A stretch of 64,000 bases of DNA from Gammaproteobacteria bacterium (GTDB lineage: Bacteria > Pseudomonadota > Gammaproteobacteria > Steroidobacterales > Rariloculaceae). A program made the translations under genes and the position numbers. Where the stretch lies: NCBI GenBank assembly GCA_029243585.1, contig JAQWRR010000041.1, forward strand, positions 3,477-67,476. Reading direction: 5' to 3'. A model generated the notes under the pieces. The model ran no database searches and was not told the DNA's origin. It worked only from the letters and a program-made list of their open reading frames with translations. Shown here piece after piece: positions 1 to 64,000 of this stretch (within the stretch, counting starts at the first letter, position 1; every line of letters begins with the position of its first letter).

Positions 1-794
1 AGAGCGCTCGTGAAATTAGAGTGATGAAGCGTTCAGCACGTATTGCAGAAGCAGCACATAGTCGTGCCATGAGGCTTTGCAAGCCAGGCATGAAGGAGCA
101 TGAACTGGCTGCTGAGTTTTATCATGAGTTCGCATGTCATGGTGCCGAGTGCTCCTATCAACCAATAGTGGCTTCTGGTTCTAATGCTTGTATTTTGCAT
201 TACACAGAAAATAATGCGGTTTTAGAGGATGGCGATCTCGTTCTTATCGATGCTGGTTGTGAATATGAGCTGTATGCATCTGATATTACTCGGACGTTTC
301 CAGTTAATGGGAAATTTAGCGCAAACCAGAAAGCACTATATGAGATTGTTTATGCGGCAAACCGTGCTGCTATAGCTCAGATACAGCAAGGCAATCATTG
401 GAATGATCCTCATGATGCTGCGGTGAGAGAAATTACCCGCGGGCTCAGGGATGTGGGCATTCTTAAAGGGAGATTATCGACGCTATTAAAGAGTAAAGCT
501 TATCTTCCTTACTTCATGCACAAGACCGGGCATTGGTTAGGTATAGATGTACATGATGTTGGAGATTATAAAATAGCTGATAATCCACGGTTATTAGAGC
601 CAGGTATGGTTATGACTGTTGAACCGGGAATCTATGTTTCTTCAGGTATAAAGGGTATTTCGAAGTCTTGGGAAGGGATAGGTATTCGTCTAGAAGACGA
701 TGTATTTCTTTCTAGAAATGGGGCAGAGGTTTTATCTGATCATTTGCCTTCTAGTGCAGAAGAGATTGAAGCATTTATGGGTAGTCAATCTTGA
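1..794 (+). CDS. pepP: Xaa-Pro aminopeptidase (M24B), C-terminal part; the 5' end lies outside the window
   Basis: The frame is open to base 3 (SAREIRVMKRSARIAEAAH...). Pita-bread metal-site motifs are present: DGDLVLIDAG, YASDITRTFPVNGKF, HKTGHWLGIDVHD, EPGIY. It is followed by ubiH-ubiI as in E. coli. Confidence 0.85.
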   Translation, partial: SAREIRVMKRSARIAEAAHSRAMRLCKPGMKEHELAAEFYHEFACHGAECSYQPIVASGSNACILHYTENNAVLEDGDLVLIDAGCEYELYASDITRTFPVNGKFSANQKALYEIVYAANRAAIAQIQQGNHWNDPHDAAVREITRGLRDVGILKGRLSTLLKSKAYLPYFMHKTGHWLGIDVHDVGDYKIADNPRLLEPGMVMTVEPGIYVSSGIKGISKSWEGIGIRLEDDVFLSRNGAEVLSDHLPSSAEEIEAFMGSQS

Positions 795-2032
795 GTTCCA
801 ATAAATCACATTGTGATGTATTAATTGTTGGTGGTGGCCTGGTTGGGTCGACACTAGCCTATGCGCTTTCTCAGGCAAAAATTTCAACAGTTTTGCTTGA
901 GGAGCGCAACCCTGATTTTATTGGGCAACCTAGCTTTGATGACAGAGTGACTGCTTTAGCTAATGGTAGTCAGCGAATTTTCCAAGGACTTGATCTTTGG
1001 AAGGACCTATTAGACGTAGTCGAACCTATCAACTCTATACATATATCGGAACGTGGACGCTTTGGAATGTCAAGGATCATTGCCGAAGAAGAGGGCGTCT
1101 CGGCTTTAGGCTATACAATTGAAAATCGAGTATTAGGTGAAACAATTTGGTCTAAGCTTTCAAGTTTAGATTCCCTTACATGTTTAGCGCCGGCAAAATT
1201 AGACTCCCTTAGTATCAAAACAGATGGAATTATTGCGGGAGTTAAAATAGACGGTAGTAATAATGAAGTAAGGGCAAAATTAGTGGTTGCTGCAGATGGT
1301 ATAAGATCTAAGGTTCGTGAGTCACTAGGCATCGCAGTCCTAACGGATGTCTATGACCAGCAGGCAGTTATCGTTAATTGTCAGACAGAAGTACCACATG
1401 GTGGCCAAGCATTTGAGAGGTTCACGCCTTCTGGCCCGTTAGCTTTTTTGCCTCTTCGGCTTAATCGTGTAGGCGTTGTATGGACTTTGAGTCCTGAGAA
1501 AAAAAAGATAATTAGTGAATTATCAGATAAAGAGTTTACAGTAGAATTACAAAAATCTTTTGGCAATCGCTTAGGAAGAATAAACAGAGTGGGCTCACGG
1601 TCTTTTTACCCTTTGACAAGAGTACGTAGCGATACTCTTATTTCAAGTCGGGCCGTTCTGGTAGGTAATGCGGCGTTAAACTTACACCCAGTTGCTGGGC
1701 AGGGATTCAATCTTGCTCTCAGAGATATAGCAGCTCTTGCAGAGGTTCTTGTTGATGCTCAATGCGATAACACTACAATTGATTTAGGGGATTCATGTCT
1801 TCTAGATCGCTATCAGGCATGGCGATTCGGTGATCAACAGCGTGTTGCACAATTTACCCATGGATTGATAAAACTATTTGGCTATAAGTTAGGACCACTA
1901 GCTATGACGCGTAGTTTGGGTTTGGTAGCGTTTGATTTAATACCTGGGGCAAAAGGTAAGCTTGCCCGGCAAACAATGGGCCTTTCCGGGCGTTTATCTA
2001 GGTTGGCTCGTGGTCTGCCATTAGTGTCTTGA
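791..2032 (+). CDS. ubiH: FAD-dependent ubiquinone-biosynthesis hydroxylase (UbiH type)
   Basis: FAD fingerprint DVLIVGGGLVGS near the N-terminus and the family motif GNAALNLHPVAGQGFNLALRD. It lies directly after pepP. The only in-frame start before the GxGxxG is a TTG overlapping the pepP stop (TTGA). Confidence 0.8.
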   Translation: MSSNKSHCDVLIVGGGLVGSTLAYALSQAKISTVLLEERNPDFIGQPSFDDRVTALANGSQRIFQGLDLWKDLLDVVEPINSIHISERGRFGMSRIIAEEEGVSALGYTIENRVLGETIWSKLSSLDSLTCLAPAKLDSLSIKTDGIIAGVKIDGSNNEVRAKLVVAADGIRSKVRESLGIAVLTDVYDQQAVIVNCQTEVPHGGQAFERFTPSGPLAFLPLRLNRVGVVWTLSPEKKKIISELSDKEFTVELQKSFGNRLGRINRVGSRSFYPLTRVRSDTLISSRAVLVGNAALNLHPVAGQGFNLALRDIAALAEVLVDAQCDNTTIDLGDSCLLDRYQAWRFGDQQRVAQFTHGLIKLFGYKLGPLAMTRSLGLVAFDLIPGAKGKLARQTMGLSGRLSRLARGLPLVS

Positions 2033-3267
2033 ATAAAAAGCCACAGCGCCTGGTAGTTGTTGTTGGCGGTGGTCCTGTGGGTTTATCTGTGGCCGCGTTA
2101 CTAAGTTCACACTCTAAATTAGAAAAATTTGATGTACATCTATTAGATTCAGGGTCTACACCAACCTGGTTTCGGGATAGCGTTGATTTGCGCGTATACG
2201 CACTTTCCCGTGTCTCACAGAATATTCTTAACAACCTGGGCGTATGGGAATCTATAGAAACCTGCCGCTCGTCTCCCTATGAGAGGATGCATGTATGGCA
2301 GGGAAAACATGACGCTCGCTTAGGTTCGGTAACATTCGATAGCGCGGAAGTGGGAGAGCCTAACTTAGGACATATTGTTGAAGATAGTTTGCTACGAGCT
2401 GAGTTAGTAAAGAATCTAGAACGCGCTGGCGTAAAAATTACATTTGGTGCCGAATTAAGCGAAATAGATGTACGAGAGAGAGAGGCTTATGTAACTCTTG
2501 CAACAGGCGAAAAGCTTTCGGCTGCTATTTTAATTGCAGCTGATGGTAGCTCTTCGACTGTTCGTGATTTACTTGAGATGCCTATAACAAAGGTCTCATA
2601 TCAGCAACAAGCTATCGTCACACATATAGAGACAGAAAAACCTCATGCGAAGACTGCCTGGCAGAGATTTCTTCCAGATGGTCCTCTAGCATTTTTGCCA
2701 CTAGCGGATGGGCGTAGTTCTGTGGTTTGGTCTGCTAAGTCTAATCATGCTAGGACCCTTTGCGAGCTTGGGGATTCTGAATTTAGGGCTAAACTTCAGA
2801 GAGCTAGTGGTAATGTATTAGGGAAGATATTGTCGCTTACTAAGCGTGCCAATTTTCCGCTTCAGGCATCTCATGCTCATCAATACTGCAGTGATCGAGT
2901 TGTGCTTGTTGGTGATGCTGCTCACACAATACACCCACTGGCAGGACAGGGCATGAACCTTGGCCTTATGGATGCTGCTGTAGTTGCTGACGTGCTTTTG
3001 GGGGCATTACATAAGGGAGAAGATCCTGGTGATTTGCGTGTGTTACGTCGTTATGAACGCCAGAGGAAGGGAGACAACTTAAAAATGCTTCTTGCTCTTG
3101 ATGTGCTGCATAGACTTTTCGGTGTTTCTGGGAATCTCATGCCACCAATTCGTTCAATCGGACTTAGTGCTTTTGATGCCATGCCCTTTGTGAAGTCTAT
3201 GATAATGCATAGGGCACTTGGTTATAGAAATCAACTCCCAGGAGCAGCAATAAATCCGATAGTTTGA
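2029..3267 (+). CDS. ubiI: FAD-dependent ubiquinone-biosynthesis hydroxylase (UbiI/VisC type)
   Basis: [15 protein letters not shown] motif and [21 protein letters not shown]. It is a paralogue of the upstream gene and sits in the position of visC/ubiI in the pepP-ubiH-visC string. TTG start overlaps the ubiH stop. Confidence 0.7.
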
Positions 3268-3323
3268 GCGGTTTTAATTTTCAGTTCTGTATAAAGCTGA
3301 AAAGCATCAAAGGAGTATGCCTA

Positions 3324-3718
3324 ATGAGTGAGGTACCTAACGATTTTAAGTACACAAAAGATCATGAGTGGGTTTCTGAACAGGATGATGGAACTTTGAT
3401 TGTTGGTATTACAGATTATGCACAGGCCTCCTTAGGAAATTTAGTGTTCGTAGAGTTGCCAGAAATAGACGATATGGTAGTAATGGGTGATGAATGCGCA
3501 GTTGTAGAATCTGTTAAAGCTGCATCCGATGTGTATTGTCCTTTAAGCGGAACAATCACTAAAAAAATGAAGCGCTCATAGATACACCTGAACTTGTAAA
3601 TTCTGATCCATATGGAGAAGGTTGGTTGTTCTGTTTAAGGACAGATCACCCTGCAGAATTTGAAGAGTTACTCAATAATAAGGGCTATACAGCACTACTT
3701 GCTGAGATAGATGATTGA
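3324..3718 (+). pseudogene. gcvH: Glycine-cleavage H protein (lipoyl carrier) with its frame broken by a 1-nt deficit in an A7 run
   Basis: AGGAG RBS at 3311-3315 and ATG at 3324. The sequence [17 protein letters not shown]...[21 protein letters not shown] stops at 3579-3581. The next frame continues [50 protein letters not shown] to the stop at 3716-3718. The span is 395 nt, one base short of in-frame. Confidence 0.8.
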
Positions 3719-3837
3719 TAAAAATTATCTTAATCTGGTGTAAAGCCAATCAAATTCATTAGATTTCATTAAAAAAATAATATGAATATTTATAGTTTTC
3801 TGGTCATGCTAGCGTTGCGAGTCATACAATTGTCCTT

Positions 3838-6627
3838 ATGAAAAAAATTCTATTATTTCCGCTGATTGTAATCATGGCTTTAACAAGCGCTGGCGCCCAA
3901 GAATCATCATGGAATTTGACCTTAGACAAGATATCTTCAGGCGTTGTTTCTATTCAGGTGGACAGTACGCGAGCCTTTGATACTGAACGTAATCAGTCTA
4001 GCCAAGCTACTGGTTTTATTGTTGACGCTGAGCAAGGCCTTATATTGACGAATCGGCATGTGGTAACACCAGGACCCGTGGTCGCACAAGCAGTATTTTT
4101 AAACCAAGAAGAAGTAGATCTTATACCTGTTTATCGGGATCCAGTGCATGATTTTGGGTTTTTTAAGTATGACCCTGAGGATCTTAGGTTTATAGAACCC
4201 AGCGAACTAGAATTGGTTCCAGAAGCTGCTCAAATTGGTCTAGATATAAGGGTTATTGGAAATGATGCTGGTGAACAACTATCGATTCTAGCAGGTACGA
4301 TTGCACGTCTAGACCGTCAAGCGCCTAACTATGGCCGTGGCAATTACAATGATTTTAATACTTTTTATTTTCAGGCGGCATCTGGAACATCGGGTGGTTC
4401 TTCTGGGTCTCCAGTTGTTGACATTCAGGGTAGGGTTGTAGCGTTAAATGCTGGAGCAAACTCACAAGCTGCAACGAGTTTTTTTCTACCGCTTGATCGT
4501 GTGCGTAGGGCTTTAAGACTAATACAAGAAGACAAGTTCGTACCGAGAGGAACACTTCAAACTGAATTTATTCGTAAGCCCTATGCTGAATTGCGTCGTT
4601 TGGGTTTAACAGAAGAATCTGAATTAATGATGCGTAAAGCATTTCCCTCTCAGACGGGGCTTCTCGTAGTTGAGCAAGTAATTCCTAGTATGAGCACTTC
4701 TTCTTTTCTTCAACCAGGGGATATAGTGCTGAGTGTTGATGAGGATCTGGTAGTTAATTTTGTACCACTTGCAGCTACCTTGGATAATAGCGTCGGTAGT
4801 CAGCTGATGATTGAAATTGAACGCGGCGGTGTTTTAATGCGGGAGTCTATGTTAGTAGATGACCTACACCAGATAACATCGGATGAATATATCGAATATG
4901 CGGAGGGAATATTTCACCCTCTCTCATACCAACAAGCACGACATTTTAATCGTAGCGTTTCTGGCATTTATGTTGCCAGGCCTGGTTATGCTTTTGGCTC
5001 TTCGGCTATTCCGAGAGCCAGTCTTATCACCAGTATAGATGGTAAACCCATGAAAACTCTTGATGATTTTCAACAGATTCTTGAAAATCTTCCCGAGGGT
5101 CAGAGAGCGAGCGTGAGGTTTTCCCAATTAGATGATCCACAAATTGAACGTCAGAGATCGGTAATAAATAGCCGTGGGTGGTTTCCAACCCAGCGTTGTA
5201 GGCGTGATGATAAGTCAGGCTTTTGGCCATGTGATGTGATTGCTGATAGCCCATCTTTCAGACAACCCTCTGTGGGAACTACGACATTTCCTCTTCGAGG
5301 GAACAGGAATGTGCAGGAAATAACTCCATCGTTAGTACTAGTTAATTTTGACTTGCCTTATGCGGTTTCTGGCGTTTCAGAACGACATTACTATGGTACA
5401 GGGGTTATCGCTGATGTGGAGAGAGGCTGGGTTGTTGTTGATCGAAATACAGTACCAGTTGCTTTGGGTGATGTTCGTATAACTTTTGCAGGTTCGCTGG
5501 AAATACCGGGTAGGGTTGAATACATCCATCCACTCCACAATTTAGCAGTCGTATCCTATGATCCAGTTTTGATAGGAAACACTCCTGTCAAAGCAGCTAA
5601 TTTTTCAATTGCTGAGGTTCAACCAGGTGATGAAATAGAAGTTGTTGGGCTGAAGGCTGACCATACATTAATCTCTCAGCCAAGTGACGTCCGTGCCTTA
5701 ATAGCTGCAAACCTTCCTTTATCCAGAACTCTTCGTTTCAGAGACTCCAACCTTGAAGCCATTGAATTAGTTAATGGGCCTGATGAATTTGATGGTGTTG
5801 TCATTGATTCCAACGCCCAGGTTAAAGCACTTTGGGCAAGTTTTGCTTATCAGCAAGGGCGAGATTTTGGGCAGATTAATATGGGAGTTCCCTCGTATTT
5901 GATTGCTAATATGATAGAAAGTATGAGGTCTAATAAGCTATTACATTCACTGGAAGTAGAGTGGAGATTGATGCCATTGGCATCGGCACGAAATTTTGGA
6001 CTTCCCGAGGATTGGGTAAGGCGGTACGAACAACATAATCCTCAGAGGCGACAAGTACTTGCTGTCTCTAGTGCTGTTGCTGGCTCCCCTGCATCGGAGT
6101 TTTTTCGAGCAGGAGATATTATTCTAAGCGTCAATGGCGAAGTCTGGAATACTTTCAGGGAGATAGAAAATGCATCACAGAGCCCTGAGGTTGACGTAAC
6201 TGTCTACCGGGATGGCCAAGAATTGACTGAGCGAGTACGAACAGTTGCTTTAGATGGAAAGGGAATTGACCGGGTTGTTTCTTGGGCTGGCGCTCTACTC
6301 CAGGCACCCCATAGAGCAATTGCTGTGCAGAGAGGAATAGAGGCTAAAGGAGTGTATGTTTCCCATTTTGGTCTTGGTTCTCCTGCAAGTCGTTCAAGAC
6401 TTTATGCTGGGAGCTGGATAGTCAGTGTGAATGGGCAGCCAACCCCAGATCTGGATAGTTTCCTTAGTTTGGTAAATGAGCTTGGTGATCGAGACCCGAT
6501 CAGACTGAACAGAATTTCCCTAAATAACACATCTGAGGTCATCACTTTAAAGCTTGATAAGCGTTACTGGCCAAGTTATGAGTTGCGCAGGGATGGCCAA
6601 AAATGGCAGCGTTATTCTTTGGAGTGA
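3838..6627 (+). CDS. Exported Nma111-type serine protease (two HtrA-like halves, each followed by PDZ-like segments)
   Basis: Signal peptide present. The first half carries the triad context TNRHVV, YRDPVHDFGFFKYDP and GTSGGSSGSPVV. The second half (GTGVIADVERGWVVVDRNTV ... DGVVIDSNAQV) lacks the His and Ser. Four PDZ-like stretches are visible (for example PGDIVLSVDE, AGDIILSVNGE, GSWIVSVNGQ). Confidence 0.75.
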   Translation: MKKILLFPLIVIMALTSAGAQESSWNLTLDKISSGVVSIQVDSTRAFDTERNQSSQATGFIVDAEQGLILTNRHVVTPGPVVAQAVFLNQEEVDLIPVYRDPVHDFGFFKYDPEDLRFIEPSELELVPEAAQIGLDIRVIGNDAGEQLSILAGTIARLDRQAPNYGRGNYNDFNTFYFQAASGTSGGSSGSPVVDIQGRVVALNAGANSQAATSFFLPLDRVRRALRLIQEDKFVPRGTLQTEFIRKPYAELRRLGLTEESELMMRKAFPSQTGLLVVEQVIPSMSTSSFLQPGDIVLSVDEDLVVNFVPLAATLDNSVGSQLMIEIERGGVLMRESMLVDDLHQITSDEYIEYAEGIFHPLSYQQARHFNRSVSGIYVARPGYAFGSSAIPRASLITSIDGKPMKTLDDFQQILENLPEGQRASVRFSQLDDPQIERQRSVINSRGWFPTQRCRRDDKSGFWPCDVIADSPSFRQPSVGTTTFPLRGNRNVQEITPSLVLVNFDLPYAVSGVSERHYYGTGVIADVERGWVVVDRNTVPVALGDVRITFAGSLEIPGRVEYIHPLHNLAVVSYDPVLIGNTPVKAANFSIAEVQPGDEIEVVGLKADHTLISQPSDVRALIAANLPLSRTLRFRDSNLEAIELVNGPDEFDGVVIDSNAQVKALWASFAYQQGRDFGQINMGVPSYLIANMIESMRSNKLLHSLEVEWRLMPLASARNFGLPEDWVRRYEQHNPQRRQVLAVSSAVAGSPASEFFRAGDIILSVNGEVWNTFREIENASQSPEVDVTVYRDGQELTERVRTVALDGKGIDRVVSWAGALLQAPHRAIAVQRGIEAKGVYVSHFGLGSPASRSRLYAGSWIVSVNGQPTPDLDSFLSLVNELGDRDPIRLNRISLNNTSEVITLKLDKRYWPSYELRRDGQKWQRYSLE

Positions 6628-6724
6628 GCAATCCCTTTATTTGTAAGACATTCTTAAATTCTATTAGTGGATAATTGTCGTATCTGAGTTAGATGAGTTG
6701 AATGATCGTTAGTATACCTTGGGG

Positions 6725-8752
6725 CTATGGTCCAACTATTCTAGTAAATTCCTCAAACTCTGTAATTGGCGCTTGGCACTCAGTGCCTCGACAGATATAT
6801 GCGACTATTTCACCTTGTGGTTTTCTCTCAGCAAGAAAGCCTGGCAAAGCAGTCTCATTGTTAGCGATTGCAAAGCTTAGTCTGCGAGGGTGATACCCTG
6901 CGTTAGCATAGCTTTTCCACTTGTTTAAAGTGTCATCCTGTTCACCGCGAATAATTATAAGCTCAGGTGGAATTAGCAGTAGCTCTAAAGATTGGAGCAT
7001 AGAACCATGCCCTTGAGGGTAAGCTTCTAAGGTTGACCCTAATGCTTTAAGTGCTCTTTGAGCGGCGGAAATAAAAGCACTTTCTCCAAGTAGGTGCCCC
7101 AGCAGAATTAGTGTTTGCAAAGCGATGCCATTACCGGAAGGTATTGCCTCATCTGCAAGCGGTTTTGGTCTGTGGATTAGGGTTTCATGGTCATCAGGTG
7201 TAAAAAAGAAACCGCCGTTAGTGTCTTCAAAGTTTTTAAGTAGTACGTTCATAAGTTCATATGCCAGGACCATGTCTGTTGAACGCCAGCGATACTGTAA
7301 GAGTTCGAGTAAGCCTGCAGCGAGGAAGGCATAATCATCCAGATAAGCTGAAAAACGGCACCTTTGATCCTTATAGATAGCTGAAAGTCTGTCTCCATCC
7401 CAGAGTTTAAATCGAATAAAGTCCACAGCACATGTGGCAGATTCAGCCAGATCAGGGCGATCAAAATGTCGAGCAGCTCGTGCCATGGCTTTTATCATTA
7501 GTCCGTTCCAGGACGTTATAATTTTTTCGTCCTTACCTGGTGATAAACGTTGTTTGCGTGCAATGAGTAGCTTTTGTCGCGCAAATTCAAGATTTTCTAA
7601 GGTTTGTTGCTTTGACAAGGGCGTTTCAATTTCACTCAAAGCTGTGTTGTTACGTAAATGCCAAGCTTTTCCTTCAAAATTTGGCGCGCCTGTTAGCCCG
7701 AAGTGTTCGCTGGCAATAGAATACTGAGTAGTATCAAGCACAGCTTTTACCTCATCGGGGGTCCAGAGGTAATATGTACCTTCCTTGCCCTCAGAATCAG
7801 CATCTAAAGTGGCGTAATAGCCACCGCAGGAACTTTGCATATCGTTGATTATCCAATCAGCAGTATCAGAACCAATTCGCTTAAAAAACTCCTCACCGGT
7901 TGCGGCATGAGCATCTGCATAGACTGAGAGCAATGCTGCATTGTCATAGAGCATCTTTTCAAAGTGTGGAATATTCCAATACTGATCCACTGAATAACGA
8001 AAAAACCCACCTCCTATGTGGTCATAAAGCCCACCTTCTGCCATACGTGTAAGCGTTAATGTAGCCATATATAAAGCATTTAGATCGGGCTCTTTGTCTT
8101 TTGCTGATCGTTTCCAGGCCATCAATAGAGATTCAATATGAGTTGGGTGCGGAAATTTTGGAGCTGAACCAAAACCGCCATATTTTTCATCAAAATTTGA
8201 CTCTAGCTGTTCTCTAGCTTTTTCAAGTGGCCCCAGCGTTAGTTCTGTAATGCCTTCAGTATGATCGATACGAAACAGGGCCTTTTGTAGCTCCTTACCT
8301 TGAGTTTTTATATCTTGTTCATGCTCTCGATAGTAAGTCTCTACCCGTTCTAGTACTCGTTTGAATAGTTCGCGCGGGAAATAAGTACCAGTGAAGATAG
8401 GTGATTGATCTTCGGGCGTAAGAAATACAGTTAGTGGCCACCCACCTGGCGCGCGCGCCATCAGTTGATGGGCTGTTTGGTAGATTTTATCTAGATCCGG
8501 TCGTTCTTCTCGATCAACCTTGATATTTACAAATAGTTTATTCATTAGTGCTGCCGTTGCTTCGTCCTCAAATGATTCATGAGCCATTACATGACACCAG
8601 TGGCAGGCTGAATAACCGATAGATAGTAGGATAGGCTTCTTTTCATGCGACGCGAGTTGTAAAGAATCCTCATTCCATGCAAACCAATCAACTGGATTAT
8701 CTGAATGTTGGAGAAGATATGGACTGGTTTCTTTTGAAAGTCTGTTGGTCAT
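6725..8752 (-). CDS. Thioredoxin-domain protein of the YyaL/DUF255 (SPATA20-like) family with an (alpha/alpha)6 C-terminal region
   Basis: The N-terminus [24 protein letters not shown]...[18 protein letters not shown] is the signature of this family. Length is 675 aa. Confidence 0.85.
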
Positions 8753-8814
8753 TATCTGACTATAGCAGCTAGTCTGGCTGGCCCCCGAGTGAGGGCATGA
8801 TTAGAATAACCCCG

Positions 8815-9615
8815 ATGCTCCAATATCCTGACATAGATCCTATAGCATTTGGACTTGGCCCCCTACAGGTGCGCTGGTATGGGTTGATGTATTTGATCGG
8901 ATTTGCGCTTGCTTGGTTTGGTCTAAGAATGCGCGCTAGGCGCCAAAACAGCCCTATCTCGCATATGGCTGTAGATGACTTGATTTTTTATGTGGCCTTG
9001 GGAGTTATCCTCGGCGGGCGAGTTGGATATATGTTCTTCTATAATCTATCCGTTCTAATTGAGAATCCCTTTTCACTTTTTCGGGTATGGGAAGGAGGCA
9101 TGTCTTTTCATGGTGGACTGATCGGTGTTGCAATTGCTATGGCTGTGTATGCTAGCCAATTGAATAAACCTTTTTATGAGGTCACTGATTTTATTGCTCC
9201 TTGGGTTCCTCCTGGTTTAGGTCTAGGAAGAATTGGAAACTTTATTAACGGAGAACTTTGGGGTTCTCAAGCTCATCCGGAAGCTTTCTATGCTGTTTGG
9301 GTAAATGGGGTGCCGCGGCATGCCAGTCAGCTTTATGAGGCCTGTCTAGAGGGGCTAGTCTTATTTCTTATCCTCTGGATATATTCGCGTAAAGCTAGAC
9401 CAACTATGGCGGTGACGGGGATTTTCTTGTTCTTTTATGGGACTTTTCGAAGTGTAGTTGAATTTGTTCGTTTGCCGGATACGCATTTAAATGTGGCAGC
9501 AGATGGGTATCTAGCTTTTGGGTGGTTGACCATGGGGCATGTGCTTTCTTTACCTATGATTTTATTTGGGGCATTTTTATTTATGTCTGCTTACCGACAT
9601 AAGCGCTTGGCGTAA
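8815..9615 (+). CDS. lgt: Prolipoprotein diacylglyceryl transferase
   Basis: [40 protein letters not shown] and [13 protein letters not shown], with multiple TM segments. It is followed by thyA as in E. coli. An alternative upstream ATG lies at 8797. Confidence 0.9.
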
Positions 9616-9626
9616 AGCGGTTAATT

Positions 9627-10421
9627 ATGAGGCAATATTTAGATTTACTTAGGACTATTAGAGAAGAGGGCATTGAAAAAATGGATCGTACCGGCACCGG
9701 TACTTTAAGCATCTTTGGCCAACAACTTCGTTGTGATTTAAAGGAAGGGTTTCCGGTATTAACAACTAAGAAATTACACCTTCCATCCATCATTCATGAA
9801 CTACTCTGGTTTTTGCGTGGCGATACTAATGTTCAATATCTGAATAATAATGGCGTAAGAATCTGGAATGAATGGGCTGATGATTCTGGTGATTTAGGTC
9901 CAATCTACGGAGCGCAGTGGCGTGCTTGGCCAACGACTGATGGTCGAGTAATCGATCAGATTCAAAGAGTAATGGAACTTATTCGGACTGATCCAGATTC
10001 GCGCCGCATCCTTGTCAATTCTTGGAATGTCGGTGAGCTTGAAAAAATGGCGTTAACGCCATGTCATGCGTTGTTTCAGTTCTATGTCGCAGAGGGTAGA
10101 TTATCTTGCCAGCTCTATCAAAGAAGTGCTGACGTTTTTTTAGGTGTTCCCTTCAATATTGCGTCTTATGCCCTTCTTACTCAGATGCTGGCTCAGCAGG
10201 CGGATCTTGAACTAGGCGAATTTGTTTGGACAGGTGGTGACTGCCACCTTTACTTAAATCACTTGGCTCAGGCCGATGAACAATTGAGTCGTGAACCGTC
10301 CTCACTACCACATCTAAAAATAAATCGCCGTCCCGGATCGATATTCGATTATAAATATGAAGATTTTGAGCTTATTGATTATAAAGCTCAGCCTAATATC
10401 AAGGCTAAAGTAGCTGTTTAG
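9627..10421 (+). CDS. thyA: Thymidylate synthase (ThyA type)
   Basis: MRQYLDLLR...[12 protein letters not shown] and the active-site context [13 protein letters not shown]. 264 aa. Confidence 0.95.
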
Positions 10422-10501
10422 GTTTTACCGGTAAGTGACGCAGCAAACGTAGTGGGGTTTATAGGGCCTTATACAGGAGCTAACCGGTAAGTCTAAAAAA
10501 T

Positions 10502-11326
10502 CTAAGAAAGATTTTTCTCAGCACATGGAACTGATATGGGTTCACCAGGTGGATCAATTGGTAGTGCAGTAAGCTTTCGTCCCCATATACAACCAGTATC
10601 AAGACACGTGCTATTAACAAGAAATGCTAGACCAAGGGAAGCCCAATGCCCAAAATATATATGAGTTTGGTAGGCTTTGGGACGTTTAAAATCATACCAG
10701 GGCTTTAACATTTCCGGCTGAGTCCCTGGCGGCCCTTTGTAAGTAAAGTCTAATCTGCCAACCTCATCACAGAATCGAATGCGTGTGAGAGCATTGATGC
10801 TGAAGCGTCGGCGCGGATTTAGTGCAAGTGAGTTAGACCAGGCATTTGGTTTATCTCCATACATGGTCTGTAGATTCTTTTTCCAAGACATACTTTTCAG
10901 CATGTTTGCAATTTCATCAGCCTGATCTCTCGCCTCCTCTAGAGACCATTCTGGAGAAAGCCCTGCATGCACTAATGCACGATCATTTTTTTGATCATAA
11001 TGTAATAAGGGGCGGTGTCTTAACCAGTCGATAATATTTCCAAGATCTGGTGCTTGAAGAGTTTCTTGGAGTGTGTCACCAGGCCCTGGCTTCCTAACCC
11101 CTGCCGCAATTGCGAGTAGGTGTAAGTCATGGTTGCCGAGGACGGTTGTTACGCTATCATCCATTTTAATGAGACGTCGAAGAACACTTAGAGAGTCAGG
11201 ACCACGGTTTACAAGGTCTCCGGTTAGCCATAAATGATCTTGGGCATGATCAAACGACAATTTCTCTAACAATTTTTCAAATGATTTTTCACACCCCTGA
11301 ATATCGCCGATCGCATAGATTGTCAC
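10502..11326 (-). CDS. apaH: Bis(5'-nucleosyl)-tetraphosphatase, symmetrical
   Basis: Metallophosphatase motifs GDIQGC, GDLVNRGPDS and GNHDLH. It is the last gene of the lptD-surA-pdxA-rsmA-apaH string. GTG start overlaps the rsmA stop. Confidence 0.9.
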   Translation of the reverse strand: MTIYAIGDIQGCEKSFEKLLEKLSFDHAQDHLWLTGDLVNRGPDSLSVLRRLIKMDDSVTTVLGNHDLHLLAIAAGVRKPGPGDTLQETLQAPDLGNIIDWLRHRPLLHYDQKNDRALVHAGLSPEWSLEEARDQADEIANMLKSMSWKKNLQTMYGDKPNAWSNSLALNPRRRFSINALTRIRFCDEVGRLDFTYKGPPGTQPEMLKPWYDFKRPKAYQTHIYFGHWASLGLAFLVNSTCLDTGCIWGRKLTALPIDPPGEPISVPCAEKNLS

Positions 11327-12135
11327 TGTTCTACGCTCTCTTTGATCCAGTCATCCGACCCAAGTGCAGCAAGCTTTCCAAAATCCTCAGGAAACAGGTT
11401 TTCTGGGCGATTGGTTGGATCAATTCCTATTGAGATGATTTGCTCGCGGGTTAACCAACCTCGTAAGGAATTTGTAAGCATTTTTCGGCGCATTGAAAAT
11501 GCTCGGGCGACCAGAGCAGAGAATCTAGCTTCATTACTGAGTGAGAAACGAGGGGAATCTCGTGGTATTAGCCGTAACACTGTTGATGTGACCTTCGGGG
11601 CTGGAGTGAAAGCACCTGGTTCAACATCAAAACATGTTTCAGCATCAATCCATGGCGCTAACATGACTGTTAGTCGCCCATAATCTTTTCCCCCCGGGGA
11701 TGCTGTGATTCGAGTTGCAACCTCTTTCTGCAGCATAACATGCATGTCCTTGATTGCTGCTCGGTAGTTCAATAGATGGAATAGAATTGGTGTTGAGATG
11801 TTATAGGGTAAGTTTCCTACAACACGTAATGAATGAGGATTATTTGTCAGTGATGCAAAGTTAACTTTTAATACATCGTTTTGATGCACTATTAGTCGTT
11901 TAGAATCTTCCACGATTTCCATAAGGTGGGTTGTCATGCGCTCATCTAATTCAATAACGTGTAGTTTTTCGACGATTTTAATTAATGGCAGAGTTAGAGC
12001 ACCTCCACCGCTACCTATTTCTACAATGTTATCTTTGGGTACAGGTGAAATTGTGCTTATTAGCCTGTCAATAACAACATGATCATGCAGAAAATGCTGA
12101 CCTAGTCTTTTTCGAGAGCGTGGTGTCAGCGACAT
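11323..12135 (-). CDS. rsmA: 16S rRNA (adenine1518/1519-N6)-dimethyltransferase
   Basis: LGQHFLHD, SAM motif VEIGSGGGALT and GNLPYNISTPILF. Conserved operon position. Confidence 0.9.
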   Translation of the reverse strand: MSLTPRSRKRLGQHFLHDHVVIDRLISTISPVPKDNIVEIGSGGGALTLPLIKIVEKLHVIELDERMTTHLMEIVEDSKRLIVHQNDVLKVNFASLTNNPHSLRVVGNLPYNISTPILFHLLNYRAAIKDMHVMLQKEVATRITASPGGKDYGRLTVMLAPWIDAETCFDVEPGAFTPAPKVTSTVLRLIPRDSPRFSLSNEARFSALVARAFSMRRKMLTNSLRGWLTREQIISIGIDPTNRPENLFPEDFGKLAALGSDDWIKESVEQ

Positions 12136-13118
12136 CTTTTAACTAAGTGAATTGCCAGTTCGATTGCTTGTAATAAACTGCTTGCCTGAGCATGTCCTGT
12201 TCCAGCAAGTTCAAGTGCGGTTCCATGGTCTACAGATGTTCGCACTATAGGTAATCCCAAAGTGACATTAACCACTTTGCCAAATGAAAGTGCCTTTATA
12301 ACTGGCAAACCTTGATCATGATACATCGCTAGCACTGCATCTGATTTATCAAGCAGATCAGCTCTAAAGGCTGTATCAGCTGGTATTGGGCCAACCAAGT
12401 CAAAACTGCGTTCAGAGAGATATTTTAAAACAGGTTCAATGATTTCTAGTTCTTGTTTTCCAAGTTTGCCGCTTTCCCCAGCATGTGGATTTAGTCCGAG
12501 CACCATAATGCGTGGTGATTTAACGCCAAACATAGTACTTAAATCCCGATGGAGAATAATAATTGTTTCTTCTAGTGAACCTTGGGTTATTGATTCCGGA
12601 ACCTTTTCAAGGGGCAGGTGAGTAGTAGCAAGGGCAACCCTTAGAGATTCTGAAACAAGCATCATTACAGGACGCGCAGAGTTTGTTTTTTTAGCAAGCC
12701 ACTCTGTATGTCCTGTAAAAGGAATTCCCGCCTCGATGATCGTGCTTTTTTGAATAGGAGCAGTTACTAATGCCGCCTTTTTGTTGGCCCCACATAATTC
12801 GACGGCTGTTTCAAGTTGACGAAGAACATAAGGGGCGTTTTGTGGGTTTAGAATGCCAGCTTCCACTGGAAAGTTTACTTGAATTGGCAGAACCTGAAGT
12901 GATCCCTTTATATGTTTTTGTGCATCAAGCGGATTATCAATTGTTCGAAGTGCGATTTTTAAGTTTAGATCATTGATGCGCTGGGCTAGAACATCTGGAT
13001 CACAAATTACTACAATCTTTGCAGGGAAATCATACGAACCTAATATTGCACAAATGTCCGGCCCTATCCCCGCAGGTTCTCCAGAGGTTACAAAAATTGT
13101 TGGGGAGAGGGTATCCAA
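12126..13118 (-). CDS. pdxA: 4-hydroxythreonine-4-phosphate dehydrogenase
   Basis: TSGEPAGIGPD, GLNPHAGE and TSVDHGTALELAGTG. Conserved operon position. Confidence 0.9.
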   Translation of the reverse strand: MDTLSPTIFVTSGEPAGIGPDICAILGSYDFPAKIVVICDPDVLAQRINDLNLKIALRTIDNPLDAQKHIKGSLQVLPIQVNFPVEAGILNPQNAPYVLRQLETAVELCGANKKAALVTAPIQKSTIIEAGIPFTGHTEWLAKKTNSARPVMMLVSESLRVALATTHLPLEKVPESITQGSLEETIIILHRDLSTMFGVKSPRIMVLGLNPHAGESGKLGKQELEIIEPVLKYLSERSFDLVGPIPADTAFRADLLDKSDAVLAMYHDQGLPVIKALSFGKVVNVTLGLPIVRTSVDHGTALELAGTGHAQASSLLQAIELAIHLVKRCR

Positions 13119-13156
13119 GGTTTTAGGTCTATCAAGAAGAACCCGTTGTGCGAGAG

Positions 13157-14494
13157 TTAAATTAGAATGTCGACGAAGGCCTCATCCCTTAGGCGACGTA
13201 GCCAAAGAGCTTCCTCTTCTTCGGCCTTACTGGAACGGATTTGCACGGCACATCTCTCTTCCTTCAGTTCTTCAGACGTGTCATATGAGCGGCTATCCAT
13301 CACTTCAGCAATATGCCAACCATACCTAGTTCTGAAAGGCTCGCTTAGTTCGCCTTGCTCTAATCTTTGGATTGCCTCTGAAAATTCTGGCACAAACACT
13401 GTTGGGTCTAACCAGCCCATATCTCCACCATTTGCTCCAACGACAGGATCATCAGAAACGTTCTGGGCAATGATGGCAAAATCTTCTCCACCAAGTATTT
13501 GCTCTCGGATGCCTACCAAACGTTGTTCTACTACTGAGTCATCCATAACTTCGGTTGGCTCCATTAGAATATGGCGGATACGAAGTTGGTCCACCATAAC
13601 AGCTTGGGATTGTGTGCCCCGAACCTCATTGAGTTTGACGATATGAAAACCACTTCCACTTTGAAGAGGATCAGAGTGATCGCCAGTATCCATTGAAATA
13701 ACAATATCGGCAAAAAGAGTTGGCAGCTGAGACCCTTCCCTCCAACCAAGCGATCCTCCCTCTAGTGATGTTGGTGCATCCGAGTATGTAAGTGCTAACT
13801 GTTCGAAACTCTCTCCTGATAGTAGGAGTTGATGTATTTCCGTCACTTCATCTCGAGCTTGGTTTATTTCTGCAGCTGTTGAGCTAGAAGAAGTGCTGAT
13901 AAGAATATGTGAAATATTATAGTCTAGCGTCTGTGCAGATTCGCTAGTACTGCGGGCTAGGCATAACGTCATTTCTCTAGGTGCAACTACGATTTCTCTT
14001 ATTACCTCTCGTTGTCGAAGCTGCTCAAGAATCATTTGTTCGCGTGTTTCTTGACGAAAAGTTAAATAGTCTAGCCCTTCACCTGCCAAGGCGGCTGGCA
14101 GTTGCTCAAGCGTCATATTCCCTCTTTGTGCTACATTTGAGAGGGCTTGATTAAGCATGCCATCTCCAACAGTTATGCCAAAGCGTTGTGCCCTTTGCAG
14201 CTGTATTTGTCGGACGATCAGTTGTTCTAGTACCTGCTCTTCAATAATAGGTAATGGTGCTATAGGCTGCCTTTGCTCTGGCGGCAGCTGCTCCTGAACC
14301 CTCTGAAGACCATCAACAACCATTTGAACTCTCTGATTGAGTTCGCTTCTCAGGACCACCCCAGTATCTACTATCGCGGCCACTCCGTCTAAAAGTTCTC
14401 CAGTGCCGCCAAGTTCGCGAGTTTGTGGAAAAGCTTGATGAGCCCCTAAAAAGAGAGCCATCATCGTTGATAAGAGTAGAGTAATTTTTTTCAC
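13157..14494 (-). CDS. surA: Periplasmic chaperone / peptidyl-prolyl isomerase SurA
   Basis: Signal peptide and two parvulin-like segments (GSGFHIVKLNEVRG, RYGWHIAEVMDSR). It lies between lptD and pdxA. Confidence 0.85.
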   Translation of the reverse strand: MKKITLLLSTMMALFLGAHQAFPQTRELGGTGELLDGVAAIVDTGVVLRSELNQRVQMVVDGLQRVQEQLPPEQRQPIAPLPIIEEQVLEQLIVRQIQLQRAQRFGITVGDGMLNQALSNVAQRGNMTLEQLPAALAGEGLDYLTFRQETREQMILEQLRQREVIREIVVAPREMTLCLARSTSESAQTLDYNISHILISTSSSSTAAEINQARDEVTEIHQLLLSGESFEQLALTYSDAPTSLEGGSLGWREGSQLPTLFADIVISMDTGDHSDPLQSGSGFHIVKLNEVRGTQSQAVMVDQLRIRHILMEPTEVMDDSVVEQRLVGIREQILGGEDFAIIAQNVSDDPVVGANGGDMGWLDPTVFVPEFSEAIQRLEQGELSEPFRTRYGWHIAEVMDSRSYDTSEELKEERCAVQIRSSKAEEEEALWLRRLRDEAFVDILI

Positions 14495-14500
14495 TGGTAT

Positions 14501-16696
14501 TTAGGGGATATTATCGAATTGTTGGTACCCAAGAATACCACGGTCTAAGAGTTCTTCGGGAGACTCGCTCTCATCTGTGAAACCTCTCAGTTGGAACTGA
14601 ATTGAAAATGAACTATCAGATTCACCGGTTCTGCGACTGATGTAGTTCTTAGCCATGAATCGTAAACGCCAGCAACAGGAGGCATACTCCCAGCCAAGAT
14701 GTCTTTGGAGTGGTTTTCGATCTAACAAAGAGTAGCTGGTTTGAGCAATCACCCGCCAAGCTCGCCCTATGGGCCAGACCAAAGAGATGTCTCCCTGTTT
14801 CAATAGACCATCCTGATATCTGTATGCTAGGCCTATTAATCGATCGGGTTCTGGTCTGTACTGTATCCGCGTTTCTGATCGCACGGTCTTTTTGGTTTGA
14901 CTATCCCATTGGTTTTCTAGGCCTAGACGCCAAGAGGATCGGAGGTTAAAAGCTACTTCTGCAATGTAGTCAGAGTCATTCGCTGAACCTGGTGATTGTC
15001 CTGGTAAGGCTGTTTTCTGAGGGCTGAAATGGTGTGTACGTCCTAACGTGCCGGAAAGCATCTCCTGTCCAGTATTATTGTCTATAAGTCTCGTTGTTAC
15101 TCCATAGCTCAGTCGGTCAGCATCGGCTATGCGATCAGGCCCAATGTAACGATACTTTCTAAAAAGTTGTACTAAATTAAATGTGGGTTCGATGGTATCA
15201 AACATAGGAAGACCAGTTTGGTCTTCAAATGGCACATGCACATAGAGCATTCTAGGCTCTATGGTTTGTGTCCACCTTTTAGTTTCTCCGATCAGGCGGT
15301 CAAAAGTTAGTCCAGCATCGACACTTGCAATAGGCAGAGTTCTTGAGAATTCGGTCTCCATATTAGGGGATTTTTCATTTAACCAATAATTGGTTTGTCG
15401 AAGCCCTAGGGCAGGGGTTAAAAACATTCCTGGTCGAATAATAGGGAAGGAAATTTCTTCTGCTAGATCCATTCGCCAACCGGTGGTACCAACATGTCTA
15501 TCGAAATTCACAAGTTCATTTTCTGACGTAAAGCGGACATTATTTTTATCCCAACGACCTGAAAACAAAAACTGAGGAACTCGCTTGTATGGCTCGTTCT
15601 GATCATCTATGAGAGGGTCTATTGTTTGATAATTCTGCATTTTTGCAGCTAACGACCAATTTTGAGCTCGATAGCTGAAATCAACATAACGATTCAAGTG
15701 TGTTTGACTGGCCACACTTAGACTATTTCCCAGATCCTCGAAGTAGTTAACGTCTGAGACATGCTGAATGTTTGTGACCATTCTCCAGCCTAAGCCTAAA
15801 TTTGTTTCCTGATCGAGGTTTAGGTAGCTTCGAGATAGATCAAGTTTTGTGTCCTCTGGGAGGTACTCAAAATCAAAAGTCCCTTCAGTGCTTGCAGATA
15901 GGTAACGAAATTCGGAAGTCACTTGAGTGCCACGTTCCCGCATATAACGTGGTGTCACTGTAATGTCATAGTTGGGCGCCAAATTTAAGTAATAGGGCAT
16001 AGAAATGTCGACACCAGTTCTATCTCTATTGGAGATATCAGGTGTCAATAATCCACTCTTACGTCGATCATCTATGGGGAATGTCATGTAAGGCGCGGCA
16101 AAAATTGGGACGCCTTTGAAGTGCAGCCGCACACCACGCGCCGTTCCATATCCTTCATCAATATCAATATCTAATTCGCGGGCTAGAAGTTCCCAGTCAG
16201 CGCGTGCTTCAGGGCAAGTAGTAAAGTTTACCGTATCCAACAGAATTTCATTGTTATTCTCAATTGTGATCGTATCAGCTGATCCTCGCGCAGCACGGTT
16301 TGGTAAAGTAAATCCCCCGCCGTTGAAAGAGATTACGTCTTCCTGTGCATTTACTTCGGCGTCATTTCCATACACTGTGACTTCTGGGTCTTCATAAGTA
16401 ACAGTTCCACGCACTTGAACATCTTGTGTTTTAGGAAAAAAAGTTGCGCGGTCAGCTGATATGCTGCGGTTCCCGTACTGAAAAGTCACTTGATCAAAAA
16501 GTTCGATCTGGTTCTCATTTGATAGGTCTATTTTCCCGGTAGTTATTGTTAGGCGTTGTTGCTCAGAGGAAATATTAAGTTCTTTAGGTAGTGTTTCTGG
16601 GCTAAAAACCCCGGGCAAACACATCTGTTGTGCCAACGCTAAGGGCGGGGCAAGGAAGAGTAACGAAAACAGAATAAAATTTTTCTGGAAGGCCAC
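14501..16696 (-). CDS. lptD: LPS-assembly outer-membrane protein LptD
   Basis: 731 aa with a signal peptide, an OstA-like N-terminal region and a long Tyr/Asn/Arg-rich beta-barrel-type sequence. It is immediately upstream of surA. GTG start. Confidence 0.9.
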   Translation of the reverse strand: MAFQKNFILFSLLFLAPPLALAQQMCLPGVFSPETLPKELNISSEQQRLTITTGKIDLSNENQIELFDQVTFQYGNRSISADRATFFPKTQDVQVRGTVTYEDPEVTVYGNDAEVNAQEDVISFNGGGFTLPNRAARGSADTITIENNNEILLDTVNFTTCPEARADWELLARELDIDIDEGYGTARGVRLHFKGVPIFAAPYMTFPIDDRRKSGLLTPDISNRDRTGVDISMPYYLNLAPNYDITVTPRYMRERGTQVTSEFRYLSASTEGTFDFEYLPEDTKLDLSRSYLNLDQETNLGLGWRMVTNIQHVSDVNYFEDLGNSLSVASQTHLNRYVDFSYRAQNWSLAAKMQNYQTIDPLIDDQNEPYKRVPQFLFSGRWDKNNVRFTSENELVNFDRHVGTTGWRMDLAEEISFPIIRPGMFLTPALGLRQTNYWLNEKSPNMETEFSRTLPIASVDAGLTFDRLIGETKRWTQTIEPRMLYVHVPFEDQTGLPMFDTIEPTFNLVQLFRKYRYIGPDRIADADRLSYGVTTRLIDNNTGQEMLSGTLGRTHHFSPQKTALPGQSPGSANDSDYIAEVAFNLRSSWRLGLENQWDSQTKKTVRSETRIQYRPEPDRLIGLAYRYQDGLLKQGDISLVWPIGRAWRVIAQTSYSLLDRKPLQRHLGWEYASCCWRLRFMAKNYISRRTGESDSSFSIQFQLRGFTDESESPEELLDRGILGYQQFDNIP

Positions 16697-16870
16697 AAGT
16701 TTGAGCGCAACAAAGGCGGCTACAATGGCATAGTTTTTCTAGCTCTTCAATGTATTAGAGGGTTTGGAACCTAACTGCTTGATGACTATTTAAAAGATAT
16801 GCTTGATGTTTATGCAGAATTACAAAGTACCTAGTAAGCCCATTTTAAAATTGATAACAAAGAAATTTGC

Positions 16871-17527
16871 ATGAAAGCAATGTTATTAGCAGCAGGTCGA
16901 GGTAAGAGGATGGGGACGCTAACAGACTCTTACCCAAAACCGCTTTTGTCTCTTGGGAATGAGACCCTTATTGATCGCCATCTTAGAAATCTTGCTAGGT
17001 CTGGAATCACTGACGTTGTTATTAATTTGTCTCACTGTGGGGATAAACTCAGGCATGCTGTGGGAGATTCGACCGAGTGGGGTCAAACCATCTCCTACAG
17101 CGATGAGGGACCAGAGCCACTAGAGACAGCCGGCGGTATTATCAAGGCGTTACCATTACTTGGTTCAGAGCCATTTATAGTGGTTAGTGCCGATATTGTG
17201 ACTGACTTTGATTTTCAGGTTCTCCTCTCAGTTAAGAAATCAGGTTGTTTGGTTTTGGTGCCTAATCCAGCCCATCACCCGATGGGTGATTTTGGTCTAA
17301 CCGTATCAGGTGAACTTGTTCAACAACCACCTTTTTTAACCTATAGCGGAATTAGTTTGCTCGATAGCACGTTTTTTCAAGGAATTGATCCGGGAATTAG
17401 GCCACTACGTCCGGTTTTTGACGCAGCAGTGAAAAATCGTGCTCTTCATGGAATTGTCTTCGATGGTTTATGGAAAGATATAGGTACGCCAGAGCGTTTA
17501 GCTGATGTTCGTACTGCCCTTGTTTGA
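16871..17527 (+). CDS. murU: Sugar-1-phosphate nucleotidyltransferase (MurU-like N-acetylmuramate-1-P uridylyltransferase)
   Basis: LLAAGRGKRMG...PKPLL nucleotidyltransferase motif, 218 aa. It is divergent from lptD, as murU is in pseudomonads. Confidence 0.65.
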   Translation: MKAMLLAAGRGKRMGTLTDSYPKPLLSLGNETLIDRHLRNLARSGITDVVINLSHCGDKLRHAVGDSTEWGQTISYSDEGPEPLETAGGIIKALPLLGSEPFIVVSADIVTDFDFQVLLSVKKSGCLVLVPNPAHHPMGDFGLTVSGELVQQPPFLTYSGISLLDSTFFQGIDPGIRPLRPVFDAAVKNRALHGIVFDGLWKDIGTPERLADVRTALV

Positions 17528-17539
17528 AAAGTCTTTATT

Positions 17540-18340
17540 TCAATGTGTCATAGAATATATGACGTAGTTGACTGCAAAACGGTAGGCCATAGCGGTCATG
17601 GGTTCGGGATAGCCTGGTGTATCTGCGTGTTCCCAAGCATCTCCAAGGTCCATATTAAAATTGATAGCAACCATTAAGCGTCCTTCATCATCATAGATTC
17701 CGCGCCAGTGGGGATTTACACCACCTTTTTCCCACATCCGTCCATTCATTAGAGGATATATCCCAGGAATTCGTGTGTTTTTATCCAAATCATAGAGCAC
17801 GTGCATGACCTCATCGGTTTCCGGAATTTCAATAATTGGTCGATTAGGCAAAACACGTTTCATGGAGGCGAGAAAATTGGACCATTCTAGGGTTCCATGA
17901 AAATCATCTACCACTAAAAAACCACCTCGCAAAAGGTATTCTCTTAATCGTTCTGCTTGCATTTCATTAAGTCGCCAGGCCCCAACTTCAACCGCATATA
18001 GCCATGGAAAATCAAATAAAGAATCATTCTGAAGGCTTATTCTGTGTCCACCGTTGCCGTCATGACTACTGACTATTGCTCCATTGACTCTGGTTAGCCT
18101 GGTTAGGCCTTGCATGAAATAGTGTTCGGCATGTGGCCAGTCAACGCACTCATCACTTCCCCATCCATAGCCAAGGCCAAGGCAGTTGCCTCCTGAGTAC
18201 ATGAGTCGGGAGAATTGAAATTCATGACTAGGGAAGTAGCGCTCTGTTAATGCCTCTTGGCTAAGGATTTCATTAGACCAGGCTAATATAGCTAGAATTA
18301 CCAAGGATAGGGGCTTTTCCATGTTCATATTCAAAGACAA
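17540..18340 (-). CDS. Exported DUF4159-like protein (Bat/MoxR-cluster associated)
   Basis: Signal peptide. FQFSRLMY...WPHAEHYFMQGLTRLT...PWLYAVEVGAWRLNEMQAERLREYLLRGGFLVVDDFHG matches my memory of DUF4159. It is divergent from the MoxR/vWA operon. Confidence 0.6.
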   Translation of the reverse strand: MSLNMNMEKPLSLVILAILAWSNEILSQEALTERYFPSHEFQFSRLMYSGGNCLGLGYGWGSDECVDWPHAEHYFMQGLTRLTRVNGAIVSSHDGNGGHRISLQNDSLFDFPWLYAVEVGAWRLNEMQAERLREYLLRGGFLVVDDFHGTLEWSNFLASMKRVLPNRPIIEIPETDEVMHVLYDLDKNTRIPGIYPLMNGRMWEKGGVNPHWRGIYDDEGRLMVAINFNMDLGDAWEHADTPGYPEPMTAMAYRFAVNYVIYSMTH

Positions 18341-18390
18341 GATAGCATGGCGTATGAGTTTTGACTGATCAGTGTATTTAGTTACCTTTA

Positions 18391-18417
18391 GCCTTATTCA
18401 TTTTAAATGAATAAGGC
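18391..18417. promoter_or_regulatory. Perfect 27-bp palindrome (13+1+13) in the divergent promoter region
   Basis: GCCTTATTCATTT-T-AAATGAATAAGGC, verified base by base. It lies between the DUF4159 gene and the 13-kb MoxR/vWA operon. Confidence 0.5.
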
Positions 18418-18536
18418 AATGTCTCAAGAGCTGTTCCATGGTGATATGATCAGTTAAGAAATGTTTTTGTTGTTCCCTAAGGTTTAATTTAGCCCTTTTT
18501 AGGAACAGGGCCCTTTTAGATAAAAGAAATAAAAAA

Positions 18537-20780
18537 TTGTTTGAGTTCTTGTTTAAATATTCGCGTACAACATTTGAAAATAGCGAGTTTTTGTTTGCCC
18601 GGGAATGGCCTCTCTGGGTGTTGGTAGTATTAACGCTGAGCGCAGCAATGGCTATTGGTTATAGCCTTATGCAGCGGAAGGGTGTGCTACACCCAGGCAA
18701 ACTATTGGTGTTAGGGCTTTTCCAGGTATCGATGATTGCAGTCTTATTGACTATCTTGTGGCAGCCTTCACTTTTTACTCAAACGCTTAGTCCTCAGGAG
18801 AATTCTGTTGCTGTTGTACTAGATACCTCGGCTAGCATGAGCTATGGACAGGGCGAAGCTTCCCGTCTGCAACAGGCAGTCACATCTTTAAGTGGAGGGG
18901 TTTTAACTGAACTGTCTAGCAGTTTAGAGACAAGATTGTATGCATTTTCCTCAGAACTGGAGGAGATAGAAGGTCTTACTGAGGTACCTGCGCCTGGAGA
19001 TGCTACGCATATTGGCGATGCGCTGGTTAATGTGCTTCGAGAGGCGCGTTCTTCAGCACTCGGGGCTGTCGTCCTTGTTAGCGATGGAGTTGATAATTCA
19101 GAGACATTGACCGACGCTCAGCTCGCAGAAATTAGTGGTTATGGAGTGCCTATTCATACGGTAGGTGTTGGACGTGAAATAATTGCTGAGGATATTGAAC
19201 TCCAGGAGGTATCACTAACAGCTCAGGCCATGGTGGGTTCCCGTGTTAGCGCCCAGATTAGCGTAAGACATTCAGTACCTGCTCAAACTCGACTCCGAAT
19301 ATACGATGGAGATTCCATTTTAGCCTCTGAGGAAATAGAACTTGTATCAGGGGTTGATCTCACCATGCATTGGGTCGAGTTTGATATTGGAGAGGCTGGT
19401 GTTAGAGATTTGCGGTTTGTTTTGGACCCTCTCACGGGGGAGAGCAATACAATAAACAATACACAGTACAGAACAATCCAAGTACCAGAGGATCGCCGAC
19501 GCATCCTCTACGTAGAAGGGGAGCCTCGCTGGGAATATAAATTTATACGTCGAGCTTTGGAAGAGGATTCACCAATCAGACTGGCAAGCCTTCTACGAAC
19601 TACCCCGAACAAGTTTTACCGTCAGGGAATTGAAAGCCAGGAGGAATTGGAAAATGGTTTTCCAGAGACGCGCGAAGATCTTTTTGTTTATGACGCTTTG
19701 ATTATTGGTAGTTTTGCTGCTGCAGAACTCACTGAGGAGCAACAGGGTTGGATCCAAGAATTTGTTAGTGAACGGGGTGGCAGTCTTCTCATGTTAGGTG
19801 GGCGCAGAGGACTTGCTGATGGCGGCTGGGGTAATAGCGTTGTTGCAGAGGTGTTGCCTGCACAGCTTCCCGATATTAATGCAGCGAGTTTTGTTCGAAT
19901 TCCAGTGAAAGTGTCTTTGACGTCTGAGGGCGAGGAGTCACTTCTAACAAGCCTTGATTCTGATGCCGAAGAGAATCTCCAGCTTTGGGCTGAGATGCCT
20001 GAAATCGCCGATTTTCAGTACCTAGGTGAGGTAAAACCTGGTGCAATAACTTTGCTTGAAGCAGATGTTAGGGGGACACAGCAGCCGCTACTAGTCCAGC
20101 AGCGTTTCGGGAGAGGTGGTGCGTATATTCTTGCCAGTGGTGGAACTTGGCGTTGGCAAATGCAACTGCCTTCTGAGGATCAAAGGCATGAGATCTTCTG
20201 GCGTCAGATTTTGCGGGCTCTCGTTTCTGCAACACCTAGTTCAATTAGTCTTACTGCAGGACGGAATTTTTATGGAGATAGGGATGAGATAACCCTCCGT
20301 GCACAAGTTCAGGGAGGGTCTTTTGAGCCCGTACCTAATGCAGCAGTTTCTCTTATGGTAAGACGGGACTTCTCTGCGCCTTCAACAATTGAAATGAGTC
20401 CCATTCCAGGCGAGGCTGGTGCATATGAAGCCACAGTGCAAGCTGATGAGACTGGGCTTTACCAGTTTGAGGCTACAGCTGATATAGGCGAACAATCTCT
20501 AGGTACTGCTCAGGCCGCAGTGCGGCGAGCAAATGGGGTATCCGAGCATTTTCAAATTGAACAAAATAGGCTGTTACTAGATAGAATTTCTGCTCTAAGC
20601 GGTGGAAGATATTTCACTTTAAACGATGTAGACCAACTTCCTGAAGCTATCCAGTTTTCAGAAGCTGGAATTCTTGAGCGTGAGTTACTTGATCTCTGGA
20701 ATATGCCATTCAACTTTCTGCTACTTATGTTGCTCAAGGCTGGGGAGTGGATGTTGAGATTGTATTGGGGACGTTTATGA
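18537..20780 (+). CDS. Membrane vWA protein with a GATase1-like (DUF1355-type) domain
   Basis: N-terminal TM segments, MIDAS motif VVLDTSASM and the later segment RRILYVEGEPRWEYKFIRRAL...LIIGSF...GGSLLMLGG. First gene of the operon. Confidence 0.6.
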   Translation: MFEFLFKYSRTTFENSEFLFAREWPLWVLVVLTLSAAMAIGYSLMQRKGVLHPGKLLVLGLFQVSMIAVLLTILWQPSLFTQTLSPQENSVAVVLDTSASMSYGQGEASRLQQAVTSLSGGVLTELSSSLETRLYAFSSELEEIEGLTEVPAPGDATHIGDALVNVLREARSSALGAVVLVSDGVDNSETLTDAQLAEISGYGVPIHTVGVGREIIAEDIELQEVSLTAQAMVGSRVSAQISVRHSVPAQTRLRIYDGDSILASEEIELVSGVDLTMHWVEFDIGEAGVRDLRFVLDPLTGESNTINNTQYRTIQVPEDRRRILYVEGEPRWEYKFIRRALEEDSPIRLASLLRTTPNKFYRQGIESQEELENGFPETREDLFVYDALIIGSFAAAELTEEQQGWIQEFVSERGGSLLMLGGRRGLADGGWGNSVVAEVLPAQLPDINAASFVRIPVKVSLTSEGEESLLTSLDSDAEENLQLWAEMPEIADFQYLGEVKPGAITLLEADVRGTQQPLLVQQRFGRGGAYILASGGTWRWQMQLPSEDQRHEIFWRQILRALVSATPSSISLTAGRNFYGDRDEITLRAQVQGGSFEPVPNAAVSLMVRRDFSAPSTIEMSPIPGEAGAYEATVQADETGLYQFEATADIGEQSLGTAQAAVRRANGVSEHFQIEQNRLLLDRISALSGGRYFTLNDVDQLPEAIQFSEAGILERELLDLWNMPFNFLLLMLLKAGEWMLRLYWGRL

Positions 20781-21676
20781 GAGCTGCTTTGACGTGTTTT
20801 TTTGTTACTACGTTTTGTTTAACAAGCAGTGCAAAAGCTGAGCTGTATTACCTAATTGTTGCTGGTTTGGGTGGAGAGCCGCGTTATGAAGAGCGCTTTG
20901 AATTGCAGGTTGAATCCATGGTCCAGGCGGCGCGCCGCTCAAATGGTGATGATTCCAGAATTTCTCTTCTAAAAGGGGACAGTGCGAACCGTGATGCTTT
21001 GATTTTAGAGTTGCAGAGATTATCTGAGGTAGTAATGTCTACTGATCAGCTTGCAGTCTTTCTTGTCGGGCATGGCACCCATGATGGCGAACAGTACAAG
21101 TTTAATTTGCCGGGTCCAGATATTGATGGTGAGACGCTTTCTTCTTTGTTGAAAGATATACCAGCAAGTCGACAAGTAGTTGTAAATGCGACTAGCGCAA
21201 GTGGCGCTGTGCTCGACTCATGGTTGACCGAAGGGCGTACCCTCATTACGGCAACAAAGAGTGCGGGTGAACGTAATGCCACCCGTTTTGGTATGTATTG
21301 GTCAGCTGCACTTTCAAGTAATGAAGCAGACATCAATAAAAATGGTGCAATTACTGTTCAAGAGGCCTTTGATTTTGCTGCAAGTAAGGTTGCAGACAGC
21401 TATGAAAGTGAAGGCCTATTAGCAACAGAACATCCAGCGCTTGTAGGTGAAATGTCTGCAACCTTAAATGTTTCTCTTCTTGAGGAACGAATTGCAACTA
21501 CTGCAGAGCTTGAGGTTCTTATGGATCAGTTGAATGCGTTGGAGGGCGAGATAGGGGCCCTGCGCCAGAGTCGAGAAAATATGGACAGTGTGGTTTATTT
21601 TGATGAGCTTCAAGGTTTGCTTTTGGAATTAGCGTTGGTTCAGCGCGAGATAGATGAGATTCGTGGAATTGACTGA
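20777..21676 (+). CDS. Exported caspase/legumain-fold (clan CD-like) protein lacking the catalytic Cys, with a C-terminal coiled coil
   Basis: ATG 20777 overlaps the upstream TGA (ATGA). Signal peptide present. The His-Gly block VFLVGHGTHDG is followed by the hydrophobic strand QVVVNATSASG, where clan CD enzymes have (A/S)C. An EF-hand-like ADINKNGAITVQEAFDF is also present. Confidence 0.4.
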   Translation: MRAALTCFFVTTFCLTSSAKAELYYLIVAGLGGEPRYEERFELQVESMVQAARRSNGDDSRISLLKGDSANRDALILELQRLSEVVMSTDQLAVFLVGHGTHDGEQYKFNLPGPDIDGETLSSLLKDIPASRQVVVNATSASGAVLDSWLTEGRTLITATKSAGERNATRFGMYWSAALSSNEADINKNGAITVQEAFDFAASKVADSYESEGLLATEHPALVGEMSATLNVSLLEERIATTAELEVLMDQLNALEGEIGALRQSRENMDSVVYFDELQGLLLELALVQREIDEIRGID

Positions 21677-21679
21677 GAA

Positions 21680-23950
21680 GTGAAACAGTTTTTTATAATA
21701 GTAAGTTTATGTTTTATTGGTATTCACCAGGCTGGCGCTCAGTCCTTCGACTATTCTGCAGATAGAGACCCTGCACTGAGAGTTTGTGATGAGCTATTGC
21801 ACAGTGGCCAGCGTTTTGAAGCCAACAGTTGCTATGCATCTCTTTTAACGGATAGCGCAGATGCTCTCATTAGGGCAGAAGCAGCTTGGCAGATGGGTGA
21901 CCTACAAGCTGCTAATGCCTATTTTAGAACGGCCGTAGAAATTGACCCTGAATCTCCGCGTGCCAGGACTCGTTGGGCACGTCTATTTCTAATGACTCAT
22001 CAAAATAGTGATGCTATTAAGCTTTTTCAGGAGGCGCTAGAGCTCAATTCAGAATACTTGCCAGCAAAACTTGGTTTAGCAACGGTTGCTACTGGTCGGT
22101 TTGAGGATAGAGCTAATGCCCTGGTTGAGGCTGTACTAGAGGCGGACTCATTGCAGCTCGAAGCTCAATTATTGAGAGCTCGTATGAGTCTTGAGGATGG
22201 CTCGCTGGAAGCGGCAAACGAGTCTCTAGATGAGGCGCTTAGAATAGCTGAGATAAAAAACCTCCCTCCTTTAGAGGTCTACGCTCTTAAGGCATCTTTT
22301 GATCTTCTAAGAGGTGTAACTGAGAGCGAGTGGACTCAACGGGCTTTAGATTTTAATCCACAATACGGAGAAATTTTTGCAATACCAGCACATTTTTATG
22401 TAATTACAAGACGCTATCGGGAGGCTATAGCACTGCTTTTTGATGCTGTGCGAATACAGCCCGATCTCTGGTCCGCGCATACTGAACTTGGTATTAACTT
22501 GCTCCGACAGAATCGCGTTGATGAAGCGCAACACCATCTGTCTCTTGCATACCGGGGAGATCCTTATAGTGCTCAGATCGTAAATACTTTGCGACTTATC
22601 GATAGCCTAGAGAATTTTCAGGTTTTACATAGAGATTTACCACCCCTGGACAGTGATACCTTGCTTGATGATAGGCCAGGAATGATTTTACGCCTGCATA
22701 ATGATGAGGCGCCAATTATCGAGGCCTATGTGACCAAGCTTGTGGCAGACAGTATCCAAGCATTTACAAAACGTTATCAGTTTGAGCTACGCGAACCAGT
22801 GGTGGCTGAGTTATACCCAGATCACGATGATTTTGCCGTTAGGACTTCTGGATTGCCCGGCATTGGGCTTTTGGGTGTGGCATTTGGATACCTTGTAGCA
22901 ATGGATAGTCCATCAGGTCGAGGTGAAGGTGAGTTTCATTGGGGCACGACTCTTTGGCATGAGATGGCACATGTATTCACACTGGAAGCAACAAATCATC
23001 TAGTTCCTAGGTGGTTTAGTGAGGGTGTATCGGTATTTGAGGAATGGTCTACTGGACCCAGGCCAGGCCGCCACATTCCAATGCATGTTCTTGATGCAAT
23101 GAAAGAGGAAAAGCTTCTATCTATCTTAGATATTGATAGAGGATTCATTCGTCCTGAATACCAGGGACAGATTATGGTTTCCTATATGCAGGCGGGGCTG
23201 ATATGTCAGTACATTGAACGTGACTGGGGACAACAGGGACTTGTTGATTTGCTTCAGTTATATCGGGATGGCGCTGATACTGGCGAAGCTATTGAGGAAG
23301 GATTAGGAGTGACTCCAAGTCAATTTGATTTAGGCTTTAATTCATTTATTGAGTCTGCATTTCGGCCTACACTCGATGTGTTAGATGATTGGAAAGAGCA
23401 AACACAATTAGCTCACGAGGCTGCCAATGAAGGTGATTGGGATCGTGTATTAGCATTGAGCTCTGCCTCAATACAACTATATCCTGGCTATGTTGAGGAG
23501 GGCGATGTCTATATCCTAAATGCTAAGGCACATGAAGAGTTAGGGCAGGCAGGGGCTGCGATTGACAGGTTAGAGGAATATTGGAGACTCGGTGGTTACG
23601 AGCCTAGAGCTTTACATCAGCTCGCAGACTGGTTATATCAGTCAAATCGTCCCGATGATGCGATTGCTGTTTTAAATGATGTGATTTTTTCTGCGCCGCT
23701 AGATGAGTCTCTCCATACCAAGCTTGGCGACTGGTTGCTTGAGTCCAAAAAGGGGGAGCTTGCGTTGCGTGAGTACTCGTCATTGCTAGCGATGAAGCCC
23801 CATGATGAGGCAGCCGCTCACTATCGATTGGCGACGGCCTATAGACAACTTGAAAACGAAGAAAAGACTAGAGAACATTTATTGTATGCTTTGGAAACCG
23901 CCCCTCATTATAGGGAGGCCCAGCAATTGCTATTGGAGATCCTACGTTGA
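21680..23950 (+). CDS. Exported TPR-repeat protein with an embedded HExxH (peptidase MA-like) domain
   Basis: Signal peptide, with TPR-like repeats at both ends. The central WHEMAHVFTLEATNHLVPRWFSEGVSVFEE resembles the Peptidase_MA_2 pattern HExxH...W..EG. Confidence 0.6.
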   Translation: MKQFFIIVSLCFIGIHQAGAQSFDYSADRDPALRVCDELLHSGQRFEANSCYASLLTDSADALIRAEAAWQMGDLQAANAYFRTAVEIDPESPRARTRWARLFLMTHQNSDAIKLFQEALELNSEYLPAKLGLATVATGRFEDRANALVEAVLEADSLQLEAQLLRARMSLEDGSLEAANESLDEALRIAEIKNLPPLEVYALKASFDLLRGVTESEWTQRALDFNPQYGEIFAIPAHFYVITRRYREAIALLFDAVRIQPDLWSAHTELGINLLRQNRVDEAQHHLSLAYRGDPYSAQIVNTLRLIDSLENFQVLHRDLPPLDSDTLLDDRPGMILRLHNDEAPIIEAYVTKLVADSIQAFTKRYQFELREPVVAELYPDHDDFAVRTSGLPGIGLLGVAFGYLVAMDSPSGRGEGEFHWGTTLWHEMAHVFTLEATNHLVPRWFSEGVSVFEEWSTGPRPGRHIPMHVLDAMKEEKLLSILDIDRGFIRPEYQGQIMVSYMQAGLICQYIERDWGQQGLVDLLQLYRDGADTGEAIEEGLGVTPSQFDLGFNSFIESAFRPTLDVLDDWKEQTQLAHEAANEGDWDRVLALSSASIQLYPGYVEEGDVYILNAKAHEELGQAGAAIDRLEEYWRLGGYEPRALHQLADWLYQSNRPDDAIAVLNDVIFSAPLDESLHTKLGDWLLESKKGELALREYSSLLAMKPHDEAAAHYRLATAYRQLENEEKTREHLLYALETAPHYREAQQLLLEILR

Positions 23951-24987
23951 GTCCTGAAACAGTTAGCCAGCTTGATACTGAAGAAGCCCGAACCTTGATT
24001 GAGACATTTAAGGGTTCCTTAGAGAGTATTCGTGTTGAAGTAGGTAAGGTAATCATTGGACAAGAGGAGGTTGTAGACAACCTTTTAATGACCCTTTTGG
24101 TAGGTGGACATTGTCTGATTACCGGAATGCCGGGTACAGCAAAAACATTACTTGTAAGAACGCTTGCTTCTGCTCTAGGCCTTTCATTTAAGCGTATTCA
24201 GTTCACGCCAGACTTGATGCCTACTGATGTGACGGGTACCGATATTATTGAAGAAGATGCCAATGGTAGTAGAACTTGGACGTTTGTGCCTGGACCACTT
24301 TTCGCTAATGTTTTACTAGCGGATGAGATAAATCGAACGCCTCCTAAAACCCAGTCTGCACTGCTAGAAGCCATGCAGGAGAAAACGGTAACAGTTCGCG
24401 GTAGTGTGCATCAGATAGCCCCCCCATTTTTTGTTTTAGCGACACAAAACCCAATTGAACTGGAGGGGACTTATCCACTTCCAGAGGCGCAATTGGATCG
24501 ATTTTTGTTTAATGTCATTTTGGACTATCTCAGCGATGATGATGAACTTGCTGTTGTTGAGCGGTTTACGACTCGAATGGATGTTCCAGAGGTAGGCGCT
24601 GTAACTACGCCAGAACAAATCCTACAGTTCCAAGCGCTTGTTCGCCAAGTCCCAATATCCGATACCGTAAGTCGTTTTGCTGTGAACCTGGTTCGTTCGA
24701 CACGCCCTGAAGACCCGATAGCGCCAGAAATTGTAAAGCGTTATGTGCAATATGGGGCTAGTGTGCGTGCAACGATGTTTCTATCTTTGGCCGCTAAGGC
24801 TCGGGCTTTGATGATGGGCCGTTATCACGTGACACAGGATGATATTGCGGCTCTTGTATTACCTGTAATGAGACACCGCGTCCTTACAAATTACTTCGCT
24901 GAATCAGACAAAGTAAGCGTAGATGATATTTTGACTCAGCTAATCGAGACGGCTGATGCCACCGGCCGTACATCAAAAACAGGCTAA
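23947..24987 (+). CDS. MoxR-family AAA+ ATPase
   Basis: Walker A GMPGTAKT, Walker B/sensor LLADEINRTPPKTQSALLEAMQE, and ATQNPIELEGTYPLPEAQLDRF. TTG start overlaps the upstream stop. Confidence 0.9.
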   Translation: MSPETVSQLDTEEARTLIETFKGSLESIRVEVGKVIIGQEEVVDNLLMTLLVGGHCLITGMPGTAKTLLVRTLASALGLSFKRIQFTPDLMPTDVTGTDIIEEDANGSRTWTFVPGPLFANVLLADEINRTPPKTQSALLEAMQEKTVTVRGSVHQIAPPFFVLATQNPIELEGTYPLPEAQLDRFLFNVILDYLSDDDELAVVERFTTRMDVPEVGAVTTPEQILQFQALVRQVPISDTVSRFAVNLVRSTRPEDPIAPEIVKRYVQYGASVRATMFLSLAAKARALMMGRYHVTQDDIAALVLPVMRHRVLTNYFAESDKVSVDDILTQLIETADATGRTSKTG

Positions 24988-24996
24988 GGTCTGGCT

Positions 24997-25917
24997 GTGC
25001 CTGGAATAGCTAGAAAAGAGTCAGGAGATATTCAAAACCTTCTCCATCCTGAGGTGTTAGCCAGTCTATCAAACCTTGAACTAGTTGCACGTGCGGCCGT
25101 TCACGGATTTCTTAATGGCCTTCATCGTTCACCTTTTTTTGGATTCAGCCAGGAGTTTGCTGAATATAAAGCCTATGCGGAAGGTGATGATCCTCGTTTT
25201 GTAGATTGGAATGTATATGCTAGGACCGAGCGCACATACATTAAAAGGTATCTGGGGGAGACTAATACCAGGCTAGTGATACTTCTCGATTCCAGTGCGT
25301 CTATGGGGTATAGCTCTGGGCCAGTTTCAAAATTGCAGTATGCAAAGTTTCTGGCTGCAACATTGGCCTACCTTGCAGCTAAGCAGCATGATGCGGTTGG
25401 TTTGATAGTTTTTGACGAAGAAGTTCGCGAATATCGTCCAGCGTCGTCACGACTTGGAAGTTTAAGTGGCATATTACATGCGATTGACCGCGCTTCACCT
25501 GGAACGGGTACTAATCTAAACGTGCCATTTGAAAAGTTTCATCAGTTCGAACGTGGGAGAGGATTAGTAGTCGTTATTTCAGATTTTTATTGTGATCCAG
25601 AAGCAATGATAAAGGGCGTTCAACCGCTAGCTTATCAGGGGCAAGATGTTGCATTGTTTCAGCTGCTTGATCCGCAGGAGCTTGATCCGGAATTGCGAGA
25701 ATCTGCATTAATGGAGGATATGGAAACAGGTGAGGCTATGGAAGTATCACCGACGTTTATGCGTTCTCGATACAGAAACAAACTTCAAGAACATATTGAT
25801 ACCATTCATAGCAGTTCTTCTGGGGTGGGAACAGATCATGTGTTAGTCAACACAACTGATCCACTTGATATTGCTTTGAAAAACTATTTGCTGTTTCGTC
25901 AAGGTCGAGGCAGATGA
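24997..25917 (+). CDS. DUF58 protein (vWA-like MoxR partner)
   Basis: HRSPFFGFSQEFAEYKAYAEGDDPRFVDWNVYARTERTYIKRY and the MIDAS-like LLDSSASM. It is immediately after moxR. GTG start. Confidence 0.85.
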   Translation: MPGIARKESGDIQNLLHPEVLASLSNLELVARAAVHGFLNGLHRSPFFGFSQEFAEYKAYAEGDDPRFVDWNVYARTERTYIKRYLGETNTRLVILLDSSASMGYSSGPVSKLQYAKFLAATLAYLAAKQHDAVGLIVFDEEVREYRPASSRLGSLSGILHAIDRASPGTGTNLNVPFEKFHQFERGRGLVVVISDFYCDPEAMIKGVQPLAYQGQDVALFQLLDPQELDPELRESALMEDMETGEAMEVSPTFMRSRYRNKLQEHIDTIHSSSSGVGTDHVLVNTTDPLDIALKNYLLFRQGRGR

Positions 25918-27911
25918 CCCTGCTCGCGCCCGCATTCCTTTTTGGCCTATTGGCTATTGGTATACCGATTTGGTTACATCGCTTGTCTTCTGAGAATCCA
26001 AACCGACAACCCTTCAGTTCGGTAATGTTTCTAGAGCCAGGTGAGCCAAGACGTGTTTTAGCCAAGAAGTTAAAATATTTGTTGTTGTTTGCGCTAAGGG
26101 TTGGTGTGTTGTCCCTCTTAGCTCTGGGATTTGCTGGGCTTGCTTTAGAAGGAAGTCTTCAAAACATAGTAGCTGAAACCGCAAGGCTTAATGTAATTGT
26201 TATGGATCGCTCTGCATCTATGTCCCTTGGTAATCGCTGGGAACGCGCTCAATCAACAGCCGACACTATCATCAATGATCTGGATAATTCTGATGTTGTT
26301 CAGGTGGTTGCTGCTGATAGGATTATTGAGATTCTTGCAGAACCTTCACTTGAGCGTGCTCCAATTCGTCAGGCTATAAATATTGCTGAGCCAGGTCCTT
26401 TTCGTGTTGATTATGGGCAATTGATGAGTTCGATGGAAAGTTTACTTCGTGGAGCAGAGTTGCCAGTGGTTTTGCATATCATCACAGACGCACAACAGAG
26501 TGCCTTGCCCACGCGTTTTGCTGATTTAGCCCCTCGTACTTCATTAGAATTGGTAGTTCATAATATATCGGTCGCGGGAGAAGAAAACTGGGCTATAGAC
26601 GGACTTGTCTGGTCAGCATTATCAGGTGAATTAACTGCTAGCCTTCGTGGATATTCTGTACAGGATGTAGAGCGAACCGTTACATTGCGACTAAACGGAA
26701 CAGAGGTTGCAACACAAAATGTTTCTGTTGGAGCGGGTCAGACTGCACAAGTAAATTTTATTGGGGTAGACCTTTCTACTGGAATAAATCAAGTTGTTGC
26801 AGAGCTAAGCCCTAACGATGAACTAACGTTAGATGATGAGCGATACTTGGTTGTGAAACAGCCTATACCTCGGCCTATTCTTTTGGTCAGTAGTAATAAT
26901 CGGGATAGCACCTCATTATTTTTGACATCAGCGCTCCAGACGTTAGCTGCTCAGGTCTATGAGATTCAGCAAATTTCACCAGTGGAACTGACTAACCAAT
27001 CTCTTGAAAATTACGTATTTATCGTAATCGCTGATGCTGGTGTATTAGTAGAAAATGATTCTGTGGTTCTCAGTGATTACGTAGAATCTGGTGGGGCTGT
27101 TTTTATGGCGTTGTCCCAGCGTTCAGCAGGCCTAAATTCTGTGCCAATAACCGGACATAGTCTCGGTTCTTTCTCGCAGTTCAGGGTTGAGGATGGAGGA
27201 TTTCTATCTGTTGGAAATGTGGACAGTTCACATTCAGTACTTAGACAGTTAGAAGGGCTAAGATCAGCGAGGTTTTATCGCCATATTCCAGTAGAGACTC
27301 AGTCATCTGATACGGTTCTTATGCGGCTTGAGGATGGTTCGCCATTGCTCATAGAGCATCCTATAGGCGAGGGACGTGCCCTGATTTTTACTTCCTCTCT
27401 AGATAGAGAATGGAATGATTTGCCTTTACAGCCGGTATTTGTTCCATTTATGGCACAACTTTCTTCTTATATGGCAGGCGATGATCGTATTAGTTCTGTT
27501 GCCAGATTAGGCGGCACTCTCTCATCTCGGTCAATGGGGTTTTCTGGTGGACAGATATTTAGGCCTGATGGAGAAACAGCTCTTGGTTTAGCAGGCGCAG
27601 GTGCGGGTGGCGAGGTAATTGTTGATCAAATTGGCTTTTATGAGGTATTGGCTTCGGGGCAAACCGAGTCTGTAGCAGTCAATATAGATGCACAGGAGTC
27701 GGATGTGACTTCAATGCCTGATAACGGATTTATTCGATGGAGTGAGATTGGTTCAGGGCCTGTACAAGATGCAGGAGGAAGCATGGAAATCGTTGATGAT
27801 GCATCCACAGATCTCTGGCCCTTGATCCTCTTTTTGCTTTTGGCTCTAGTTATCGTGGAATCCTGGGTCGGAAACTGGCATCTTAGTGTGCGAAGAGGAA
27901 TTGCAGCATGA
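25914..27911 (+). CDS. BatA-like protein: N-terminal double-TM aerotolerance-type domain plus vWA and a GATase1-like region
   Basis: The N-terminus LLAPAFLFGLLAIGIPIWLHRL matches the TIGR02226-type pattern from memory. MIDAS motif VMDRSASM and a C-terminal TM are present. ATGA overlap with DUF58. Confidence 0.7.
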   Translation: MTLLAPAFLFGLLAIGIPIWLHRLSSENPNRQPFSSVMFLEPGEPRRVLAKKLKYLLLFALRVGVLSLLALGFAGLALEGSLQNIVAETARLNVIVMDRSASMSLGNRWERAQSTADTIINDLDNSDVVQVVAADRIIEILAEPSLERAPIRQAINIAEPGPFRVDYGQLMSSMESLLRGAELPVVLHIITDAQQSALPTRFADLAPRTSLELVVHNISVAGEENWAIDGLVWSALSGELTASLRGYSVQDVERTVTLRLNGTEVATQNVSVGAGQTAQVNFIGVDLSTGINQVVAELSPNDELTLDDERYLVVKQPIPRPILLVSSNNRDSTSLFLTSALQTLAAQVYEIQQISPVELTNQSLENYVFIVIADAGVLVENDSVVLSDYVESGGAVFMALSQRSAGLNSVPITGHSLGSFSQFRVEDGGFLSVGNVDSSHSVLRQLEGLRSARFYRHIPVETQSSDTVLMRLEDGSPLLIEHPIGEGRALIFTSSLDREWNDLPLQPVFVPFMAQLSSYMAGDDRISSVARLGGTLSSRSMGFSGGQIFRPDGETALGLAGAGAGGEVIVDQIGFYEVLASGQTESVAVNIDAQESDVTSMPDNGFIRWSEIGSGPVQDAGGSMEIVDDASTDLWPLILFLLLALVIVESWVGNWHLSVRRGIAA

Positions 27912-30900
27912 CCCCACGAACACAACTTGAACAATACCTTGGTGAGTTTCGTCAGCGCTTAAGAACATTAATTGTCGCTCGAGGCCTGGCGGCACTATGT
28001 TTTACTGCATTAGTAGTTACTTTATTGGTAGTTTTTATCGGAACGCGCCAAGCCTTTCCTCCCGGACTCATGGGTGGGGCTCGTGTGGCATTGGTGTTTT
28101 TGTTGGCCGTAATCTTAATAGCACTTTTGGTATACCCCTTGCGAGTCTTACGTTCGACCCGTGGTATTCCTGAGATAGAAAAGAGGGCTCCGGATTTTGA
28201 TGGACGTATTGAAACCTATGATCAACTTACGTCTCAAAATGATGGGAACTTGGAACAGCGTTCTCCATTTCTTGGCCTTCTGGCTGAAGATGCTTTGGCT
28301 TTTGCACGAAAGATACCTATCCCAGTAAGAATCCCTAGCTGGGAGATAACAGTCCCTTCAGTTTTTGGTTTTATCGCACTTGCAGTGCTTGTTTGGGTCG
28401 CTTCTTTTGGGCCAGACAATTGGAGATATGGTGCTCGCCATCTTTGGGCCGGGTGGGCCCTGTCCGACACGTTGCCACCACAAAGAATTACCGTAAATCC
28501 AGGTGACAGTGCTGTTCGAAGAGGGGGAGATCTTTTTGTTGACGCTAATGCTGAGGGCTTTGATCCGTCTGGGGCCCAAGTATTTGCTCTTTTTGAGGGA
28601 AATGAAGAGTGGGAAACTGCTCCTATGTCGACTAGTGAAGATGATGGTTTTGAGTTCACTTTTTTTGGAATTCGTGAACCATTCAGTTACTACGTAGTTT
28701 CTGCAGGTATACACAGTGCGGAATATTCCATTGAGGTAGTTGATCTTCCAAGAGTCAGTAATGTCAGGTTGACATACCATTATCCAAGATGGACGGAGTT
28801 AGAGTCTGAAGTGGTGAGTGTGGGTGGAGATATTCGTGCGGTAGCAGGTACGCGAGTTGAGGTTGAGGTAACAACAGACCAACCCCTCGATGGCGCTGAG
28901 CTGAATGTTAACGGACAAGCATTATCTATGGTGACTGCAGGACCTATTGCAACGACTACCTTAGAGGTTGAAGAGGACGGTGAGTACTACGTATCCACTT
29001 TCTTTAATTCTGATTCAGTGAGGCTCTCAGACGATTACTTTATTGATGTTGTTCCCGACAATAAGCCAGTCGTCAAGGTTATGAAGCCTGGACGTGACTG
29101 GAAGGCTAGCAACATTGAGGAAGTATCTATACGAGTTGAAGCTACTGATGATTTCAGTTTAGACAGACTAGAATTGCATTATGCCGTTAATGGTGGTGAT
29201 TGGAATGTTGCGGAGCTAGATGCAGGTGGTACTTATACGTTGAGTGAAGAGATTCTCTATCTTGAGGAGATGGGTAAGACAGTTGGTTCGAGTGACTTGT
29301 TAGATTTATTAACAGCAAGTGAAACGAACAACGAGACAATTACTACAAACCTTGTGCCAGGAGATCTTATTTCCTATTACGCAGAAGCGCATGATCGGGA
29401 TACGTCTGAGCGTACGGATTTATTTTTTGTCGAGGTGCAACCCTTTGATCGCAGTTATTCGCAGTCTATGCAGAGCGGTGGCGGTGGCGGTGGCGGTGGC
29501 GGTCAACAACAGAATGAAATTTCTCAGCGTCAAAAAGAAATACTACTTGCGACGTGGAATTTAATAAGGGAAAAAGAGGAGCAGACTGGTTTCCAGGATG
29601 AACAGCAACTCCAGGATAACGCGCAGATGTTGTCTGAATTACAGAGAACTCTTGCGGATCAGGCTCGGACACTTGCCAATCGTACTCGAGCTCGGCAGCT
29701 AACGAGTGTTGATGAGCAGATTCAGATTTTTGTACAAAGCCTTGAGAGTGCTGCTGAGGCTATGATGCCTGCAGCGGAGCGTTTGGTAGATTTAGAATTT
29801 GATAATGCGGTTCCTTCTGAACAGGAAGCCTTGCAATATTTATTAAAGGCCGAGGCAGTTTTTACAGATATCCAGGTGTCTTCTCAACAAGGTGGTGGAG
29901 GTGGACCTGGTGGTTTTGCTGGTCGTGATTTAGCCGAACTTTTTGAGCTTGAGATGGACCTCGAAAAAAATCAGTATGAAACAGAGTCGCCTACCTCTTT
30001 TGATACGCCAGAAGCCGAGGTGGATGAGGCAATTGCCAAGCTACGGGAGCTTGCGAATCGGCAAGAAAGTCTGGCCCGTCAGGCTAACCAACAACAAGCT
30101 CTGACTGAGGAGGAGCGCTGGCGTCAAGAAGAACTAAGGCGAGAGACGGAAGAGCTACGTAGTCAATTAGAACAGCTTCGTCAGCAATCAGCTCAGCAGC
30201 AATCAGCTCAGCAGCAATCAGGGCAAAGCACGCAGGGTGATGCGACGTCCGGGGCGATTCGCCAACTGGATAATGCGCTCCAGGCAATGGATCGTGCACA
30301 GGCACAGAATGGCATGGATCAAGATCAAAACCAGAGAGCGGTTGAGCAGGCACGTCGTCAGCTGGATCGAGCACTTGAGCAGTTGACAGCTCAAAGACAA
30401 GCAGATGCAGAAGAGATTTTCTCAGATCTTTCCGAGCGCGCCGAATTACTGTTGAATGAACAAAGAAGATTGGCTGCAGAGCTACAGCAAGTTGCACGTG
30501 AGGCTTTGGAGAATAGAGATGATGATGGAGTTCGAGAAAATCCTCTTAGTGATGAAGAAACGATTGAATTAGCTGAGAGAAAATGGCTAATGCAGGCAGA
30601 TCTAGAAGAACTTGAGGAGGAAATGCAGCGTGTTTCGCAAAGATATAGAGATCAAACACCTGATGCATCTGCTCAACTCAGTGATGCGCTTTCTGATTTG
30701 CAAAGGACCCAAGCTGTAAGACGCCTAGCTTATGCTGGGGAAATGATTCGTAGAGGACTTGCTGATGAACTTTCACCATTTGAAGGTATTGTTACAACTG
30801 CACTTGATGATCTTCGGCGAGACACAGAACAGGCTCTTGCAACTGCCAGTCGCGAGGCACGCGATGGACAACAAGCAGAACAGAACCCAACATCAGAGCT

Positions 30901-31462
30901 TGTTGCAGAGCTACAGGAACTACGGAGGGATTTGGCAGATTTACAAAATCCTATTACTGGGCAACAGGGTCAGCAGGCTAGCACCCAAGACCAACCAGCA
31001 GCTGGCGGACAATCAGGAAGCAATCAGTTAAGCGGTGGAGGCGGAGGTATCAGTGAGAATGGAAGGGGACTAGGTTTCTGGGATCCAACTCGCTCATTGA
31101 CTCCAAACTCGCAAGCCTATGCTGAGTTAGAGGATAGATTGCAGGAAGCTGGGCGTGATCTTCTTGTTTTAGGTACAAGGCTTCGTGCAGACGGACTGAC
31201 TGTTGAGGAGTTAGAGGCTGTAAGGCGCTTAGCTGATGCACTGCGAGGTAATTTAGGGGGTAATCCCGAGTTGCTAGAGCAGGAGTATCTTGCAATGTTG
31301 AGCCTAGTTGAGCAACTGGAGTTGCAATTGACTACAGGTGGATATGGATTTGAGGAATCTGCCGTTCGTACACAGACGCCTGTTAATATTTCGCAGGAGT
31401 ACGAAGACGTTGTAGCGGAGTACTTTCGGCAGTTAAGTCGAGCTGAGAAACTTCAGCCCTAA
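27908..31462 (+). CDS. 1184-aa membrane-anchored protein with Gly/Gln low-complexity tracts and a long coiled-coil C-terminal half (possibly DUF4175-like)
   Basis: ATGA overlap with the upstream gene. There are N-terminal TM helices and a beta-rich middle (VVDLPRVSNVRLTYHYPRW...). The Q/E/R-rich heptad-like sequence starts at about residue 540. The family name is from memory only. Confidence 0.5.
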   Translation: MTPRTQLEQYLGEFRQRLRTLIVARGLAALCFTALVVTLLVVFIGTRQAFPPGLMGGARVALVFLLAVILIALLVYPLRVLRSTRGIPEIEKRAPDFDGRIETYDQLTSQNDGNLEQRSPFLGLLAEDALAFARKIPIPVRIPSWEITVPSVFGFIALAVLVWVASFGPDNWRYGARHLWAGWALSDTLPPQRITVNPGDSAVRRGGDLFVDANAEGFDPSGAQVFALFEGNEEWETAPMSTSEDDGFEFTFFGIREPFSYYVVSAGIHSAEYSIEVVDLPRVSNVRLTYHYPRWTELESEVVSVGGDIRAVAGTRVEVEVTTDQPLDGAELNVNGQALSMVTAGPIATTTLEVEEDGEYYVSTFFNSDSVRLSDDYFIDVVPDNKPVVKVMKPGRDWKASNIEEVSIRVEATDDFSLDRLELHYAVNGGDWNVAELDAGGTYTLSEEILYLEEMGKTVGSSDLLDLLTASETNNETITTNLVPGDLISYYAEAHDRDTSERTDLFFVEVQPFDRSYSQSMQSGGGGGGGGGQQQNEISQRQKEILLATWNLIREKEEQTGFQDEQQLQDNAQMLSELQRTLADQARTLANRTRARQLTSVDEQIQIFVQSLESAAEAMMPAAERLVDLEFDNAVPSEQEALQYLLKAEAVFTDIQVSSQQGGGGGPGGFAGRDLAELFELEMDLEKNQYETESPTSFDTPEAEVDEAIAKLRELANRQESLARQANQQQALTEEERWRQEELRRETEELRSQLEQLRQQSAQQQSAQQQSGQSTQGDATSGAIRQLDNALQAMDRAQAQNGMDQDQNQRAVEQARRQLDRALEQLTAQRQADAEEIFSDLSERAELLLNEQRRLAAELQQVAREALENRDDDGVRENPLSDEETIELAERKWLMQADLEELEEEMQRVSQRYRDQTPDASAQLSDALSDLQRTQAVRRLAYAGEMIRRGLADELSPFEGIVTTALDDLRRDTEQALATASREARDGQQAEQNPTSELVAELQELRRDLADLQNPITGQQGQQASTQDQPAAGGQSGSNQLSGGGGGISENGRGLGFWDPTRSLTPNSQAYAELEDRLQEAGRDLLVLGTRLRADGLTVEELEAVRRLADALRGNLGGNPELLEQEYLAMLSLVEQLELQLTTGGYGFEESAVRTQTPVNISQEYEDVVAEYFRQLSRAEKLQP
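29477..29503 (+). repeat. (GGTGGC)x4+GGT hexanucleotide tandem repeat encoding Gly9
   Basis: Counted directly in the sequence. It lies inside the 1184-aa CDS. Confidence 0.9.
30182..30221 (+). repeat. 15-nt tandem repeat CAGCAATCAGCTCAG, two full copies plus 10 nt of a third, encoding (QQSAQ)n
   Basis: Counted directly in the sequence. It lies inside the 1184-aa CDS. Confidence 0.9.
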
Positions 31463-31516
31463 TGCCTATAAAAAATAAGAGTTTTTAGTGTTATCTACTT
31501 AGGAGAGTAATTATTT

Positions 31517-32233
31517 ATGACAATTCAAGCTAAGACTGTGGACTATGATCAGGATGGTAAAACCTTTGAAGGTTATTTTGCATGGAATGATGCTTCTGAG
31601 AAACCTGCTCCCTGTGTTCTTGTTGCCCATGCATGGGCGGGCTTAACCGATTATGAGCAGACGAATGCACGGAACTTAGCCGAACTCGGATATTCGGCCT
31701 TTTGTATAGATCTGTACGGTAAGGGTGTGCGAGGTAATAGTACAGAGGAGAATGCAGGCCTTATGCAACCATTTCTAGATGATCGGGCTATGTTACAGAA
31801 CCGATTAATACACGCATCCGATGTGGCACGCGCCCAAGCAAATGTTGATGCTTCAAAAATGGCAGCTATTGGATATTGTTTTGGGGGCTTATGTGTTTTA
31901 GATATGGCGCGTGTGGGCGCTTCGATTCAAGGTGTAGTCAGTTTCCATGGGCTCTTTTTTCCGCCTGGCAATACAGAAGGAAACAAAATACAGACTAAGG
32001 TTTTGGCGCTACATGGGTGGGATGATCCTATGGCAACGCCTGATCAAGCTGTTTCATTTGCTGCTGAGATGAAAGCTGCCGGAGCAGACTGGCAGATACA
32101 TGGGTATGGTAATACTTGCCACGCATTTACTCACCCCTCAGCTAATGATCCCGATAATGGAATGAGCTACAGTGAGTCTGCCTATCAAAGATCTTGGCAG
32201 GCAATGACTAATTTTTTTGAAGAGATTTTATAG
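31517..32233 (+). CDS. Dienelactone hydrolase family protein
   Basis: Cys-nucleophile elbow IGYCFGG, ALHGWDDP and a C-terminal His (TCHAF). AGGAG RBS upstream. Confidence 0.85.
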   Translation: MTIQAKTVDYDQDGKTFEGYFAWNDASEKPAPCVLVAHAWAGLTDYEQTNARNLAELGYSAFCIDLYGKGVRGNSTEENAGLMQPFLDDRAMLQNRLIHASDVARAQANVDASKMAAIGYCFGGLCVLDMARVGASIQGVVSFHGLFFPPGNTEGNKIQTKVLALHGWDDPMATPDQAVSFAAEMKAAGADWQIHGYGNTCHAFTHPSANDPDNGMSYSESAYQRSWQAMTNFFEEIL

Positions 32234-32263
32234 CTCTAATTTCTCGATTAATATCCAACATAT

Positions 32264-32295
32264 CGCCAGCCTTGCATCTTTTGCCAAGGCTGGCG
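32264..32295. terminator. Hairpin with an 11-bp perfect stem between convergent genes (candidate bidirectional terminator)
   Basis: CGCCAGCCTTG-(10 nt)-CAAGGCTGGCG. It lies between the dienelactone hydrolase (+) and ytoQ-like (-) genes. Confidence 0.6.
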
Positions 32296-32360
32296 TGGTC
32301 TTATTAACAACCCTATGAGTTGCAGATAGGCGAGGTTTTCTAAACGATTAATATTAATTA

Positions 32361-32813
32361 TTAGCCGTTAATGACGTATGCCAAAATATCTACTATCTGA
32401 TCCGGACTTCGAGCCGTCGCATTAGCAGCAGCATCCACCTCTTTTAATGCGTGGTTATGTTCTTCTTCATGCATGATGATCAATGGCTTATTCAGTGCGG
32501 CAGCATAGCCTGCATCAAAAGCAGCATTCCATTGCTTAAACTTTGCGCCAAACCTCACTATCACTATATCGGCTTGACTAATCAGACTAGATGTACGAAT
32601 AGCATTAATGCCAGCACCTTTACGATCTTGCCAAAATTGTTGTGTCTCTTCACCAAGAATTTTAACGCCACACAAATCGCTAGCATCATGATCTGTAACT
32701 GGGCCAGTAAAAGTTACAGGAAGGTTGATAGCCTTTGATCCTTCCATGATCTGGTCCCTCCAGTCAGAGTGAATTTCTCCAGAAAGGTAGACATTCCAAG
32801 TCTTGTTTGACAT
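32361..32813 (-). CDS. YtoQ-family (nucleoside 2-deoxyribosyltransferase-like fold) protein
   Basis: 150 aa. VYLSGEIHSDWRDQI ... IVIVRFG..FKQWNAAFDAGYAAALNKPLI matches my memory of the YtoQ family. Confidence 0.65.
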   Translation of the reverse strand: MSNKTWNVYLSGEIHSDWRDQIMEGSKAINLPVTFTGPVTDHDASDLCGVKILGEETQQFWQDRKGAGINAIRTSSLISQADIVIVRFGAKFKQWNAAFDAGYAAALNKPLIIMHEEEHNHALKEVDAAANATARSPDQIVDILAYVING

Positions 32814-32957
32814 TTAATTAGCGCTCCAATATGTATAAGTTGTTAGTCTTATTTCCGATACTAACAAGAGTTTGATTTTATATTAAAGGAATAATATTCC
32901 TATAGAATTATGTATACCATTGATATTTCATTAAGCTACTAAGTGCATGGCAAAAAA

Positions 32958-33923
32958 ATGATACCTACTCTCGATTTGGGCGACTATTTAGCCGGCAGTA
33001 TTACGGCACGAGATGCCTTAGCAGCTGAGTTAAGAGATATTCAGGAAAATATTGGGTTCTATACCGTTGTGAATCATGGAGTGCCCCAATCACCTATTGA
33101 TCAAGGATATCAGGCATTACGGCAGTTTTTTTCTTTGCCGCTGAATGAGAAACTAGAGGTCAAAATAGATCAAAATTCTGTAGGCTATGTTCCTATACGC
33201 TCAACTGTTTATGTAACATCAAAATTTAATAAGAACACTCAGAAGGATCTGAATGAGACTATAACTATTGCCCGTGAGAGGGCTACTGATGATCCTGATA
33301 TTCGTAATGGGCTGAGATTCGTAGGTCCCAACCAATGGCCGAAAGGATTGCCTATATTTCGCAATGCCATGATTGGTTATCAGGAGGCCCTAGCAAAGCT
33401 TGGTTATGCAATGCTACCCCTTTATGCCTTAGCGCTTGATTTACCAGCTAACTATTTTGACCCCTTTTTTACTAGACCTACTTGGTGGACACGTAATACT
33501 TACTATCCAGCTGTAGCGTCAAACGACAATCAGTTTGGAATTTCTCCTCACTCAGATCATGGTTTTATCACTTTACTACCAATGTCTAATGTGAGTGGTT
33601 TGGAGATTTTGAGTCAGAAGGGTGATTGGATTCCAGCGGTTCCAGTTGAGAATGGAATAATCATAAATACAGGAGAATTTTTAAACCGCTGGTCAAACGG
33701 ACGATTTATAGCAACTCCTCATCGAGTAATACCGCCAGTTGAAGATCGATATTCAATGGCAATGTTTTTTAATCCAAATCCAGAGACGCTTGCCGTGCCT
33801 TTTGAGTCTTGTTTATCTTCCAAAAACCCAGCTAGATTCGAACCAATAACAATGATTGACTACATGTGTTGGTATATAGACAGCAATTATAAGAAGGAAG
33901 CCGGCGGTATTCAGGGTTCATAA
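32958..33923 (+). CDS. 2-oxoglutarate/Fe(II)-dependent oxygenase (isopenicillin-N-synthase-like family)
   Basis: The facial triad context HSDHGFITLL ... TPHRV plus an N-terminal DIOX_N-like IPTLDL. An alternative GTG start lies at 32943. Confidence 0.85.
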   Translation: MIPTLDLGDYLAGSITARDALAAELRDIQENIGFYTVVNHGVPQSPIDQGYQALRQFFSLPLNEKLEVKIDQNSVGYVPIRSTVYVTSKFNKNTQKDLNETITIARERATDDPDIRNGLRFVGPNQWPKGLPIFRNAMIGYQEALAKLGYAMLPLYALALDLPANYFDPFFTRPTWWTRNTYYPAVASNDNQFGISPHSDHGFITLLPMSNVSGLEILSQKGDWIPAVPVENGIIINTGEFLNRWSNGRFIATPHRVIPPVEDRYSMAMFFNPNPETLAVPFESCLSSKNPARFEPITMIDYMCWYIDSNYKKEAGGIQGS

Positions 33924-34829
33924 TTAACTGACAGTTTTATACCAGTCAAGAATCTCCTCACCTGTCATCATACAAACATCGGGTTTAGAAAGAATATAAT
34001 TATATAGATCTGCAAGATACTTGATGCGGTGAGGTGCTCCGCTTAAGAATGGATGCACACTGATTGCCATTATGCGAGTGTGTTCAGTTCCTTCCTCATA
34101 AAGCCGATCAAAGTGATCAATCCCACGTTTTAAGAAGATGTCAGAAGTATGTTGTTGTAATGCCATCATGGGAATGTCATTAACTTCAACGGTATAAGGT
34201 ACTGATATTAGTGGGCCTGCAGTTGTAGTTATCTCTACCGGTTGATCATCTACCACCCAGTCAGCGATATATTCAATTCCCTCTTCAGCTAACAAGTCTG
34301 GGGTTTCGAACGTTTCCGTTAACCCGGGGCTTTCCCATCCACGTGGAGGTTTACCAGCCACACTACGAATAGCCTCTATGGTATCGCGTATAGCTTGTCG
34401 CTGATCCGGAACTTTGTGCATCGGTCCTTGTAAAAAGCCATGTCCCATGATTTCCCAGTTAGCCTCTAATGCCGCTTCTATAATGCGGGGATAGGTTTTA
34501 CATACTGAACCATTGGTGGCTAGTGTTGCCCGTTGCCCTATAGACTGAATAGCTTCAAGTATTCGCCAAAAGCCAACACGCATTCCATATTCATGCCACG
34601 CCCAGTTCGCTAGATCGGGGACCAGAGGTTCTCCACGGGGTGGTGATAGGACTTGACGGGGCATTGGATAATCAATTGACCATTCTTCTACATTAACTAT
34701 TGTCCACACTGCTATGCGACCATTATTAGGCAGTGGTAACCGAGGTCGGTCTATAATTGCACTGTAAGGTAGACGTTCACGAGGACTCATAGGTTCAGAC
34801 ACAGTTTTATTCGCTCCATCCTGCTTCAA
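33924..34829 (-). CDS. Polysaccharide deacetylase / PuuE-like divalent-metal hydrolase
   Basis: RIAVWTIVNVEEW, MGHGF and AISVHPF segments typical of the NodB-fold PuuE-like group. An alternative start at 34790 removes the overlap with the upstream gene. Confidence 0.7.
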   Translation of the reverse strand: MKQDGANKTVSEPMSPRERLPYSAIIDRPRLPLPNNGRIAVWTIVNVEEWSIDYPMPRQVLSPPRGEPLVPDLANWAWHEYGMRVGFWRILEAIQSIGQRATLATNGSVCKTYPRIIEAALEANWEIMGHGFLQGPMHKVPDQRQAIRDTIEAIRSVAGKPPRGWESPGLTETFETPDLLAEEGIEYIADWVVDDQPVEITTTAGPLISVPYTVEVNDIPMMALQQHTSDIFLKRGIDHFDRLYEEGTEHTRIMAISVHPFLSGAPHRIKYLADLYNYILSKPDVCMMTGEEILDWYKTVS

Positions 34830-35748
34830 TTAAATATTCTTCAAATGTTAATAGCCAAGAGAATTCATCACGAAGTGCTGCCACATTAATAGGATCAATA
34901 TTATCTCTGTACCAAGTAGTTGCAGCGATAGCTATCGGAGAGGCTGAGGCAGTAAATTCTTCCCAAGACATTTGTTTGTAAACGACTGGTCTGTTCATAA
35001 CACGGCTCATAGCATCTGCTATACCTGCATAAGTTGTTCGGTCACTGGCAATTGAAAGAGTTTTTCCTAACCAATCGGAAGGATAATCAAAAGCTTCTGC
35101 AACAAAACGTCCAATGTCTGAGGGAGCCACAAATACTCGTTCGAATTCTGGTAGTTGAGGTCCGCTAAACTCCCCTCCTTGAGCATCTGTTCGCCATACT
35201 TCAACAGTACTCATGAAACTTGCTGGACGTACAATCGTGTATGGAATTTCAAGCGATTGAATATAGTTCTCTATCACCAGCTTACTTTCAAATTGTGGAA
35301 CACCTGTTCTTAGTGGGGCTTTTGCCACTGAGGTATAAATGAAGTGCTTTATTTCTGCCCGCTTAGCAGCATCAGCGAAGGCTTTGCCCTGTCGAATTTC
35401 CCCATCAATGCCTACGCCACGGTATTGCTGTACAGAGAAGGCACCGTAAGCGCCTTCCAGCGCTCTGTCTAAGGAAGCTGGATCATCAAAGTCACCTTGT
35501 ACCATCTGTATGCCATGCGCTTGCAGGGCTTGAGATGCTTCACTGTTTGTGTTTCGTGTAAGCCCCTTAACAATGTAACCACGTTGTACTAACTCTCGAG
35601 CAACCGCACCACCTTGAGTGCCTGTAGCTCCTGATACCAAAATTATTTGTAAGTGACGATCGTTTGGCTGTCCCCAACCACTAATACTTATGAGACCTAT
35701 AAGGAGTAAGACAAGCAGTTTGCCTGATCGTAGGTAGTTCTTTTTCAA
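34807..35748 (-). CDS. NmrA-family NAD(P)-binding protein with an N-terminal signal/anchor sequence
   Basis: The hydrophobic N-terminus KLLVLLLIGLISISGWG is followed by the Rossmann motif ILVSGATGTQGGAVAREL. Confidence 0.7.
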   Translation of the reverse strand: MKKNYLRSGKLLVLLLIGLISISGWGQPNDRHLQIILVSGATGTQGGAVARELVQRGYIVKGLTRNTNSEASQALQAHGIQMVQGDFDDPASLDRALEGAYGAFSVQQYRGVGIDGEIRQGKAFADAAKRAEIKHFIYTSVAKAPLRTGVPQFESKLVIENYIQSLEIPYTIVRPASFMSTVEVWRTDAQGGEFSGPQLPEFERVFVAPSDIGRFVAEAFDYPSDWLGKTLSIASDRTTYAGIADAMSRVMNRPVVYKQMSWEEFTASASPIAIAATTWYRDNIDPINVAALRDEFSWLLTFEEYLIEAGWSE

Positions 35749-35791
35749 TTTTCCCCCTAATTTATATGACGCATTCTAGTTTATTTTTTCT

Positions 35792-36916
35792 CTAATTTAT
35801 TAAGCGAAAACGTTGAACCCGTTCTCCCTGCTGTACCTCACCAGTATATAAATTTCCATTAGAGTCTACGTCAAGCATATGTAGTCCATGAAACTGACCG
35901 CCGTTGTCGCCCGCACTTCCAACTCGGTTTACGACAGTCCCATCCTCCCGATCAAGAATCCAAATGGTGTTGTTTTGGATATCAGGAATAATCAGAAACT
36001 TCTGATCAGCATCATGTGAAAAAGCAACACCACCTGCAGAACCCCTTTGTCTAGTCCATGTTGCCAGGAAAAACTCTTTTTGAAATTCACCCTGTTTGCT
36101 GAAAACCTGAATTCTATTACCACGTCGATCTGCCACATAGACCCAACCGTCATTTGAAAGATCCAAGGTCACATGTCCAACAAAATCGGATGAAATGGTC
36201 ACAACATCTCTATCAGGCGATTCGCTGCTGTAAAACTCAACGCCTCCACCATTAGTAGGTCCATCAGTAGCAACTACGCCAATTTCGCTCAGAGGTTTAC
36301 CATATGCTCCCCAGCCACGCTTGAACTCAAGTGTATCCATGTCATAAACCATTACCCGGCCATTTAGATAATTATCAATGGTATACAACTCCCTCATCGG
36401 TTCATCTGCTCGAACTTCTTCAATCTGATCAACGATGATCTCCGTTTCTGGTGGATACTTGCCTTCGGGAGGCTCCGCTTCTGGAACCCTTTCAATTGCA
36501 CCCACTAATTCACCGTCTAGGGTGTATTTGCGGACCGTGTCGGAGCCAATCCAAACATGTCCTTGGCGATCTACCATCATTCCATGACCTTCTTGGGTAT
36601 CCCATGATCGAATGACATTACCCTCTACATCAAATGCAATTACTGCTGGTGGGGCTATGCAGCACTCTGCTACGGGAGGGTCAAGCTGTGCATAATTTTC
36701 AGTGTTGCTAAGATTACTAGGGCGATTAAGCACCCAGATATTATCTTCATGATCAACATATAAACCGGTTACACCTTGCATCCACCACTGATTTGGCAGA
36801 GGCAACTTAGGCCATTCCGCATCGAATTTGTACTGTGGTGCTTGCGCTTGAATGCTAATAGTGAAAGAAAAACAACATAGAGCAATGACAATACTGGCAG
36901 CTCTTTTAATATTCAT
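35792..36916 (-). CDS. Exported NHL-repeat beta-propeller protein (PAL-like)
   Basis: The start at 36916 has an AGGAG RBS, and a signal peptide ends in IQAQA. NHL-like blades are visible (VYVADRRGNRIQVFSKQGEF, LIIPDIQNNTIWILDREDG, LYTGEVQQGERVQRF). Confidence 0.65.
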   Translation of the reverse strand: MNIKRAASIVIALCCFSFTISIQAQAPQYKFDAEWPKLPLPNQWWMQGVTGLYVDHEDNIWVLNRPSNLSNTENYAQLDPPVAECCIAPPAVIAFDVEGNVIRSWDTQEGHGMMVDRQGHVWIGSDTVRKYTLDGELVGAIERVPEAEPPEGKYPPETEIIVDQIEEVRADEPMRELYTIDNYLNGRVMVYDMDTLEFKRGWGAYGKPLSEIGVVATDGPTNGGGVEFYSSESPDRDVVTISSDFVGHVTLDLSNDGWVYVADRRGNRIQVFSKQGEFQKEFFLATWTRQRGSAGGVAFSHDADQKFLIIPDIQNNTIWILDREDGTVVNRVGSAGDNGGQFHGLHMLDVDSNGNLYTGEVQQGERVQRFRLIN

Positions 36917-36948
36917 ATGGTGTCTCCTGAAGAAGGATGGTTGATTTG

Positions 36949-37704
36949 CTACCGCTCCGGTTTCATCTCCGGTAGCTCGGACAGCATAAGTTCTTGGCAA
37001 ATAAATTCCGCTAGTTCAAAGTCTCTAGATTTGAAAGTGATGCTGGAGTTCCAGGGTGTTTTGTAGGCAATTGGGTCATCTATGGTAATTTTGTTCTCTA
37101 GTGTTTGTTCATCAATACGTCTAATCTTCTCAATAAGACGTAATTCATCGCTATGAGGCCAGCCGAGACGATCAAGCCAGCGTTGCTGTTGTTCAGATTC
37201 CCAGCCAATAAAATAGCGTGTTTCAATGACTAAACTATCTCCTTCGTAGTGACCTATGGAATACCCATTCCATGTGTGTAACGGAATCTCGGGGAATTCT
37301 CGCCCATCTGTGTAGATGACTCGCCAAAAGTTATCCGTTTCGAACAGCATTACAACCCTATCTGGGAGTTGAATAATTTCAAAGGGCCGTGGTCGAAAGT
37401 AAGCATGGGGCATTCCCATTGGGAGGCATAGTAATTCTGCTGCATTAGATTCTGTAGCGGATGCGGGATTGGCCCCATGAATTGGCTTTGCTAAAGCAAA
37501 CCGTTCCTGCCCCCACTGTGTAAGCGGGGGTTCTTCATTTACAAGAGCTGGTGAAGCAAGTGTTGGGTATCTTGGTCCGCCGCGCCCGCCCCATAAACTT
37601 TGCCAGACTCCAGAAAGTTCTGGTGTTTGTCCAAATACGGTTGTTATAGCGCTAAGCCCAACTAATAGAAGAATGGTTTTTGCTGTTATTCGGTAGCCGC
37701 TCAT
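36949..37704 (-). CDS. Exported ~250-aa partner protein, copy L1 (uncharacterised family)
   Basis: Signal peptide present. It shares long identical runs with L2 (RPRPFEIIQLP, PLHTWNGYSIGHYE, QQRWLDRLG, RDFELAEF.CQELMLSELPEM). The core DGR.FPE...G.SIG.YEGD.LVIET is shared with L3 and the fusion. Confidence 0.7.
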   Translation of the reverse strand: MSGYRITAKTILLLVGLSAITTVFGQTPELSGVWQSLWGGRGGPRYPTLASPALVNEEPPLTQWGQERFALAKPIHGANPASATESNAAELLCLPMGMPHAYFRPRPFEIIQLPDRVVMLFETDNFWRVIYTDGREFPEIPLHTWNGYSIGHYEGDSLVIETRYFIGWESEQQQRWLDRLGWPHSDELRLIEKIRRIDEQTLENKITIDDPIAYKTPWNSSITFKSRDFELAEFICQELMLSELPEMKPER

Positions 37705-37714
37705 GGTGTAGACC

Positions 37715-38116
37715 TCAGGGATCGTTTCTTACATTGATATGAGTACCGTCCATAAGTTCTACAGCCTCAGTCCACATTGAGAGAACATTTGGGCGTCTGT
37801 CAGGGTTACCAATGATTGTTACCTGATCTCCTGGTTTGAATGTATCTTTGTTCCAGCTAAAAAACCTATAAAGATCTTGAACACTTTGAAACTCTCCTGA
37901 CCAGCTTTCAATTTCTCCCACTTCATTGACCACATCCAGAAAGATTCCAACATGAGGATTTATAAACTGCCATTTAGAGACAGTGCCAGTCACTGAGATT
38001 GACTTGGTTCGATCATAGGCAGAGTTAGCATGATGCGCTTGTGCTTCCATGACTGAACTGAAGAAAAATAAAATAGCAGACGAAACCAAAATAATATTAA
38101 TTTTTGTTCGTACCAT
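37715..38116 (-). CDS. Small exported His-His protein, copy S1 (DUF6152-like from memory)
   Basis: The signal peptide ends in EAQA, then HHANSAYD...GTVSKWQFINPH...W..E...FKPGD. The ATG at 38116 is preferred; the ORF extends to 38146. Confidence 0.7.
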   Translation of the reverse strand: MVRTKINIILVSSAILFFFSSVMEAQAHHANSAYDRTKSISVTGTVSKWQFINPHVGIFLDVVNEVGEIESWSGEFQSVQDLYRFFSWNKDTFKPGDQVTIIGNPDRRPNVLSMWTEAVELMDGTHINVRNDP

Positions 38117-38146
38117 GGTTAGATTATCCTTTAAAGAGCCTAACAA

Positions 38147-38866
38147 TCACTCAGGCCTCATTTCTGGTAATTCAGATAACATCAGTTCCTGACATACAAA
38201 CTCTGCAAGTTCAAAATCTCTTTTTCTAAAGTTTAATGTACCGGTCAGTACATTTTCGTATGCGATAGGGTCATGGATAGACACTTCATTTACTATCGAT
38301 TCAGCATCGACACGCCGAATTCGTTCGATAATTCTTACTTGGTCACTAAATGGGTGACCAAGGCGATCAAGCCATCGCTGTTGATTCTCTGATTCCCAGC
38401 CCAGTATATTCCTAGTCTCGATAACTAGCGTGTCTTCTTCGTAGTGCCCTATGGAGTATCCATTCCAAGTGTGTAGAGGTACTTCTGGGAAATCCCGACC
38501 ATCCATATATACAATTCTCCAGAAATTATTAATTTCAAAAAGCATTACAACTCGGTTTGGGAGCTGAATAATCTCAAAAGGTCTAGGACGGTAGTAGGTT
38601 CCCGGAAACCCCATCGGCAGGCACTGCATTTCGGCGGCATTGGATTGAGTGGCTGATGCAGTTCTGGGACCATGAAGCGGTTTAGCCAGGTCAAAGCGTT
38701 CTTGTGCCCATGAAGTCATTGGAGGATCAGGAACGAGTGAGGAGGCCCCTGGAAAATTCCTTTGCCAGACACCAGAAAAGTCAGGAACAGATTGCGCTTT
38801 AGTCACAATGGCCATCAGGTAGATCAGGGACCAGATAAAAAATTTTGTTAAAGTATTTAAAAGCAT
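38147..38866 (-). CDS. Exported ~250-aa partner protein, copy L2
   Basis: The ATG at 38866 gives a signal peptide (MLLNTLTKFFIWSLIYLMAIVTKAQS) and a 4-nt gap after the S2 stop. It is highly similar to L1. Confidence 0.7.
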   Translation of the reverse strand: MLLNTLTKFFIWSLIYLMAIVTKAQSVPDFSGVWQRNFPGASSLVPDPPMTSWAQERFDLAKPLHGPRTASATQSNAAEMQCLPMGFPGTYYRPRPFEIIQLPNRVVMLFEINNFWRIVYMDGRDFPEVPLHTWNGYSIGHYEEDTLVIETRNILGWESENQQRWLDRLGHPFSDQVRIIERIRRVDAESIVNEVSIHDPIAYENVLTGTLNFRKRDFELAEFVCQELMLSELPEMRPE

Positions 38867-38870
38867 AGGT

Positions 38871-39260
38871 TTAGTCTGGAGCGCTCCGCACATCCACTTC
38901 TGACCCATCAGCAAAGATCACTATTCGGGTGCTAATAGTTGGACCGCCGGTTCTGGCAGGATGGCCAATAAGAGTAATTGAATCACCTGGTTTAAATGTG
39001 TCCTTGTTAAATTTGAAGTGTCGATAAAGGTCAAGTGTTCCTTGAAATTCTGCTGACCATTCTTGTTTCTCTCCATTTTCGCCCATTATGTCTAGCCATA
39101 GGCCTGCATGAGGGTTGATGAATTGCCATTTAGAGACAGTTCCAGAGATAGTAATGTCTGTTGATCTGTCATAAAGAGAGTTTGCATGATGCGCCTCAAT
39201 TGAGACGCCAGTTATAGCTGTAAGCAGACTTACGACTATAAAAACATTTCTTTTTTTCAC
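38871..39260 (-). CDS. Small exported His-His protein, copy S2
   Basis: The signal peptide ends in SIEA, then HHANSLYD...GTVSKWQFINPH...NKDTFKPGD. First gene of the minus-strand operon. Confidence 0.7.
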   Translation of the reverse strand: MKKRNVFIVVSLLTAITGVSIEAHHANSLYDRSTDITISGTVSKWQFINPHAGLWLDIMGENGEKQEWSAEFQGTLDLYRHFKFNKDTFKPGDSITLIGHPARTGGPTISTRIVIFADGSEVDVRSAPD

Positions 39261-39464
39261 TTAAGATTATCCCCTAATAAACCTTTAGCTCATCAATCGT
39301 AGGTTTTTTCTTTGTTGATTTTGAACGGCAATTTTAATTATTTCCACTAAATTTTGTTAATTATTGCTGATAAATTTATCCTTCTACTTGACCCAAAGGT
39401 CTAGCCAAGAGAAGCTTTATCTAAATAACGCATAGAATTATAAAATTTATAGGGAGGATGCATC

Positions 39465-39923
39465 GTGGGAATTAAGCAAATATTGGTTGAAGCGTCCCGT
39501 TTTCAAATGGCATACGCACTGCTTAGAATTACCATGGGCGTCAATATGTTTTTTCATGGATTTATGAGAATTATCAGTGATACTGGTGCGTGGGTAGATG
39601 GCCAAGTAGCGTTATTTACAGATATTGCAAACCCGTCTTTTCTTCCTACATTGTGGGTTACTATATTTTTATGGATTTTGCCCTTTTTTGAGCTCGTGTT
39701 TGGGGCTTTGCTAGCCTTAGGTTTGTATACTTACTGGCTGTCTGTTACTGGAGCATTAATGATGTTTGTTCTGATATTTGGTAACACAACTAGACAGGCG
39801 TGGGGGACAGTTGGTAATAACATGCACTATACACTCTACTTCTGCATTCTAGTTGCCGCACAGTCTTATGACTGGCTATCGATAGACTCACGACGTTCCG
39901 CAAAGGTTAGTGCTGATAGCTAA
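39465..39923 (+). CDS. DoxX-like small integral membrane protein
   Basis: 152 aa with four hydrophobic segments. LLRITMGVNMFFHGF...ELVFGALLALGL resembles the DoxX family. GTG start with a GGGAGG RBS. It is divergent from the S/L operon. Confidence 0.55.
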   Translation: MGIKQILVEASRFQMAYALLRITMGVNMFFHGFMRIISDTGAWVDGQVALFTDIANPSFLPTLWVTIFLWILPFFELVFGALLALGLYTYWLSVTGALMMFVLIFGNTTRQAWGTVGNNMHYTLYFCILVAAQSYDWLSIDSRRSAKVSADS

Positions 39924-40057
39924 GCAATAAGACGCACTTTATTCGAAGCCCCATTTTCTTATGTTTAGCTAAGTCAGGGCATAACGGTTTGGGGTTCTTG
40001 CTATTAAGTTGTTAAATATCCAACTATTTATTTTAAATAAGGTCAACAGGTTTTTAA

Positions 40058-41524
40058 GTGTCTGAATCTTTTTCGACGTTACAGTCTAAGCCGATCCTTA
40101 GCCCGGATAGACGAAGAATGCTACATATCATTGCAGGACCTTCTGTTTTTCTTGTTCTTGCACTAGCGCCAATTTTAGAGCTGCCCTATGAGATAAGGTG
40201 TAGCATCGGACTACTTATTTGGATGGCGTTGTGGTGGATAACACGCCCTGTCCACCTTGCAGTTACCGGTTTTCTTCCACTAGCTACTGTTGCTCTTTTT
40301 AATTTTGCGTCTATAGATAGAATTTTACCGGCCTATGCAGCAGAGCTTGTAATTCTTCTTTTGTCTGCAAATGTTTTAACTACGTGTTGGACGCGATGGG
40401 GGTTAGATAGGCGTATTGCCCTTGTCTCATTGATTGGGGTTGGCACGAATACAACACGACAAATTATGTCCTGGTTTGCTATTGGAATGATCCTTAGCGC
40501 GTTTCTGCCTAACACTATTGTTGCTGCAACCATGATTCCTATTGTCGTTGCCATGTTGAAATTTATTGGTATCGAAGATTTGTGGGAGAGCAATCTTGGT
40601 ACTGCATTAGTGATAGCAGTGGCATGGGGAACTAGTGCGGGTGGCGCGACAAGTCCACTTGGAGGAGCGCCTAATCTACTTACCGTTGAATATATTCAGG
40701 AGATGGTTACTGGCGAAGAGTTTCTTTTTGCAACCTGGGTGACACGTTTTTTACCCTTAAGTCTTGCCGTTATGATCGTGACATTTATTTATGTCCGGTT
40801 CGCATTCAAACCAGAGATTAAAGAAATAGAAGGTACTCGCGATTTCTTTTTATCTGAGCTTAAATCTCTCGGTGCAATGAGTAGTCAGGAAAAATGGGGT
40901 TTCTTTTTGTTTGCGGGAGCAGCAATCCTTGCGTTCAGTCGACCTTTGTACTATGAGTTGGTGCCTTCGTTAACGCCAGCCTACGCCTTTTTATGTTGTG
41001 CCATCATCTGTTTTCTTGTTCGTTCGCAAGGAGAAAACCTCATGACCTGGGAGTATGCCCAGGGGAAGATGATGTGGGGACTATTCTACCTTTTTGCCGG
41101 TGGAACAGCTTTGGGGCGTGTGCTCACTGAGACTGGAACAGCAGGTTACATTGCTGAGGCGTTGCTTCCTTATGCTAGTGGAGGCGGGATTTTCGCTGTC
41201 TTCGTTTTTGCTGCGCTAACTTTACTGATGACCCAAATCACCAACAATACAGCCGCTATTGCTATTACCGTTCCGATCACGATTAGTACTTTCCAAAGCT
41301 TGGATTTGAATCCCTTGCCATTCGTCTACATCGTGACGACGGTAGGCAATTGTGGTTTTATGTTGCCAACCTCAGCTGGAGGTCCAGCGGTTGCCGCTGG
41401 TTATGGGATTAATCTTAAAACAATGGCAGTGAAGGGTTTTTGGGCCTGTCTGCTTGCACTGATCGCGGTAGTAATAGTGGGCTATTTGTTATCTATTTAT
41501 TGGCCTACTTTTAGTTCAGTGTAA
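40058..41524 (+). CDS. SLC13/DASS-type (ArsB/NhaD superfamily) anion permease
   Basis: 488 aa and polytopic. It shows the inverted-repeat hairpin-type motifs GTSAGGATSPLGGAPN and MLPTSAGGPAVAAGYG typical of DASS transporters. GTG start. Confidence 0.7.
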   Translation: MSESFSTLQSKPILSPDRRRMLHIIAGPSVFLVLALAPILELPYEIRCSIGLLIWMALWWITRPVHLAVTGFLPLATVALFNFASIDRILPAYAAELVILLLSANVLTTCWTRWGLDRRIALVSLIGVGTNTTRQIMSWFAIGMILSAFLPNTIVAATMIPIVVAMLKFIGIEDLWESNLGTALVIAVAWGTSAGGATSPLGGAPNLLTVEYIQEMVTGEEFLFATWVTRFLPLSLAVMIVTFIYVRFAFKPEIKEIEGTRDFFLSELKSLGAMSSQEKWGFFLFAGAAILAFSRPLYYELVPSLTPAYAFLCCAIICFLVRSQGENLMTWEYAQGKMMWGLFYLFAGGTALGRVLTETGTAGYIAEALLPYASGGGIFAVFVFAALTLLMTQITNNTAAIAITVPITISTFQSLDLNPLPFVYIVTTVGNCGFMLPTSAGGPAVAAGYGINLKTMAVKGFWACLLALIAVVIVGYLLSIYWPTFSSV

Positions 41525-41606
41525 GGTGGTGAGTTTAGCGTCAGGCTATACTTACTTTTATATTTAATATTTAGGGTCTCGTTCCCAAGCCTTTAGGTGA
41601 AAAATC

Positions 41607-42617
41607 ATGAAAGACATTCATAAGCTAATTTTGTCCGTCTCACTACTATTTGCATTGATCGTATCCTCAGGGGCAGGCGCCCAAGATGGTCTTATCTATC
41701 ATACTGAGGGTATAGCTGGATCAGACATCCCTGTGACTTACCATCTGATTTCAACTGACGATGGATTGCTCACACCTATTGGACTTCGAAAGCCAGAAGG
41801 TGATGGGCCTTTCCCAATTGTATTATTTTCTTCTGGTAATGGAGGTGAGGGGTATCAGTACGTAAAGGATTATAGCCATAACCGTGGCTGGACACTTGAG
41901 CAGTTTCTCGCAGCTGGTTATGCGGTTGCTTGGTTACGTTACCGTTCTGAGGTAGAGAATCCTGTATATGGTGGAGAATCCTTGCTAGCCCAACCTTGGT
42001 CGGGTCGACCTGTATTTAATAGAGCCCCCTTAGAATACGAAGATGCCATTAGGATAATCGATTATGTAGGATCTTTGCCTTACATTGATCCCAATAGGGT
42101 TGGATGGATGGGCGTTAGCCATGCTGGTGAGATGCTCATGAAAATAACGAGCATTTATGATGGGTTGGCTGCTGGAATAGCCTCTGAACCTGCTTCTGCT
42201 GGTTTTATGGCACGAGGGCAGGTTTCATCACTCTCTGAGATTAGTTCAGAAGAGTATGGTGAAGATGGCATGTCATCGCTTGAAACATCAGATAGTTATA
42301 ATGATGAAAGTCTCCAGTTAGCAGTGCAAGCAACGCATGAAGCGATAGATAGAGAAGTTGCTATGGCTCGGATTGGTTACATCGACACTCCAATATTTGT
42401 TCAAGGTCGAAGCCGAGACCATAATCAGCCAGTTTTCCGAGTCAACTATGAACTTCTTTCAGAAGCAGGTAAAAATGTGGAATGGAAGAGTTATGATCAT
42501 GACGTACACGGTTTTGTCTATGTGTGGCGAGATAGCGATGGTGATTATGCGCCAGATGAAGTCCAGCGTGAGGCTATTTCTGATTCCATAGAATTTTTTG
42601 ATCGTTATATGAAATAA
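41607..42617 (+). CDS. Exported alpha/beta hydrolase (S9/dienelactone-hydrolase-like)
   Basis: Signal peptide, nucleophile elbow GVSHAG and a late Asp/His region (RDHNQP...HDVHGF). Confidence 0.65.
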   Translation: MKDIHKLILSVSLLFALIVSSGAGAQDGLIYHTEGIAGSDIPVTYHLISTDDGLLTPIGLRKPEGDGPFPIVLFSSGNGGEGYQYVKDYSHNRGWTLEQFLAAGYAVAWLRYRSEVENPVYGGESLLAQPWSGRPVFNRAPLEYEDAIRIIDYVGSLPYIDPNRVGWMGVSHAGEMLMKITSIYDGLAAGIASEPASAGFMARGQVSSLSEISSEEYGEDGMSSLETSDSYNDESLQLAVQATHEAIDREVAMARIGYIDTPIFVQGRSRDHNQPVFRVNYELLSEAGKNVEWKSYDHDVHGFVYVWRDSDGDYAPDEVQREAISDSIEFFDRYMK

Positions 42618-42639
42618 AAATGACTGTTAGGTTATTGGA

Positions 42640-43584
42640 GTGAGTGCGATGATAAAAAAAGTAACTGAAAAATTTGCGCCTACACGAAGAGAATTTATCG
42701 CTACGATGTCTGCTCTTGGTGTTTCTGGGCTAGGATCCAATACATTGTTGGCACAAACTCAGATGCCACAGAGACCGATACCTGGAAAAGGAGAATCTCT
42801 TCCTGTCATTGGACTTGGATCGAGCAAGGTGGTTTCTCAGATATCCTCTAATGGCATGGATCCGCTTGCTTCGGTATTGCGGACACTTCGTGATAGCGGC
42901 GGTAGTGTAGTTGATACATGGCCAAGAAACCCTGAGAACGATGCCGGACTTGGTCAGGTTTTGAGTGCACCAGATCTTCGTGATTCTCTTTTCGTTACAA
43001 CTAAGATTGATCAAGTTGGAAAGGAAGCTGGGATTCAGCAATTTCGTGAAACTCAGAGGCTATATCGCAGAGATACTATTGACCTTGTTCAGATTTTTAG
43101 CTTGATTGATTTAGATACACAGTGGGAAAACTTAAAGCAATGGAAGGCAGAAGGACATGCCAGATATATTGGCGTTACCGTTTCTGAATATCGACTTTAT
43201 GAGCAACTTGAAGAGTTTTTAGGTCGCGAGACGCCCGACTTTGTTCAGATGAACTACTCAGTCACAGAAAGGCGTGCAGAAGAACGTTTGTTGCCCCTTG
43301 CAGAGGATATGGGGCTAGCAGTTCTTCTTAACCGTCCCTTTATGAACGGAGCATATTTTCAACGTTTACAAGGACAGCCACTCCCAGATTGGACAGAGGA
43401 GTTTGACTGCGAAAGCTGGGCCCAGTTTTCTTTGAAGTACATACTTTCTCATCCAACTATTACATGTGTGCTTACGGAAACTAGTAGCCCTGATCATATG
43501 GCAGAGAATGCTAGAGCCCCGCTTGGTCGTATGCCTAATGCTGAAGCTAGGGAACGCATGAAAATTTTTATTGATCAAATCTAA
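42640..43584 (+). CDS. Aldo/keto reductase with a twin-arginine (Tat) signal peptide
   Basis: The N-terminal TRREFIATMSALGVSGLG is followed by an AKR core (VVDTWP, YIGVTV, LNRPF). It is a paralogue of 50463-51395. Confidence 0.8.
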   Translation: MSAMIKKVTEKFAPTRREFIATMSALGVSGLGSNTLLAQTQMPQRPIPGKGESLPVIGLGSSKVVSQISSNGMDPLASVLRTLRDSGGSVVDTWPRNPENDAGLGQVLSAPDLRDSLFVTTKIDQVGKEAGIQQFRETQRLYRRDTIDLVQIFSLIDLDTQWENLKQWKAEGHARYIGVTVSEYRLYEQLEEFLGRETPDFVQMNYSVTERRAEERLLPLAEDMGLAVLLNRPFMNGAYFQRLQGQPLPDWTEEFDCESWAQFSLKYILSHPTITCVLTETSSPDHMAENARAPLGRMPNAEARERMKIFIDQI

Positions 43585-43758
43585 AAAGATTCTGCAATAT
43601 ATAAATAAAATTTTTGCATGCTAAGTGAATTTTTTCCTGGTGAATATAAATAAAAATATGCGCTAATTTTTTTATTTATCTGACTCAATGCCACCTACTA
43701 TAAAAAAATAGCTGATAACTTGTTAATGAGTTGAATTTAAAGTGTTTGGAAACTAAAA

Positions 43759-44541
43759 ATGCCAAATTTTCTGGTTGCCGAAAATCAGGTTGAATATGAG
43801 CAGACAGGAGCAGGGCAGGATTTGATCTTGTTACCAACACTTCTGGCAGAGATGACGGTTTATGATGAGGTGATTGACTATTTAAGTAGGCAGTTTCGTG
43901 TTACTCGTATAAATTTCCCTGGTTTTGGTACATCACTCGGCCCAATTGGTCAAACAATAGAATCATATGCAGATCTAACTGCGGCAACAATGAAGGCTTT
44001 ATCGTTGCCGACTAATGCTCATTTGGTAGGCAATGGCTTTGGGGGCTTTGTTGCTAGCACTCTCGCGATTCGTCATGGGGCTAGCTTTAATAAATTAGTA
44101 TTGGTTGACACGGGTGCTGGTTTTCCTGAGCCAGCAAAAGAAGCGTTAAGAGTTTTAGCGAATAAGGCCATAAATGAAGGAATGAATTCGGTTCTGGATG
44201 CCGCTATTAAAAGAATGTTCCCTGAGGATTTTATTATCGAGAATCCATCTATTATGGAGCGACGACGACATTATCTTGCACAGGCCGATCCAAGTCTTTT
44301 TGCGAACGCTGCGCGTGCACTTACGTTTTTAGATAATAGACCAAGATTAAGTGAAATTAATAATCCCACATTAGTTGTTGTTGGCCTTGCTGATGCAACA
44401 ACACCACCTGCTCTTTCATATGAGCTTAAGACGGGAATTTCAGGTTCTATTCTCCAGGAACTGCCACAAATTGGGCATTGCCCGCAACTTCAAGATCCAA
44501 CAGCATTTTTGAATGCTGTGGTTCCTTTTTTAAATTCTTGA
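43759..44541 (+). CDS. Alpha/beta-hydrolase-fold protein (enol-lactonase-like) with Gly at the nucleophile position
   Basis: HLVGNGFGGFVAS occupies the place of the canonical G-x-S-x-G elbow. The Asp region VVVGLADATTPP and His region IGHCPQLQDP are retained. Confidence 0.7.
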   Translation: MPNFLVAENQVEYEQTGAGQDLILLPTLLAEMTVYDEVIDYLSRQFRVTRINFPGFGTSLGPIGQTIESYADLTAATMKALSLPTNAHLVGNGFGGFVASTLAIRHGASFNKLVLVDTGAGFPEPAKEALRVLANKAINEGMNSVLDAAIKRMFPEDFIIENPSIMERRRHYLAQADPSLFANAARALTFLDNRPRLSEINNPTLVVVGLADATTPPALSYELKTGISGSILQELPQIGHCPQLQDPTAFLNAVVPFLNS

Positions 44542-44611
44542 AGCTAAATTGAAGTTTGCTTATTAAAGCAACTGTATAATGATGTTCTAACTAAAGCGCA
44601 GGACTTTGCGA

Positions 44612-45235
44612 ATGAAATTATCCAATTTTTTTGCTGTATTGTTTTTTATGATAGGACTTGGAGTGTCAATCCAGCCGTTGCAGGCTCAACCAAATCTAGA
44701 TGATATGTTTCTTGATGAAGACTCTGATTCTTTCGACCCAGGTTTGCCTATAGGCTCTGACTTTCCGTCTATACGAGCAATATATAGGGGCCAGGAGATT
44801 AATGATGTTCAATCATTTTATGAGGAAAGAGGGCTAGTTGTTTTTGCAATTCGTTCCGTTGATTGGTGACCCTTTTGTAGAGCGCAACTCGTGCAGTTGC
44901 AAAACTATGCAGAAGACTACGAAGAGGCTGGTATTGGTATGGTTGTCATAACTTATGATTCACCTGATCTCCAGGAAGAGTTTGTTAATGCAGGTAATTT
45001 AACTTATCAGTTTATTTCTGATATTGACGCTACGACTATGAATGCTTTAGGCATACTAAATGAACAATATTCACCAGGAGATCCTGCCTATGGAATTCCT
45101 CATCCTGGAGTTTTTGTTATTGACTTGAATAATGAAATAGTTGGTAAGATATTTATTGAAAGTTTCAGAGAACGCGTGGATGGCGAAGGTACTTTGAATT
45201 ATGCATTAGAGATGCTAGAGACAGAAAGCGAATAA
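44612..45235 (+). CDS. Exported peroxiredoxin-like/redoxin protein with an in-frame TGA at the first redox Cys position (candidate selenoprotein, U-P-F-C)
   Basis: The two track ORFs (44606-44869 and 44891-45235) share one frame and are separated only by TGA 44867-44869. The read-through sequence is RGLVVFAIRSVDW-U-PFCRAQLVQLQNYAEDYEEAGIGMVVITYD...IPHPGVFVID, a canonical AhpC/TSA-redoxin layout. Signal peptide present. Confidence 0.6.
44884..44900 (+). promoter_or_regulatory. Hairpin downstream of the in-frame TGA (candidate bacterial SECIS apical stem-loop)
   Basis: GCAACT-CGTGC-AGTTGC has a 6-bp perfect stem and a 5-nt loop containing G/U. The loop lies 21-25 nt after the TGA. Confidence 0.4.
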
Positions 45236-45298
45236 TGCTAATAGTAACAAGACCGATTTGTTACGCGATAAACTATTGAAATAATTAATTTTATATAT

Positions 45299-45375
45299 GG
45301 TGATGTAGCTCAGCCGGTTAGAGCGGCGGATTCATAACCCGCAGGTCGGTAGTTCAAGTCTACCCATCACCACCA
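45299..45375 (+). tRNA. tRNA with a CAU anticodon (elongator Met, or Ile2 if lysidine-modified), CCA encoded
   Basis: Manual cloverleaf: acceptor GGTGATG/CATCACC, D arm GCTC-AGCCGGTTA-GAGC, anticodon arm GCGGA-TTCATAA-CCCGC (A31-C39 mismatch), T arm GGTAG-TTCAAGT-CTACC, discriminator A and CCA. The G1-C72 pair argues against an initiator. Confidence 0.9.
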
Positions 45376-45390
45376 TCTTTATCTTTCGCA

Positions 45391-45422
45391 GATCGACAGT
45401 TTAAGTCTACTCATCACTACGA
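45391..45422 (+). repeat. Degenerate direct copy of the tRNA 3' half (possible att-site remnant)
   Basis: GATCGACAGTTTAAGTCTACTCATCACTACGA versus the tRNA 3' end GGTCGGTAGTTCAAGTCTACCCATCACCACCA (45344-45375). By manual alignment 25 of 32 positions are identical. It starts 15 nt after the tRNA. Confidence 0.55.
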
Positions 45423-45527
45423 TTTGTAAGTAAAGCTAGTAAGTTATTTTTCTAGTTATATCTTATGGAGATTGTAATTATTGTTCGCTAATGGATAAAC
45501 TGAAGAGGCTATTAAAGGAGAAAACAG

Positions 45528-45890
45528 ATGAGGATTATTTCAATACTCTTAGCATTACTGTTGTCTAGTCCTTCAGCGTTTGCAGAGACTTGGATTTGTT
45601 CTTGGTCAGATGATGACGAAACTTTTAATGATACATACGTAAGAACTGTTAATGGTTTTAATGAATCAAGGGATGGAGATGCTTTGGACTTTACTTGGGA
45701 GGTTGTTCATGAAGATGAAAGTGTATTGGTTCTTCACTCCACAATTACAGGAAATTCTATTGGATCATATTTTTATACATCTATAACTCAGATCGAAAAG
45801 CATGGTGAGAATCGTTTCGTTCAAAGTATTATCAGCCCCATGAATTCGGGTCAAATAATAACCGAAGGTGAATGTATAGTTGTTCAATAA
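45528..45890 (+). CDS. Small exported hypothetical protein
   Basis: Signal peptide ending in SAFA, GGAG RBS, 120 aa, no recognisable motif. Confidence 0.4.
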   Translation: MRIISILLALLLSSPSAFAETWICSWSDDDETFNDTYVRTVNGFNESRDGDALDFTWEVVHEDESVLVLHSTITGNSIGSYFYTSITQIEKHGENRFVQSIISPMNSGQIITEGECIVVQ

Positions 45891-45896
45891 GCAGGA

Positions 45897-46937
45897 ATGA
45901 TAGCAATGAGAATCATTACAATGCTTCTCTTCAGCCTTGGCTTGATTGGGCAGGCCTATGCTCATCATGGTTCTGCCCCACATTTTGATTCCAACGATAT
46001 AGTTAGCTTTGAGGGTGTTGTGACCCAAGTATATTTTGTGAATCCCCACGCGATTGTACATTTCGAGGTTAGTGATTCTAATGGGTCAATAGCCGAATGG
46101 CGTTGTGAGTTATCAGGGGCTTCGCAACTCCAGAGGTTTGGTTGGTCACAGGAAACACTTAGTGTTGGAGATGAAATTCGAATTGTAGGTTCGAGAGCAC
46201 GGCGTGAAGCTAATCATTGCGATACCCGATCAATACATCTTGCCGATGGCACTAATCTTAGTCGTGATATTTATATTCAAGGAAATATCAGGCAGTCGCG
46301 TATTGCAAAGGCAGCTGACGTCGCATCTAGGCCGCAATATCTTGAAAATAGCCAGCCAAACATTAGCGGTAGATGGATTGTTCGTGAAGGTGGCGAGCAT
46401 ACTTTGCCCATACCGACAGATGCGGGGCGGCTAGCCTCAGAACGTTATGATGTTCGTTTTGATAATCCCTCTATTCGCTGTGAAAGCGGTAACATTGTTT
46501 GGGACTGGGCACGCCAAGCCCATATTAACGATATACATCAGGAGGAAGGTCAGATTCTGATTCGATACGGCTATCTTGATCTTATTCGAACAGTTCATCT
46601 GGATACTACAAAGCATCCAGAAAATATCGTTCCAAGTCTTGAGGGACATTCAATCGGTCTTTGGGATGGAGATACGCTGGTCATCGATACAATCGGTTTT
46701 TTGCCACGAGCTTTTATTCCCCGGGAATCAGTCATGACCAGTGAAGAGATGCATGTTGTTGAACGGATTAGATTTGATAATGAGTTGAGTGTGCTTGTTC
46801 GCGACTATGTAGTTATTGATCCACTGTACTTAGCTGAGCCCTACCATGGCCAGGATATTTCAGACCTAGCGATGACAGCATATCAACCATACAACTGTGT
46901 GGATTTAAGTGGTGAGAATAACCGTAGGCCTGATTAA
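45897..46937 (+). CDS. Natural fusion of the small His-His domain (S5) with the ~250-aa partner domain (L4)
   Basis: The signal peptide ends in QAYA. The sequence HHGSAPHFD...GVVTQVYFVNPH...W..E...VGDEIRIVG is followed in the same ORF by ISGRW...VHLDTTKHPENIVPSLEGHSIGLWDGDTLVIDT...VVIDPLYLAEP. Confidence 0.7.
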   Translation: MIAMRIITMLLFSLGLIGQAYAHHGSAPHFDSNDIVSFEGVVTQVYFVNPHAIVHFEVSDSNGSIAEWRCELSGASQLQRFGWSQETLSVGDEIRIVGSRARREANHCDTRSIHLADGTNLSRDIYIQGNIRQSRIAKAADVASRPQYLENSQPNISGRWIVREGGEHTLPIPTDAGRLASERYDVRFDNPSIRCESGNIVWDWARQAHINDIHQEEGQILIRYGYLDLIRTVHLDTTKHPENIVPSLEGHSIGLWDGDTLVIDTIGFLPRAFIPRESVMTSEEMHVVERIRFDNELSVLVRDYVVIDPLYLAEPYHGQDISDLAMTAYQPYNCVDLSGENNRRPD

Positions 46938-46945
46938 ACCGAAAA

Positions 46946-46983
46946 GGTTGTTTTTGAGTATTATAGAACAACCGTGCTTTTTT
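46946..46983 (+). terminator. Candidate rho-independent terminator after the fusion gene
   Basis: The stem GGTTGTT/AACAACC (7 bp) has a 14-nt loop, followed by GTGC and then TTTTTT. Confidence 0.4.
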
Positions 46984-47130
46984 ATCTTATAGAGAAAATA
47001 ACGTATAAAGTTATGACTTATATAGCTTTTAAGTTTTAATTATTAATTTTTATAGGCTATATAAGAACGTTCATTCTTTTTAATGAGTATTGCAAAAAGT
47101 GGTGTTAGCTATACTGAAATTTGCCAAAGA

Positions 47131-47958
47131 TCAGTATTGATCTAACCCTTCTGTTAGTTCAATTCGAACTCCTGAGGGGTCCGTGAATGCGGCAACTTTA
47201 ACTGCAATGTTCTCAATTTCACGAAACTCCACATCAAACTCAATACCTTTATTAACAAGGTTTTGGTAGAAGGCTTCCAGGTTGTCAATTTCAAAGCCAA
47301 TATGATCTAAGGATCGACCACGGGTTGGTGCCGTTTCCAAGTCAGTCCATTCCCCATTCGGTAGGGCGAAGCTCATATTCATTCCTGGCACATTTGTCGT
47401 AGTCTCAATTCTGCCACGTGGCCTAATTTCAAGATCAAAAACATCAACATACCAGTCGAGCAATTCAACAAACATAGGAGTGCGATAGTGTATGTGATAA
47501 CCGGAGACTTCTACGTTTAATCCTTGGTCCTCTTGAAGTTCAACCCATACACCATCCGGCATAGTGACATATCCGTTTGGAACGCCCTCAGAGCCAATAA
47601 ACTCCCTATCAACTGTATAACCAGCTGCGCGCCAATTTGCTAAAAAATCTTCAATGTTTCGTACCTTGAAGCCAATGTGATCCATTACTGAGCCTGCTGT
47701 GCCTCCACTAGATGCGCCTTCCTCTAGGATGATAAAAAAATTCGGAAAGCGAATAGCAGTTAGTCCTCTATCAGCTAATCCGCTTTGTTGGCTTACAACA
47801 CCACCAAAGTGATCAACCCAAAGTTTAGTATGAAGTTCTGGATCGGTAACCTTTAGATGAACATGGCCAAAAGCAATGCCAGAATCACTTGGTACCGCAA
47901 GTTGACCATAGCTTGGGTTAATGAAAAAAATTAAGGAAATCCAACCAAGTAGCCTCAT
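47131..47958 (-). CDS. Exported two-domain VOC (glyoxalase/bleomycin-resistance/dioxygenase) family protein
   Basis: Signal peptide present. FGHVHLKVTD and MDHIGFKV lie in the first half, LDHIGFEIDNLEAF in the second half. Confidence 0.65.
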   Translation of the reverse strand: MRLLGWISLIFFINPSYGQLAVPSDSGIAFGHVHLKVTDPELHTKLWVDHFGGVVSQQSGLADRGLTAIRFPNFFIILEEGASSGGTAGSVMDHIGFKVRNIEDFLANWRAAGYTVDREFIGSEGVPNGYVTMPDGVWVELQEDQGLNVEVSGYHIHYRTPMFVELLDWYVDVFDLEIRPRGRIETTTNVPGMNMSFALPNGEWTDLETAPTRGRSLDHIGFEIDNLEAFYQNLVNKGIEFDVEFREIENIAVKVAAFTDPSGVRIELTEGLDQY

Positions 47959-48060
47959 GATTAATCCTCCTAGAGTACCGTAGTCTTACTTATTTTTTTA
48001 TAAGATATAGATTGTATTGCATTGGTACCGAATACAGCCAGACAAAACCCATATTACATA

Positions 48061-48675
48061 CTAAGATTTTTTAGCTACTAATTGTGCAAGTGCTGCAGTA
48101 CGACCATCAGGATCTTTAACAAGGCCTTCATTATAAGAGAGAACTTTTAGTTCTTTAGCTGCATCATAAAGTGATTTGGGTGGAACGCGAAATTTAGGAT
48201 TTTTTGGGCCAATAACTTCTTTATTTGTAACTAGGTGTTCTTCTACGATCAGGTGCCCGCCTACTTTAAGAGCTCTATAAAGGTTTCTGATTAAAGATAA
48301 GTTGGTATATCGAATCATAATCGCAAGGTTGTATTCATTATCTATAAGATAATCACCTTGATTCTGAGTATCTCCACAATCTTGATGTAAACAGGTTATA
48401 GGCAATTTTTTCGAATTTGATTTTTTTTCTAAGAGTTCAAGAGCGACTTCTGAAATATCAAAAGCATCAACTTGCCAGCCATGTTGCGCTAGATAGATAG
48501 AGTTTCTACCAGTACCGCTTGCAATATCTACTGCTCGTAACTGGCGTGTATGGTTCTGTAATTTTGGTAACCATTCAGTTAATAGTGCACTGGGATGGGT
48601 GCGGGTTCCATATGCACCTTTCTTGTAACGCTCATTCCATTTTTTTTGACTGCTTGTATTCATAAATAAAGTCAC
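48061..48675 (-). CDS. Class I SAM-dependent methyltransferase (TehB-like)
   Basis: WNERY...SAM motif I AVDIASGTGRNSIYLAQHG, then VDAFDIS. 204 aa. Confidence 0.7.
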   Translation of the reverse strand: MTLFMNTSSQKKWNERYKKGAYGTRTHPSALLTEWLPKLQNHTRQLRAVDIASGTGRNSIYLAQHGWQVDAFDISEVALELLEKKSNSKKLPITCLHQDCGDTQNQGDYLIDNEYNLAIMIRYTNLSLIRNLYRALKVGGHLIVEEHLVTNKEVIGPKNPKFRVPPKSLYDAAKELKVLSYNEGLVKDPDGRTAALAQLVAKKS

Positions 48676-48829
48676 TAATAAGTTTTTATATTCTTATTGT
48701 CGATATTTCAGTTAAAAGTAGTTAACTAGATAGCATGATAAATCTTCAGATGATTAACTGATATATTGCCCTTACCGTTTATATTTATTTGTTGATCTGG
48801 ATTTTTTTTAAAATAGTTTTTTTAGCTTT

Positions 48830-49591
48830 ATGTGGAAATTTAATGGGGGTTTGGCTATGGGTACAAGATACTTTTTACCGATGCTTTTTGTCAGTGTCAT
48901 ATTGGGCGCTGACTTAGCCACTAAATCTTATGCAGCAGAAGCCGATTATCTTATGTTGCCAGCATTATCAGCACAGAGCGTTCCAGCCGATATTCATGAA
49001 GACTCACGAGCACGTATTCCGATGGTTCGAAGAGATAATCTAGATGTAACCGGACAAAATGCTTTTGATACTTATGTTACGCCTGGAACAGGTTATGAAA
49101 CTGGACTGCGTGGGCCTATCGGCATGTTAATGAATAGTCCTGTTCTTGCTGAAGCCATGTTTGATGTTCGTAATCGTGTTCGTTACGGGTCTGCAAAGGA
49201 TCAACGCCTCACTGAATTGACTATTATTACTACAGCTCGCGAGGTGGATAACCAATATATTTATACAGCCCACGAACCAGCAGCAAGAAGAAATGGATTA
49301 GAACAGGAAATTATTGATATTGTCCGGTTCCGTGAACCATTGGATGATTCAATTGAGATTTCTGGTCTTGGCGAAGAAGAAAGCACAATCATAAAAATTA
49401 CACGGGAAGCCATAAATGAAGAGAAAGTTAGTTCTGAGACCTTTATGAAAGCTGTTGAACTCTTTGGTAATGAAGGTGTCATGGACTTAGTTGGGTTAAT
49501 TGGTTATTACAATTTTATGGCAATCACTATCAGATCATTCGACATACATAGAAATAATGATAGCGAGCTATTACTGCCGATAAAACGCTAG
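48830..49591 (+). CDS. Exported carboxymuconolactone-decarboxylase (AhpD-like) family protein
   Basis: The hydrophobic N-terminus is followed by LTELTIITTAREVDNQYIYTAHEPAARRNGLEQEIIDIV and LVGLIGYYNFMA, a pattern typical of the CMD family. An alternative start lies at 48857. Confidence 0.55.
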   Translation: MWKFNGGLAMGTRYFLPMLFVSVILGADLATKSYAAEADYLMLPALSAQSVPADIHEDSRARIPMVRRDNLDVTGQNAFDTYVTPGTGYETGLRGPIGMLMNSPVLAEAMFDVRNRVRYGSAKDQRLTELTIITTAREVDNQYIYTAHEPAARRNGLEQEIIDIVRFREPLDDSIEISGLGEEESTIIKITREAINEEKVSSETFMKAVELFGNEGVMDLVGLIGYYNFMAITIRSFDIHRNNDSELLLPIKR

Positions 49592-49634
49592 TAGCCAATT
49601 ATGATTGATGGGTGTATTTCTTATTAGCAGCTAG

Positions 49635-50444
49635 TTAAACGCCGAATGCGAAAATACGAGACTCTACCGATTCCCGCGGCGCTACATTTTCATCAGAACC
49701 TTCTGTATCAAAAGCCGTGTGGACGCACCAGCGGGCTCGTCCATCCTTTCGGGAGTCATATGTCTTAATTAAAAGAACCTCATCGGGATTCATATTTGGG
49801 AAATATATCCATCGTTGATGTGGGTTAAAACGAACCACAAAAATTTCTCCTATACGGTCTTTCGATTTGCGTTCTGCACAGACTAAATTTTCTGGAGAGA
49901 CGCTTTGAGCATCACAAACTGCTAAAGGAAAAGATGTAACCTTTTTAATTGGTCGCCATATATTTATGATGCAAAAAGGTTTTTCTATTAATTTTTCAGT
50001 ATCGGAACCCATAAAATCCCGTAGACGTTTTGGAGCCGAGTTGGGCGTATAGTCGTTGTGAATAACAGTTGTTGGCTCTCTACTGAGTTTCTGTTCTCGA
50101 AGTTTACTGTCACCGGAACGGAAGGTATGGTCAAAAACGTATGCACTATCAGCGCCTGTTGCGTTTATGACTATTTCTTTGCATTCAGCCTCATATTTTT
50201 TTCTTCCAGACTCAGTGTCATATAAGTTTTCAACTGTGGTTGTATGGTTGATTAAGCTAAAGCCCTGTTTATCAATAGAAAAGGACTCCTGAAGTTCTCT
50301 TCCATTCAAGATATTAACTTGCTTCTTTTGATAGTCACCCGCTAGTTCTAGACGAGCTTCTGCGCCACCAATAGACGCTTGATATATTGGTTTTGGGCTG
50401 TTTTCAGCTAGGAAAGTGAGGAGTCCATGAGTACTCATAAGCAC
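49635..50444 (-). CDS. CmcJ/NvfI-like (AsaB-type) oxidoreductase family protein
   Basis: VFDHTFR...VIHNDYTPNSAPKRL...INIWRPI...PLAVCDAQSV matches my memory of this family. It is the last gene of the minus-strand operon starting at 55114. Confidence 0.55.
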   Translation of the reverse strand: MLMSTHGLLTFLAENSPKPIYQASIGGAEARLELAGDYQKKQVNILNGRELQESFSIDKQGFSLINHTTTVENLYDTESGRKKYEAECKEIVINATGADSAYVFDHTFRSGDSKLREQKLSREPTTVIHNDYTPNSAPKRLRDFMGSDTEKLIEKPFCIINIWRPIKKVTSFPLAVCDAQSVSPENLVCAERKSKDRIGEIFVVRFNPHQRWIYFPNMNPDEVLLIKTYDSRKDGRARWCVHTAFDTEGSDENVAPRESVESRIFAFGV

Positions 50445-50462
50445 AGCTTTTGTGTTCGCTGG

Positions 50463-51395
50463 TCAGGTCCAGGGGGGTCGCCCAGTCAATCCAATAAGAT
50501 CCACCATACGTTGGCGAAGTTCTTCATTAGGCAGCATACCTTGACCCGCTTTTAAGTTATCTAATAGGTGGTTAGGGCTTGAAGTCGCCTGAAGTGCAAC
50601 TGTTACGGCAGGATGCGCCAAAATAAACTTCAAGAAAAATTGCCCCCAACTATGACAATCAAATTCAGTAGCCCAGTCAGGTAGAATCTTATTCTCTACA
50701 TAGGGGAATAGTGCGCCTGCAGCGAATGGTCTATTAATAAAAACTGCCATTCCTCGGTCCATAGCTAAAGGCAGAATTACTTCCTCTGCTTTCCGTTCGG
50801 CAACGCTGTAATTGATCTGTATAAAATCCAGTGGTTCACGCCGCATAATATCGATGAAATCTTCATAAAGTTCTTCACGAGATGCGGTAATACCAATGTA
50901 TCGATAGATCCCTTGTGCTTTTCTTTCTTTGAGAATTGGAAGTTGAGTTTGCCAATCAGCCAAGCTGTGAACTTGCATAAGATCAATTTTCTCGACGCCC
51001 ATTTTTTGTGGAGAAGCATCCATTTGACGGATACCCTGATCTCGGCCATCAGCACGCACCTTAGTAGCAACAAATAAATTATCAGGTAGGTCAATTTGTT
51101 GGGATAAATAACCAAAAGCAGCTTCAGAAGGACCATAAGCTGGCGAAGAGTCCACGACAGTGCCGCCATGTTGGAAAAAAATCTCTATTACTTGCTTGAG
51201 CGGATCAAGTTCGGCTGGATTGTCAGCCACATCAAAAGTGCGATAGGTGCCAAGCCCGATTACTGGTAGTCGTTCACCTGTTTTTGGAACCGTCCTTTGC
51301 ATGAGCCCGTTCTGAGCATAGACTCGGGCTGGAGCAAGCGCTCCTAGCAAGCATAGCTGACTAGCATTCGCTAGAACCTGACGTCTGGAGATCAT
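50463..51395 (-). CDS. Aldo/keto reductase with a twin-arginine (Tat) signal peptide, second copy
   Basis: The N-terminal MISRRQVLANASQLCLLGALAPARVYA is followed by an AKR core (VVDSSPAYGPSE, YIGITAS, INRPF). Confidence 0.8.
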   Translation of the reverse strand: MISRRQVLANASQLCLLGALAPARVYAQNGLMQRTVPKTGERLPVIGLGTYRTFDVADNPAELDPLKQVIEIFFQHGGTVVDSSPAYGPSEAAFGYLSQQIDLPDNLFVATKVRADGRDQGIRQMDASPQKMGVEKIDLMQVHSLADWQTQLPILKERKAQGIYRYIGITASREELYEDFIDIMRREPLDFIQINYSVAERKAEEVILPLAMDRGMAVFINRPFAAGALFPYVENKILPDWATEFDCHSWGQFFLKFILAHPAVTVALQATSSPNHLLDNLKAGQGMLPNEELRQRMVDLIGLTGRPPWT

Positions 51396-51407
51396 AGACT
51401 AGCGGTA

Positions 51408-51848
51408 TTAATCTCGTTGTTGACGATATTCTTCAAGACGTGTTTGGACTATTCGCATTCGTTCTCCAAACTGACCATTTCCACCACCAACCTCTGTACC
51501 TGCAGCGTTTGTGATAAATGTCCACTCAATCAGGTTATCACCGAATCGTGAAGGCCGACCCAAGACTTGGACACGGTCCCCAGGCTTGAATTGATCATGA
51601 GTCCAACCTGCACGCCGAAGATTAATGATACTGTCGCCTTCAGCCATCCAAGATTCTGTTTCACCCTGTTCATTTGTCACATCTAAGTAAATGCGAGAAT
51701 GAGGGTTAACTGGTCGGAACTCAGTCACAGTACCTTCGATTTCTATACGTTCATCGACTATGTAGTGAGCAGCCGGATTGTGATGAGCCATGGAAGAAAT
51801 TGAAATTAATGCCATTCCACTAAAAATTACTAAGCTTTTACTAACCAT
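51408..51848 (-). CDS. Small exported His-His protein, copy S3
   Basis: The signal peptide ends in SSMA, then HHNPAAHY...GTVTEFRPVNPH...W.AEG...FKPGD. Confidence 0.65.
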   Translation of the reverse strand: MVSKSLVIFSGMALISISSMAHHNPAAHYIVDERIEIEGTVTEFRPVNPHSRIYLDVTNEQGETESWMAEGDSIINLRRAGWTHDQFKPGDRVQVLGRPSRFGDNLIEWTFITNAAGTEVGGGNGQFGERMRIVQTRLEEYRQQRD

Positions 51849-51863
51849 GTTTAATTCCTCTTT

Positions 51864-52691
51864 TTACATTTCACCAGAAATTGACTCACATGGAGCATCT
51901 ATCAGATTTACTTCAGGTGTGAAAATTCTAGTACGCTCTAAAACAAGTGGTTCTTGAAACATCACAGGGTCTATTAATGTGAATTGCCCATGTAGTCGCT
52001 TGCCATCCTCACTGAGTGTATAGCGTTCAATAGTACGTGCATTATCAGCATTATGAATATTCAACGCATCTTCAGCTATGCTCGCAGAGATATTTGCAGT
52101 ATCAATGACTAATGTTGAGCCCTCATACCAGCCAATTGAATGTCCTATTGCGGTGAGTGGCCCATTCTCTGGGTGACCACGGCCATCCATATAAACTACG
52201 CGATCAGCTGCTAAATCTTCTGGACGAATTATTATCTGATCCTGGTTTTGCTCGATAAGAATTGGGTCGTTATGGAGTATTGTTCTAAACACACCAAAGT
52301 ACTCACATTGGATCGAAGGGTCATCTGCATGATCATAAATAGCCAGGTAGTCTATTTGCTCTTGTGTATATAGGTTTCTAATAGCTAATCGATTGTAGTC
52401 TCTAACGGCTTCTTGAATCTCCAGAGCCGACATATGGTCATTTTCTGGCAGAAGGAGTTCACGAAGGTGATCATAGGTTTCCGATGTGCAGTTACAAGCA
52501 AATAAATCTTCAACCGTCCAGTCCGGATGTTCGATTGCCGTGACTGTTGTACTCCACATTCCACCAATAGCTGGTGGTGATTCTTGTGCCGTTAAGATTC
52601 GAGTGTCTAGCGAAAAGCCTAAAGCTATTAATGTAAGGCTGCTCAGCCGTAACAGATGATTCTGTATCCTAAGGGCATTTGTGTGTCTCAT
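51864..52691 (-). CDS. Exported partner protein, divergent copy L3
   Basis: The hydrophobic N-terminus is followed by IGGMW...VVYMDGRGHPENGPLTAIGHSIGWYEGSTLVIDT...LIDPVMFQEP and a C-terminal APCE. It lies 15 nt upstream of S3, so the gene order is reversed relative to S1/L1. Confidence 0.6.
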   Translation of the reverse strand: MRHTNALRIQNHLLRLSSLTLIALGFSLDTRILTAQESPPAIGGMWSTTVTAIEHPDWTVEDLFACNCTSETYDHLRELLLPENDHMSALEIQEAVRDYNRLAIRNLYTQEQIDYLAIYDHADDPSIQCEYFGVFRTILHNDPILIEQNQDQIIIRPEDLAADRVVYMDGRGHPENGPLTAIGHSIGWYEGSTLVIDTANISASIAEDALNIHNADNARTIERYTLSEDGKRLHGQFTLIDPVMFQEPLVLERTRIFTPEVNLIDAPCESISGEM

Positions 52692-52772
52692 CTTATCTCC
52701 TCAACTATTATTACAGTCGAACTTTAACTATATCCCCTTGTATAGAGATGGGGGTATATTTTCACTTATTGA

Positions 52773-53558
52773 CTATTCGGATGAATCTGGTGTCCATGCT
52801 CCTGTGAATTCATCAGGTCTCCTAAGACGACCATCACTACTAATAGAAAAATCTGACTCGGGTTCTCCTGTAATAGGATCTTCTTCACCAACATACTCAT
52901 AACGTGTTTGAACCCTTGAGTAGTTACCTTCGGCGTCACTTTCATATCTAACCCGTCTTCCAATTTCATCAAGCATCCCCAAAGACTGCTGAAACAGCCC
53001 TGGAGGTGGATAATCATCTGGAACTGTTCCCTCAAGAACATAGAGTCGACGATTAAGCATGTAAAGTCCAATGAAGGAACGAGATGCATCAGCATGGAGG
53101 ATTTGAATCTGGTGTCCTGGCACGCCATCTACCTGCCCAAAGGCATCATAGGTAATTTCGCCACTGTTACGCTTACGAATGTTCCATGCTTCATAAGCAA
53201 TACTACCCCTGATATCGCGCAAATGTCCTCGGCCCGTACAAGTATTAGGACTTACTATGTCAGTTTCTGCTGCAATTTGATGGCAGAGAGTCATATGCGC
53301 CTCTTCAGCTGCCGTATAGTCCACAACAGTAATCGCATATTGGCTGTCATTGCTTTGTGTGCTGTAAATACGGGCTGGAATGGTGGCACCAGACTCGGTG
53401 AGATAGTCACTCTCTATTACCTCAGGGTCTCCGGGGAAGTTCACAACAAACTGATCTTCTTGGTTTACGTATTTGATCCAGCCTTGTGAATAAGCAGTTC
53501 CAGACAGCAAAATACTAAGAGTAAATGGTAGGAGTATGATTATTTTTAATAGGTGCAT
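52773..53558 (-). CDS. Exported hypothetical protein (261 aa)
   Basis: Signal peptide ending in AYSQ and no recognised motif. It lies between S4 and L3 in the same operon. Confidence 0.45.
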   Translation of the reverse strand: MHLLKIIILLPFTLSILLSGTAYSQGWIKYVNQEDQFVVNFPGDPEVIESDYLTESGATIPARIYSTQSNDSQYAITVVDYTAAEEAHMTLCHQIAAETDIVSPNTCTGRGHLRDIRGSIAYEAWNIRKRNSGEITYDAFGQVDGVPGHQIQILHADASRSFIGLYMLNRRLYVLEGTVPDDYPPPGLFQQSLGMLDEIGRRVRYESDAEGNYSRVQTRYEYVGEEDPITGEPESDFSISSDGRLRRPDEFTGAWTPDSSE

Positions 53559-53588
53559 ATTTTTCTCCTCAAAAATTGGGTCAAATAA

Positions 53589-53963
53589 TTAGTCGAATTC
53601 TTTCTCTGTACCATCGTCCAGAGTTATGTAACCGAGTAAGCAACCTCTAGAGCCGTCTCTTAGTGGATGACATCTCATCTTCAGGTCGTCTCCCACCTGT
53701 ATGCTTTCTTGAGTCCAGCCATCTCGTCGAAGTTGCGTAATACTGGCACCCTCAATGGCCCAGGGTCTTGGCTGACCATCCGCATCTGCTACCTCAAGGT
53801 AGATCCAACTATGGGGGTTTAACCAATGAATCTCACTAACGGTACCCTCCAGAAACATCCATTCTGTCTCTACATAGTTGGCATGGGAGTGATGCCCCGA
53901 TGCAACTGGATTAATAGCTATGAGCATGAATATTGTTAAGACACTCGTTATTCTTAATCTCAT
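53589..53963 (-). CDS. Small exported His-His protein, copy S4 (no adjacent L partner)
   Basis: The signal peptide ends in VASG, then HHSHANYV...GTVSEIHWLNPH...W.IEG...VGDD. Confidence 0.65.
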   Translation of the reverse strand: MRLRITSVLTIFMLIAINPVASGHHSHANYVETEWMFLEGTVSEIHWLNPHSWIYLEVADADGQPRPWAIEGASITQLRRDGWTQESIQVGDDLKMRCHPLRDGSRGCLLGYITLDDGTEKEFD

Positions 53964-53992
53964 TAACCTCTCCTCAAGGAATTGCTAATTTT

Positions 53993-55114
53993 TTAGTTTG
54001 GATAAACAGGTACTGTAACTCGATCACCAAAAACGGATTGTAGTCCTGCAATGGCACAGGCCTCATCGTCGTTACTGCCGCCAACGCCGATCGCTCCTAT
54101 CATTTGACTATCAACCACTATTGGTAATCCTCCAGGTTCCAGGTGCCATCTAAATAAAAGGACAGATCGCGGTAAGCCATATGGTCTATTTGCTACTCCA
54201 GCTCCTCGCACTGAGGTTGGTGTTCGACTTTGTAAAGCTGTTTGCGCACGCAGTTTGGCTGATTCAATTCCGCTAGTAACCTGTCCATCCATGCGTTCTC
54301 CATGAACAGGGACACCAGAGGGATCTAATATGGTTAGTGACATTGTATCCCCACGTTCTGTTGCCCACGCACGACAGGCTAAGGCTACATTTCTTGCAGC
54401 ATCACCTGAGATTTGCGCTCCATTTTTGATGCCTGCTGCTGCAGCCCCTGAAACTACAAATTCAGGTGGAAGACTTGATGCTGGTGGTGAGTCCACAGTA
54501 AAGCGAGGGACTACCGCAACTACTGGTGTTTGTGGCCGTGGAATATCTTCAATCAATGGCGGCTGAGTGCCCATCACTTCAGTCATGGCCTTATGAGCAC
54601 AGATTTCATCACTCCACCCCTCAGCAATCCTTGGAGCAGATCCACCAACTCCGATAGCGCCGATTAGTTGATCATCCACAATGATTGGTAGTCCGCCAGA
54701 ATTAGAAAACACGCCGAGTTCTATTTGTTGCCATTCTTCACTAGGGTTACGAATCACGCGATTCATTCGTTCTTTGCTTGGTCCACGTATTTGTAACGCG
54801 GTCTTTGCCTTCATTTCTGCAGTTGCAGTATTTACCCACATTTCCCCATCCATACGATGAACGTAGACATCATTGCCATCATTGTCGAGAACATAAACAC
54901 TTATTGAGACCCCTCTTTCTCTAGCTAATTTTTCACACGCCATCGTAATGCGTTCAGCTGTTTCGAGGTTGATCGTTGTACTATCAAGTATTTCTCGTGC
55001 TGCTGGTCCTGAAACTACAAATTTTGACGGAACGCTTTGTGCGTTCGCCACTGAAGCTATTGCCAGCGAGGTAATAGCACAAAAGACGCTAACTCTTAAT
55101 GTATGTAAATTCAT
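53993..55114 (-). CDS. Exported protein with two tandem GlcG/DUF336 (HbpS-like, haem-degrading/binding family) domains
   Basis: Signal peptide present. The family signature occurs twice: SGGLPIIVDDQLIGAIGVGGSAP and PGGLPIVVDSQMIGAIGVGGSNDDE. Confidence 0.7.
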   Translation of the reverse strand: MNLHTLRVSVFCAITSLAIASVANAQSVPSKFVVSGPAAREILDSTTINLETAERITMACEKLARERGVSISVYVLDNDGNDVYVHRMDGEMWVNTATAEMKAKTALQIRGPSKERMNRVIRNPSEEWQQIELGVFSNSGGLPIIVDDQLIGAIGVGGSAPRIAEGWSDEICAHKAMTEVMGTQPPLIEDIPRPQTPVVAVVPRFTVDSPPASSLPPEFVVSGAAAAGIKNGAQISGDAARNVALACRAWATERGDTMSLTILDPSGVPVHGERMDGQVTSGIESAKLRAQTALQSRTPTSVRGAGVANRPYGLPRSVLLFRWHLEPGGLPIVVDSQMIGAIGVGGSNDDEACAIAGLQSVFGDRVTVPVYPN

Positions 55115-55271
55115 TTTTTCTCCTGCGGGGTTTTTCTATTTTTTGTGCTGACTCGAGTAAGTGACCAAAGAGTTTTTTTAGCTTTTTAGCTTTCAGTCTT
55201 TTGAACGCCTAATTTAACTAATCCTAGGCTACTGAATAATAAGACTAAAAGAAGTCTAAATATAGCCCTAT

Positions 55272-56363
55272 CTAATTTGAGTTAAGAGGTTTTATCCCAC
55301 TTTCACTAAACGCTTTTGATAGCTTTTCTATAACATCGGATACAGTTATAAGGTCCATAGCACGTGGGTTTCGTATACGTTGTCCCCATCTAACCTCATT
55401 TACACTGGCATTGAACTCACTCTTTAAAGCCTCCGGGTACTTATCGACAACCAAATGCTGGCTTTTATAAGGCCCCGTTCGGCTTTTGTTGGATGTGGCA
55501 TATAGACCTACTACAGGTGTTCCAACGGATGTAGCCATATGTGCAGGACCAGAGTCAGGACAAAGTAAGACGGTAGTACGTTCTAACAACGCAAGCAGCT
55601 GTTTTAGTGTGGTCTTACCAATCAGATTGATGACTCTACCTTGGCAATTACTTGAGATGTGTTCACCGTATTCTTGCTCTAGTTGTGTCATCCCTCCTGT
55701 AAGAATCGTTTTAGCTCCATATTCAGATGCTACGTAGTTCACAACCTCCTCATAATATTCGATGCCCCAGTTTCTAAAGTTGCGAAGGCGTTGTCCCGAG
55801 CATGGGCTAATAACCAATGTGGGTTCGTTATTATTAATATGTTCTTGAGCGAAACCACGGTCTTTAGTCGAGATAGGAATATCCCAAGTCAATTCATTCG
55901 ACTGAATATTTAGGGCTTTAATGAATTCAAAAAGACCTTCTATAACGTGCTGCTGTGATCTAAAAGGAATATGTTCATTACAGAAGTACCACTGATAATC
56001 ACGAGCTCTCTGACGGTCAAAGCCAAGACGGATTTTTGAAGAAATCATGAGGCTTACAAGATTTGCACGCATGGAAGCATGCATGTGCAGTAAAAGATCA
56101 AAAGGTTTCTGTCGAACTTGTTTTAATACGTCAAAGTACCCTCTAAAACCACGGTCTTTGTCTAGTACAATGAATTCAATGTCTTCAAGCCCTGCGAGAA
56201 GTCCATACTCAGTTTTGCCGATTACCCAGGTCAGCTTTGTATCTGGCCAAGCTTTTTGTATTGCGCGGACAATAGGAACCATATGGCAAGTGTCTCCTAT
56301 TGCAGACAGCCTGATGATACAAAGCCTTTTTGGAGGCAAATTAAGCTTAGAGAACATAGTCAT
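55272..56363 (-). CDS. Glycosyltransferase family 9 (LPS heptosyltransferase-like)
   Basis: IIRLSAIGDTCHMVP near the N-terminus and LLCPDSGPAHMATSVGTPVVGLY near the C-terminus. Confidence 0.75.
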   Translation of the reverse strand: MTMFSKLNLPPKRLCIIRLSAIGDTCHMVPIVRAIQKAWPDTKLTWVIGKTEYGLLAGLEDIEFIVLDKDRGFRGYFDVLKQVRQKPFDLLLHMHASMRANLVSLMISSKIRLGFDRQRARDYQWYFCNEHIPFRSQQHVIEGLFEFIKALNIQSNELTWDIPISTKDRGFAQEHINNNEPTLVISPCSGQRLRNFRNWGIEYYEEVVNYVASEYGAKTILTGGMTQLEQEYGEHISSNCQGRVINLIGKTTLKQLLALLERTTVLLCPDSGPAHMATSVGTPVVGLYATSNKSRTGPYKSQHLVVDKYPEALKSEFNASVNEVRWGQRIRNPRAMDLITVSDVIEKLSKAFSESGIKPLNSN

Positions 56364-56476
56364 TTTTAGCTCTTAGAGTTAATGCATGATACTCAAAGAA
56401 GGCTCATTTCTGTATGCATTCCTTTTATGTGTTCTGATTAGTAACATCCATACATTTAGGTGGTTTAGAAATAATT

Positions 56477-57565
56477 GTGACTATAAAAGCCCTTTGCATC
56501 ACTGAAGATCCAGATCGCCCGACTGTTGCGACATTTATTGGTATGCATAGAGCTGGCATAGATCTGGCTGTCGTTTGTCCCCAGCAACATTACCGCCATA
56601 ATGAGCTAATCGATGCGGGTCTAAAGACTATCCCTATAGAATTTCGAGGGCGCTATGACTCTAAGGCAATTCGTATGCTTCGTGAGGAGTTAGATAAAGG
56701 AAAGTATGACATTCTTCATATTTTAGGTAATCGAGCCTTACAAAATGGTTTGATAGCAACACGTGGTATGCATATACGTATAGTTGTCTATCGTGGGATT
56801 GTAGGAAATGTAAGCTTCTTTAATCCTATTTCATGGATGAGGGTTCTTAACCCTAGAATTGATCGCATTATTTGTGTTGCAGATGCCATACGCGAGTATT
56901 TTTTACAGATGCGTCCGAAATTTTTGCGTATATCTTCGAAACGACTTGTGACTATTCATAAAGGACATAGCTTAGACTGGTATACCAGTTCTCCAGCAAA
57001 CCTGCAGGACTTTGGTATTCCAAAGGAGGCTTTTGTGGTCGGTTGTGTGGCCACCTATCGACCCCGTAAGGGAATTGAAGTCTTAGTAGAGGCTATGGCC
57101 GACATTCCTGATGATTGGAATGTTCATCTGCTTCTGATTGGTGATATGGCATCTCCAAAATTAGATAAAAAAATTTCAAGAAGTTCTTCTGCAGATAGAA
57201 TTCATAGGGTGGGATATGTAAAGGATGCCACGCCGTTAACTGCGGCCTGTGATGTTTTCGTTATGCCATCAATTAAAAGGGAGGGGCTCGCCCGTTCTGT
57301 AATTGAAGCCATGGCTTATCGAGTTCCGGCGATTGTGACGAATTGTGGTGGAAGCCCTGAGCTTGTTATAGATGGGGTGACAGGATTTGTTGTGCCTATA
57401 AAAAACCCTGATGCAATTAATAGTTCTATCAGGCGTATGTATAAGGATCCTGATATGCGAAGACGTTTGGGCGAATCAGCCCGTCAGCGCATAGACAGCA
57501 CTTTCCGTATACAAGACACTATCGATAAGACTATTGCTCTATATAGAAGTGTGCTATTACAGTGA
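56477..57565 (+). CDS. Glycosyltransferase family 4 (GT-B, group 1)
   Basis: VMPSIKREGLARSVIEAMAYRVPAIVTNCGGSPELV (EX7E-type motif). GTG start. It is divergent from the GT9 gene. Confidence 0.75.
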   Translation: MTIKALCITEDPDRPTVATFIGMHRAGIDLAVVCPQQHYRHNELIDAGLKTIPIEFRGRYDSKAIRMLREELDKGKYDILHILGNRALQNGLIATRGMHIRIVVYRGIVGNVSFFNPISWMRVLNPRIDRIICVADAIREYFLQMRPKFLRISSKRLVTIHKGHSLDWYTSSPANLQDFGIPKEAFVVGCVATYRPRKGIEVLVEAMADIPDDWNVHLLLIGDMASPKLDKKISRSSSADRIHRVGYVKDATPLTAACDVFVMPSIKREGLARSVIEAMAYRVPAIVTNCGGSPELVIDGVTGFVVPIKNPDAINSSIRRMYKDPDMRRRLGESARQRIDSTFRIQDTIDKTIALYRSVLLQ

Positions 57566-57666
57566 TCTATATAAGCTTTTTTAGAATGATATAAATCAAG
57601 ATTAACAATAAAAATGAAATGAATAGTATATTTGAGAGGATAGTTTCTAATTTAAAAGGAATAATT

Positions 57667-58743
57667 ATGAGGTGTTTAAGCGCCATAGTGCTGGTTACTT
57701 TTTCATTGTCCTTATTTGTTCACCCGGCGATTGCGCAGCAGACAAATAATGACGTACCGTTGATTCCATACGAGTCAGTCCCAAATTTTTTAAAGTATTC
57801 CCCCGAAATGAATTTAGGGGAAACTCTTGCCGTCGCGGTCAATTCGAAGGGTCATGTTATGGTTCTCAACCATCCGGGTTCGGCTAGTAATGGTGGCCCG
57901 TTGTACGGTAATGCGACTAGCCAACTTTTAGAATTTGATGAGCATGGTTATTTCGTTCGAGAAATTGGTCAGAATGTTTATGGTCTAGGCTATTCTCACT
58001 CAATTCGCTATGACAAATATGACAATTTATGGCTCGTGGATAAGGGTGCAAATACTGTCATAAAGTTCGATCCTGCAGGTTACGTTACTTTGAATCTTGG
58101 AAGGCGCCCAGAAGGTTTTGATGAGTATCATCATGTTGACGGAGCGGATGCAGTACCGCGCGATGGTTTTTTTGGCGGGCCATCTGATGTGGCTTGGGAT
58201 GCAGAGGATAATATTTTTGTTAGCGATGGTTACCTAAACTCGCGTATTGCTAAATATGACAAGCATGGCAACTGGATCAAAACCTGGGGTTCCTTTGGAT
58301 CCGAGCCTGGTCAGTTAAATTTACCCCACAACATGCAGGCCGATCGGGAAGGTAATGTTTATGTTGCTGATCGTACTAACCGCCGAATCCAGGTATTTGA
58401 TTCAGAAGGTAACTTTCTCAGAATAATTTTGTTAAATGCCCCATTTGATAAGTCAATGCAACCAATACTTGGCAATGTGGACCCGAATCAGCCGGATGAA
58501 ACTCAGCCGTGGGCACTATGCATGACAAATGGAAATCCTCAATACTTATGGGCAGCTGATCAACATCCAGGCAGAATCTATAAAATCCAATTAGATGGAA
58601 AAATTGTTGGAATGCTTGGAACATCAGGCAAGCAACTAGGCCAGTTCAATTGGATTCATGGTATCGATTGCTCACAGGAAGATGTTTTATATATTGCTGA
58701 TATGAATAACTGGCGGATTCAGAAGTTACTCCTAAATCCCTAG
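57667..58743 (+). CDS. Exported NHL-repeat beta-propeller protein (PAL-like), second copy
   Basis: The ATG at 57667 gives a signal peptide ending in AIAQQ. Blades include IFVSDGYLNSRIAKYDKHGNW, VYVADRTNRRIQVFDSEGNF and LYIADMNNWRIQKL. Confidence 0.7.
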   Translation: MRCLSAIVLVTFSLSLFVHPAIAQQTNNDVPLIPYESVPNFLKYSPEMNLGETLAVAVNSKGHVMVLNHPGSASNGGPLYGNATSQLLEFDEHGYFVREIGQNVYGLGYSHSIRYDKYDNLWLVDKGANTVIKFDPAGYVTLNLGRRPEGFDEYHHVDGADAVPRDGFFGGPSDVAWDAEDNIFVSDGYLNSRIAKYDKHGNWIKTWGSFGSEPGQLNLPHNMQADREGNVYVADRTNRRIQVFDSEGNFLRIILLNAPFDKSMQPILGNVDPNQPDETQPWALCMTNGNPQYLWAADQHPGRIYKIQLDGKIVGMLGTSGKQLGQFNWIHGIDCSQEDVLYIADMNNWRIQKLLLNP

Positions 58744-58783
58744 TTTTGATGCAATAAAGAACTACGTTTTCGAGTTCATTAAT

Positions 58784-59815
58784 ATGGATAAAAAAATAGG
58801 CTTTTGGCTCATTTGTGCACTTACGGTGCTTGTCTCTCTGACAGTAATGACACTAGTACAGTCAGTAGTTGGGCAGACCCGGGAGGAGGGACCATGGTGG
58901 CCTTCACCTCATGGTGCCCAGGATCAGGCAGGCGCATCTAATTATGTAACTGCGGTGAAAATCCTTTCAGCGTTGCAGATTCCTAAGACAGGCCAAACTT
59001 ATGAGCTCGGGCATATCTATGAGCAAAGTATGCCACTTTATGGATCAAGGCCATATTTTATGCAGGTAACTCCACCTCTACCGCCAACTAGTGGCGAGGG
59101 AGGCGTTTCTAATTCCGAGTATTTTTCAGGGTTTATAGGCCAGATGGGAACTCAGTTTGATGGCTTCGCACATCAGGGTGGAAATATCCAAATGGAAGAT
59201 GGGTCCTTTCAATCTGTTTTTTACAATGGGTTCAACGTAGATGATCTTTTTGGAGAGAATCGTGGCCGAGGTGGCGTTGAGGCTTTAGGTGTTGAGCAAA
59301 TGAAACCATTCATCACACGTGGAATTCTAATTGATATTGCCGGTTATAAAGAGGTTGTTGCTTTACCTGCTGCCTATGAGGTCACTGTCGAAGATATGCA
59401 TGGCGCGCTTGCTAGGCAGGAAATGAGTGTGAGCGATATTGAGCAAGGTGATGCAGTATTTTTCAACTATGGGTGGTCTATAAATTGGGGGAACCCTTCA
59501 AAATATAATGATTCTTATATTGGTGTGGGTGAAAACGAAGGATCTCCAGGAATTTATGGCGATATAGTTCGTGTACTTATTGAACGTAAGATTTCTCTTG
59601 TAGGCGCTGATAGTTGCTGTGTTGAGGTTAGGCCTCGACCGGGTGTAGAAAACGTTCATAGAATGTTATTTCTTGGGGAAGGGGTTCCAATGCTCGAAAA
59701 CATGGAACTTAGAGAGCTTGCTGCGGATGAGGTATATGAATTCTTATTTATAGGATTGCCTGAGAGAATCAAAGGAGCGACTGGTTCGCCGATGAGGCCA
59801 ATGGCAGTCAGATAA
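58784..59815 (+). CDS. Cyclase-family (kynurenine-formamidase-like) protein with an N-terminal signal/anchor
   Basis: The GQMGTQFDGFAHQ segment sits in the position of the HxGTHxDxPxH cyclase motif. Size and layout fit the family. Confidence 0.55.
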   Translation: MDKKIGFWLICALTVLVSLTVMTLVQSVVGQTREEGPWWPSPHGAQDQAGASNYVTAVKILSALQIPKTGQTYELGHIYEQSMPLYGSRPYFMQVTPPLPPTSGEGGVSNSEYFSGFIGQMGTQFDGFAHQGGNIQMEDGSFQSVFYNGFNVDDLFGENRGRGGVEALGVEQMKPFITRGILIDIAGYKEVVALPAAYEVTVEDMHGALARQEMSVSDIEQGDAVFFNYGWSINWGNPSKYNDSYIGVGENEGSPGIYGDIVRVLIERKISLVGADSCCVEVRPRPGVENVHRMLFLGEGVPMLENMELRELAADEVYEFLFIGLPERIKGATGSPMRPMAVR

Positions 59816-59883
59816 AGTTAGCCCTTCACCCATCTGGTATTTTGCATATTTGACTGATCGTCGCTTACTAGGGCGTACTTTTA

Positions 59884-60624
59884 TTACATATAACGCCCAC
59901 CGCTAACGTGAACTGTTTGTCCCGTAACATAAGTGTCCTGAGGACTAGAAAATGACAGCACTACACGTGATACATCTTCGCAAGTTCCAGGAGCATTGGC
60001 CGCCTCATCACTATATTTTGCCTGGGGTTGATCGGGTTTTCTTTGGGTATCTATGAGGCCTGGCACAATACAATTAGCACGAATTCTTCCTGCTCCCTCG
60101 GCAGCCAGTGCCCGAGTCAGTCCAGTGAGGCCGGCCTTGGCAGCAATCACATGTGCGCGGTCTTTCGCTGGCCGGTGAGCACTCAGTCCACCAATATTGA
60201 CGATTGCTCCCTTACGATTTTCAGGAAGTCGCCTAAACAGCTCTCGGGATGTTATGAAAGGCCCAGTAAGCATGATGGACATTACAGCATTCCAAGTATC
60301 AAGGGTTATATCTGTGAAAGGGCCATGAGGCCTAAATCCAGGTCCATTTACCAAAATAGAGACAGGACCAAGCTTTTGTTCGCATTCTTCAAAAGCAGAC
60401 GACACAGCATTTTCATCCGAAATGTCGGCGATCAAACCCATAGACTGACCATTAGATTTTTGTAGCTGAGTTAATGCCGTTTTCATAACAGAGTAGTCAG
60501 ATCCACCAACGATACAGACATTTGCCCCGGCACCCTTAATGGCTTCGGCAATACTAAGACCTATGTTGCGTGTGCCTCCAACAATGAAGGCCGTTTCGCC
60601 ATTCAGACTTATATTCCAGTCCAT
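59884..60624 (-). CDS. Short-chain dehydrogenase/reductase-fold protein with a non-canonical active-site motif
   Basis: The Rossmann motif is FIVGGTRNIGLS. RAHVIAAKAGLTGLTRALAAE aligns with the YxxxK region, but Val occupies the Tyr position. Confidence 0.7.
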   Translation of the reverse strand: MDWNISLNGETAFIVGGTRNIGLSIAEAIKGAGANVCIVGGSDYSVMKTALTQLQKSNGQSMGLIADISDENAVSSAFEECEQKLGPVSILVNGPGFRPHGPFTDITLDTWNAVMSIMLTGPFITSRELFRRLPENRKGAIVNIGGLSAHRPAKDRAHVIAAKAGLTGLTRALAAEGAGRIRANCIVPGLIDTQRKPDQPQAKYSDEAANAPGTCEDVSRVVLSFSSPQDTYVTGQTVHVSGGRYM

Positions 60625-60628
60625 ACTG

Positions 60629-62068
60629 TTAGCTCGCCAGAAGTGTTGTTAATGTCCTGATTGATTCGAGGTTTTCTAAGTCCCTTACTAGACCCACAAT
60701 TTTTTCAGTGCGTGCCTTATCCCAACTGGCAAACTCTGCACAACCTCTAAATTTTTCAGCGACCTCGTCATAGCTCATTGGATTCGCTGGGCTTCCTTTG
60801 CCAAAGTCTGCACGTCCTGAAATAGTACGGCCATCTTTGAGGTGAATATCAATAATCGTTGTCATTTTATCGTAGCCTGCTGCTTCCGCTTCTGGGTGAA
60901 TACCAAAATTGATACGACTAATCATGTTTTTAACATCAGAACGATTTGTAGCCTCATCAGTAAATTCTGGTAGAGCTCCACGACGTTCCAAAAGCAGTAT
61001 TGCCATACAGAATTCCATGGAAAACTTTGCTTGCAGTTCATCGCTTGGGCGATGATGAATCAAAGCGTTTGGCATATTGTGATTAGTGCCAACATCCACC
61101 GTTTCAACCTCATCTGGCTGAATATTGTGTTTCAGAATGAGTTCCAACATTTTGGTCATTCCGGGATGTGTTAATGATCCTGATGGATGGGGTTTAATGG
61201 AAACCCCAGGGTCCATGAATGTCCATGGGTTTCCAAGCTTGCCCTGTAATGCTTCGAGAGTGTAGCCACCCCCATGAGCTTGAAAGAAGCCCCTAGGCGA
61301 CTCCAAGATTTTATCCGTAGCGGTCCAGCCGGCTTTGGCTAGATCTGCTGCGATGACTCCAGCTTCTGCGGCTCGTCCTGCATGAAAGGGTTTTGTCATC
61401 GTTCCAAAATTCTCTCTAAGTCCTGCAGCTTGGCTTGCAGCAATCGCCAGCGCACGTGCTGTAATATCTGAATTGAGGCCGTACAGTCTTGAAACAGCAG
61501 AGGCAGAGGCAAAAACACCGCAGGTTGCTGTTGCATGAAAACCATGCTGATAATGTCTTGGTGATATAGCCTCAGCAATTTTCGTTTCTACCTCCAGTCC
61601 TAGGTTATATGCAAGCGCTAAGTCTTTCCCAGACCGATCTTGTTTCTCGGCAACAGCTAAAGCTGCGGGAAGACAGGGTGCGGTCGGATGAGTGAGTAGT
61701 CCGTAGACCCGGTCTTTTTGAACTGCTAGTTGTGTATCGTCATAATCATCAGCATGGACACCAATGCCATTAGCAAACGCTGCAAATCGTTCTGGTACCC
61801 GAAGCTCAGTTCCAATAACTGTTGTTTCTCCACCAAGTCCCAGGCTTTCGAGATAGTTTTTTGAAATCCGCCCGCTTTCAGCAACTGAGCCAGATAAAGC
61901 AAGACCGAGTCCGTCGAGTATGGATTTTTTAGAGAGATTAATTACCTCTTCAGGAATATCCTCATAGCGAGTTTCAAGAATGAACGTAGTTACTTCCTTG
62001 GTTAGCCCTTCTCCATAGCGCGATGTTATATCTGGCGTAAAGGCTTCAATATCACTGACTGTTGCCAT
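60629..62068 (-). CDS. MmgE/PrpD-family protein (2-methylcitrate-dehydratase-like)
   Basis: 479 aa. Its layout and segments (ILDGLGLALSG, HADDYDD, KPFHAGRAA, KPHPSG) are typical of MmgE/PrpD. Confidence 0.75.
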   Translation of the reverse strand: MATVSDIEAFTPDITSRYGEGLTKEVTTFILETRYEDIPEEVINLSKKSILDGLGLALSGSVAESGRISKNYLESLGLGGETTVIGTELRVPERFAAFANGIGVHADDYDDTQLAVQKDRVYGLLTHPTAPCLPAALAVAEKQDRSGKDLALAYNLGLEVETKIAEAISPRHYQHGFHATATCGVFASASAVSRLYGLNSDITARALAIAASQAAGLRENFGTMTKPFHAGRAAEAGVIAADLAKAGWTATDKILESPRGFFQAHGGGYTLEALQGKLGNPWTFMDPGVSIKPHPSGSLTHPGMTKMLELILKHNIQPDEVETVDVGTNHNMPNALIHHRPSDELQAKFSMEFCMAILLLERRGALPEFTDEATNRSDVKNMISRINFGIHPEAEAAGYDKMTTIIDIHLKDGRTISGRADFGKGSPANPMSYDEVAEKFRGCAEFASWDKARTEKIVGLVRDLENLESIRTLTTLLAS

Positions 62069-62151
62069 TCAAATTCCTCCCTATCTAGGCTTCATGTTTA
62101 GCTGTAATTCAGCCATTGTCATACAGTTTTCTACTATCGCAAAACGTTTTT

Positions 62152-63642
62152 TTATCTTCTATGAGGAAGAAACTTAGCGAGTAAAGATCGAAATTGTGCT
62201 GCTGCAAGGCTAACTACAGCTAGTATGAAAAACACCATTGCAATGGGCCTTGAGAAAAAAACGGTCCATTGCTGGTCAAAAATTATCATCGATTGTGCTA
62301 GGGATGTCTCAATAAGACCTCCAAGAACAATTCCCATAATAATGGGTGCTGGGCCAAACCCATTTTTCTTTAAAATAAAGCCTACCAGGCCTGCAACGAG
62401 CATGATCCAAACATCCACCATGGATTGATTAAGGCCATATGCGCCTACAAAACATAGAGCAAAAACTGTAGGCCATAAAAAAGTTGAGGGGATAAGACTA
62501 ATCCTAGAAAAAATCTTCGCTCCCAACAGGCCTATAAACAGAAAAAGAATATTTGCAAAAAGCATGGCAAAGAAAATTGCATACAATAGACCCGGTTGTT
62601 CTTCAAACAGGTATGGGCCAGGGCGTAAGCCTTGAACCTGTAGCCCCCCAAGTATTACCGCTGCCGTCGCACTACCAGGTATTCCGAGTGCTAGGGTAGG
62701 CACCATGGATCCTCCAGTCGCCGCATTATTCGCCGCTTCAGGACCAGCAACTCCCTCAATTACGCCTTTGCCAAATTCCTCAGGCCTGTTAGACCATCGT
62801 TTTGCTTCGTTATACCCGATCATCGCTGCCATAGTGCTACCTTCGGCAGGTAGGACGCCCACAAAAATACCGATTCCGCTAGAGCGTAGAATGGTATTTT
62901 TTACGCGACGGAAGTCATTAAGAGAGGGTAGCTTCACAGCTGATAAAGCAATAGCGATTTTTTTTCGATTGAGTTCTTGAGCCTGATTCAGTAGTTCAGT
63001 TACCGCAAAAAGTCCGATAAGAACTGGAATGAACTGAATGCCTTCAAGGAGTTCAGGAACACCAAAAGTAAATCGTTCAACGCCAGTAGTCAGATCAATA
63101 CCTACTGTTGCAATAAGAAGACCAAGACAACCGCCAATTAGGTTCTTTATTGGAGCTTCGCCGCTAATAGATGCAAGCATAGATAGTGCAAAAACACCTA
63201 GGGCAAAGTATTCGGGTGGACCAAAGCTATACGCTATTCTGGCAAGAAAGGGTGCGGCAAAAAGTAGTACCAATAAACTAAGTATTCCCCCGCTAACGGA
63301 AGAAACCGCTGCTATTCCTAGGGCACGGCCGGCCTCGCCCTTTAACGCCATAGGGTAACCATCAAATGCGGTTGCTACTGCTGGGGGTGCACCTGGGGCA
63401 TTGATCAAGATAGCGGTTATTGATCCTCCAAACGTTCCAGCGCAATAAAGTGCGGAGAGAAGTGCAATTGCTGGTATGGGATCAAGATAGAGTGAAAAAG
63501 GCAACAAAAGCGCTACGCCCATAGAAGATGATAGGCCTGGTAATGCGCCAATAATTACGCCGATTAGCGTACCCGCAATAATTAAACCGATCACAAGTGG
63601 ATCGGTCAGGATTGGTAATGCGTACTCGAGACCAATATTCAT
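62152..63642 (-). CDS. tctA: Tripartite tricarboxylate transporter large permease
   Basis: Polytopic. The ATG at 63642 ([12 protein letters not shown]...) lies 5 nt after the tctB stop, and [17 protein letters not shown] is a family-type motif. The longer ORF to 63735 overlaps tctB. Confidence 0.8.
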
Positions 63643-63647
63643 GCTAT

Positions 63648-64000
63648 TTACATCACCGCTTCCAGCACACGCCCAGCCGGGAACCGCACATCCAAACCTA
63701 ACGTGAAGACAACATAAATGCTGATTGGCAAGCAAACAGCGAGTGCTGCTATTAGTTTATACCGACGTTCGCCCCAAGCGATAGGTAAAACCATCGCTAT
63801 AACAGCAAGAGTAATTAGTATGCCAAGAAAATATGCCAGTATGCCCGCGGATATTATTATCCCAACCGTTTTCCAGAAGGAGGCTGGGAGAAATTCGGCA
63901 GGGTTTGGTTTACGTTCTATGCCCGTGAAAATCAAAATTATGCTTAATAACGCCATGATAAAAAGCACTAACCGTGGGAAAAAAGTAGGCGGCACGTTTT
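63648..64000 (-). CDS. tctB: Tripartite tricarboxylate transporter small membrane subunit; the 5' end probably lies outside the window
   Basis: Small hydrophobic protein directly upstream of tctA. The frame stays open to the window edge. Confidence 0.6.
   Translation of the reverse strand, partial: NVPPTFFPRLVLFIMALLSIILIFTGIERKPNPAEFLPASFWKTVGIIISAGILAYFLGILITLAVIAMVLPIAWGERRYKLIAALAVCLPISIYVVFTLGLDVRFPAGRVLEAVM

Follow-up and report, generated by a model that had tools for sequence, protein, structure and literature searches.

Exported S and L proteins are the organising centre of a conserved two-block neighbourhood in a marine gammaproteobacterium

In the 64,000-nucleotide window, the whole stretch of DNA that was analysed, positions 33924-55114 raise the question of why so many adjacent genes encode exported proteins, and whether these genes belong together. 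A sequence-only reading had described a 21-kb island of signal-bearing enzymes and suggested that they serve a coordinated extracytoplasmic pathway. In this marine gammaproteobacterium the 21-kb block forms a conserved chromosomal neighbourhood, and looks like a periplasmic substrate-processing system, not a mobile island. Its 25 protein genes (Table 1), 19 with Sec or Tat signals, two encoding membrane proteins and four encoding cytoplasmic proteins, have the content and coordinates given by that reading, including five S and four L copies when both halves of the 45906-46937 fusion are counted. The two seven-gene minus-strand runs with gaps of at most 81 nt were also described correctly: after correction of starts, the gaps are 4-43 nt on the left and 12-81 nt on the right, so that both runs are operon-like by shared strand and short spacing. 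A scan for promoters and terminators gave counts at or below shuffled expectation. One block of the region spans 33.9-45.2 kb and a second 45.5-55.1 kb; they meet at a variable spot, and S-L units are the organising centre of each. The export trait extends beyond the right border to a gene pair that is syntenic in the relatives L086-L088 (signals AIA/QQT and VVG/QTR). 'Island' is apt only as a label for a stretch of sequence.

Table 1. Genes and other features of the two blocks, their junction and the right-hand flank. Slashes mark predicted signal-peptide cleavage sites.
Position	Strand	Feature	Evidence
33924..34790	-	PuuE-like polysaccharide-deacetylase-fold protein, no signal; last of left run	Polysacc_deac_1, 27 bits
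34807..35748	-	NmrA-like NAD(P)-binding protein	Pfam NmrA, 181 bits, domain from residue 35
35792..36916	-	NHL beta-propeller, exported	Pfam NHL, 26.7 bits; ATG 36916 with RBS
36949..37704	-	L copy, exported	Alignment A2; no Pfam match
37715..38116	-	S copy	DUF6152, 84 bits; alignment A1; predicted mature N-terminus AQA/HHANS
38147..38866	-	L copy, exported	AF2 pLDDT 81.5; Foldseek CRBP/FABP, E=4e-4
38871..39260	-	S copy; first of left run	DUF6152, 79 bits; predicted mature N-terminus IEA/HHANS
39360-39331		Promoter-like site near first gene of left run	Scan itself at or below shuffled counts
39465..39923	+	DoxX-family membrane protein	Pfam DoxX, 34 bits; divergent from S-L run
40058..41524	+	DASS/CitMHS anion symporter, inner membrane	CitMHS 161, Na_sulph_symp 134, NCBIfam DASS 156 bits
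41607..42617	+	Alpha/beta-hydrolase-like, exported	Signal GAGA/QDG; Abhydrolase_3, 20.5 bits, below cut-off 25
42649..43584	+	Tat-exported AKR paralogue	Pfam, 67 bits; TRREFI conserved
43759..44541	+	PcaD-like alpha/beta hydrolase, no signal	Abhydrolase_1, 62 bits
44612..45235	+	AhpC/TSA-type redoxin, exported	Read through in-frame TGA 44867-44869
45299..45375	+	tRNA-Met (CAT) at variable junction of the two blocks	ARAGORN and Rfam
45528..45890	+	120-aa exported protein	No Pfam/NCBIfam match; unrelated to S/L
45906..46937	+	S-L fusion	Predicted mature N-terminus AYA/HHGS; 201 homologues
47131..47958	-	Two-module VOC/glyoxalase-fold protein, exported	Pfam Glyoxalase, 50 bits
48061..48663	-	TehB-like SAM methyltransferase, cytoplasmic	
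48857..49591 (also 48830-49591)	+	CMD/AhpD-like exported protein (weak)	Pfam CMD, 19.6 bits, cut-off 23
49635..50438	-	CmcJ/NvfI-family oxidoreductase, cytoplasmic; last of right run	NF041278, 267 bits, cut-off 80
50463..51395	-	Tat-exported AKR	Pfam, 92 bits; SRRQVL conserved; widespread Tat clade
51408..51848	-	S copy	DUF6152, 83 bits; predicted mature N-terminus SMA/HHNP
51864..52691	-	L copy, divergent, signal with long n-region	Alignment A2; orthologues at 70-80% identity
52773..53558	-	261-aa exported protein between S and L	No family match; unrelated to L
53589..53963	-	S copy	DUF6152, 98 bits; predicted mature N-terminus ASG/HHSH
53993..55114	-	Tandem GlcG/HbpS-like protein, exported; first of right run	HbpS-like, 144 bits, two stretches
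57667..59815	+	Second NHL propeller and putative cyclase, both exported; outside the 33924-55114 borders	Pfam NHL 50 bits, Cyclase 61 bits

Export signals were called by reading every N-terminus with alternative start codons, and by an explicit rule set (positive n-region, uncharged h-region of at least ten residues, AXA-type site, or RR motif). The N-termini pass as signals either way, 19 of 25 by eye and 18 of 25 by the rules, which miss only the L copy at 51864. The 19 of 25 compare with 8 of 31 in the remainder of the window (Fisher p=3.7e-4; p=0.026 once the nine S/L paralogues are left out). DoxX and the DASS carrier are polytopic membrane proteins, and the deacetylase (33924), hydrolase (43759), methyltransferase (48061) and oxidoreductase (49635) have no signal. 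Orthologues at 78-80% identity keep their signals although the signal sequences drift. Glutamine is the +1 residue at most predicted cleavage sites. Both aldo/keto reductases (AKRs) possess a Tat motif (S/T-R-R-x-F/L-hydrophobic), an h-region and an AXA site (TRREFIATMSALGVSG...LLA/Q and SRRQVLANASQLCLLG...VYA/Q); TRREFI and SRRQVL are kept in orthologues, and of the 120 cluster representatives that lie nearest, at least 84 have an RR motif. The description of these families as normally cytoplasmic was overstated for several of them: exported redoxins, alpha/beta hydrolases, NHL proteins and HbpS-like proteins are ordinary, and the Tat-AKRs are members of a widespread exported clade.

S is an exported OB-fold protein, with fold matches to SSB and LysRS, and its five copies belong to DUF6152 (69.9-97.7 bits, above the gathering threshold of 27 bits). 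At the predicted cleavage site, Ala or Gly directly precedes His-His in all five window copies, and in other genomes A, G or S does so in all 13 stand-alone S proteins and in 100 of 103 fusions. Across 114 fusions H20 and H21 never vary, and A19, N46, P47 and H48 vary hardly or not at all; the Asn-Pro-His motif is conserved in S about 26 residues after the mature His-His. The modelled structure of L, an exported protein and predicted beta-barrel, resembles fatty-acid/retinoid-binding proteins, with a remote superposition on iLBP/FABP proteins (E about 4e-4, TM 0.55-0.64, rmsd about 7 A). L has about 13,000 cluster representatives, yet no Pfam family: L has no Pfam or NCBIfam match, none of the 301 homologues of the copy at 38147..38866 matches a Pfam family, and the L profile finds nothing among PDB sequences at E<=10. 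The fusion (AF2 pLDDT 91, pTM 0.86) has a C-terminal half homologous to L (hhalign 99.4%), and its architecture recurs in 201 database clusters and at 588 loci in GTDB genomes. These observations indicate that S and L work together as a single unit. Around 78 S-L fusion loci the proportion of exported neighbours is 0.30 within 1.5 kb and 0.16 beyond 6 kb (p=5.5e-4). Fusions in other genomes adjoin sulfatases, amidohydrolases, metallo-beta-lactamase-fold and SnoaL proteins, not the enzyme set of the window, and S-L is therefore not bound to the window's chemistry. Several genomes each contain four or more fusion loci among the best 80.

The left block is whole and syntenic in L079 (74-89% identity), and the right block in L087 and L088 (62-92%). 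Variation is limited to the middle junction around tRNA-Met: the tRNA is missing there in L079 and L082, and a TonB-dependent receptor, of which the window's own cluster has none, is present there in L079 and L088. Over eight independent contexts (relatives at 54-80% identity), DASS stands next to S-L in six, and NHL is present in four, DoxX in at least four and AKR in three. In relatives at 58-69%, S, L, in some cases a further L, and DASS are co-directional with gaps of 20-52 nt and are followed by NHL; in L082 and L095 a divergent DoxX-DASS-AKR group lies beside S-L, and DoxX adjoins S-L also in L079 and L094. The link to DASS is confined to stand-alone L of the g06 type. The core of S-L, DASS, DoxX, NHL and AKR recurs down to 54% identity despite rearrangement, and this gene order indicates that the S-L unit is genetically tied to the predicted symporter, DoxX, the NHL propeller and the Tat-exported AKRs. 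With such synteny, and a core that recurs after rearrangement, the block is no chance assemblage of genes. The genes are linked in related genomes, not scattered, and the island is not strain-specific: both blocks are kept at about 80% protein identity, at genus-or-wider depth. The sequence-only interpretation is partly supported; a single pathway is unproven, given two blocks with a variable junction and fusions elsewhere that adjoin quite different exported enzymes.

The deacetylase and the PcaD-like hydrolase score below the cut-offs of the NCBIfam PuuE domain (115 bits) and 3-oxoadipate enol-lactonase (137 bits), respectively; the exported hydrolase at 41607..42617 has weak PDB matches to DPP4/esterase, the DASS carrier has a weak DctM match, and the CMD/AhpD-like protein has no PDB or NCBIfam match. 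The NmrA-like protein has a Sec-type signal, MKKNYLRSGKLLVLLLIGLISISGWG/Q, that is kept in L079, where the NHL orthologue is 89% identical; the signal of the VOC protein is conserved in L087 and L088. The AKR at 50463..51395 has an intact Asp-Tyr-Lys-His tetrad in alignment with PDB 6KIK. In its paralogue at 42649..43584, Tyr is replaced by Asn and His by Phe, as also in L079 and L082, and alignments suggest that this paralogue is catalytically degenerate. The 261-aa family occurs near S-L fusions at 6 of 78 loci, and the tandem GlcG/HbpS-like protein has EfgA, HbpS and NahX as PDB relatives.

The in-frame TGA of the redoxin gene probably specifies selenocysteine in a W-U-P-F-C motif. It lies at the redox-cysteine position of the family and is kept in L079, L081 and L083, where the DNA around it hardly varies. 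With U replaced by C, the AhpC-TSA match spans the junction (positions 12-121 of 124, 66.6 bits); the C-terminal part by itself scores 41 bits. A conserved hairpin, GCAACU-CGUGC-AGUUGC, which is a candidate SECIS element, begins 16 nt on the 3' side of the UGA (44886-44902; folding z-score only -0.58). None of selA, selB, selC and selD is present within the window; they would sit outside it.

A tentative explanation, which may well prove wrong, is that the block captures and converts an unnamed substrate in the periplasm, after which an anionic product is imported. Small organic substrates would enter the periplasm, and some relatives have the TonB-dependent receptor at the junction; S-L would hold or present the substrates, its L barrel possibly binding the ligand and the His-His/NPH site of S probably binding a metal. 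Exported hydrolases and oxidoreductases would then convert the substrates, and Tat export would let the AKRs bring bound NADP(H). The flow would continue inward through the DASS carrier, and cytoplasmic enzymes (the PuuE-like deacetylase, the PcaD-like hydrolase, the CmcJ-like and 2OG oxygenases and the methyltransferase) would finish the chemistry. Against this stand the heterogeneity of the enzyme families, the want of a nameable substrate, the different enzymes beside fusions in other genomes, the restriction of the DASS link to g06-type L, the absence of a TonB-dependent receptor from the window's cluster, the remoteness of the fold matches of L, the AKR without catalytic Tyr and His, and the Sec-exported NmrA-like protein, to which the periplasm would offer no NAD(P)H.

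It is somewhat unlikely that the genes have no common function, the density of signals being a by-product of duplication and gene order in a lineage that exports many enzymes and has multiplied S and L. The enrichment is modest without S/L, several cluster products stay in the cytoplasm, the blocks meet at a variable junction, NHL and cyclase genes with export signals occur past the LPS genes, and the Tat-AKR clade is exported wherever it is found; however, the association of S-L with DASS, NHL and DoxX outlasts rearrangement and strand inversion in relatives at 54-80%, and exported neighbours follow a distance gradient around the 78 fusion loci. Unlikely, too, is a periplasmic defence against oxidants or electrophiles, in which the probable selenoprotein redoxin, DoxX, VOC, AKR, CMD-like and HbpS-like proteins would detoxify quinones, aldehydes or peroxides with S-L as sensor or scavenger. 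The Bacillus MhqR regulon is a stress set with DoxX, VOC and DLH-type esterases, and the family content of the block fits such sets; the peroxiredoxin-type redoxin with its probable selenocysteine, the relationship of the tandem GlcG protein to HbpS and EfgA, and a MarR gene beside the cluster in L079 and L082 also agree with defence. But the MarR gene is not in the window, no SenS/SenR-type sensor kinase is nearby, the CMD assignment is under its cut-off, and the most conserved partners of S-L, the DASS importer and NHL, have non-defence functions.

S-L could also be a periplasmic scavenger or chaperone whose His-His and NPH residues bind Zn, Cu or Ni for exported metalloenzymes in metal-poor sea water, as the invariant N-terminal His-His and the frequency of metal-dependent hydrolases among its neighbours (amidohydrolase, metallo-beta-lactamase-fold, sulfatase, cyclase, VOC) suggest. 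ZinT/YodA offers a parallel: it is a calycin-like zinc protein of the periplasm whose N-terminus is rich in His. The scavenger or chaperone reading is nevertheless quite improbable: many paralogues per genome are more in keeping with a range of ligand specificities than with a general chaperone, the linked genes include no metal transporter, and DASS carriers transport anions. Insertion of a horizontally acquired island at tRNA-Met is scarcely credible. The tRNA does lie inside the region, with a degenerate copy of its own 3' end behind it, and GC dips slightly at 44-50 kb (over the whole block, only slightly under the flanks); yet no integrase or transposase is found among the Pfam matches, the 3' end of the tRNA does not recur with up to three mismatches, there are no convincing long direct repeats, and relatives at about 80% identity have both blocks in the same order with the same flanking housekeeping genes. 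Synteny in relatives contradicts acquisition.

Periplasmic capture, conversion and import recall TonB-receptor-centred, PUL-type loci, which likewise combine a cluster of exported enzymes with an inner-membrane importer; in addition, the cluster of some relatives includes a TonB-dependent receptor, and S and L, the accessory proteins, occur in multiple, diversified copies. Unlike PULs, the block has no SusD-like gene, no glycoside hydrolases and no receptor in the window's cluster; relatives with the receptor lack the SusD-like partner with which it would be paired in a PUL. The enzymes are of redox and esterase types, and of the accessory proteins S has an OB fold and L a putative FABP-like barrel. 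As with DctP of TRAP and TctC of TTT systems, a binding-type exported protein is encoded directly upstream of a permease of the ion-transporter superfamily, but S and L share the fold of neither, most S-L copies have no adjoining carrier, and DASS/CitMHS carriers are not known to use binding proteins.

S resembles ZinT and the histidine-brace proteins (LPMO, CopC, PmoB) in being exported with His as predicted mature residue 1 and a further conserved His, a position that depends on the inferred cleavage site; it differs from these proteins in having an OB fold, not an immunoglobulin- or cupredoxin-like one, and no sequence relationship to them. FABP, CRBP and CRABP match L, and the C-terminal half of the fusion, most closely in structure, although L is only about 10% identical at an rmsd of about 7 A, is about 70 residues longer, and, unlike them, is exported, has a conserved Cys pair and gives no Pfam lipocalin/FABP match. 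Glucose-fructose oxidoreductase of Zymomonas is exported by Tat with bound NADP. It belongs to the Gfo/Idh/MocA superfamily, not the AKRs, and one window AKR lacks catalytic residues, but it is a precedent for the folded Tat export of a nicotinamide enzyme proposed for both AKRs. The redoxin shares with peroxiredoxin-like and SelL-related bacterial selenoproteins a UGA at the redox-cysteine position that is kept in orthologues, with a candidate hairpin downstream that is likewise conserved, and differs from them in possessing a signal peptide.

The stretch 33924-55114 is best read as a processing locus centred on the periplasm, with two uncharacterised protein families as its anchors, the S module (a DUF6152 protein with a predicted OB fold) and the L module (an exported protein whose predicted fold is barrel-like). 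It encodes 25 proteins and one tRNA. When each N-terminus was read by eye with alternative starts, Sec or Tat signals were recognized in 19 of the 25 products (18 by an explicit rule set); two are polytopic membrane proteins, and four have no signal (a PuuE-like deacetylase, a PcaD-like hydrolase, a TehB-like methyltransferase and a CmcJ-like oxidoreductase). The concentration of export signals described by the sequence-only reading is borne out, with 8 of 31 products carrying signals in the rest of the window (Fisher p = 3.7e-4; p = 0.026 once the nine S and L paralogues are removed). The right border that it drew at the lipopolysaccharide glycosyltransferases did not hold, because genes for another exported NHL propeller and for an exported putative cyclase, whose family is usually cytoplasmic, lie beyond them. 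Orthologues at 78-80% identity keep the hydrophobic N-terminal extensions while the sequences drift, and both twin-arginine motifs are conserved in them. Residues 1-19 of the AlphaFold2 model of the S-L fusion form a low-confidence helix, which fits the expectation for a signal peptide.

Most of the family labels proposed earlier agree with Pfam and NCBIfam matches (table), those of the CMD/AhpD-like protein and the exported alpha/beta hydrolase being weak. Two exported proteins, of 261 and 120 aa, were ruled out as divergent copies of L or S (hhalign probabilities of 0.1% and 3%), and an Rfam scan of the whole window found the tRNA alone. With corrected starts, the gaps are 4-43 nt in the left minus-strand run of seven genes and 12-81 nt in the right one. 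The first S gene of the left run is preceded by a promoter-like site; the promoter and terminator scan as a whole did not rise above shuffled expectation. Upstream of the stretch, a long gene run resembles a Bat/aerotolerance-type operon.

Features of the stretch and its surroundings, with positions in the window
Feature	Position	Strand	Match or remark
Upstream gene run	17540-31462		DUF4159, membrane proteins, C13-peptidase-like, TPR/peptidase-MA, MoxR-like, DUF58-like, 1184-aa DUF4175
Left run	39260 to 33924	-	seven genes
Right run	55114 to 49635	-	seven genes
NmrA-like protein			181 bits
NHL propeller			26.7 bits
Two aldo/keto reductases			92 and 67 bits
Tat-exported aldo/keto reductase paralogue	42649-43584	+	
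Two-module VOC protein			50 bits
Tandem HbpS/GlcG-like protein	53993-55114		144 bits
AhpC/TSA redoxin	44612-45235	+	Pfam/NCBIfam match
In-frame TGA of redoxin	44867-44869		
Hairpin	44886-44902		16 nt downstream of TGA
DoxX; DASS/CitMHS symporter			Pfam/NCBIfam matches
Five DUF6152 proteins			S module
Exported alpha/beta hydrolase	41607		weak, 20.5 bits
CMD/AhpD-like protein	48857-49591		weak, 19.6 bits (cut-off 23); no NCBIfam or PDB support
CmcJ/NvfI-family oxidoreductase	49635		267 bits; left unnamed earlier
tRNA-Met (CAT), at 45299-45375, with the copy of its 3' end	45299-45430	+	about 20 nt after the tRNA its 3' end recurs in degenerate form (cagatcgacagtttaagtctactcatcactacga)
Exported 120-aa protein	45528-45890		
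S-L fusion	45906-46937		
Exported 261-aa protein	52773-53558		
Second exported NHL propeller and exported putative cyclase	57667-59815	+	syntenic in relatives
Examples of Gln at +1	41607, 42640, 44612, 47131, 50463, 51864, 52773, 53993, 3838, 14501, 21680, 57667, 58784		

In all five S copies the residues right behind the predicted signal cleavage are His-His, and an Asn-Pro-His motif is shared as well; the four L copies have in common a Cys pair and the motif GxSIG...LVI.T. The S-L fusion architecture is found in 201 database clusters and in at least 588 genomic stretches of GTDB species genomes, and even among the best 80 several genomes are represented by three or four loci each. It occurs in Rariloculaceae, Woeseiaceae, Porticoccaceae, Spongiibacteraceae and Steroidobacteraceae, among others, and in bacteria that can be cultured: Marinomonas, Leucothrix arctica and Tropicimonas aquimaris. 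Across 114 fusions there is no variation at H20, H21, N46, P47, W65 and four Cys, and next to none at A19 and H48; in other genomes A, G or S precedes His-His in 100 of 103 fusions and in all 13 stand-alone S proteins. Stand-alone L is homologous to the C-terminal half of the fusion (hhalign 99.4%). By profile matches the L family is huge, with 13,360 cluster representatives (clustering at 50%) at E<=1e-3 and 6,183 at 1e-10, yet it is matched by no Pfam model and has no family in NCBIfam. It also occurs as tandem L-L proteins of 450-530 aa (profile hits P0241, P0242, P0246, P0247 and others). The AlphaFold2 models are confident (fusion pLDDT 91, pTM 0.86; L pLDDT 81.5); in Foldseek comparisons with the PDB, S matches OB folds (SSB, the LysRS anticodon domain) and L remotely matches intracellular lipid-binding proteins (E=4e-4 to 5e-3, TM 0.52-0.64). 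A sequence search of the PDB with the S-L profile returned nothing at E<=10, and the literature searched held no mention of DUF6152 and nothing useful on Rariloculaceae.

The partners of the S-L unit were tallied in eight independent contexts (54-80% identity) of one stand-alone L type. The DASS symporter adjoins this L in six contexts, the NHL propeller in four, DoxX in at least four and the Tat-exported aldo/keto reductase in three. In three of these contexts S, L, (L) and DASS are co-directional and 20-52 nt apart; the DASS gene of the window and of three other contexts belongs to a divergent DoxX-DASS-reductase group. The association has thus outlived rearrangement, and no other result speaks as strongly for a joint role of these genes. 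Around 78 S-L fusion loci the recurrent neighbours are sulfatases (18 loci) and Amidohydro_3 proteins (12), with metallo-beta-lactamase-fold, SnoaL, arylsulfotransferase-like and Tat-DLH proteins and TonB receptors, and BLAST with the window's proteins found its own enzyme families to be rare there; one fixed pathway is therefore not claimed. Exported products make up 0.30 of the neighbours within 1.5 kb of the fusions in these 78 loci versus 0.16 beyond 6 kb (p=5.5e-4). With neighbours that differ and are more often exported when near, S-L appears from these comparisons to accompany exported enzymes in general, the window being an unusually dense case.

Gene order is kept at about 80% protein identity in one relative (L079) through DUF4175, DLH, YtoQ, 2OG, deacetylase, NmrA, NHL, L, S, L, S, DoxX, DASS, hydrolase, reductase, hydrolase and redoxin, and in two others (L087 and L088) through cyclase, NHL, GT4, GT9, tandem GlcG, S, the 261-aa protein, L, S, reductase, CmcJ, CMD-like, methyltransferase, VOC and then redoxin. 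The difference between the window and these three is confined to a junction near tRNA-Met, between blocks at 33.9-45.2 and 45.5-55.1 kb, occupied in the window by the tRNA, the 120-aa protein and the S-L fusion, in L087 by an S-L fusion and RecQ, in L088 by an M24 peptidase and a TonB-dependent receptor, and in L079 by a small ORF and a TonB-dependent receptor. A MarR-family regulator lies between the YtoQ/2OG and DLH genes of L079 (16573-17022) and L082 (20223-20723), and the window has no MarR gene between 32233 and 32361. The G+C content of the stretch is slightly below that of its flanks, but an acquired island is scarcely credible: synteny contradicts the genomic-island reading, and the stretch has no mobility genes, no second copy of the tRNA-Met 3' end within 3 mismatches and no att repeats.

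With the S proteins set aside, Gln occupies position +1 of about 17 of 22 predicted signal-peptidase sites in the window and is kept in orthologues; the consistent exception is the S proteins, with His-His. The pattern resembles the Q-rule, which was published as Bacteroidetes-specific (PMC5837995), and the window shows it despite bearing the gammaproteobacterial row lptD-surA-pdxA-ksgA-apaH. A crude automated cross-taxon count, noisy and indicative at most, suggests that the bias is a trait of the clade here and not of S-L carriers generally.

The linkage asserted by the sequence-only reading is real, as synteny and recurring partners attest, but its single pathway is not borne out, and neither is island status. 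A general scheme is tentatively preferred, in which small organic substrates would be captured and converted in the periplasm at S-L units and exported enzymes, the anionic product would be imported by the DASS carrier, and cytoplasmic enzymes would finish the conversion. That the genes have no common function is rather doubtful, and a role in periplasmic stress defence is unlikely. The conserved His residues could also belong to a metal chaperone, a role for S-L that we consider quite improbable. More speculative still, and a long shot, is that S-L represents a periplasmic metalloprotein of a new type. A histidine-brace-type centre for copper or another metal, made up of the free N-terminal His of S and the His of the Asn-Pro-His motif, would act on a substrate, hydrophobic or amphipathic, inside the FABP-like barrel of L; DoxX would hand on electrons from the quinol pool, and the oxidised, anionic product would be imported by the DASS carrier. 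If so, S would start strictly with His-His through selection for an unblocked N-terminal histidine, in a lineage with Gln as the first residue of about three quarters of its exported proteins.

The redoxin gene is split by an in-frame TGA at the position of the redox Cys (W-[TGA]-P-F-C). In an 80% relative this codon and some 60 nt of surrounding DNA have hardly changed. Downstream of the TGA lies a hairpin. When TGA is read as Cys, the AhpC/TSA match extends across the junction of the split gene, and there is a weak SelL-related NCBIfam match. The product is probably an exported selenoprotein with the motif W-U-P-F-C.

Two large exported families without a described function, DUF6152 and an unnamed family of about 13,000 representatives at 50% clustering, are seen in the window as a fused or paired unit whose hallmark is a mature N-terminal His-His, with the DASS symporter, DoxX, the NHL propeller and the Tat-exported reductases as conserved partners. 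They offer a testable way to study what Gammaproteobacteria that abound in the sea and in sediments (Rariloculaceae, Woeseiaceae, Porticoccaceae) metabolise in their periplasm, and the culturable fusion carriers are open to genetics. Another question posed by the locus is how enzyme families that depend on nicotinamide cofactors function in the periplasm, and from where the Sec-exported NmrA-like protein would obtain NAD(P)H. The aldo/keto reductase at 50463 retains the Asp-Tyr-Lys-His tetrad; its paralogue has Asn for the catalytic Tyr and Phe for the His, replacements kept in orthologues, and may therefore bind substrate without reducing it, or use different chemistry. An RR motif is present in at least 84 of the 120 closest cluster representatives, including Bacteroidota and Betaproteobacteria, so that the Tat signal is, as far as these sequences indicate, a trait of the whole reductase clade. 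A Tat-exported aldo/keto reductase is not described in the literature searched; glucose-fructose oxidoreductase of Zymomonas is a precedent for Tat export of a folded, cofactor-loaded enzyme.

Follow-up and report, generated by a model that had tools for sequence, protein, structure and literature searches.

An in-frame TGA splits the annotation of a very probable Prx-like selenoprotein gene in a gammaproteobacterial contig

The region from 44612 to 45235 on the plus strand of the window (by which we mean the whole 64,000-nucleotide stretch of gammaproteobacterial DNA that was analyzed) is very probably a single selenoprotein gene that was mis-split by annotation, with a compact bacterial SECIS at 44884 to 44900 and a product of the known "Prx-like 1" redoxin family. 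The complete coding sequence proposed here, with a U86-P-F-C89 active site, would supersede both of the ORFs annotated at this position. What doubt is left about the selenoprotein reading comes from the Sec machinery, which was not seen across the 64 kb of the window and the flanking sequences that were covered.

Annotation divides the gene into a piece of 85 to 87 aa, corresponding to a TTG-initiated ORF at 44606 to 44869, and a piece of 114 aa, corresponding to a GTG-initiated ORF at 44891 to 45235. The first-pass annotation had proposed that these ORFs lie in one frame, are interrupted solely by the TGA at 44867 to 44869, and together encode a protein of 207 residues counted from the ATG at 44612; the sequence, its translation, and the ORF list all agree with this. 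The read-through product spans 207 codons plus a TAA at 45233 to 45235, and Cys-containing homologues of approximately 210 aa align with it from end to end. A putative Shine-Dalgarno-like AGGA is found at 44600 to 44603, 8 nt 5' of the ATG, and a hydrophobic segment covering residues 1 to 25 (44612 to 44686, plus strand; MKLSNFFAVLFFMIGLGVSIQPLQA, followed by QP) suggests a cleaved N-terminal signal peptide; with such an export signal, the protein is probably periplasmic, and the periplasm is probably where it acts. The peptide around the stop reads FAIRSVDW-[TGA]-PFCRAQLVQLQ, in which the UGA is codon 86, corresponds in the alignment to the leading Cys of the homologues' CxxC motif, and would be read as selenocysteine, while the TGT codon at 44876 to 44878 (plus strand) encodes Cys89, the predicted resolving partner in UxxC. 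The GTG at 44891 to 44893 on the same strand, from which the downstream ORF is annotated to start, falls inside the loop of the candidate SECIS and is best regarded as a gene-calling artefact; the codons that follow the TGA and precede this GTG encode PFCRAQL, a conserved peptide. The gene sits between an alpha/beta hydrolase gene and a tRNA-Met gene (45299 to 45375, predicted by ARAGORN). We also looked for further selenoprotein candidates in the window as pairs of same-frame ORFs separated by TGA, and none was convincing; the pair described here is the only one that resembles a single gene.

A search of a protein collection returned 381 relatives with 42 to 59% identity to the window protein, nearly all of them full length at approximately 210 aa, and those with names came from marine Gammaproteobacteria such as Halioglobus. 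The first-pass annotation had placed the TGA exactly at the catalytic first Cys of the family and had asked for an alignment of homologues to check this; in the resulting alignment of 22 sequences, Cys occupies the TGA column in all 21 homologues that cover it, within the motif DWCP[YF]C, and P87 and C89 do not vary across the protein alignments. One entry, P0004, is a fragment of 114 aa with 98% identity to the window protein and stands for a Tara cluster of 35 sequences; that the short call recurs in 35 Tara sequences indicates that gene callers routinely truncate this redoxin gene. The window's 114-aa ORF was likewise found on four independent ENA metagenome contigs, each of which carries the same split into 85 and 114 aa.

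To the Cys-containing relatives can be added a set of relatives that carry TGA, all of which are metagenomic sequences or metagenome-assembled genomes (MAGs). In a scan that took one genome per GTDB species, four MAGs had TGA at the identical codon and no second stop: UBA6522 (assembly DJLG01; 96% amino acid identity), a gammaproteobacterial MAG from the Fram Strait (FRAM MAG_33, assembly CAXYEE01; 91%), XB_MAG81 (JAZAGZ01; 65%), and UBA1148 (DBZY01; 64%). A Thiomicrospira homologue with 43% identity has Cys instead. A metagenome scan, for which the query was an alignment of the MAG orthologue proteins, returned 80 loci, and in 22 of them (45% to 90% identity, from JGI, TARA, and other metagenome contigs) TGA is present at codon 86 as the sole stop. 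Forms with TGT or TGC interleave with the TGA forms from approximately 50% identity downward, and in a rough neighbor-joining tree the TGA forms cluster together, adjoining a Cys clade. The same column is thus occupied by TGT or TGC in the Cys forms and by TGA in the Sec forms, which is the Cys/Sec codon interchange that had been anticipated. In every Sec form, P-[FY]-C follows immediately 3' of the TGA; since this motif sits between the two annotated ORFs and is nevertheless kept in all Sec forms, the ribosome must read through the UGA.

These comparisons bear directly on the two simplest ways of dismissing the interrupted frame. A sequencing or assembly error at 44867 to 44869 would be easier to entertain given that the window contains a probable homopolymer-length error elsewhere, in gcvH, but the difference here is a substitution and not a homopolymer indel, and the same TGA occurs in four ENA assemblies, in four MAGs from different studies, and in JGI, TARA, and other contigs, besides the Tara cluster whose 35 members share the 114-aa call; we consider the chance of such an error to be negligible. 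The second possibility is a pseudogene, in which a TGY-to-TGA nonsense mutation struck a Cys-type redoxin gene, leaving the two ORFs as decaying remnants. Only a single-base change is needed to turn TGT or TGC into TGA, and at least one other gene in the window appears to be disrupted (gcvH, by a frameshift in the A-run at 3561 to 3567). However, the same TGA is retained down to 45% identity without a second stop or frameshift, the TGA forms are not one recent clone, and the catalytic partners P-[FY]-C just 3' of the stop are invariant. The first-pass annotation had argued that a random nonsense mutation was an unlikely cause and had named scattered stops in relatives as the sign of a pseudogene; we looked for scattered stops and found none, each Sec-form homologue having one stop and always at this codon, while the recurrence of the TGA in many independent assemblies, as the only stop in each frame, bears out the argument. 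Judged from the sequences, this pattern of conservation is one that neither a pseudogene nor a sequencing error can produce.

Both halves of the gene are under purifying selection. Between the window and locus L006, the dN/dS ratio is 0.17 for the part 5' of the TGA and 0.11 for the part 3' of it; in deeper pairs, synonymous sites are saturated (pS of 0.74 to 1.0) and pN is 0.11 to 0.40 on both sides of the TGA. Values of dN/dS below 0.2 on both sides, together with saturated synonymous sites, are again contrary to what decaying remnants would show, as is the hairpin described below, which is co-selected with the TGA. A pseudogene is in our judgment extremely unlikely, and this explanation is effectively refuted.

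We next turn to the RNA downstream of the UGA. The candidate bacterial SECIS (44884 to 44900, plus strand) consists of GCAACU at 44884 to 44889, a loop of CGUGC at 44890 to 44894, and AGUUGC at 44895 to 44900, that is, a hairpin of 17 nt with a 6-bp stem and a 5-nt loop, located at +18 to +34 in a numbering that starts at the U of UGA. The UGA is separated from the hairpin by 14 nt and from its apical loop by 20 nt. A perfect stem with six of six Watson-Crick pairs is formed in all 19 distinct TGA forms and in none of the 70 distinct Cys forms, which have a mean of 3.5 pairs of 6, although some reach 5 of 6. G at loop position 2 follows the same division (19/19 TGA forms versus 14/70 Cys forms), and the loop consensus among the TGA forms is C/A-G-G/U-N-N. 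RNAalifold applied to the 19 TGA-form sequences predicted exactly the helix at 44884 to 44900 and nothing else. Pair counting gave 100% paired cells and compensatory changes in two of the pairs. One pair alternates between A-U and G-C (4 versus 15 sequences), and the other changes from C-G to U-A in one clade, with a Leu-to-Phe replacement on one arm and a synonymous CAG-to-CAA change on the other. The covariation score was reached by none of 500 shuffles and slid registers collapse, with the caveat that covariation between CAA/TTG and CAG/CTG could partly reflect genome GC content. Because the arms are composed of Gln-Leu codons, and CAGCTG is palindromic, we simulated synonymous recodings with the window's own codon usage; a perfect hairpin arose in only 0.9 to 2.7% of them, so codon choice does not account for the hairpin. 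Such a hairpin in 19/19 TGA forms and 0/70 Cys forms, combined with purifying selection on both sides of the stop, sustains the original proposal of a candidate selenoprotein.

Thermodynamic folding of the single sequence gave a less distinctive picture. By minimum free energy (MFE), the segments 44860 to 44930 and 44867 to 44910 were not more stable than shuffled sequences (z = -0.14 and -1.28, respectively), and the hairpin alone, in the AT-richer version found in the window, is weak (-5.1 kcal/mol); with the hairpin enforced, the folding energy of the 48-nt region is -9.5 kcal/mol. The structure favored in single-sequence MFE folding was a longer stem (UUUUGUAG/UUGCAAAA) in competition with the hairpin. 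We set this stem aside, since the PYCQKQL and PYCMAQF clades are unable to form it and RNAalifold did not include it. No Rfam family matched at this site under either gathering or E-value thresholds, and no curated bacterial SECIS model fits it. Published bSECIS criteria call for an upper stem of 4 to 16 bp, a loop of 3 to 9 nt with a G in its first two positions, a distance of 16 to 37 nt from UGA to loop, and an MFE of -7.5 kcal/mol or below (PMC13188914, Fig. 2), and the element at 44884 to 44900 agrees with the four constraints on stem, loop size, loop G, and spacing, and also with the energy limit when the hairpin is enforced. It resembles the E. coli fdhF/fdnG-type SECIS in being a hairpin inside the coding sequence just 3' of the UGA, and the bSECISearch consensus in this respect as well as in its stem, loop size, loop G followed by G/U, and spacing of 20 nt. 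Unlike the fdhF/fdnG-type elements, it is very short, lacks the conserved lower stem and the bulged U, and is built of palindromic Gln-Leu codons; it would be a putative SelB target.

As for the machinery that would act on this element, neither the 64 kb window nor the sequence flanking related loci contained selA, selB, selC (tRNA-Sec), or selD; in Gammaproteobacteria, selC may lie inside selB. ARAGORN run on the window and seven loci reported only tRNA-Met, and an NCBIfam search of 56 window ORFs gave no SelA, SelB, or SelD, with part of the NCBIfam ORF scans reporting only matches with an E value of 1e-40 or lower. Since the window covers no more than a few percent of a genome, the absence of Sec genes from it says little, and we infer that the source genome is capable of Sec decoding. 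The genes that NCBIfam did identify in the window are gammaproteobacterial housekeeping genes, among them pepP, ubiH/ubiF, gcvH, lgt, thyA, apaH, rsmA, pdxA, surA, lptD, and murU. Among the long open frames of the window (at least 200 codons, both strands), 18 of 48 are terminated by TGA, which indicates the standard genetic code; an alternative code in which TGA specifies Trp or Gly was ruled out on this ground.

Since the machinery was not observed in the window and flanks, one may ask whether the UGA is read through without Sec, either by a near-cognate Trp or Cys tRNA or by generic read-through that a short hairpin could stimulate, or whether the two ORFs yield separate polypeptides that reassemble, the second of which could in principle start at GTG 44891. 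A start at that GTG would leave the conserved P-F-C89 untranslated, and the active site would be lost if Trp were inserted at position 86. The codon concerned is precisely that of the redox-active Cys in a CxxC motif, the classic Sec/Cys interchange, in a window that uses the standard code, and the hairpin fits the rules for SelB-type SECIS elements, having a G within the first two positions of the loop and a distance of 20 nt from the UGA. In addition, selenoproteins of this family recur in Geobacter and other organisms whose Sec trait is proven. We therefore regard read-through without Sec, or a split gene, as very unlikely, and return to the reading of the region as a single selenoprotein gene in considering the protein itself.

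With Cys substituted at the stop, the product matched the Pfam families AhpC-TSA (PF00578; E = 2.6e-18, 66.6 bits against a cutoff of 26) and Redoxin (PF08534; E = 8e-15), as expected from the first-pass description of an AhpC/TSA-redoxin-like protein. NCBIfam returned sub-threshold matches only, to "SelL-related redox protein" and BCP, and sequence matches in the PDB were confined to the extracytoplasmic thiol-disulfide oxidoreductases StoA and ResA (E = 0.001 to 0.004). A structure was modeled for P0003, a Cys homologue that is 52% identical to the window protein. The AlphaFold2 model of P0003 (pLDDT of 89.9, pTM of 0.82) has a peroxiredoxin/thioredoxin fold with the first Cys at a helix N terminus, and begins with an N-terminal helix at residues 6 to 25 followed by a low-confidence linker. 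A Foldseek search of the PDB with this model placed BCP/PrxQ, AhpC, AhpE, and Prx6 on top (E values of about 1e-10; TM scores of up to 0.86 normalized to the target), with ResA variants also present. The active-site context R-S-x-D-W-C/U-P-[FY]-C is conserved, and a [PA]L[LQ]AQ motif (LLAQ or LQAQ) recurs near the N terminus of the orthologues.

The window protein shares with BCP/PrxQ, AhpC, AhpE, and Prx6 the overall fold, the AhpC-TSA domain, and the structural position of the reactive residue. It differs from these peroxiredoxins in lacking the P-x-x-x-T-x-x-C signature, having A79 at position -7 and V83 at position -3, and in placing its second Cys at +3, as thioredoxins do; Sec-containing true peroxiredoxins carry TxxU and not UxxC (PMC1088965). 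With ResA, StoA, and TlpA (PDB 3erw, 4nmu, and 3c71), it has in common a thioredoxin-like fold and the W-C-x-x-C position at a helix N terminus, and its hydrophobic N-terminal segment may correspond to their export or anchor segment, but sequence similarity to them is marginal, at the E values given above, and the fold search ranks true peroxiredoxins higher; furthermore, ResA and StoA use Cys, whereas the window protein is predicted to use Sec. The absence of PxxxTxxC and the presence of a thioredoxin-type UxxC make a thiol:disulfide oxidoreductase role, like that of ResA or TlpA, somewhat likelier than that of a classical peroxidase. We infer that the protein is best read as an exported Prx-fold thiol:disulfide oxidoreductase with Sec86 as the nucleophile and Cys89 as the resolving residue.

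A family that fits this description has been described previously. In the Sargasso Sea selenoproteome, Zhang, Fomenko, and Gladyshev reported a "Prx-like protein" family in which a thioredoxin-like UXXC replaces the TXXU of Sec-peroxiredoxins (2005; PMC1088965), and the later Global Ocean Sampling (GOS) study listed "Prx-like 1" (pfam00578, UxxC) with 225 selenoprotein sequences and 2,740 Cys homologues (Zhang and Gladyshev 2008; PMC2398784), placing it among the most abundant marine selenoprotein families (PMC2398784). It corresponds to the "Prx-like thiol:disulfide oxidoreductase" of later reviews (PMC13188914); a 2026 review lists that family (PF00578; UxxC or UxxU) as "predicted with high confidence" and not verified experimentally (PMC13188914). 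Reads with RSVDWUPFCRAQL, RSVDWUPYCQKQLVQLQ, and RSVDWUPFCMRQF are found under "Prx-like 1" in GOS Dataset S1. Of these, JCVI_READ_1095469454775 (with RSVDWUPFCRAQL) is about 65% identical to the window protein over 48 aa, as counted by hand, and the read with GERGLVFIANRSVDWUPFCRAQL falls in the same clade as the window protein, so that the resemblance first noted to the U-x-x-C arrangement of marine Prx-like selenoproteins extends to reads of the same clade. The read with MIFIAVRSVDWUPYCQKQLVQLQRMRTDFERAGF, also of this clade, corresponds to metagenome loci L044 to L049, and JCVI_READ_1095907043969 matches L045-type sequences.

"Prx-like 1" and the window protein have in common the PF00578 domain, UxxC in place of TxxU or TxxC, numerous Cys homologues, and a marine origin, and nothing essential differs between the window protein and the "Prx-like 1" reads, except that here a full-length copy is seen in its genomic context and not as a read fragment. 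"Prx-like 1" is a broad set of subfamilies, of which the window clade is the RS[VA]DWUP[FY]C one, predicted to be exported. On the strength of PF00578, UxxC, and homology to catalogued members, the predicted protein is a member of the "Prx-like 1"/"Prx-like thiol:disulfide oxidoreductase" family. The SelL-related redox proteins (NF040769), which gave the best NCBIfam match, are also Prx-like redoxins linked to Sec usage, but the window protein scores 34 bits against a cutoff of 120 and is not one of them. This selenoprotein family, and even the clade of the window protein, is already catalogued in ocean metagenomes from 2005 to 2008.

Following established bacterial Sec insertion, SelB carrying Sec-tRNA(Sec) would bind the mRNA hairpin at 44884 to 44900, acting as a minimal bacterial SECIS, and would bring Sec to the ribosome against competition from release factor 2, such that the UGA at 44867 to 44869 would be decoded as selenocysteine. 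The predicted product is a 207-aa redoxin of the thioredoxin/peroxiredoxin fold with W-U86-P-F-C89 at the N terminus of the first helix of the fold. The U86 selenolate could then attack an oxidized substrate, which may be a disulfide or sulfenate of a partner protein or else a peroxide, and the resulting Se-S or Se-OH intermediate would be resolved by C89 to give an intramolecular selenenylsulfide, from which a reductant would recycle the enzyme.

A more ambitious reading joins two further proposals, namely, that a latent SECIS was present before the TGY-to-TGA change and that the protein works with DUF6152 proteins in a periplasmic redox system, so far undescribed, in aerobic marine Gammaproteobacteria; taken jointly, we consider these improbable. 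The SECIS-forming Q-L-x-Q-L segment (CAGCTG) is already present in Cys-type relatives with 4 to 5 of the 6 pairs, and, if the joint reading were true, the clade would be a clean natural model for the conversion of a Cys codon to a Sec codon. DUF6152 paralogues are the only recurring gene neighbors of the redoxin gene, and this association is weak because the paralogues are expanded throughout the genome of the lineage. The DUF6152 proteins, which are periplasmic and flank the selenoprotein gene in several genomes, have a mature N terminus that starts with His-His-Gly and that may be a metal site.

In practical terms, what is gained is a corrected annotation of 44612 to 45235; the type of system is not new. 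The family is as yet only a predicted one, and for it the locus supplies a full-length gene in context along with a compact SECIS, which makes the locus a convenient candidate for the family's first bench test, whether of selenium incorporation, SelB binding, or Sec-versus-Cys activity. Split calls such as those in the ENA gene calls and in the Tara cluster of 35 hide an abundant marine selenoprotein and undercount the use of selenium by aerobic marine Gammaproteobacteria.

Transcription of the selenoprotein gene (44612-45235, +) may be separate from that of the alpha/beta-hydrolase gene upstream of it (43759-44541). A terminator-like hairpin followed by a T-run lies at 44500-44529 (+), within the final codons of the hydrolase gene; this suggests that the selenoprotein gene has its own putative promoter in the 70-nt gap that follows. 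Candidate elements in this gap are TTGAAG at 44549 and TATAAT at 44575, with a 20-nt spacer, and a consensus promoter scan did not flag this pair.

About 0.7 kb downstream, with a tRNA-Met gene and a 120-aa ORF in between, we find a fused, 346-aa copy of a DUF6152 (PF19649) protein (45897-46937, +). Further copies are encoded on the minus strand at 37715-38146, 38871-39260, 51408-51848, and 53589-53963, and several of these, all small, have a partner of 250 to 310 aa directly after them (partner ORFs at 36949-37704, 38147-38914, and 51864-52691, all on the minus strand). The DUF6152 proteins, present in multiple copies in the window, are a lineage-specific expansion, and homologues also flank the Sec-redoxin gene at four related loci (L008, L029, L032, and L037). 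The N terminus is an apparent signal peptide, after which His-His-Gly forms the predicted mature start (AYA|HHGSAPHFD); this start suggests a putative N-terminal metal site in the mature protein.

The fused copy lies within a 1.6-kb insertion/deletion adjoining the tRNA-Met gene. Between this gene and a glyoxalase gene, the window carries the 120-aa ORF, predicted to be secreted (45528-45890), and the fused DUF6152 gene, whereas in UBA6522, the MAG with 96% identity, just 184 bp (2370-2553 of its locus, L005) stand in place of window positions 45376-47130. A gene for a TehB-like SAM-dependent methyltransferase (48061-48675, -) follows approximately 3 kb beyond the selenoprotein gene. Its matches to TehB, the methyltransferase of tellurite resistance, are sub-threshold, and the gene is kept in L005 and in another related locus, L006.

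Elsewhere in the window, gcvH (3264-3700) is frameshifted: frame 0 matches positions 1-80 of the 129 in the GcvH profile and then reaches a stop, and the rest of the protein is encoded in another frame, past an A-run at 3561-3567. This run has 7 A, and 8 A would restore the frame. The frameshift is probably an assembly error in the length of the homopolymer, the alternative being that it is real.

The Q-L-V-Q-L-Q peptide also occurs in certain homologues of the Cys type, including the L054 form (KRQLVQLQ) and likewise other Cys-form loci, and these already form five of the six pairs of the candidate SECIS hairpin, together with a G early in the loop. Judging from these sequences, the five-pair structure of the Cys forms may represent a SECIS-like hairpin that is either latent or a relic.
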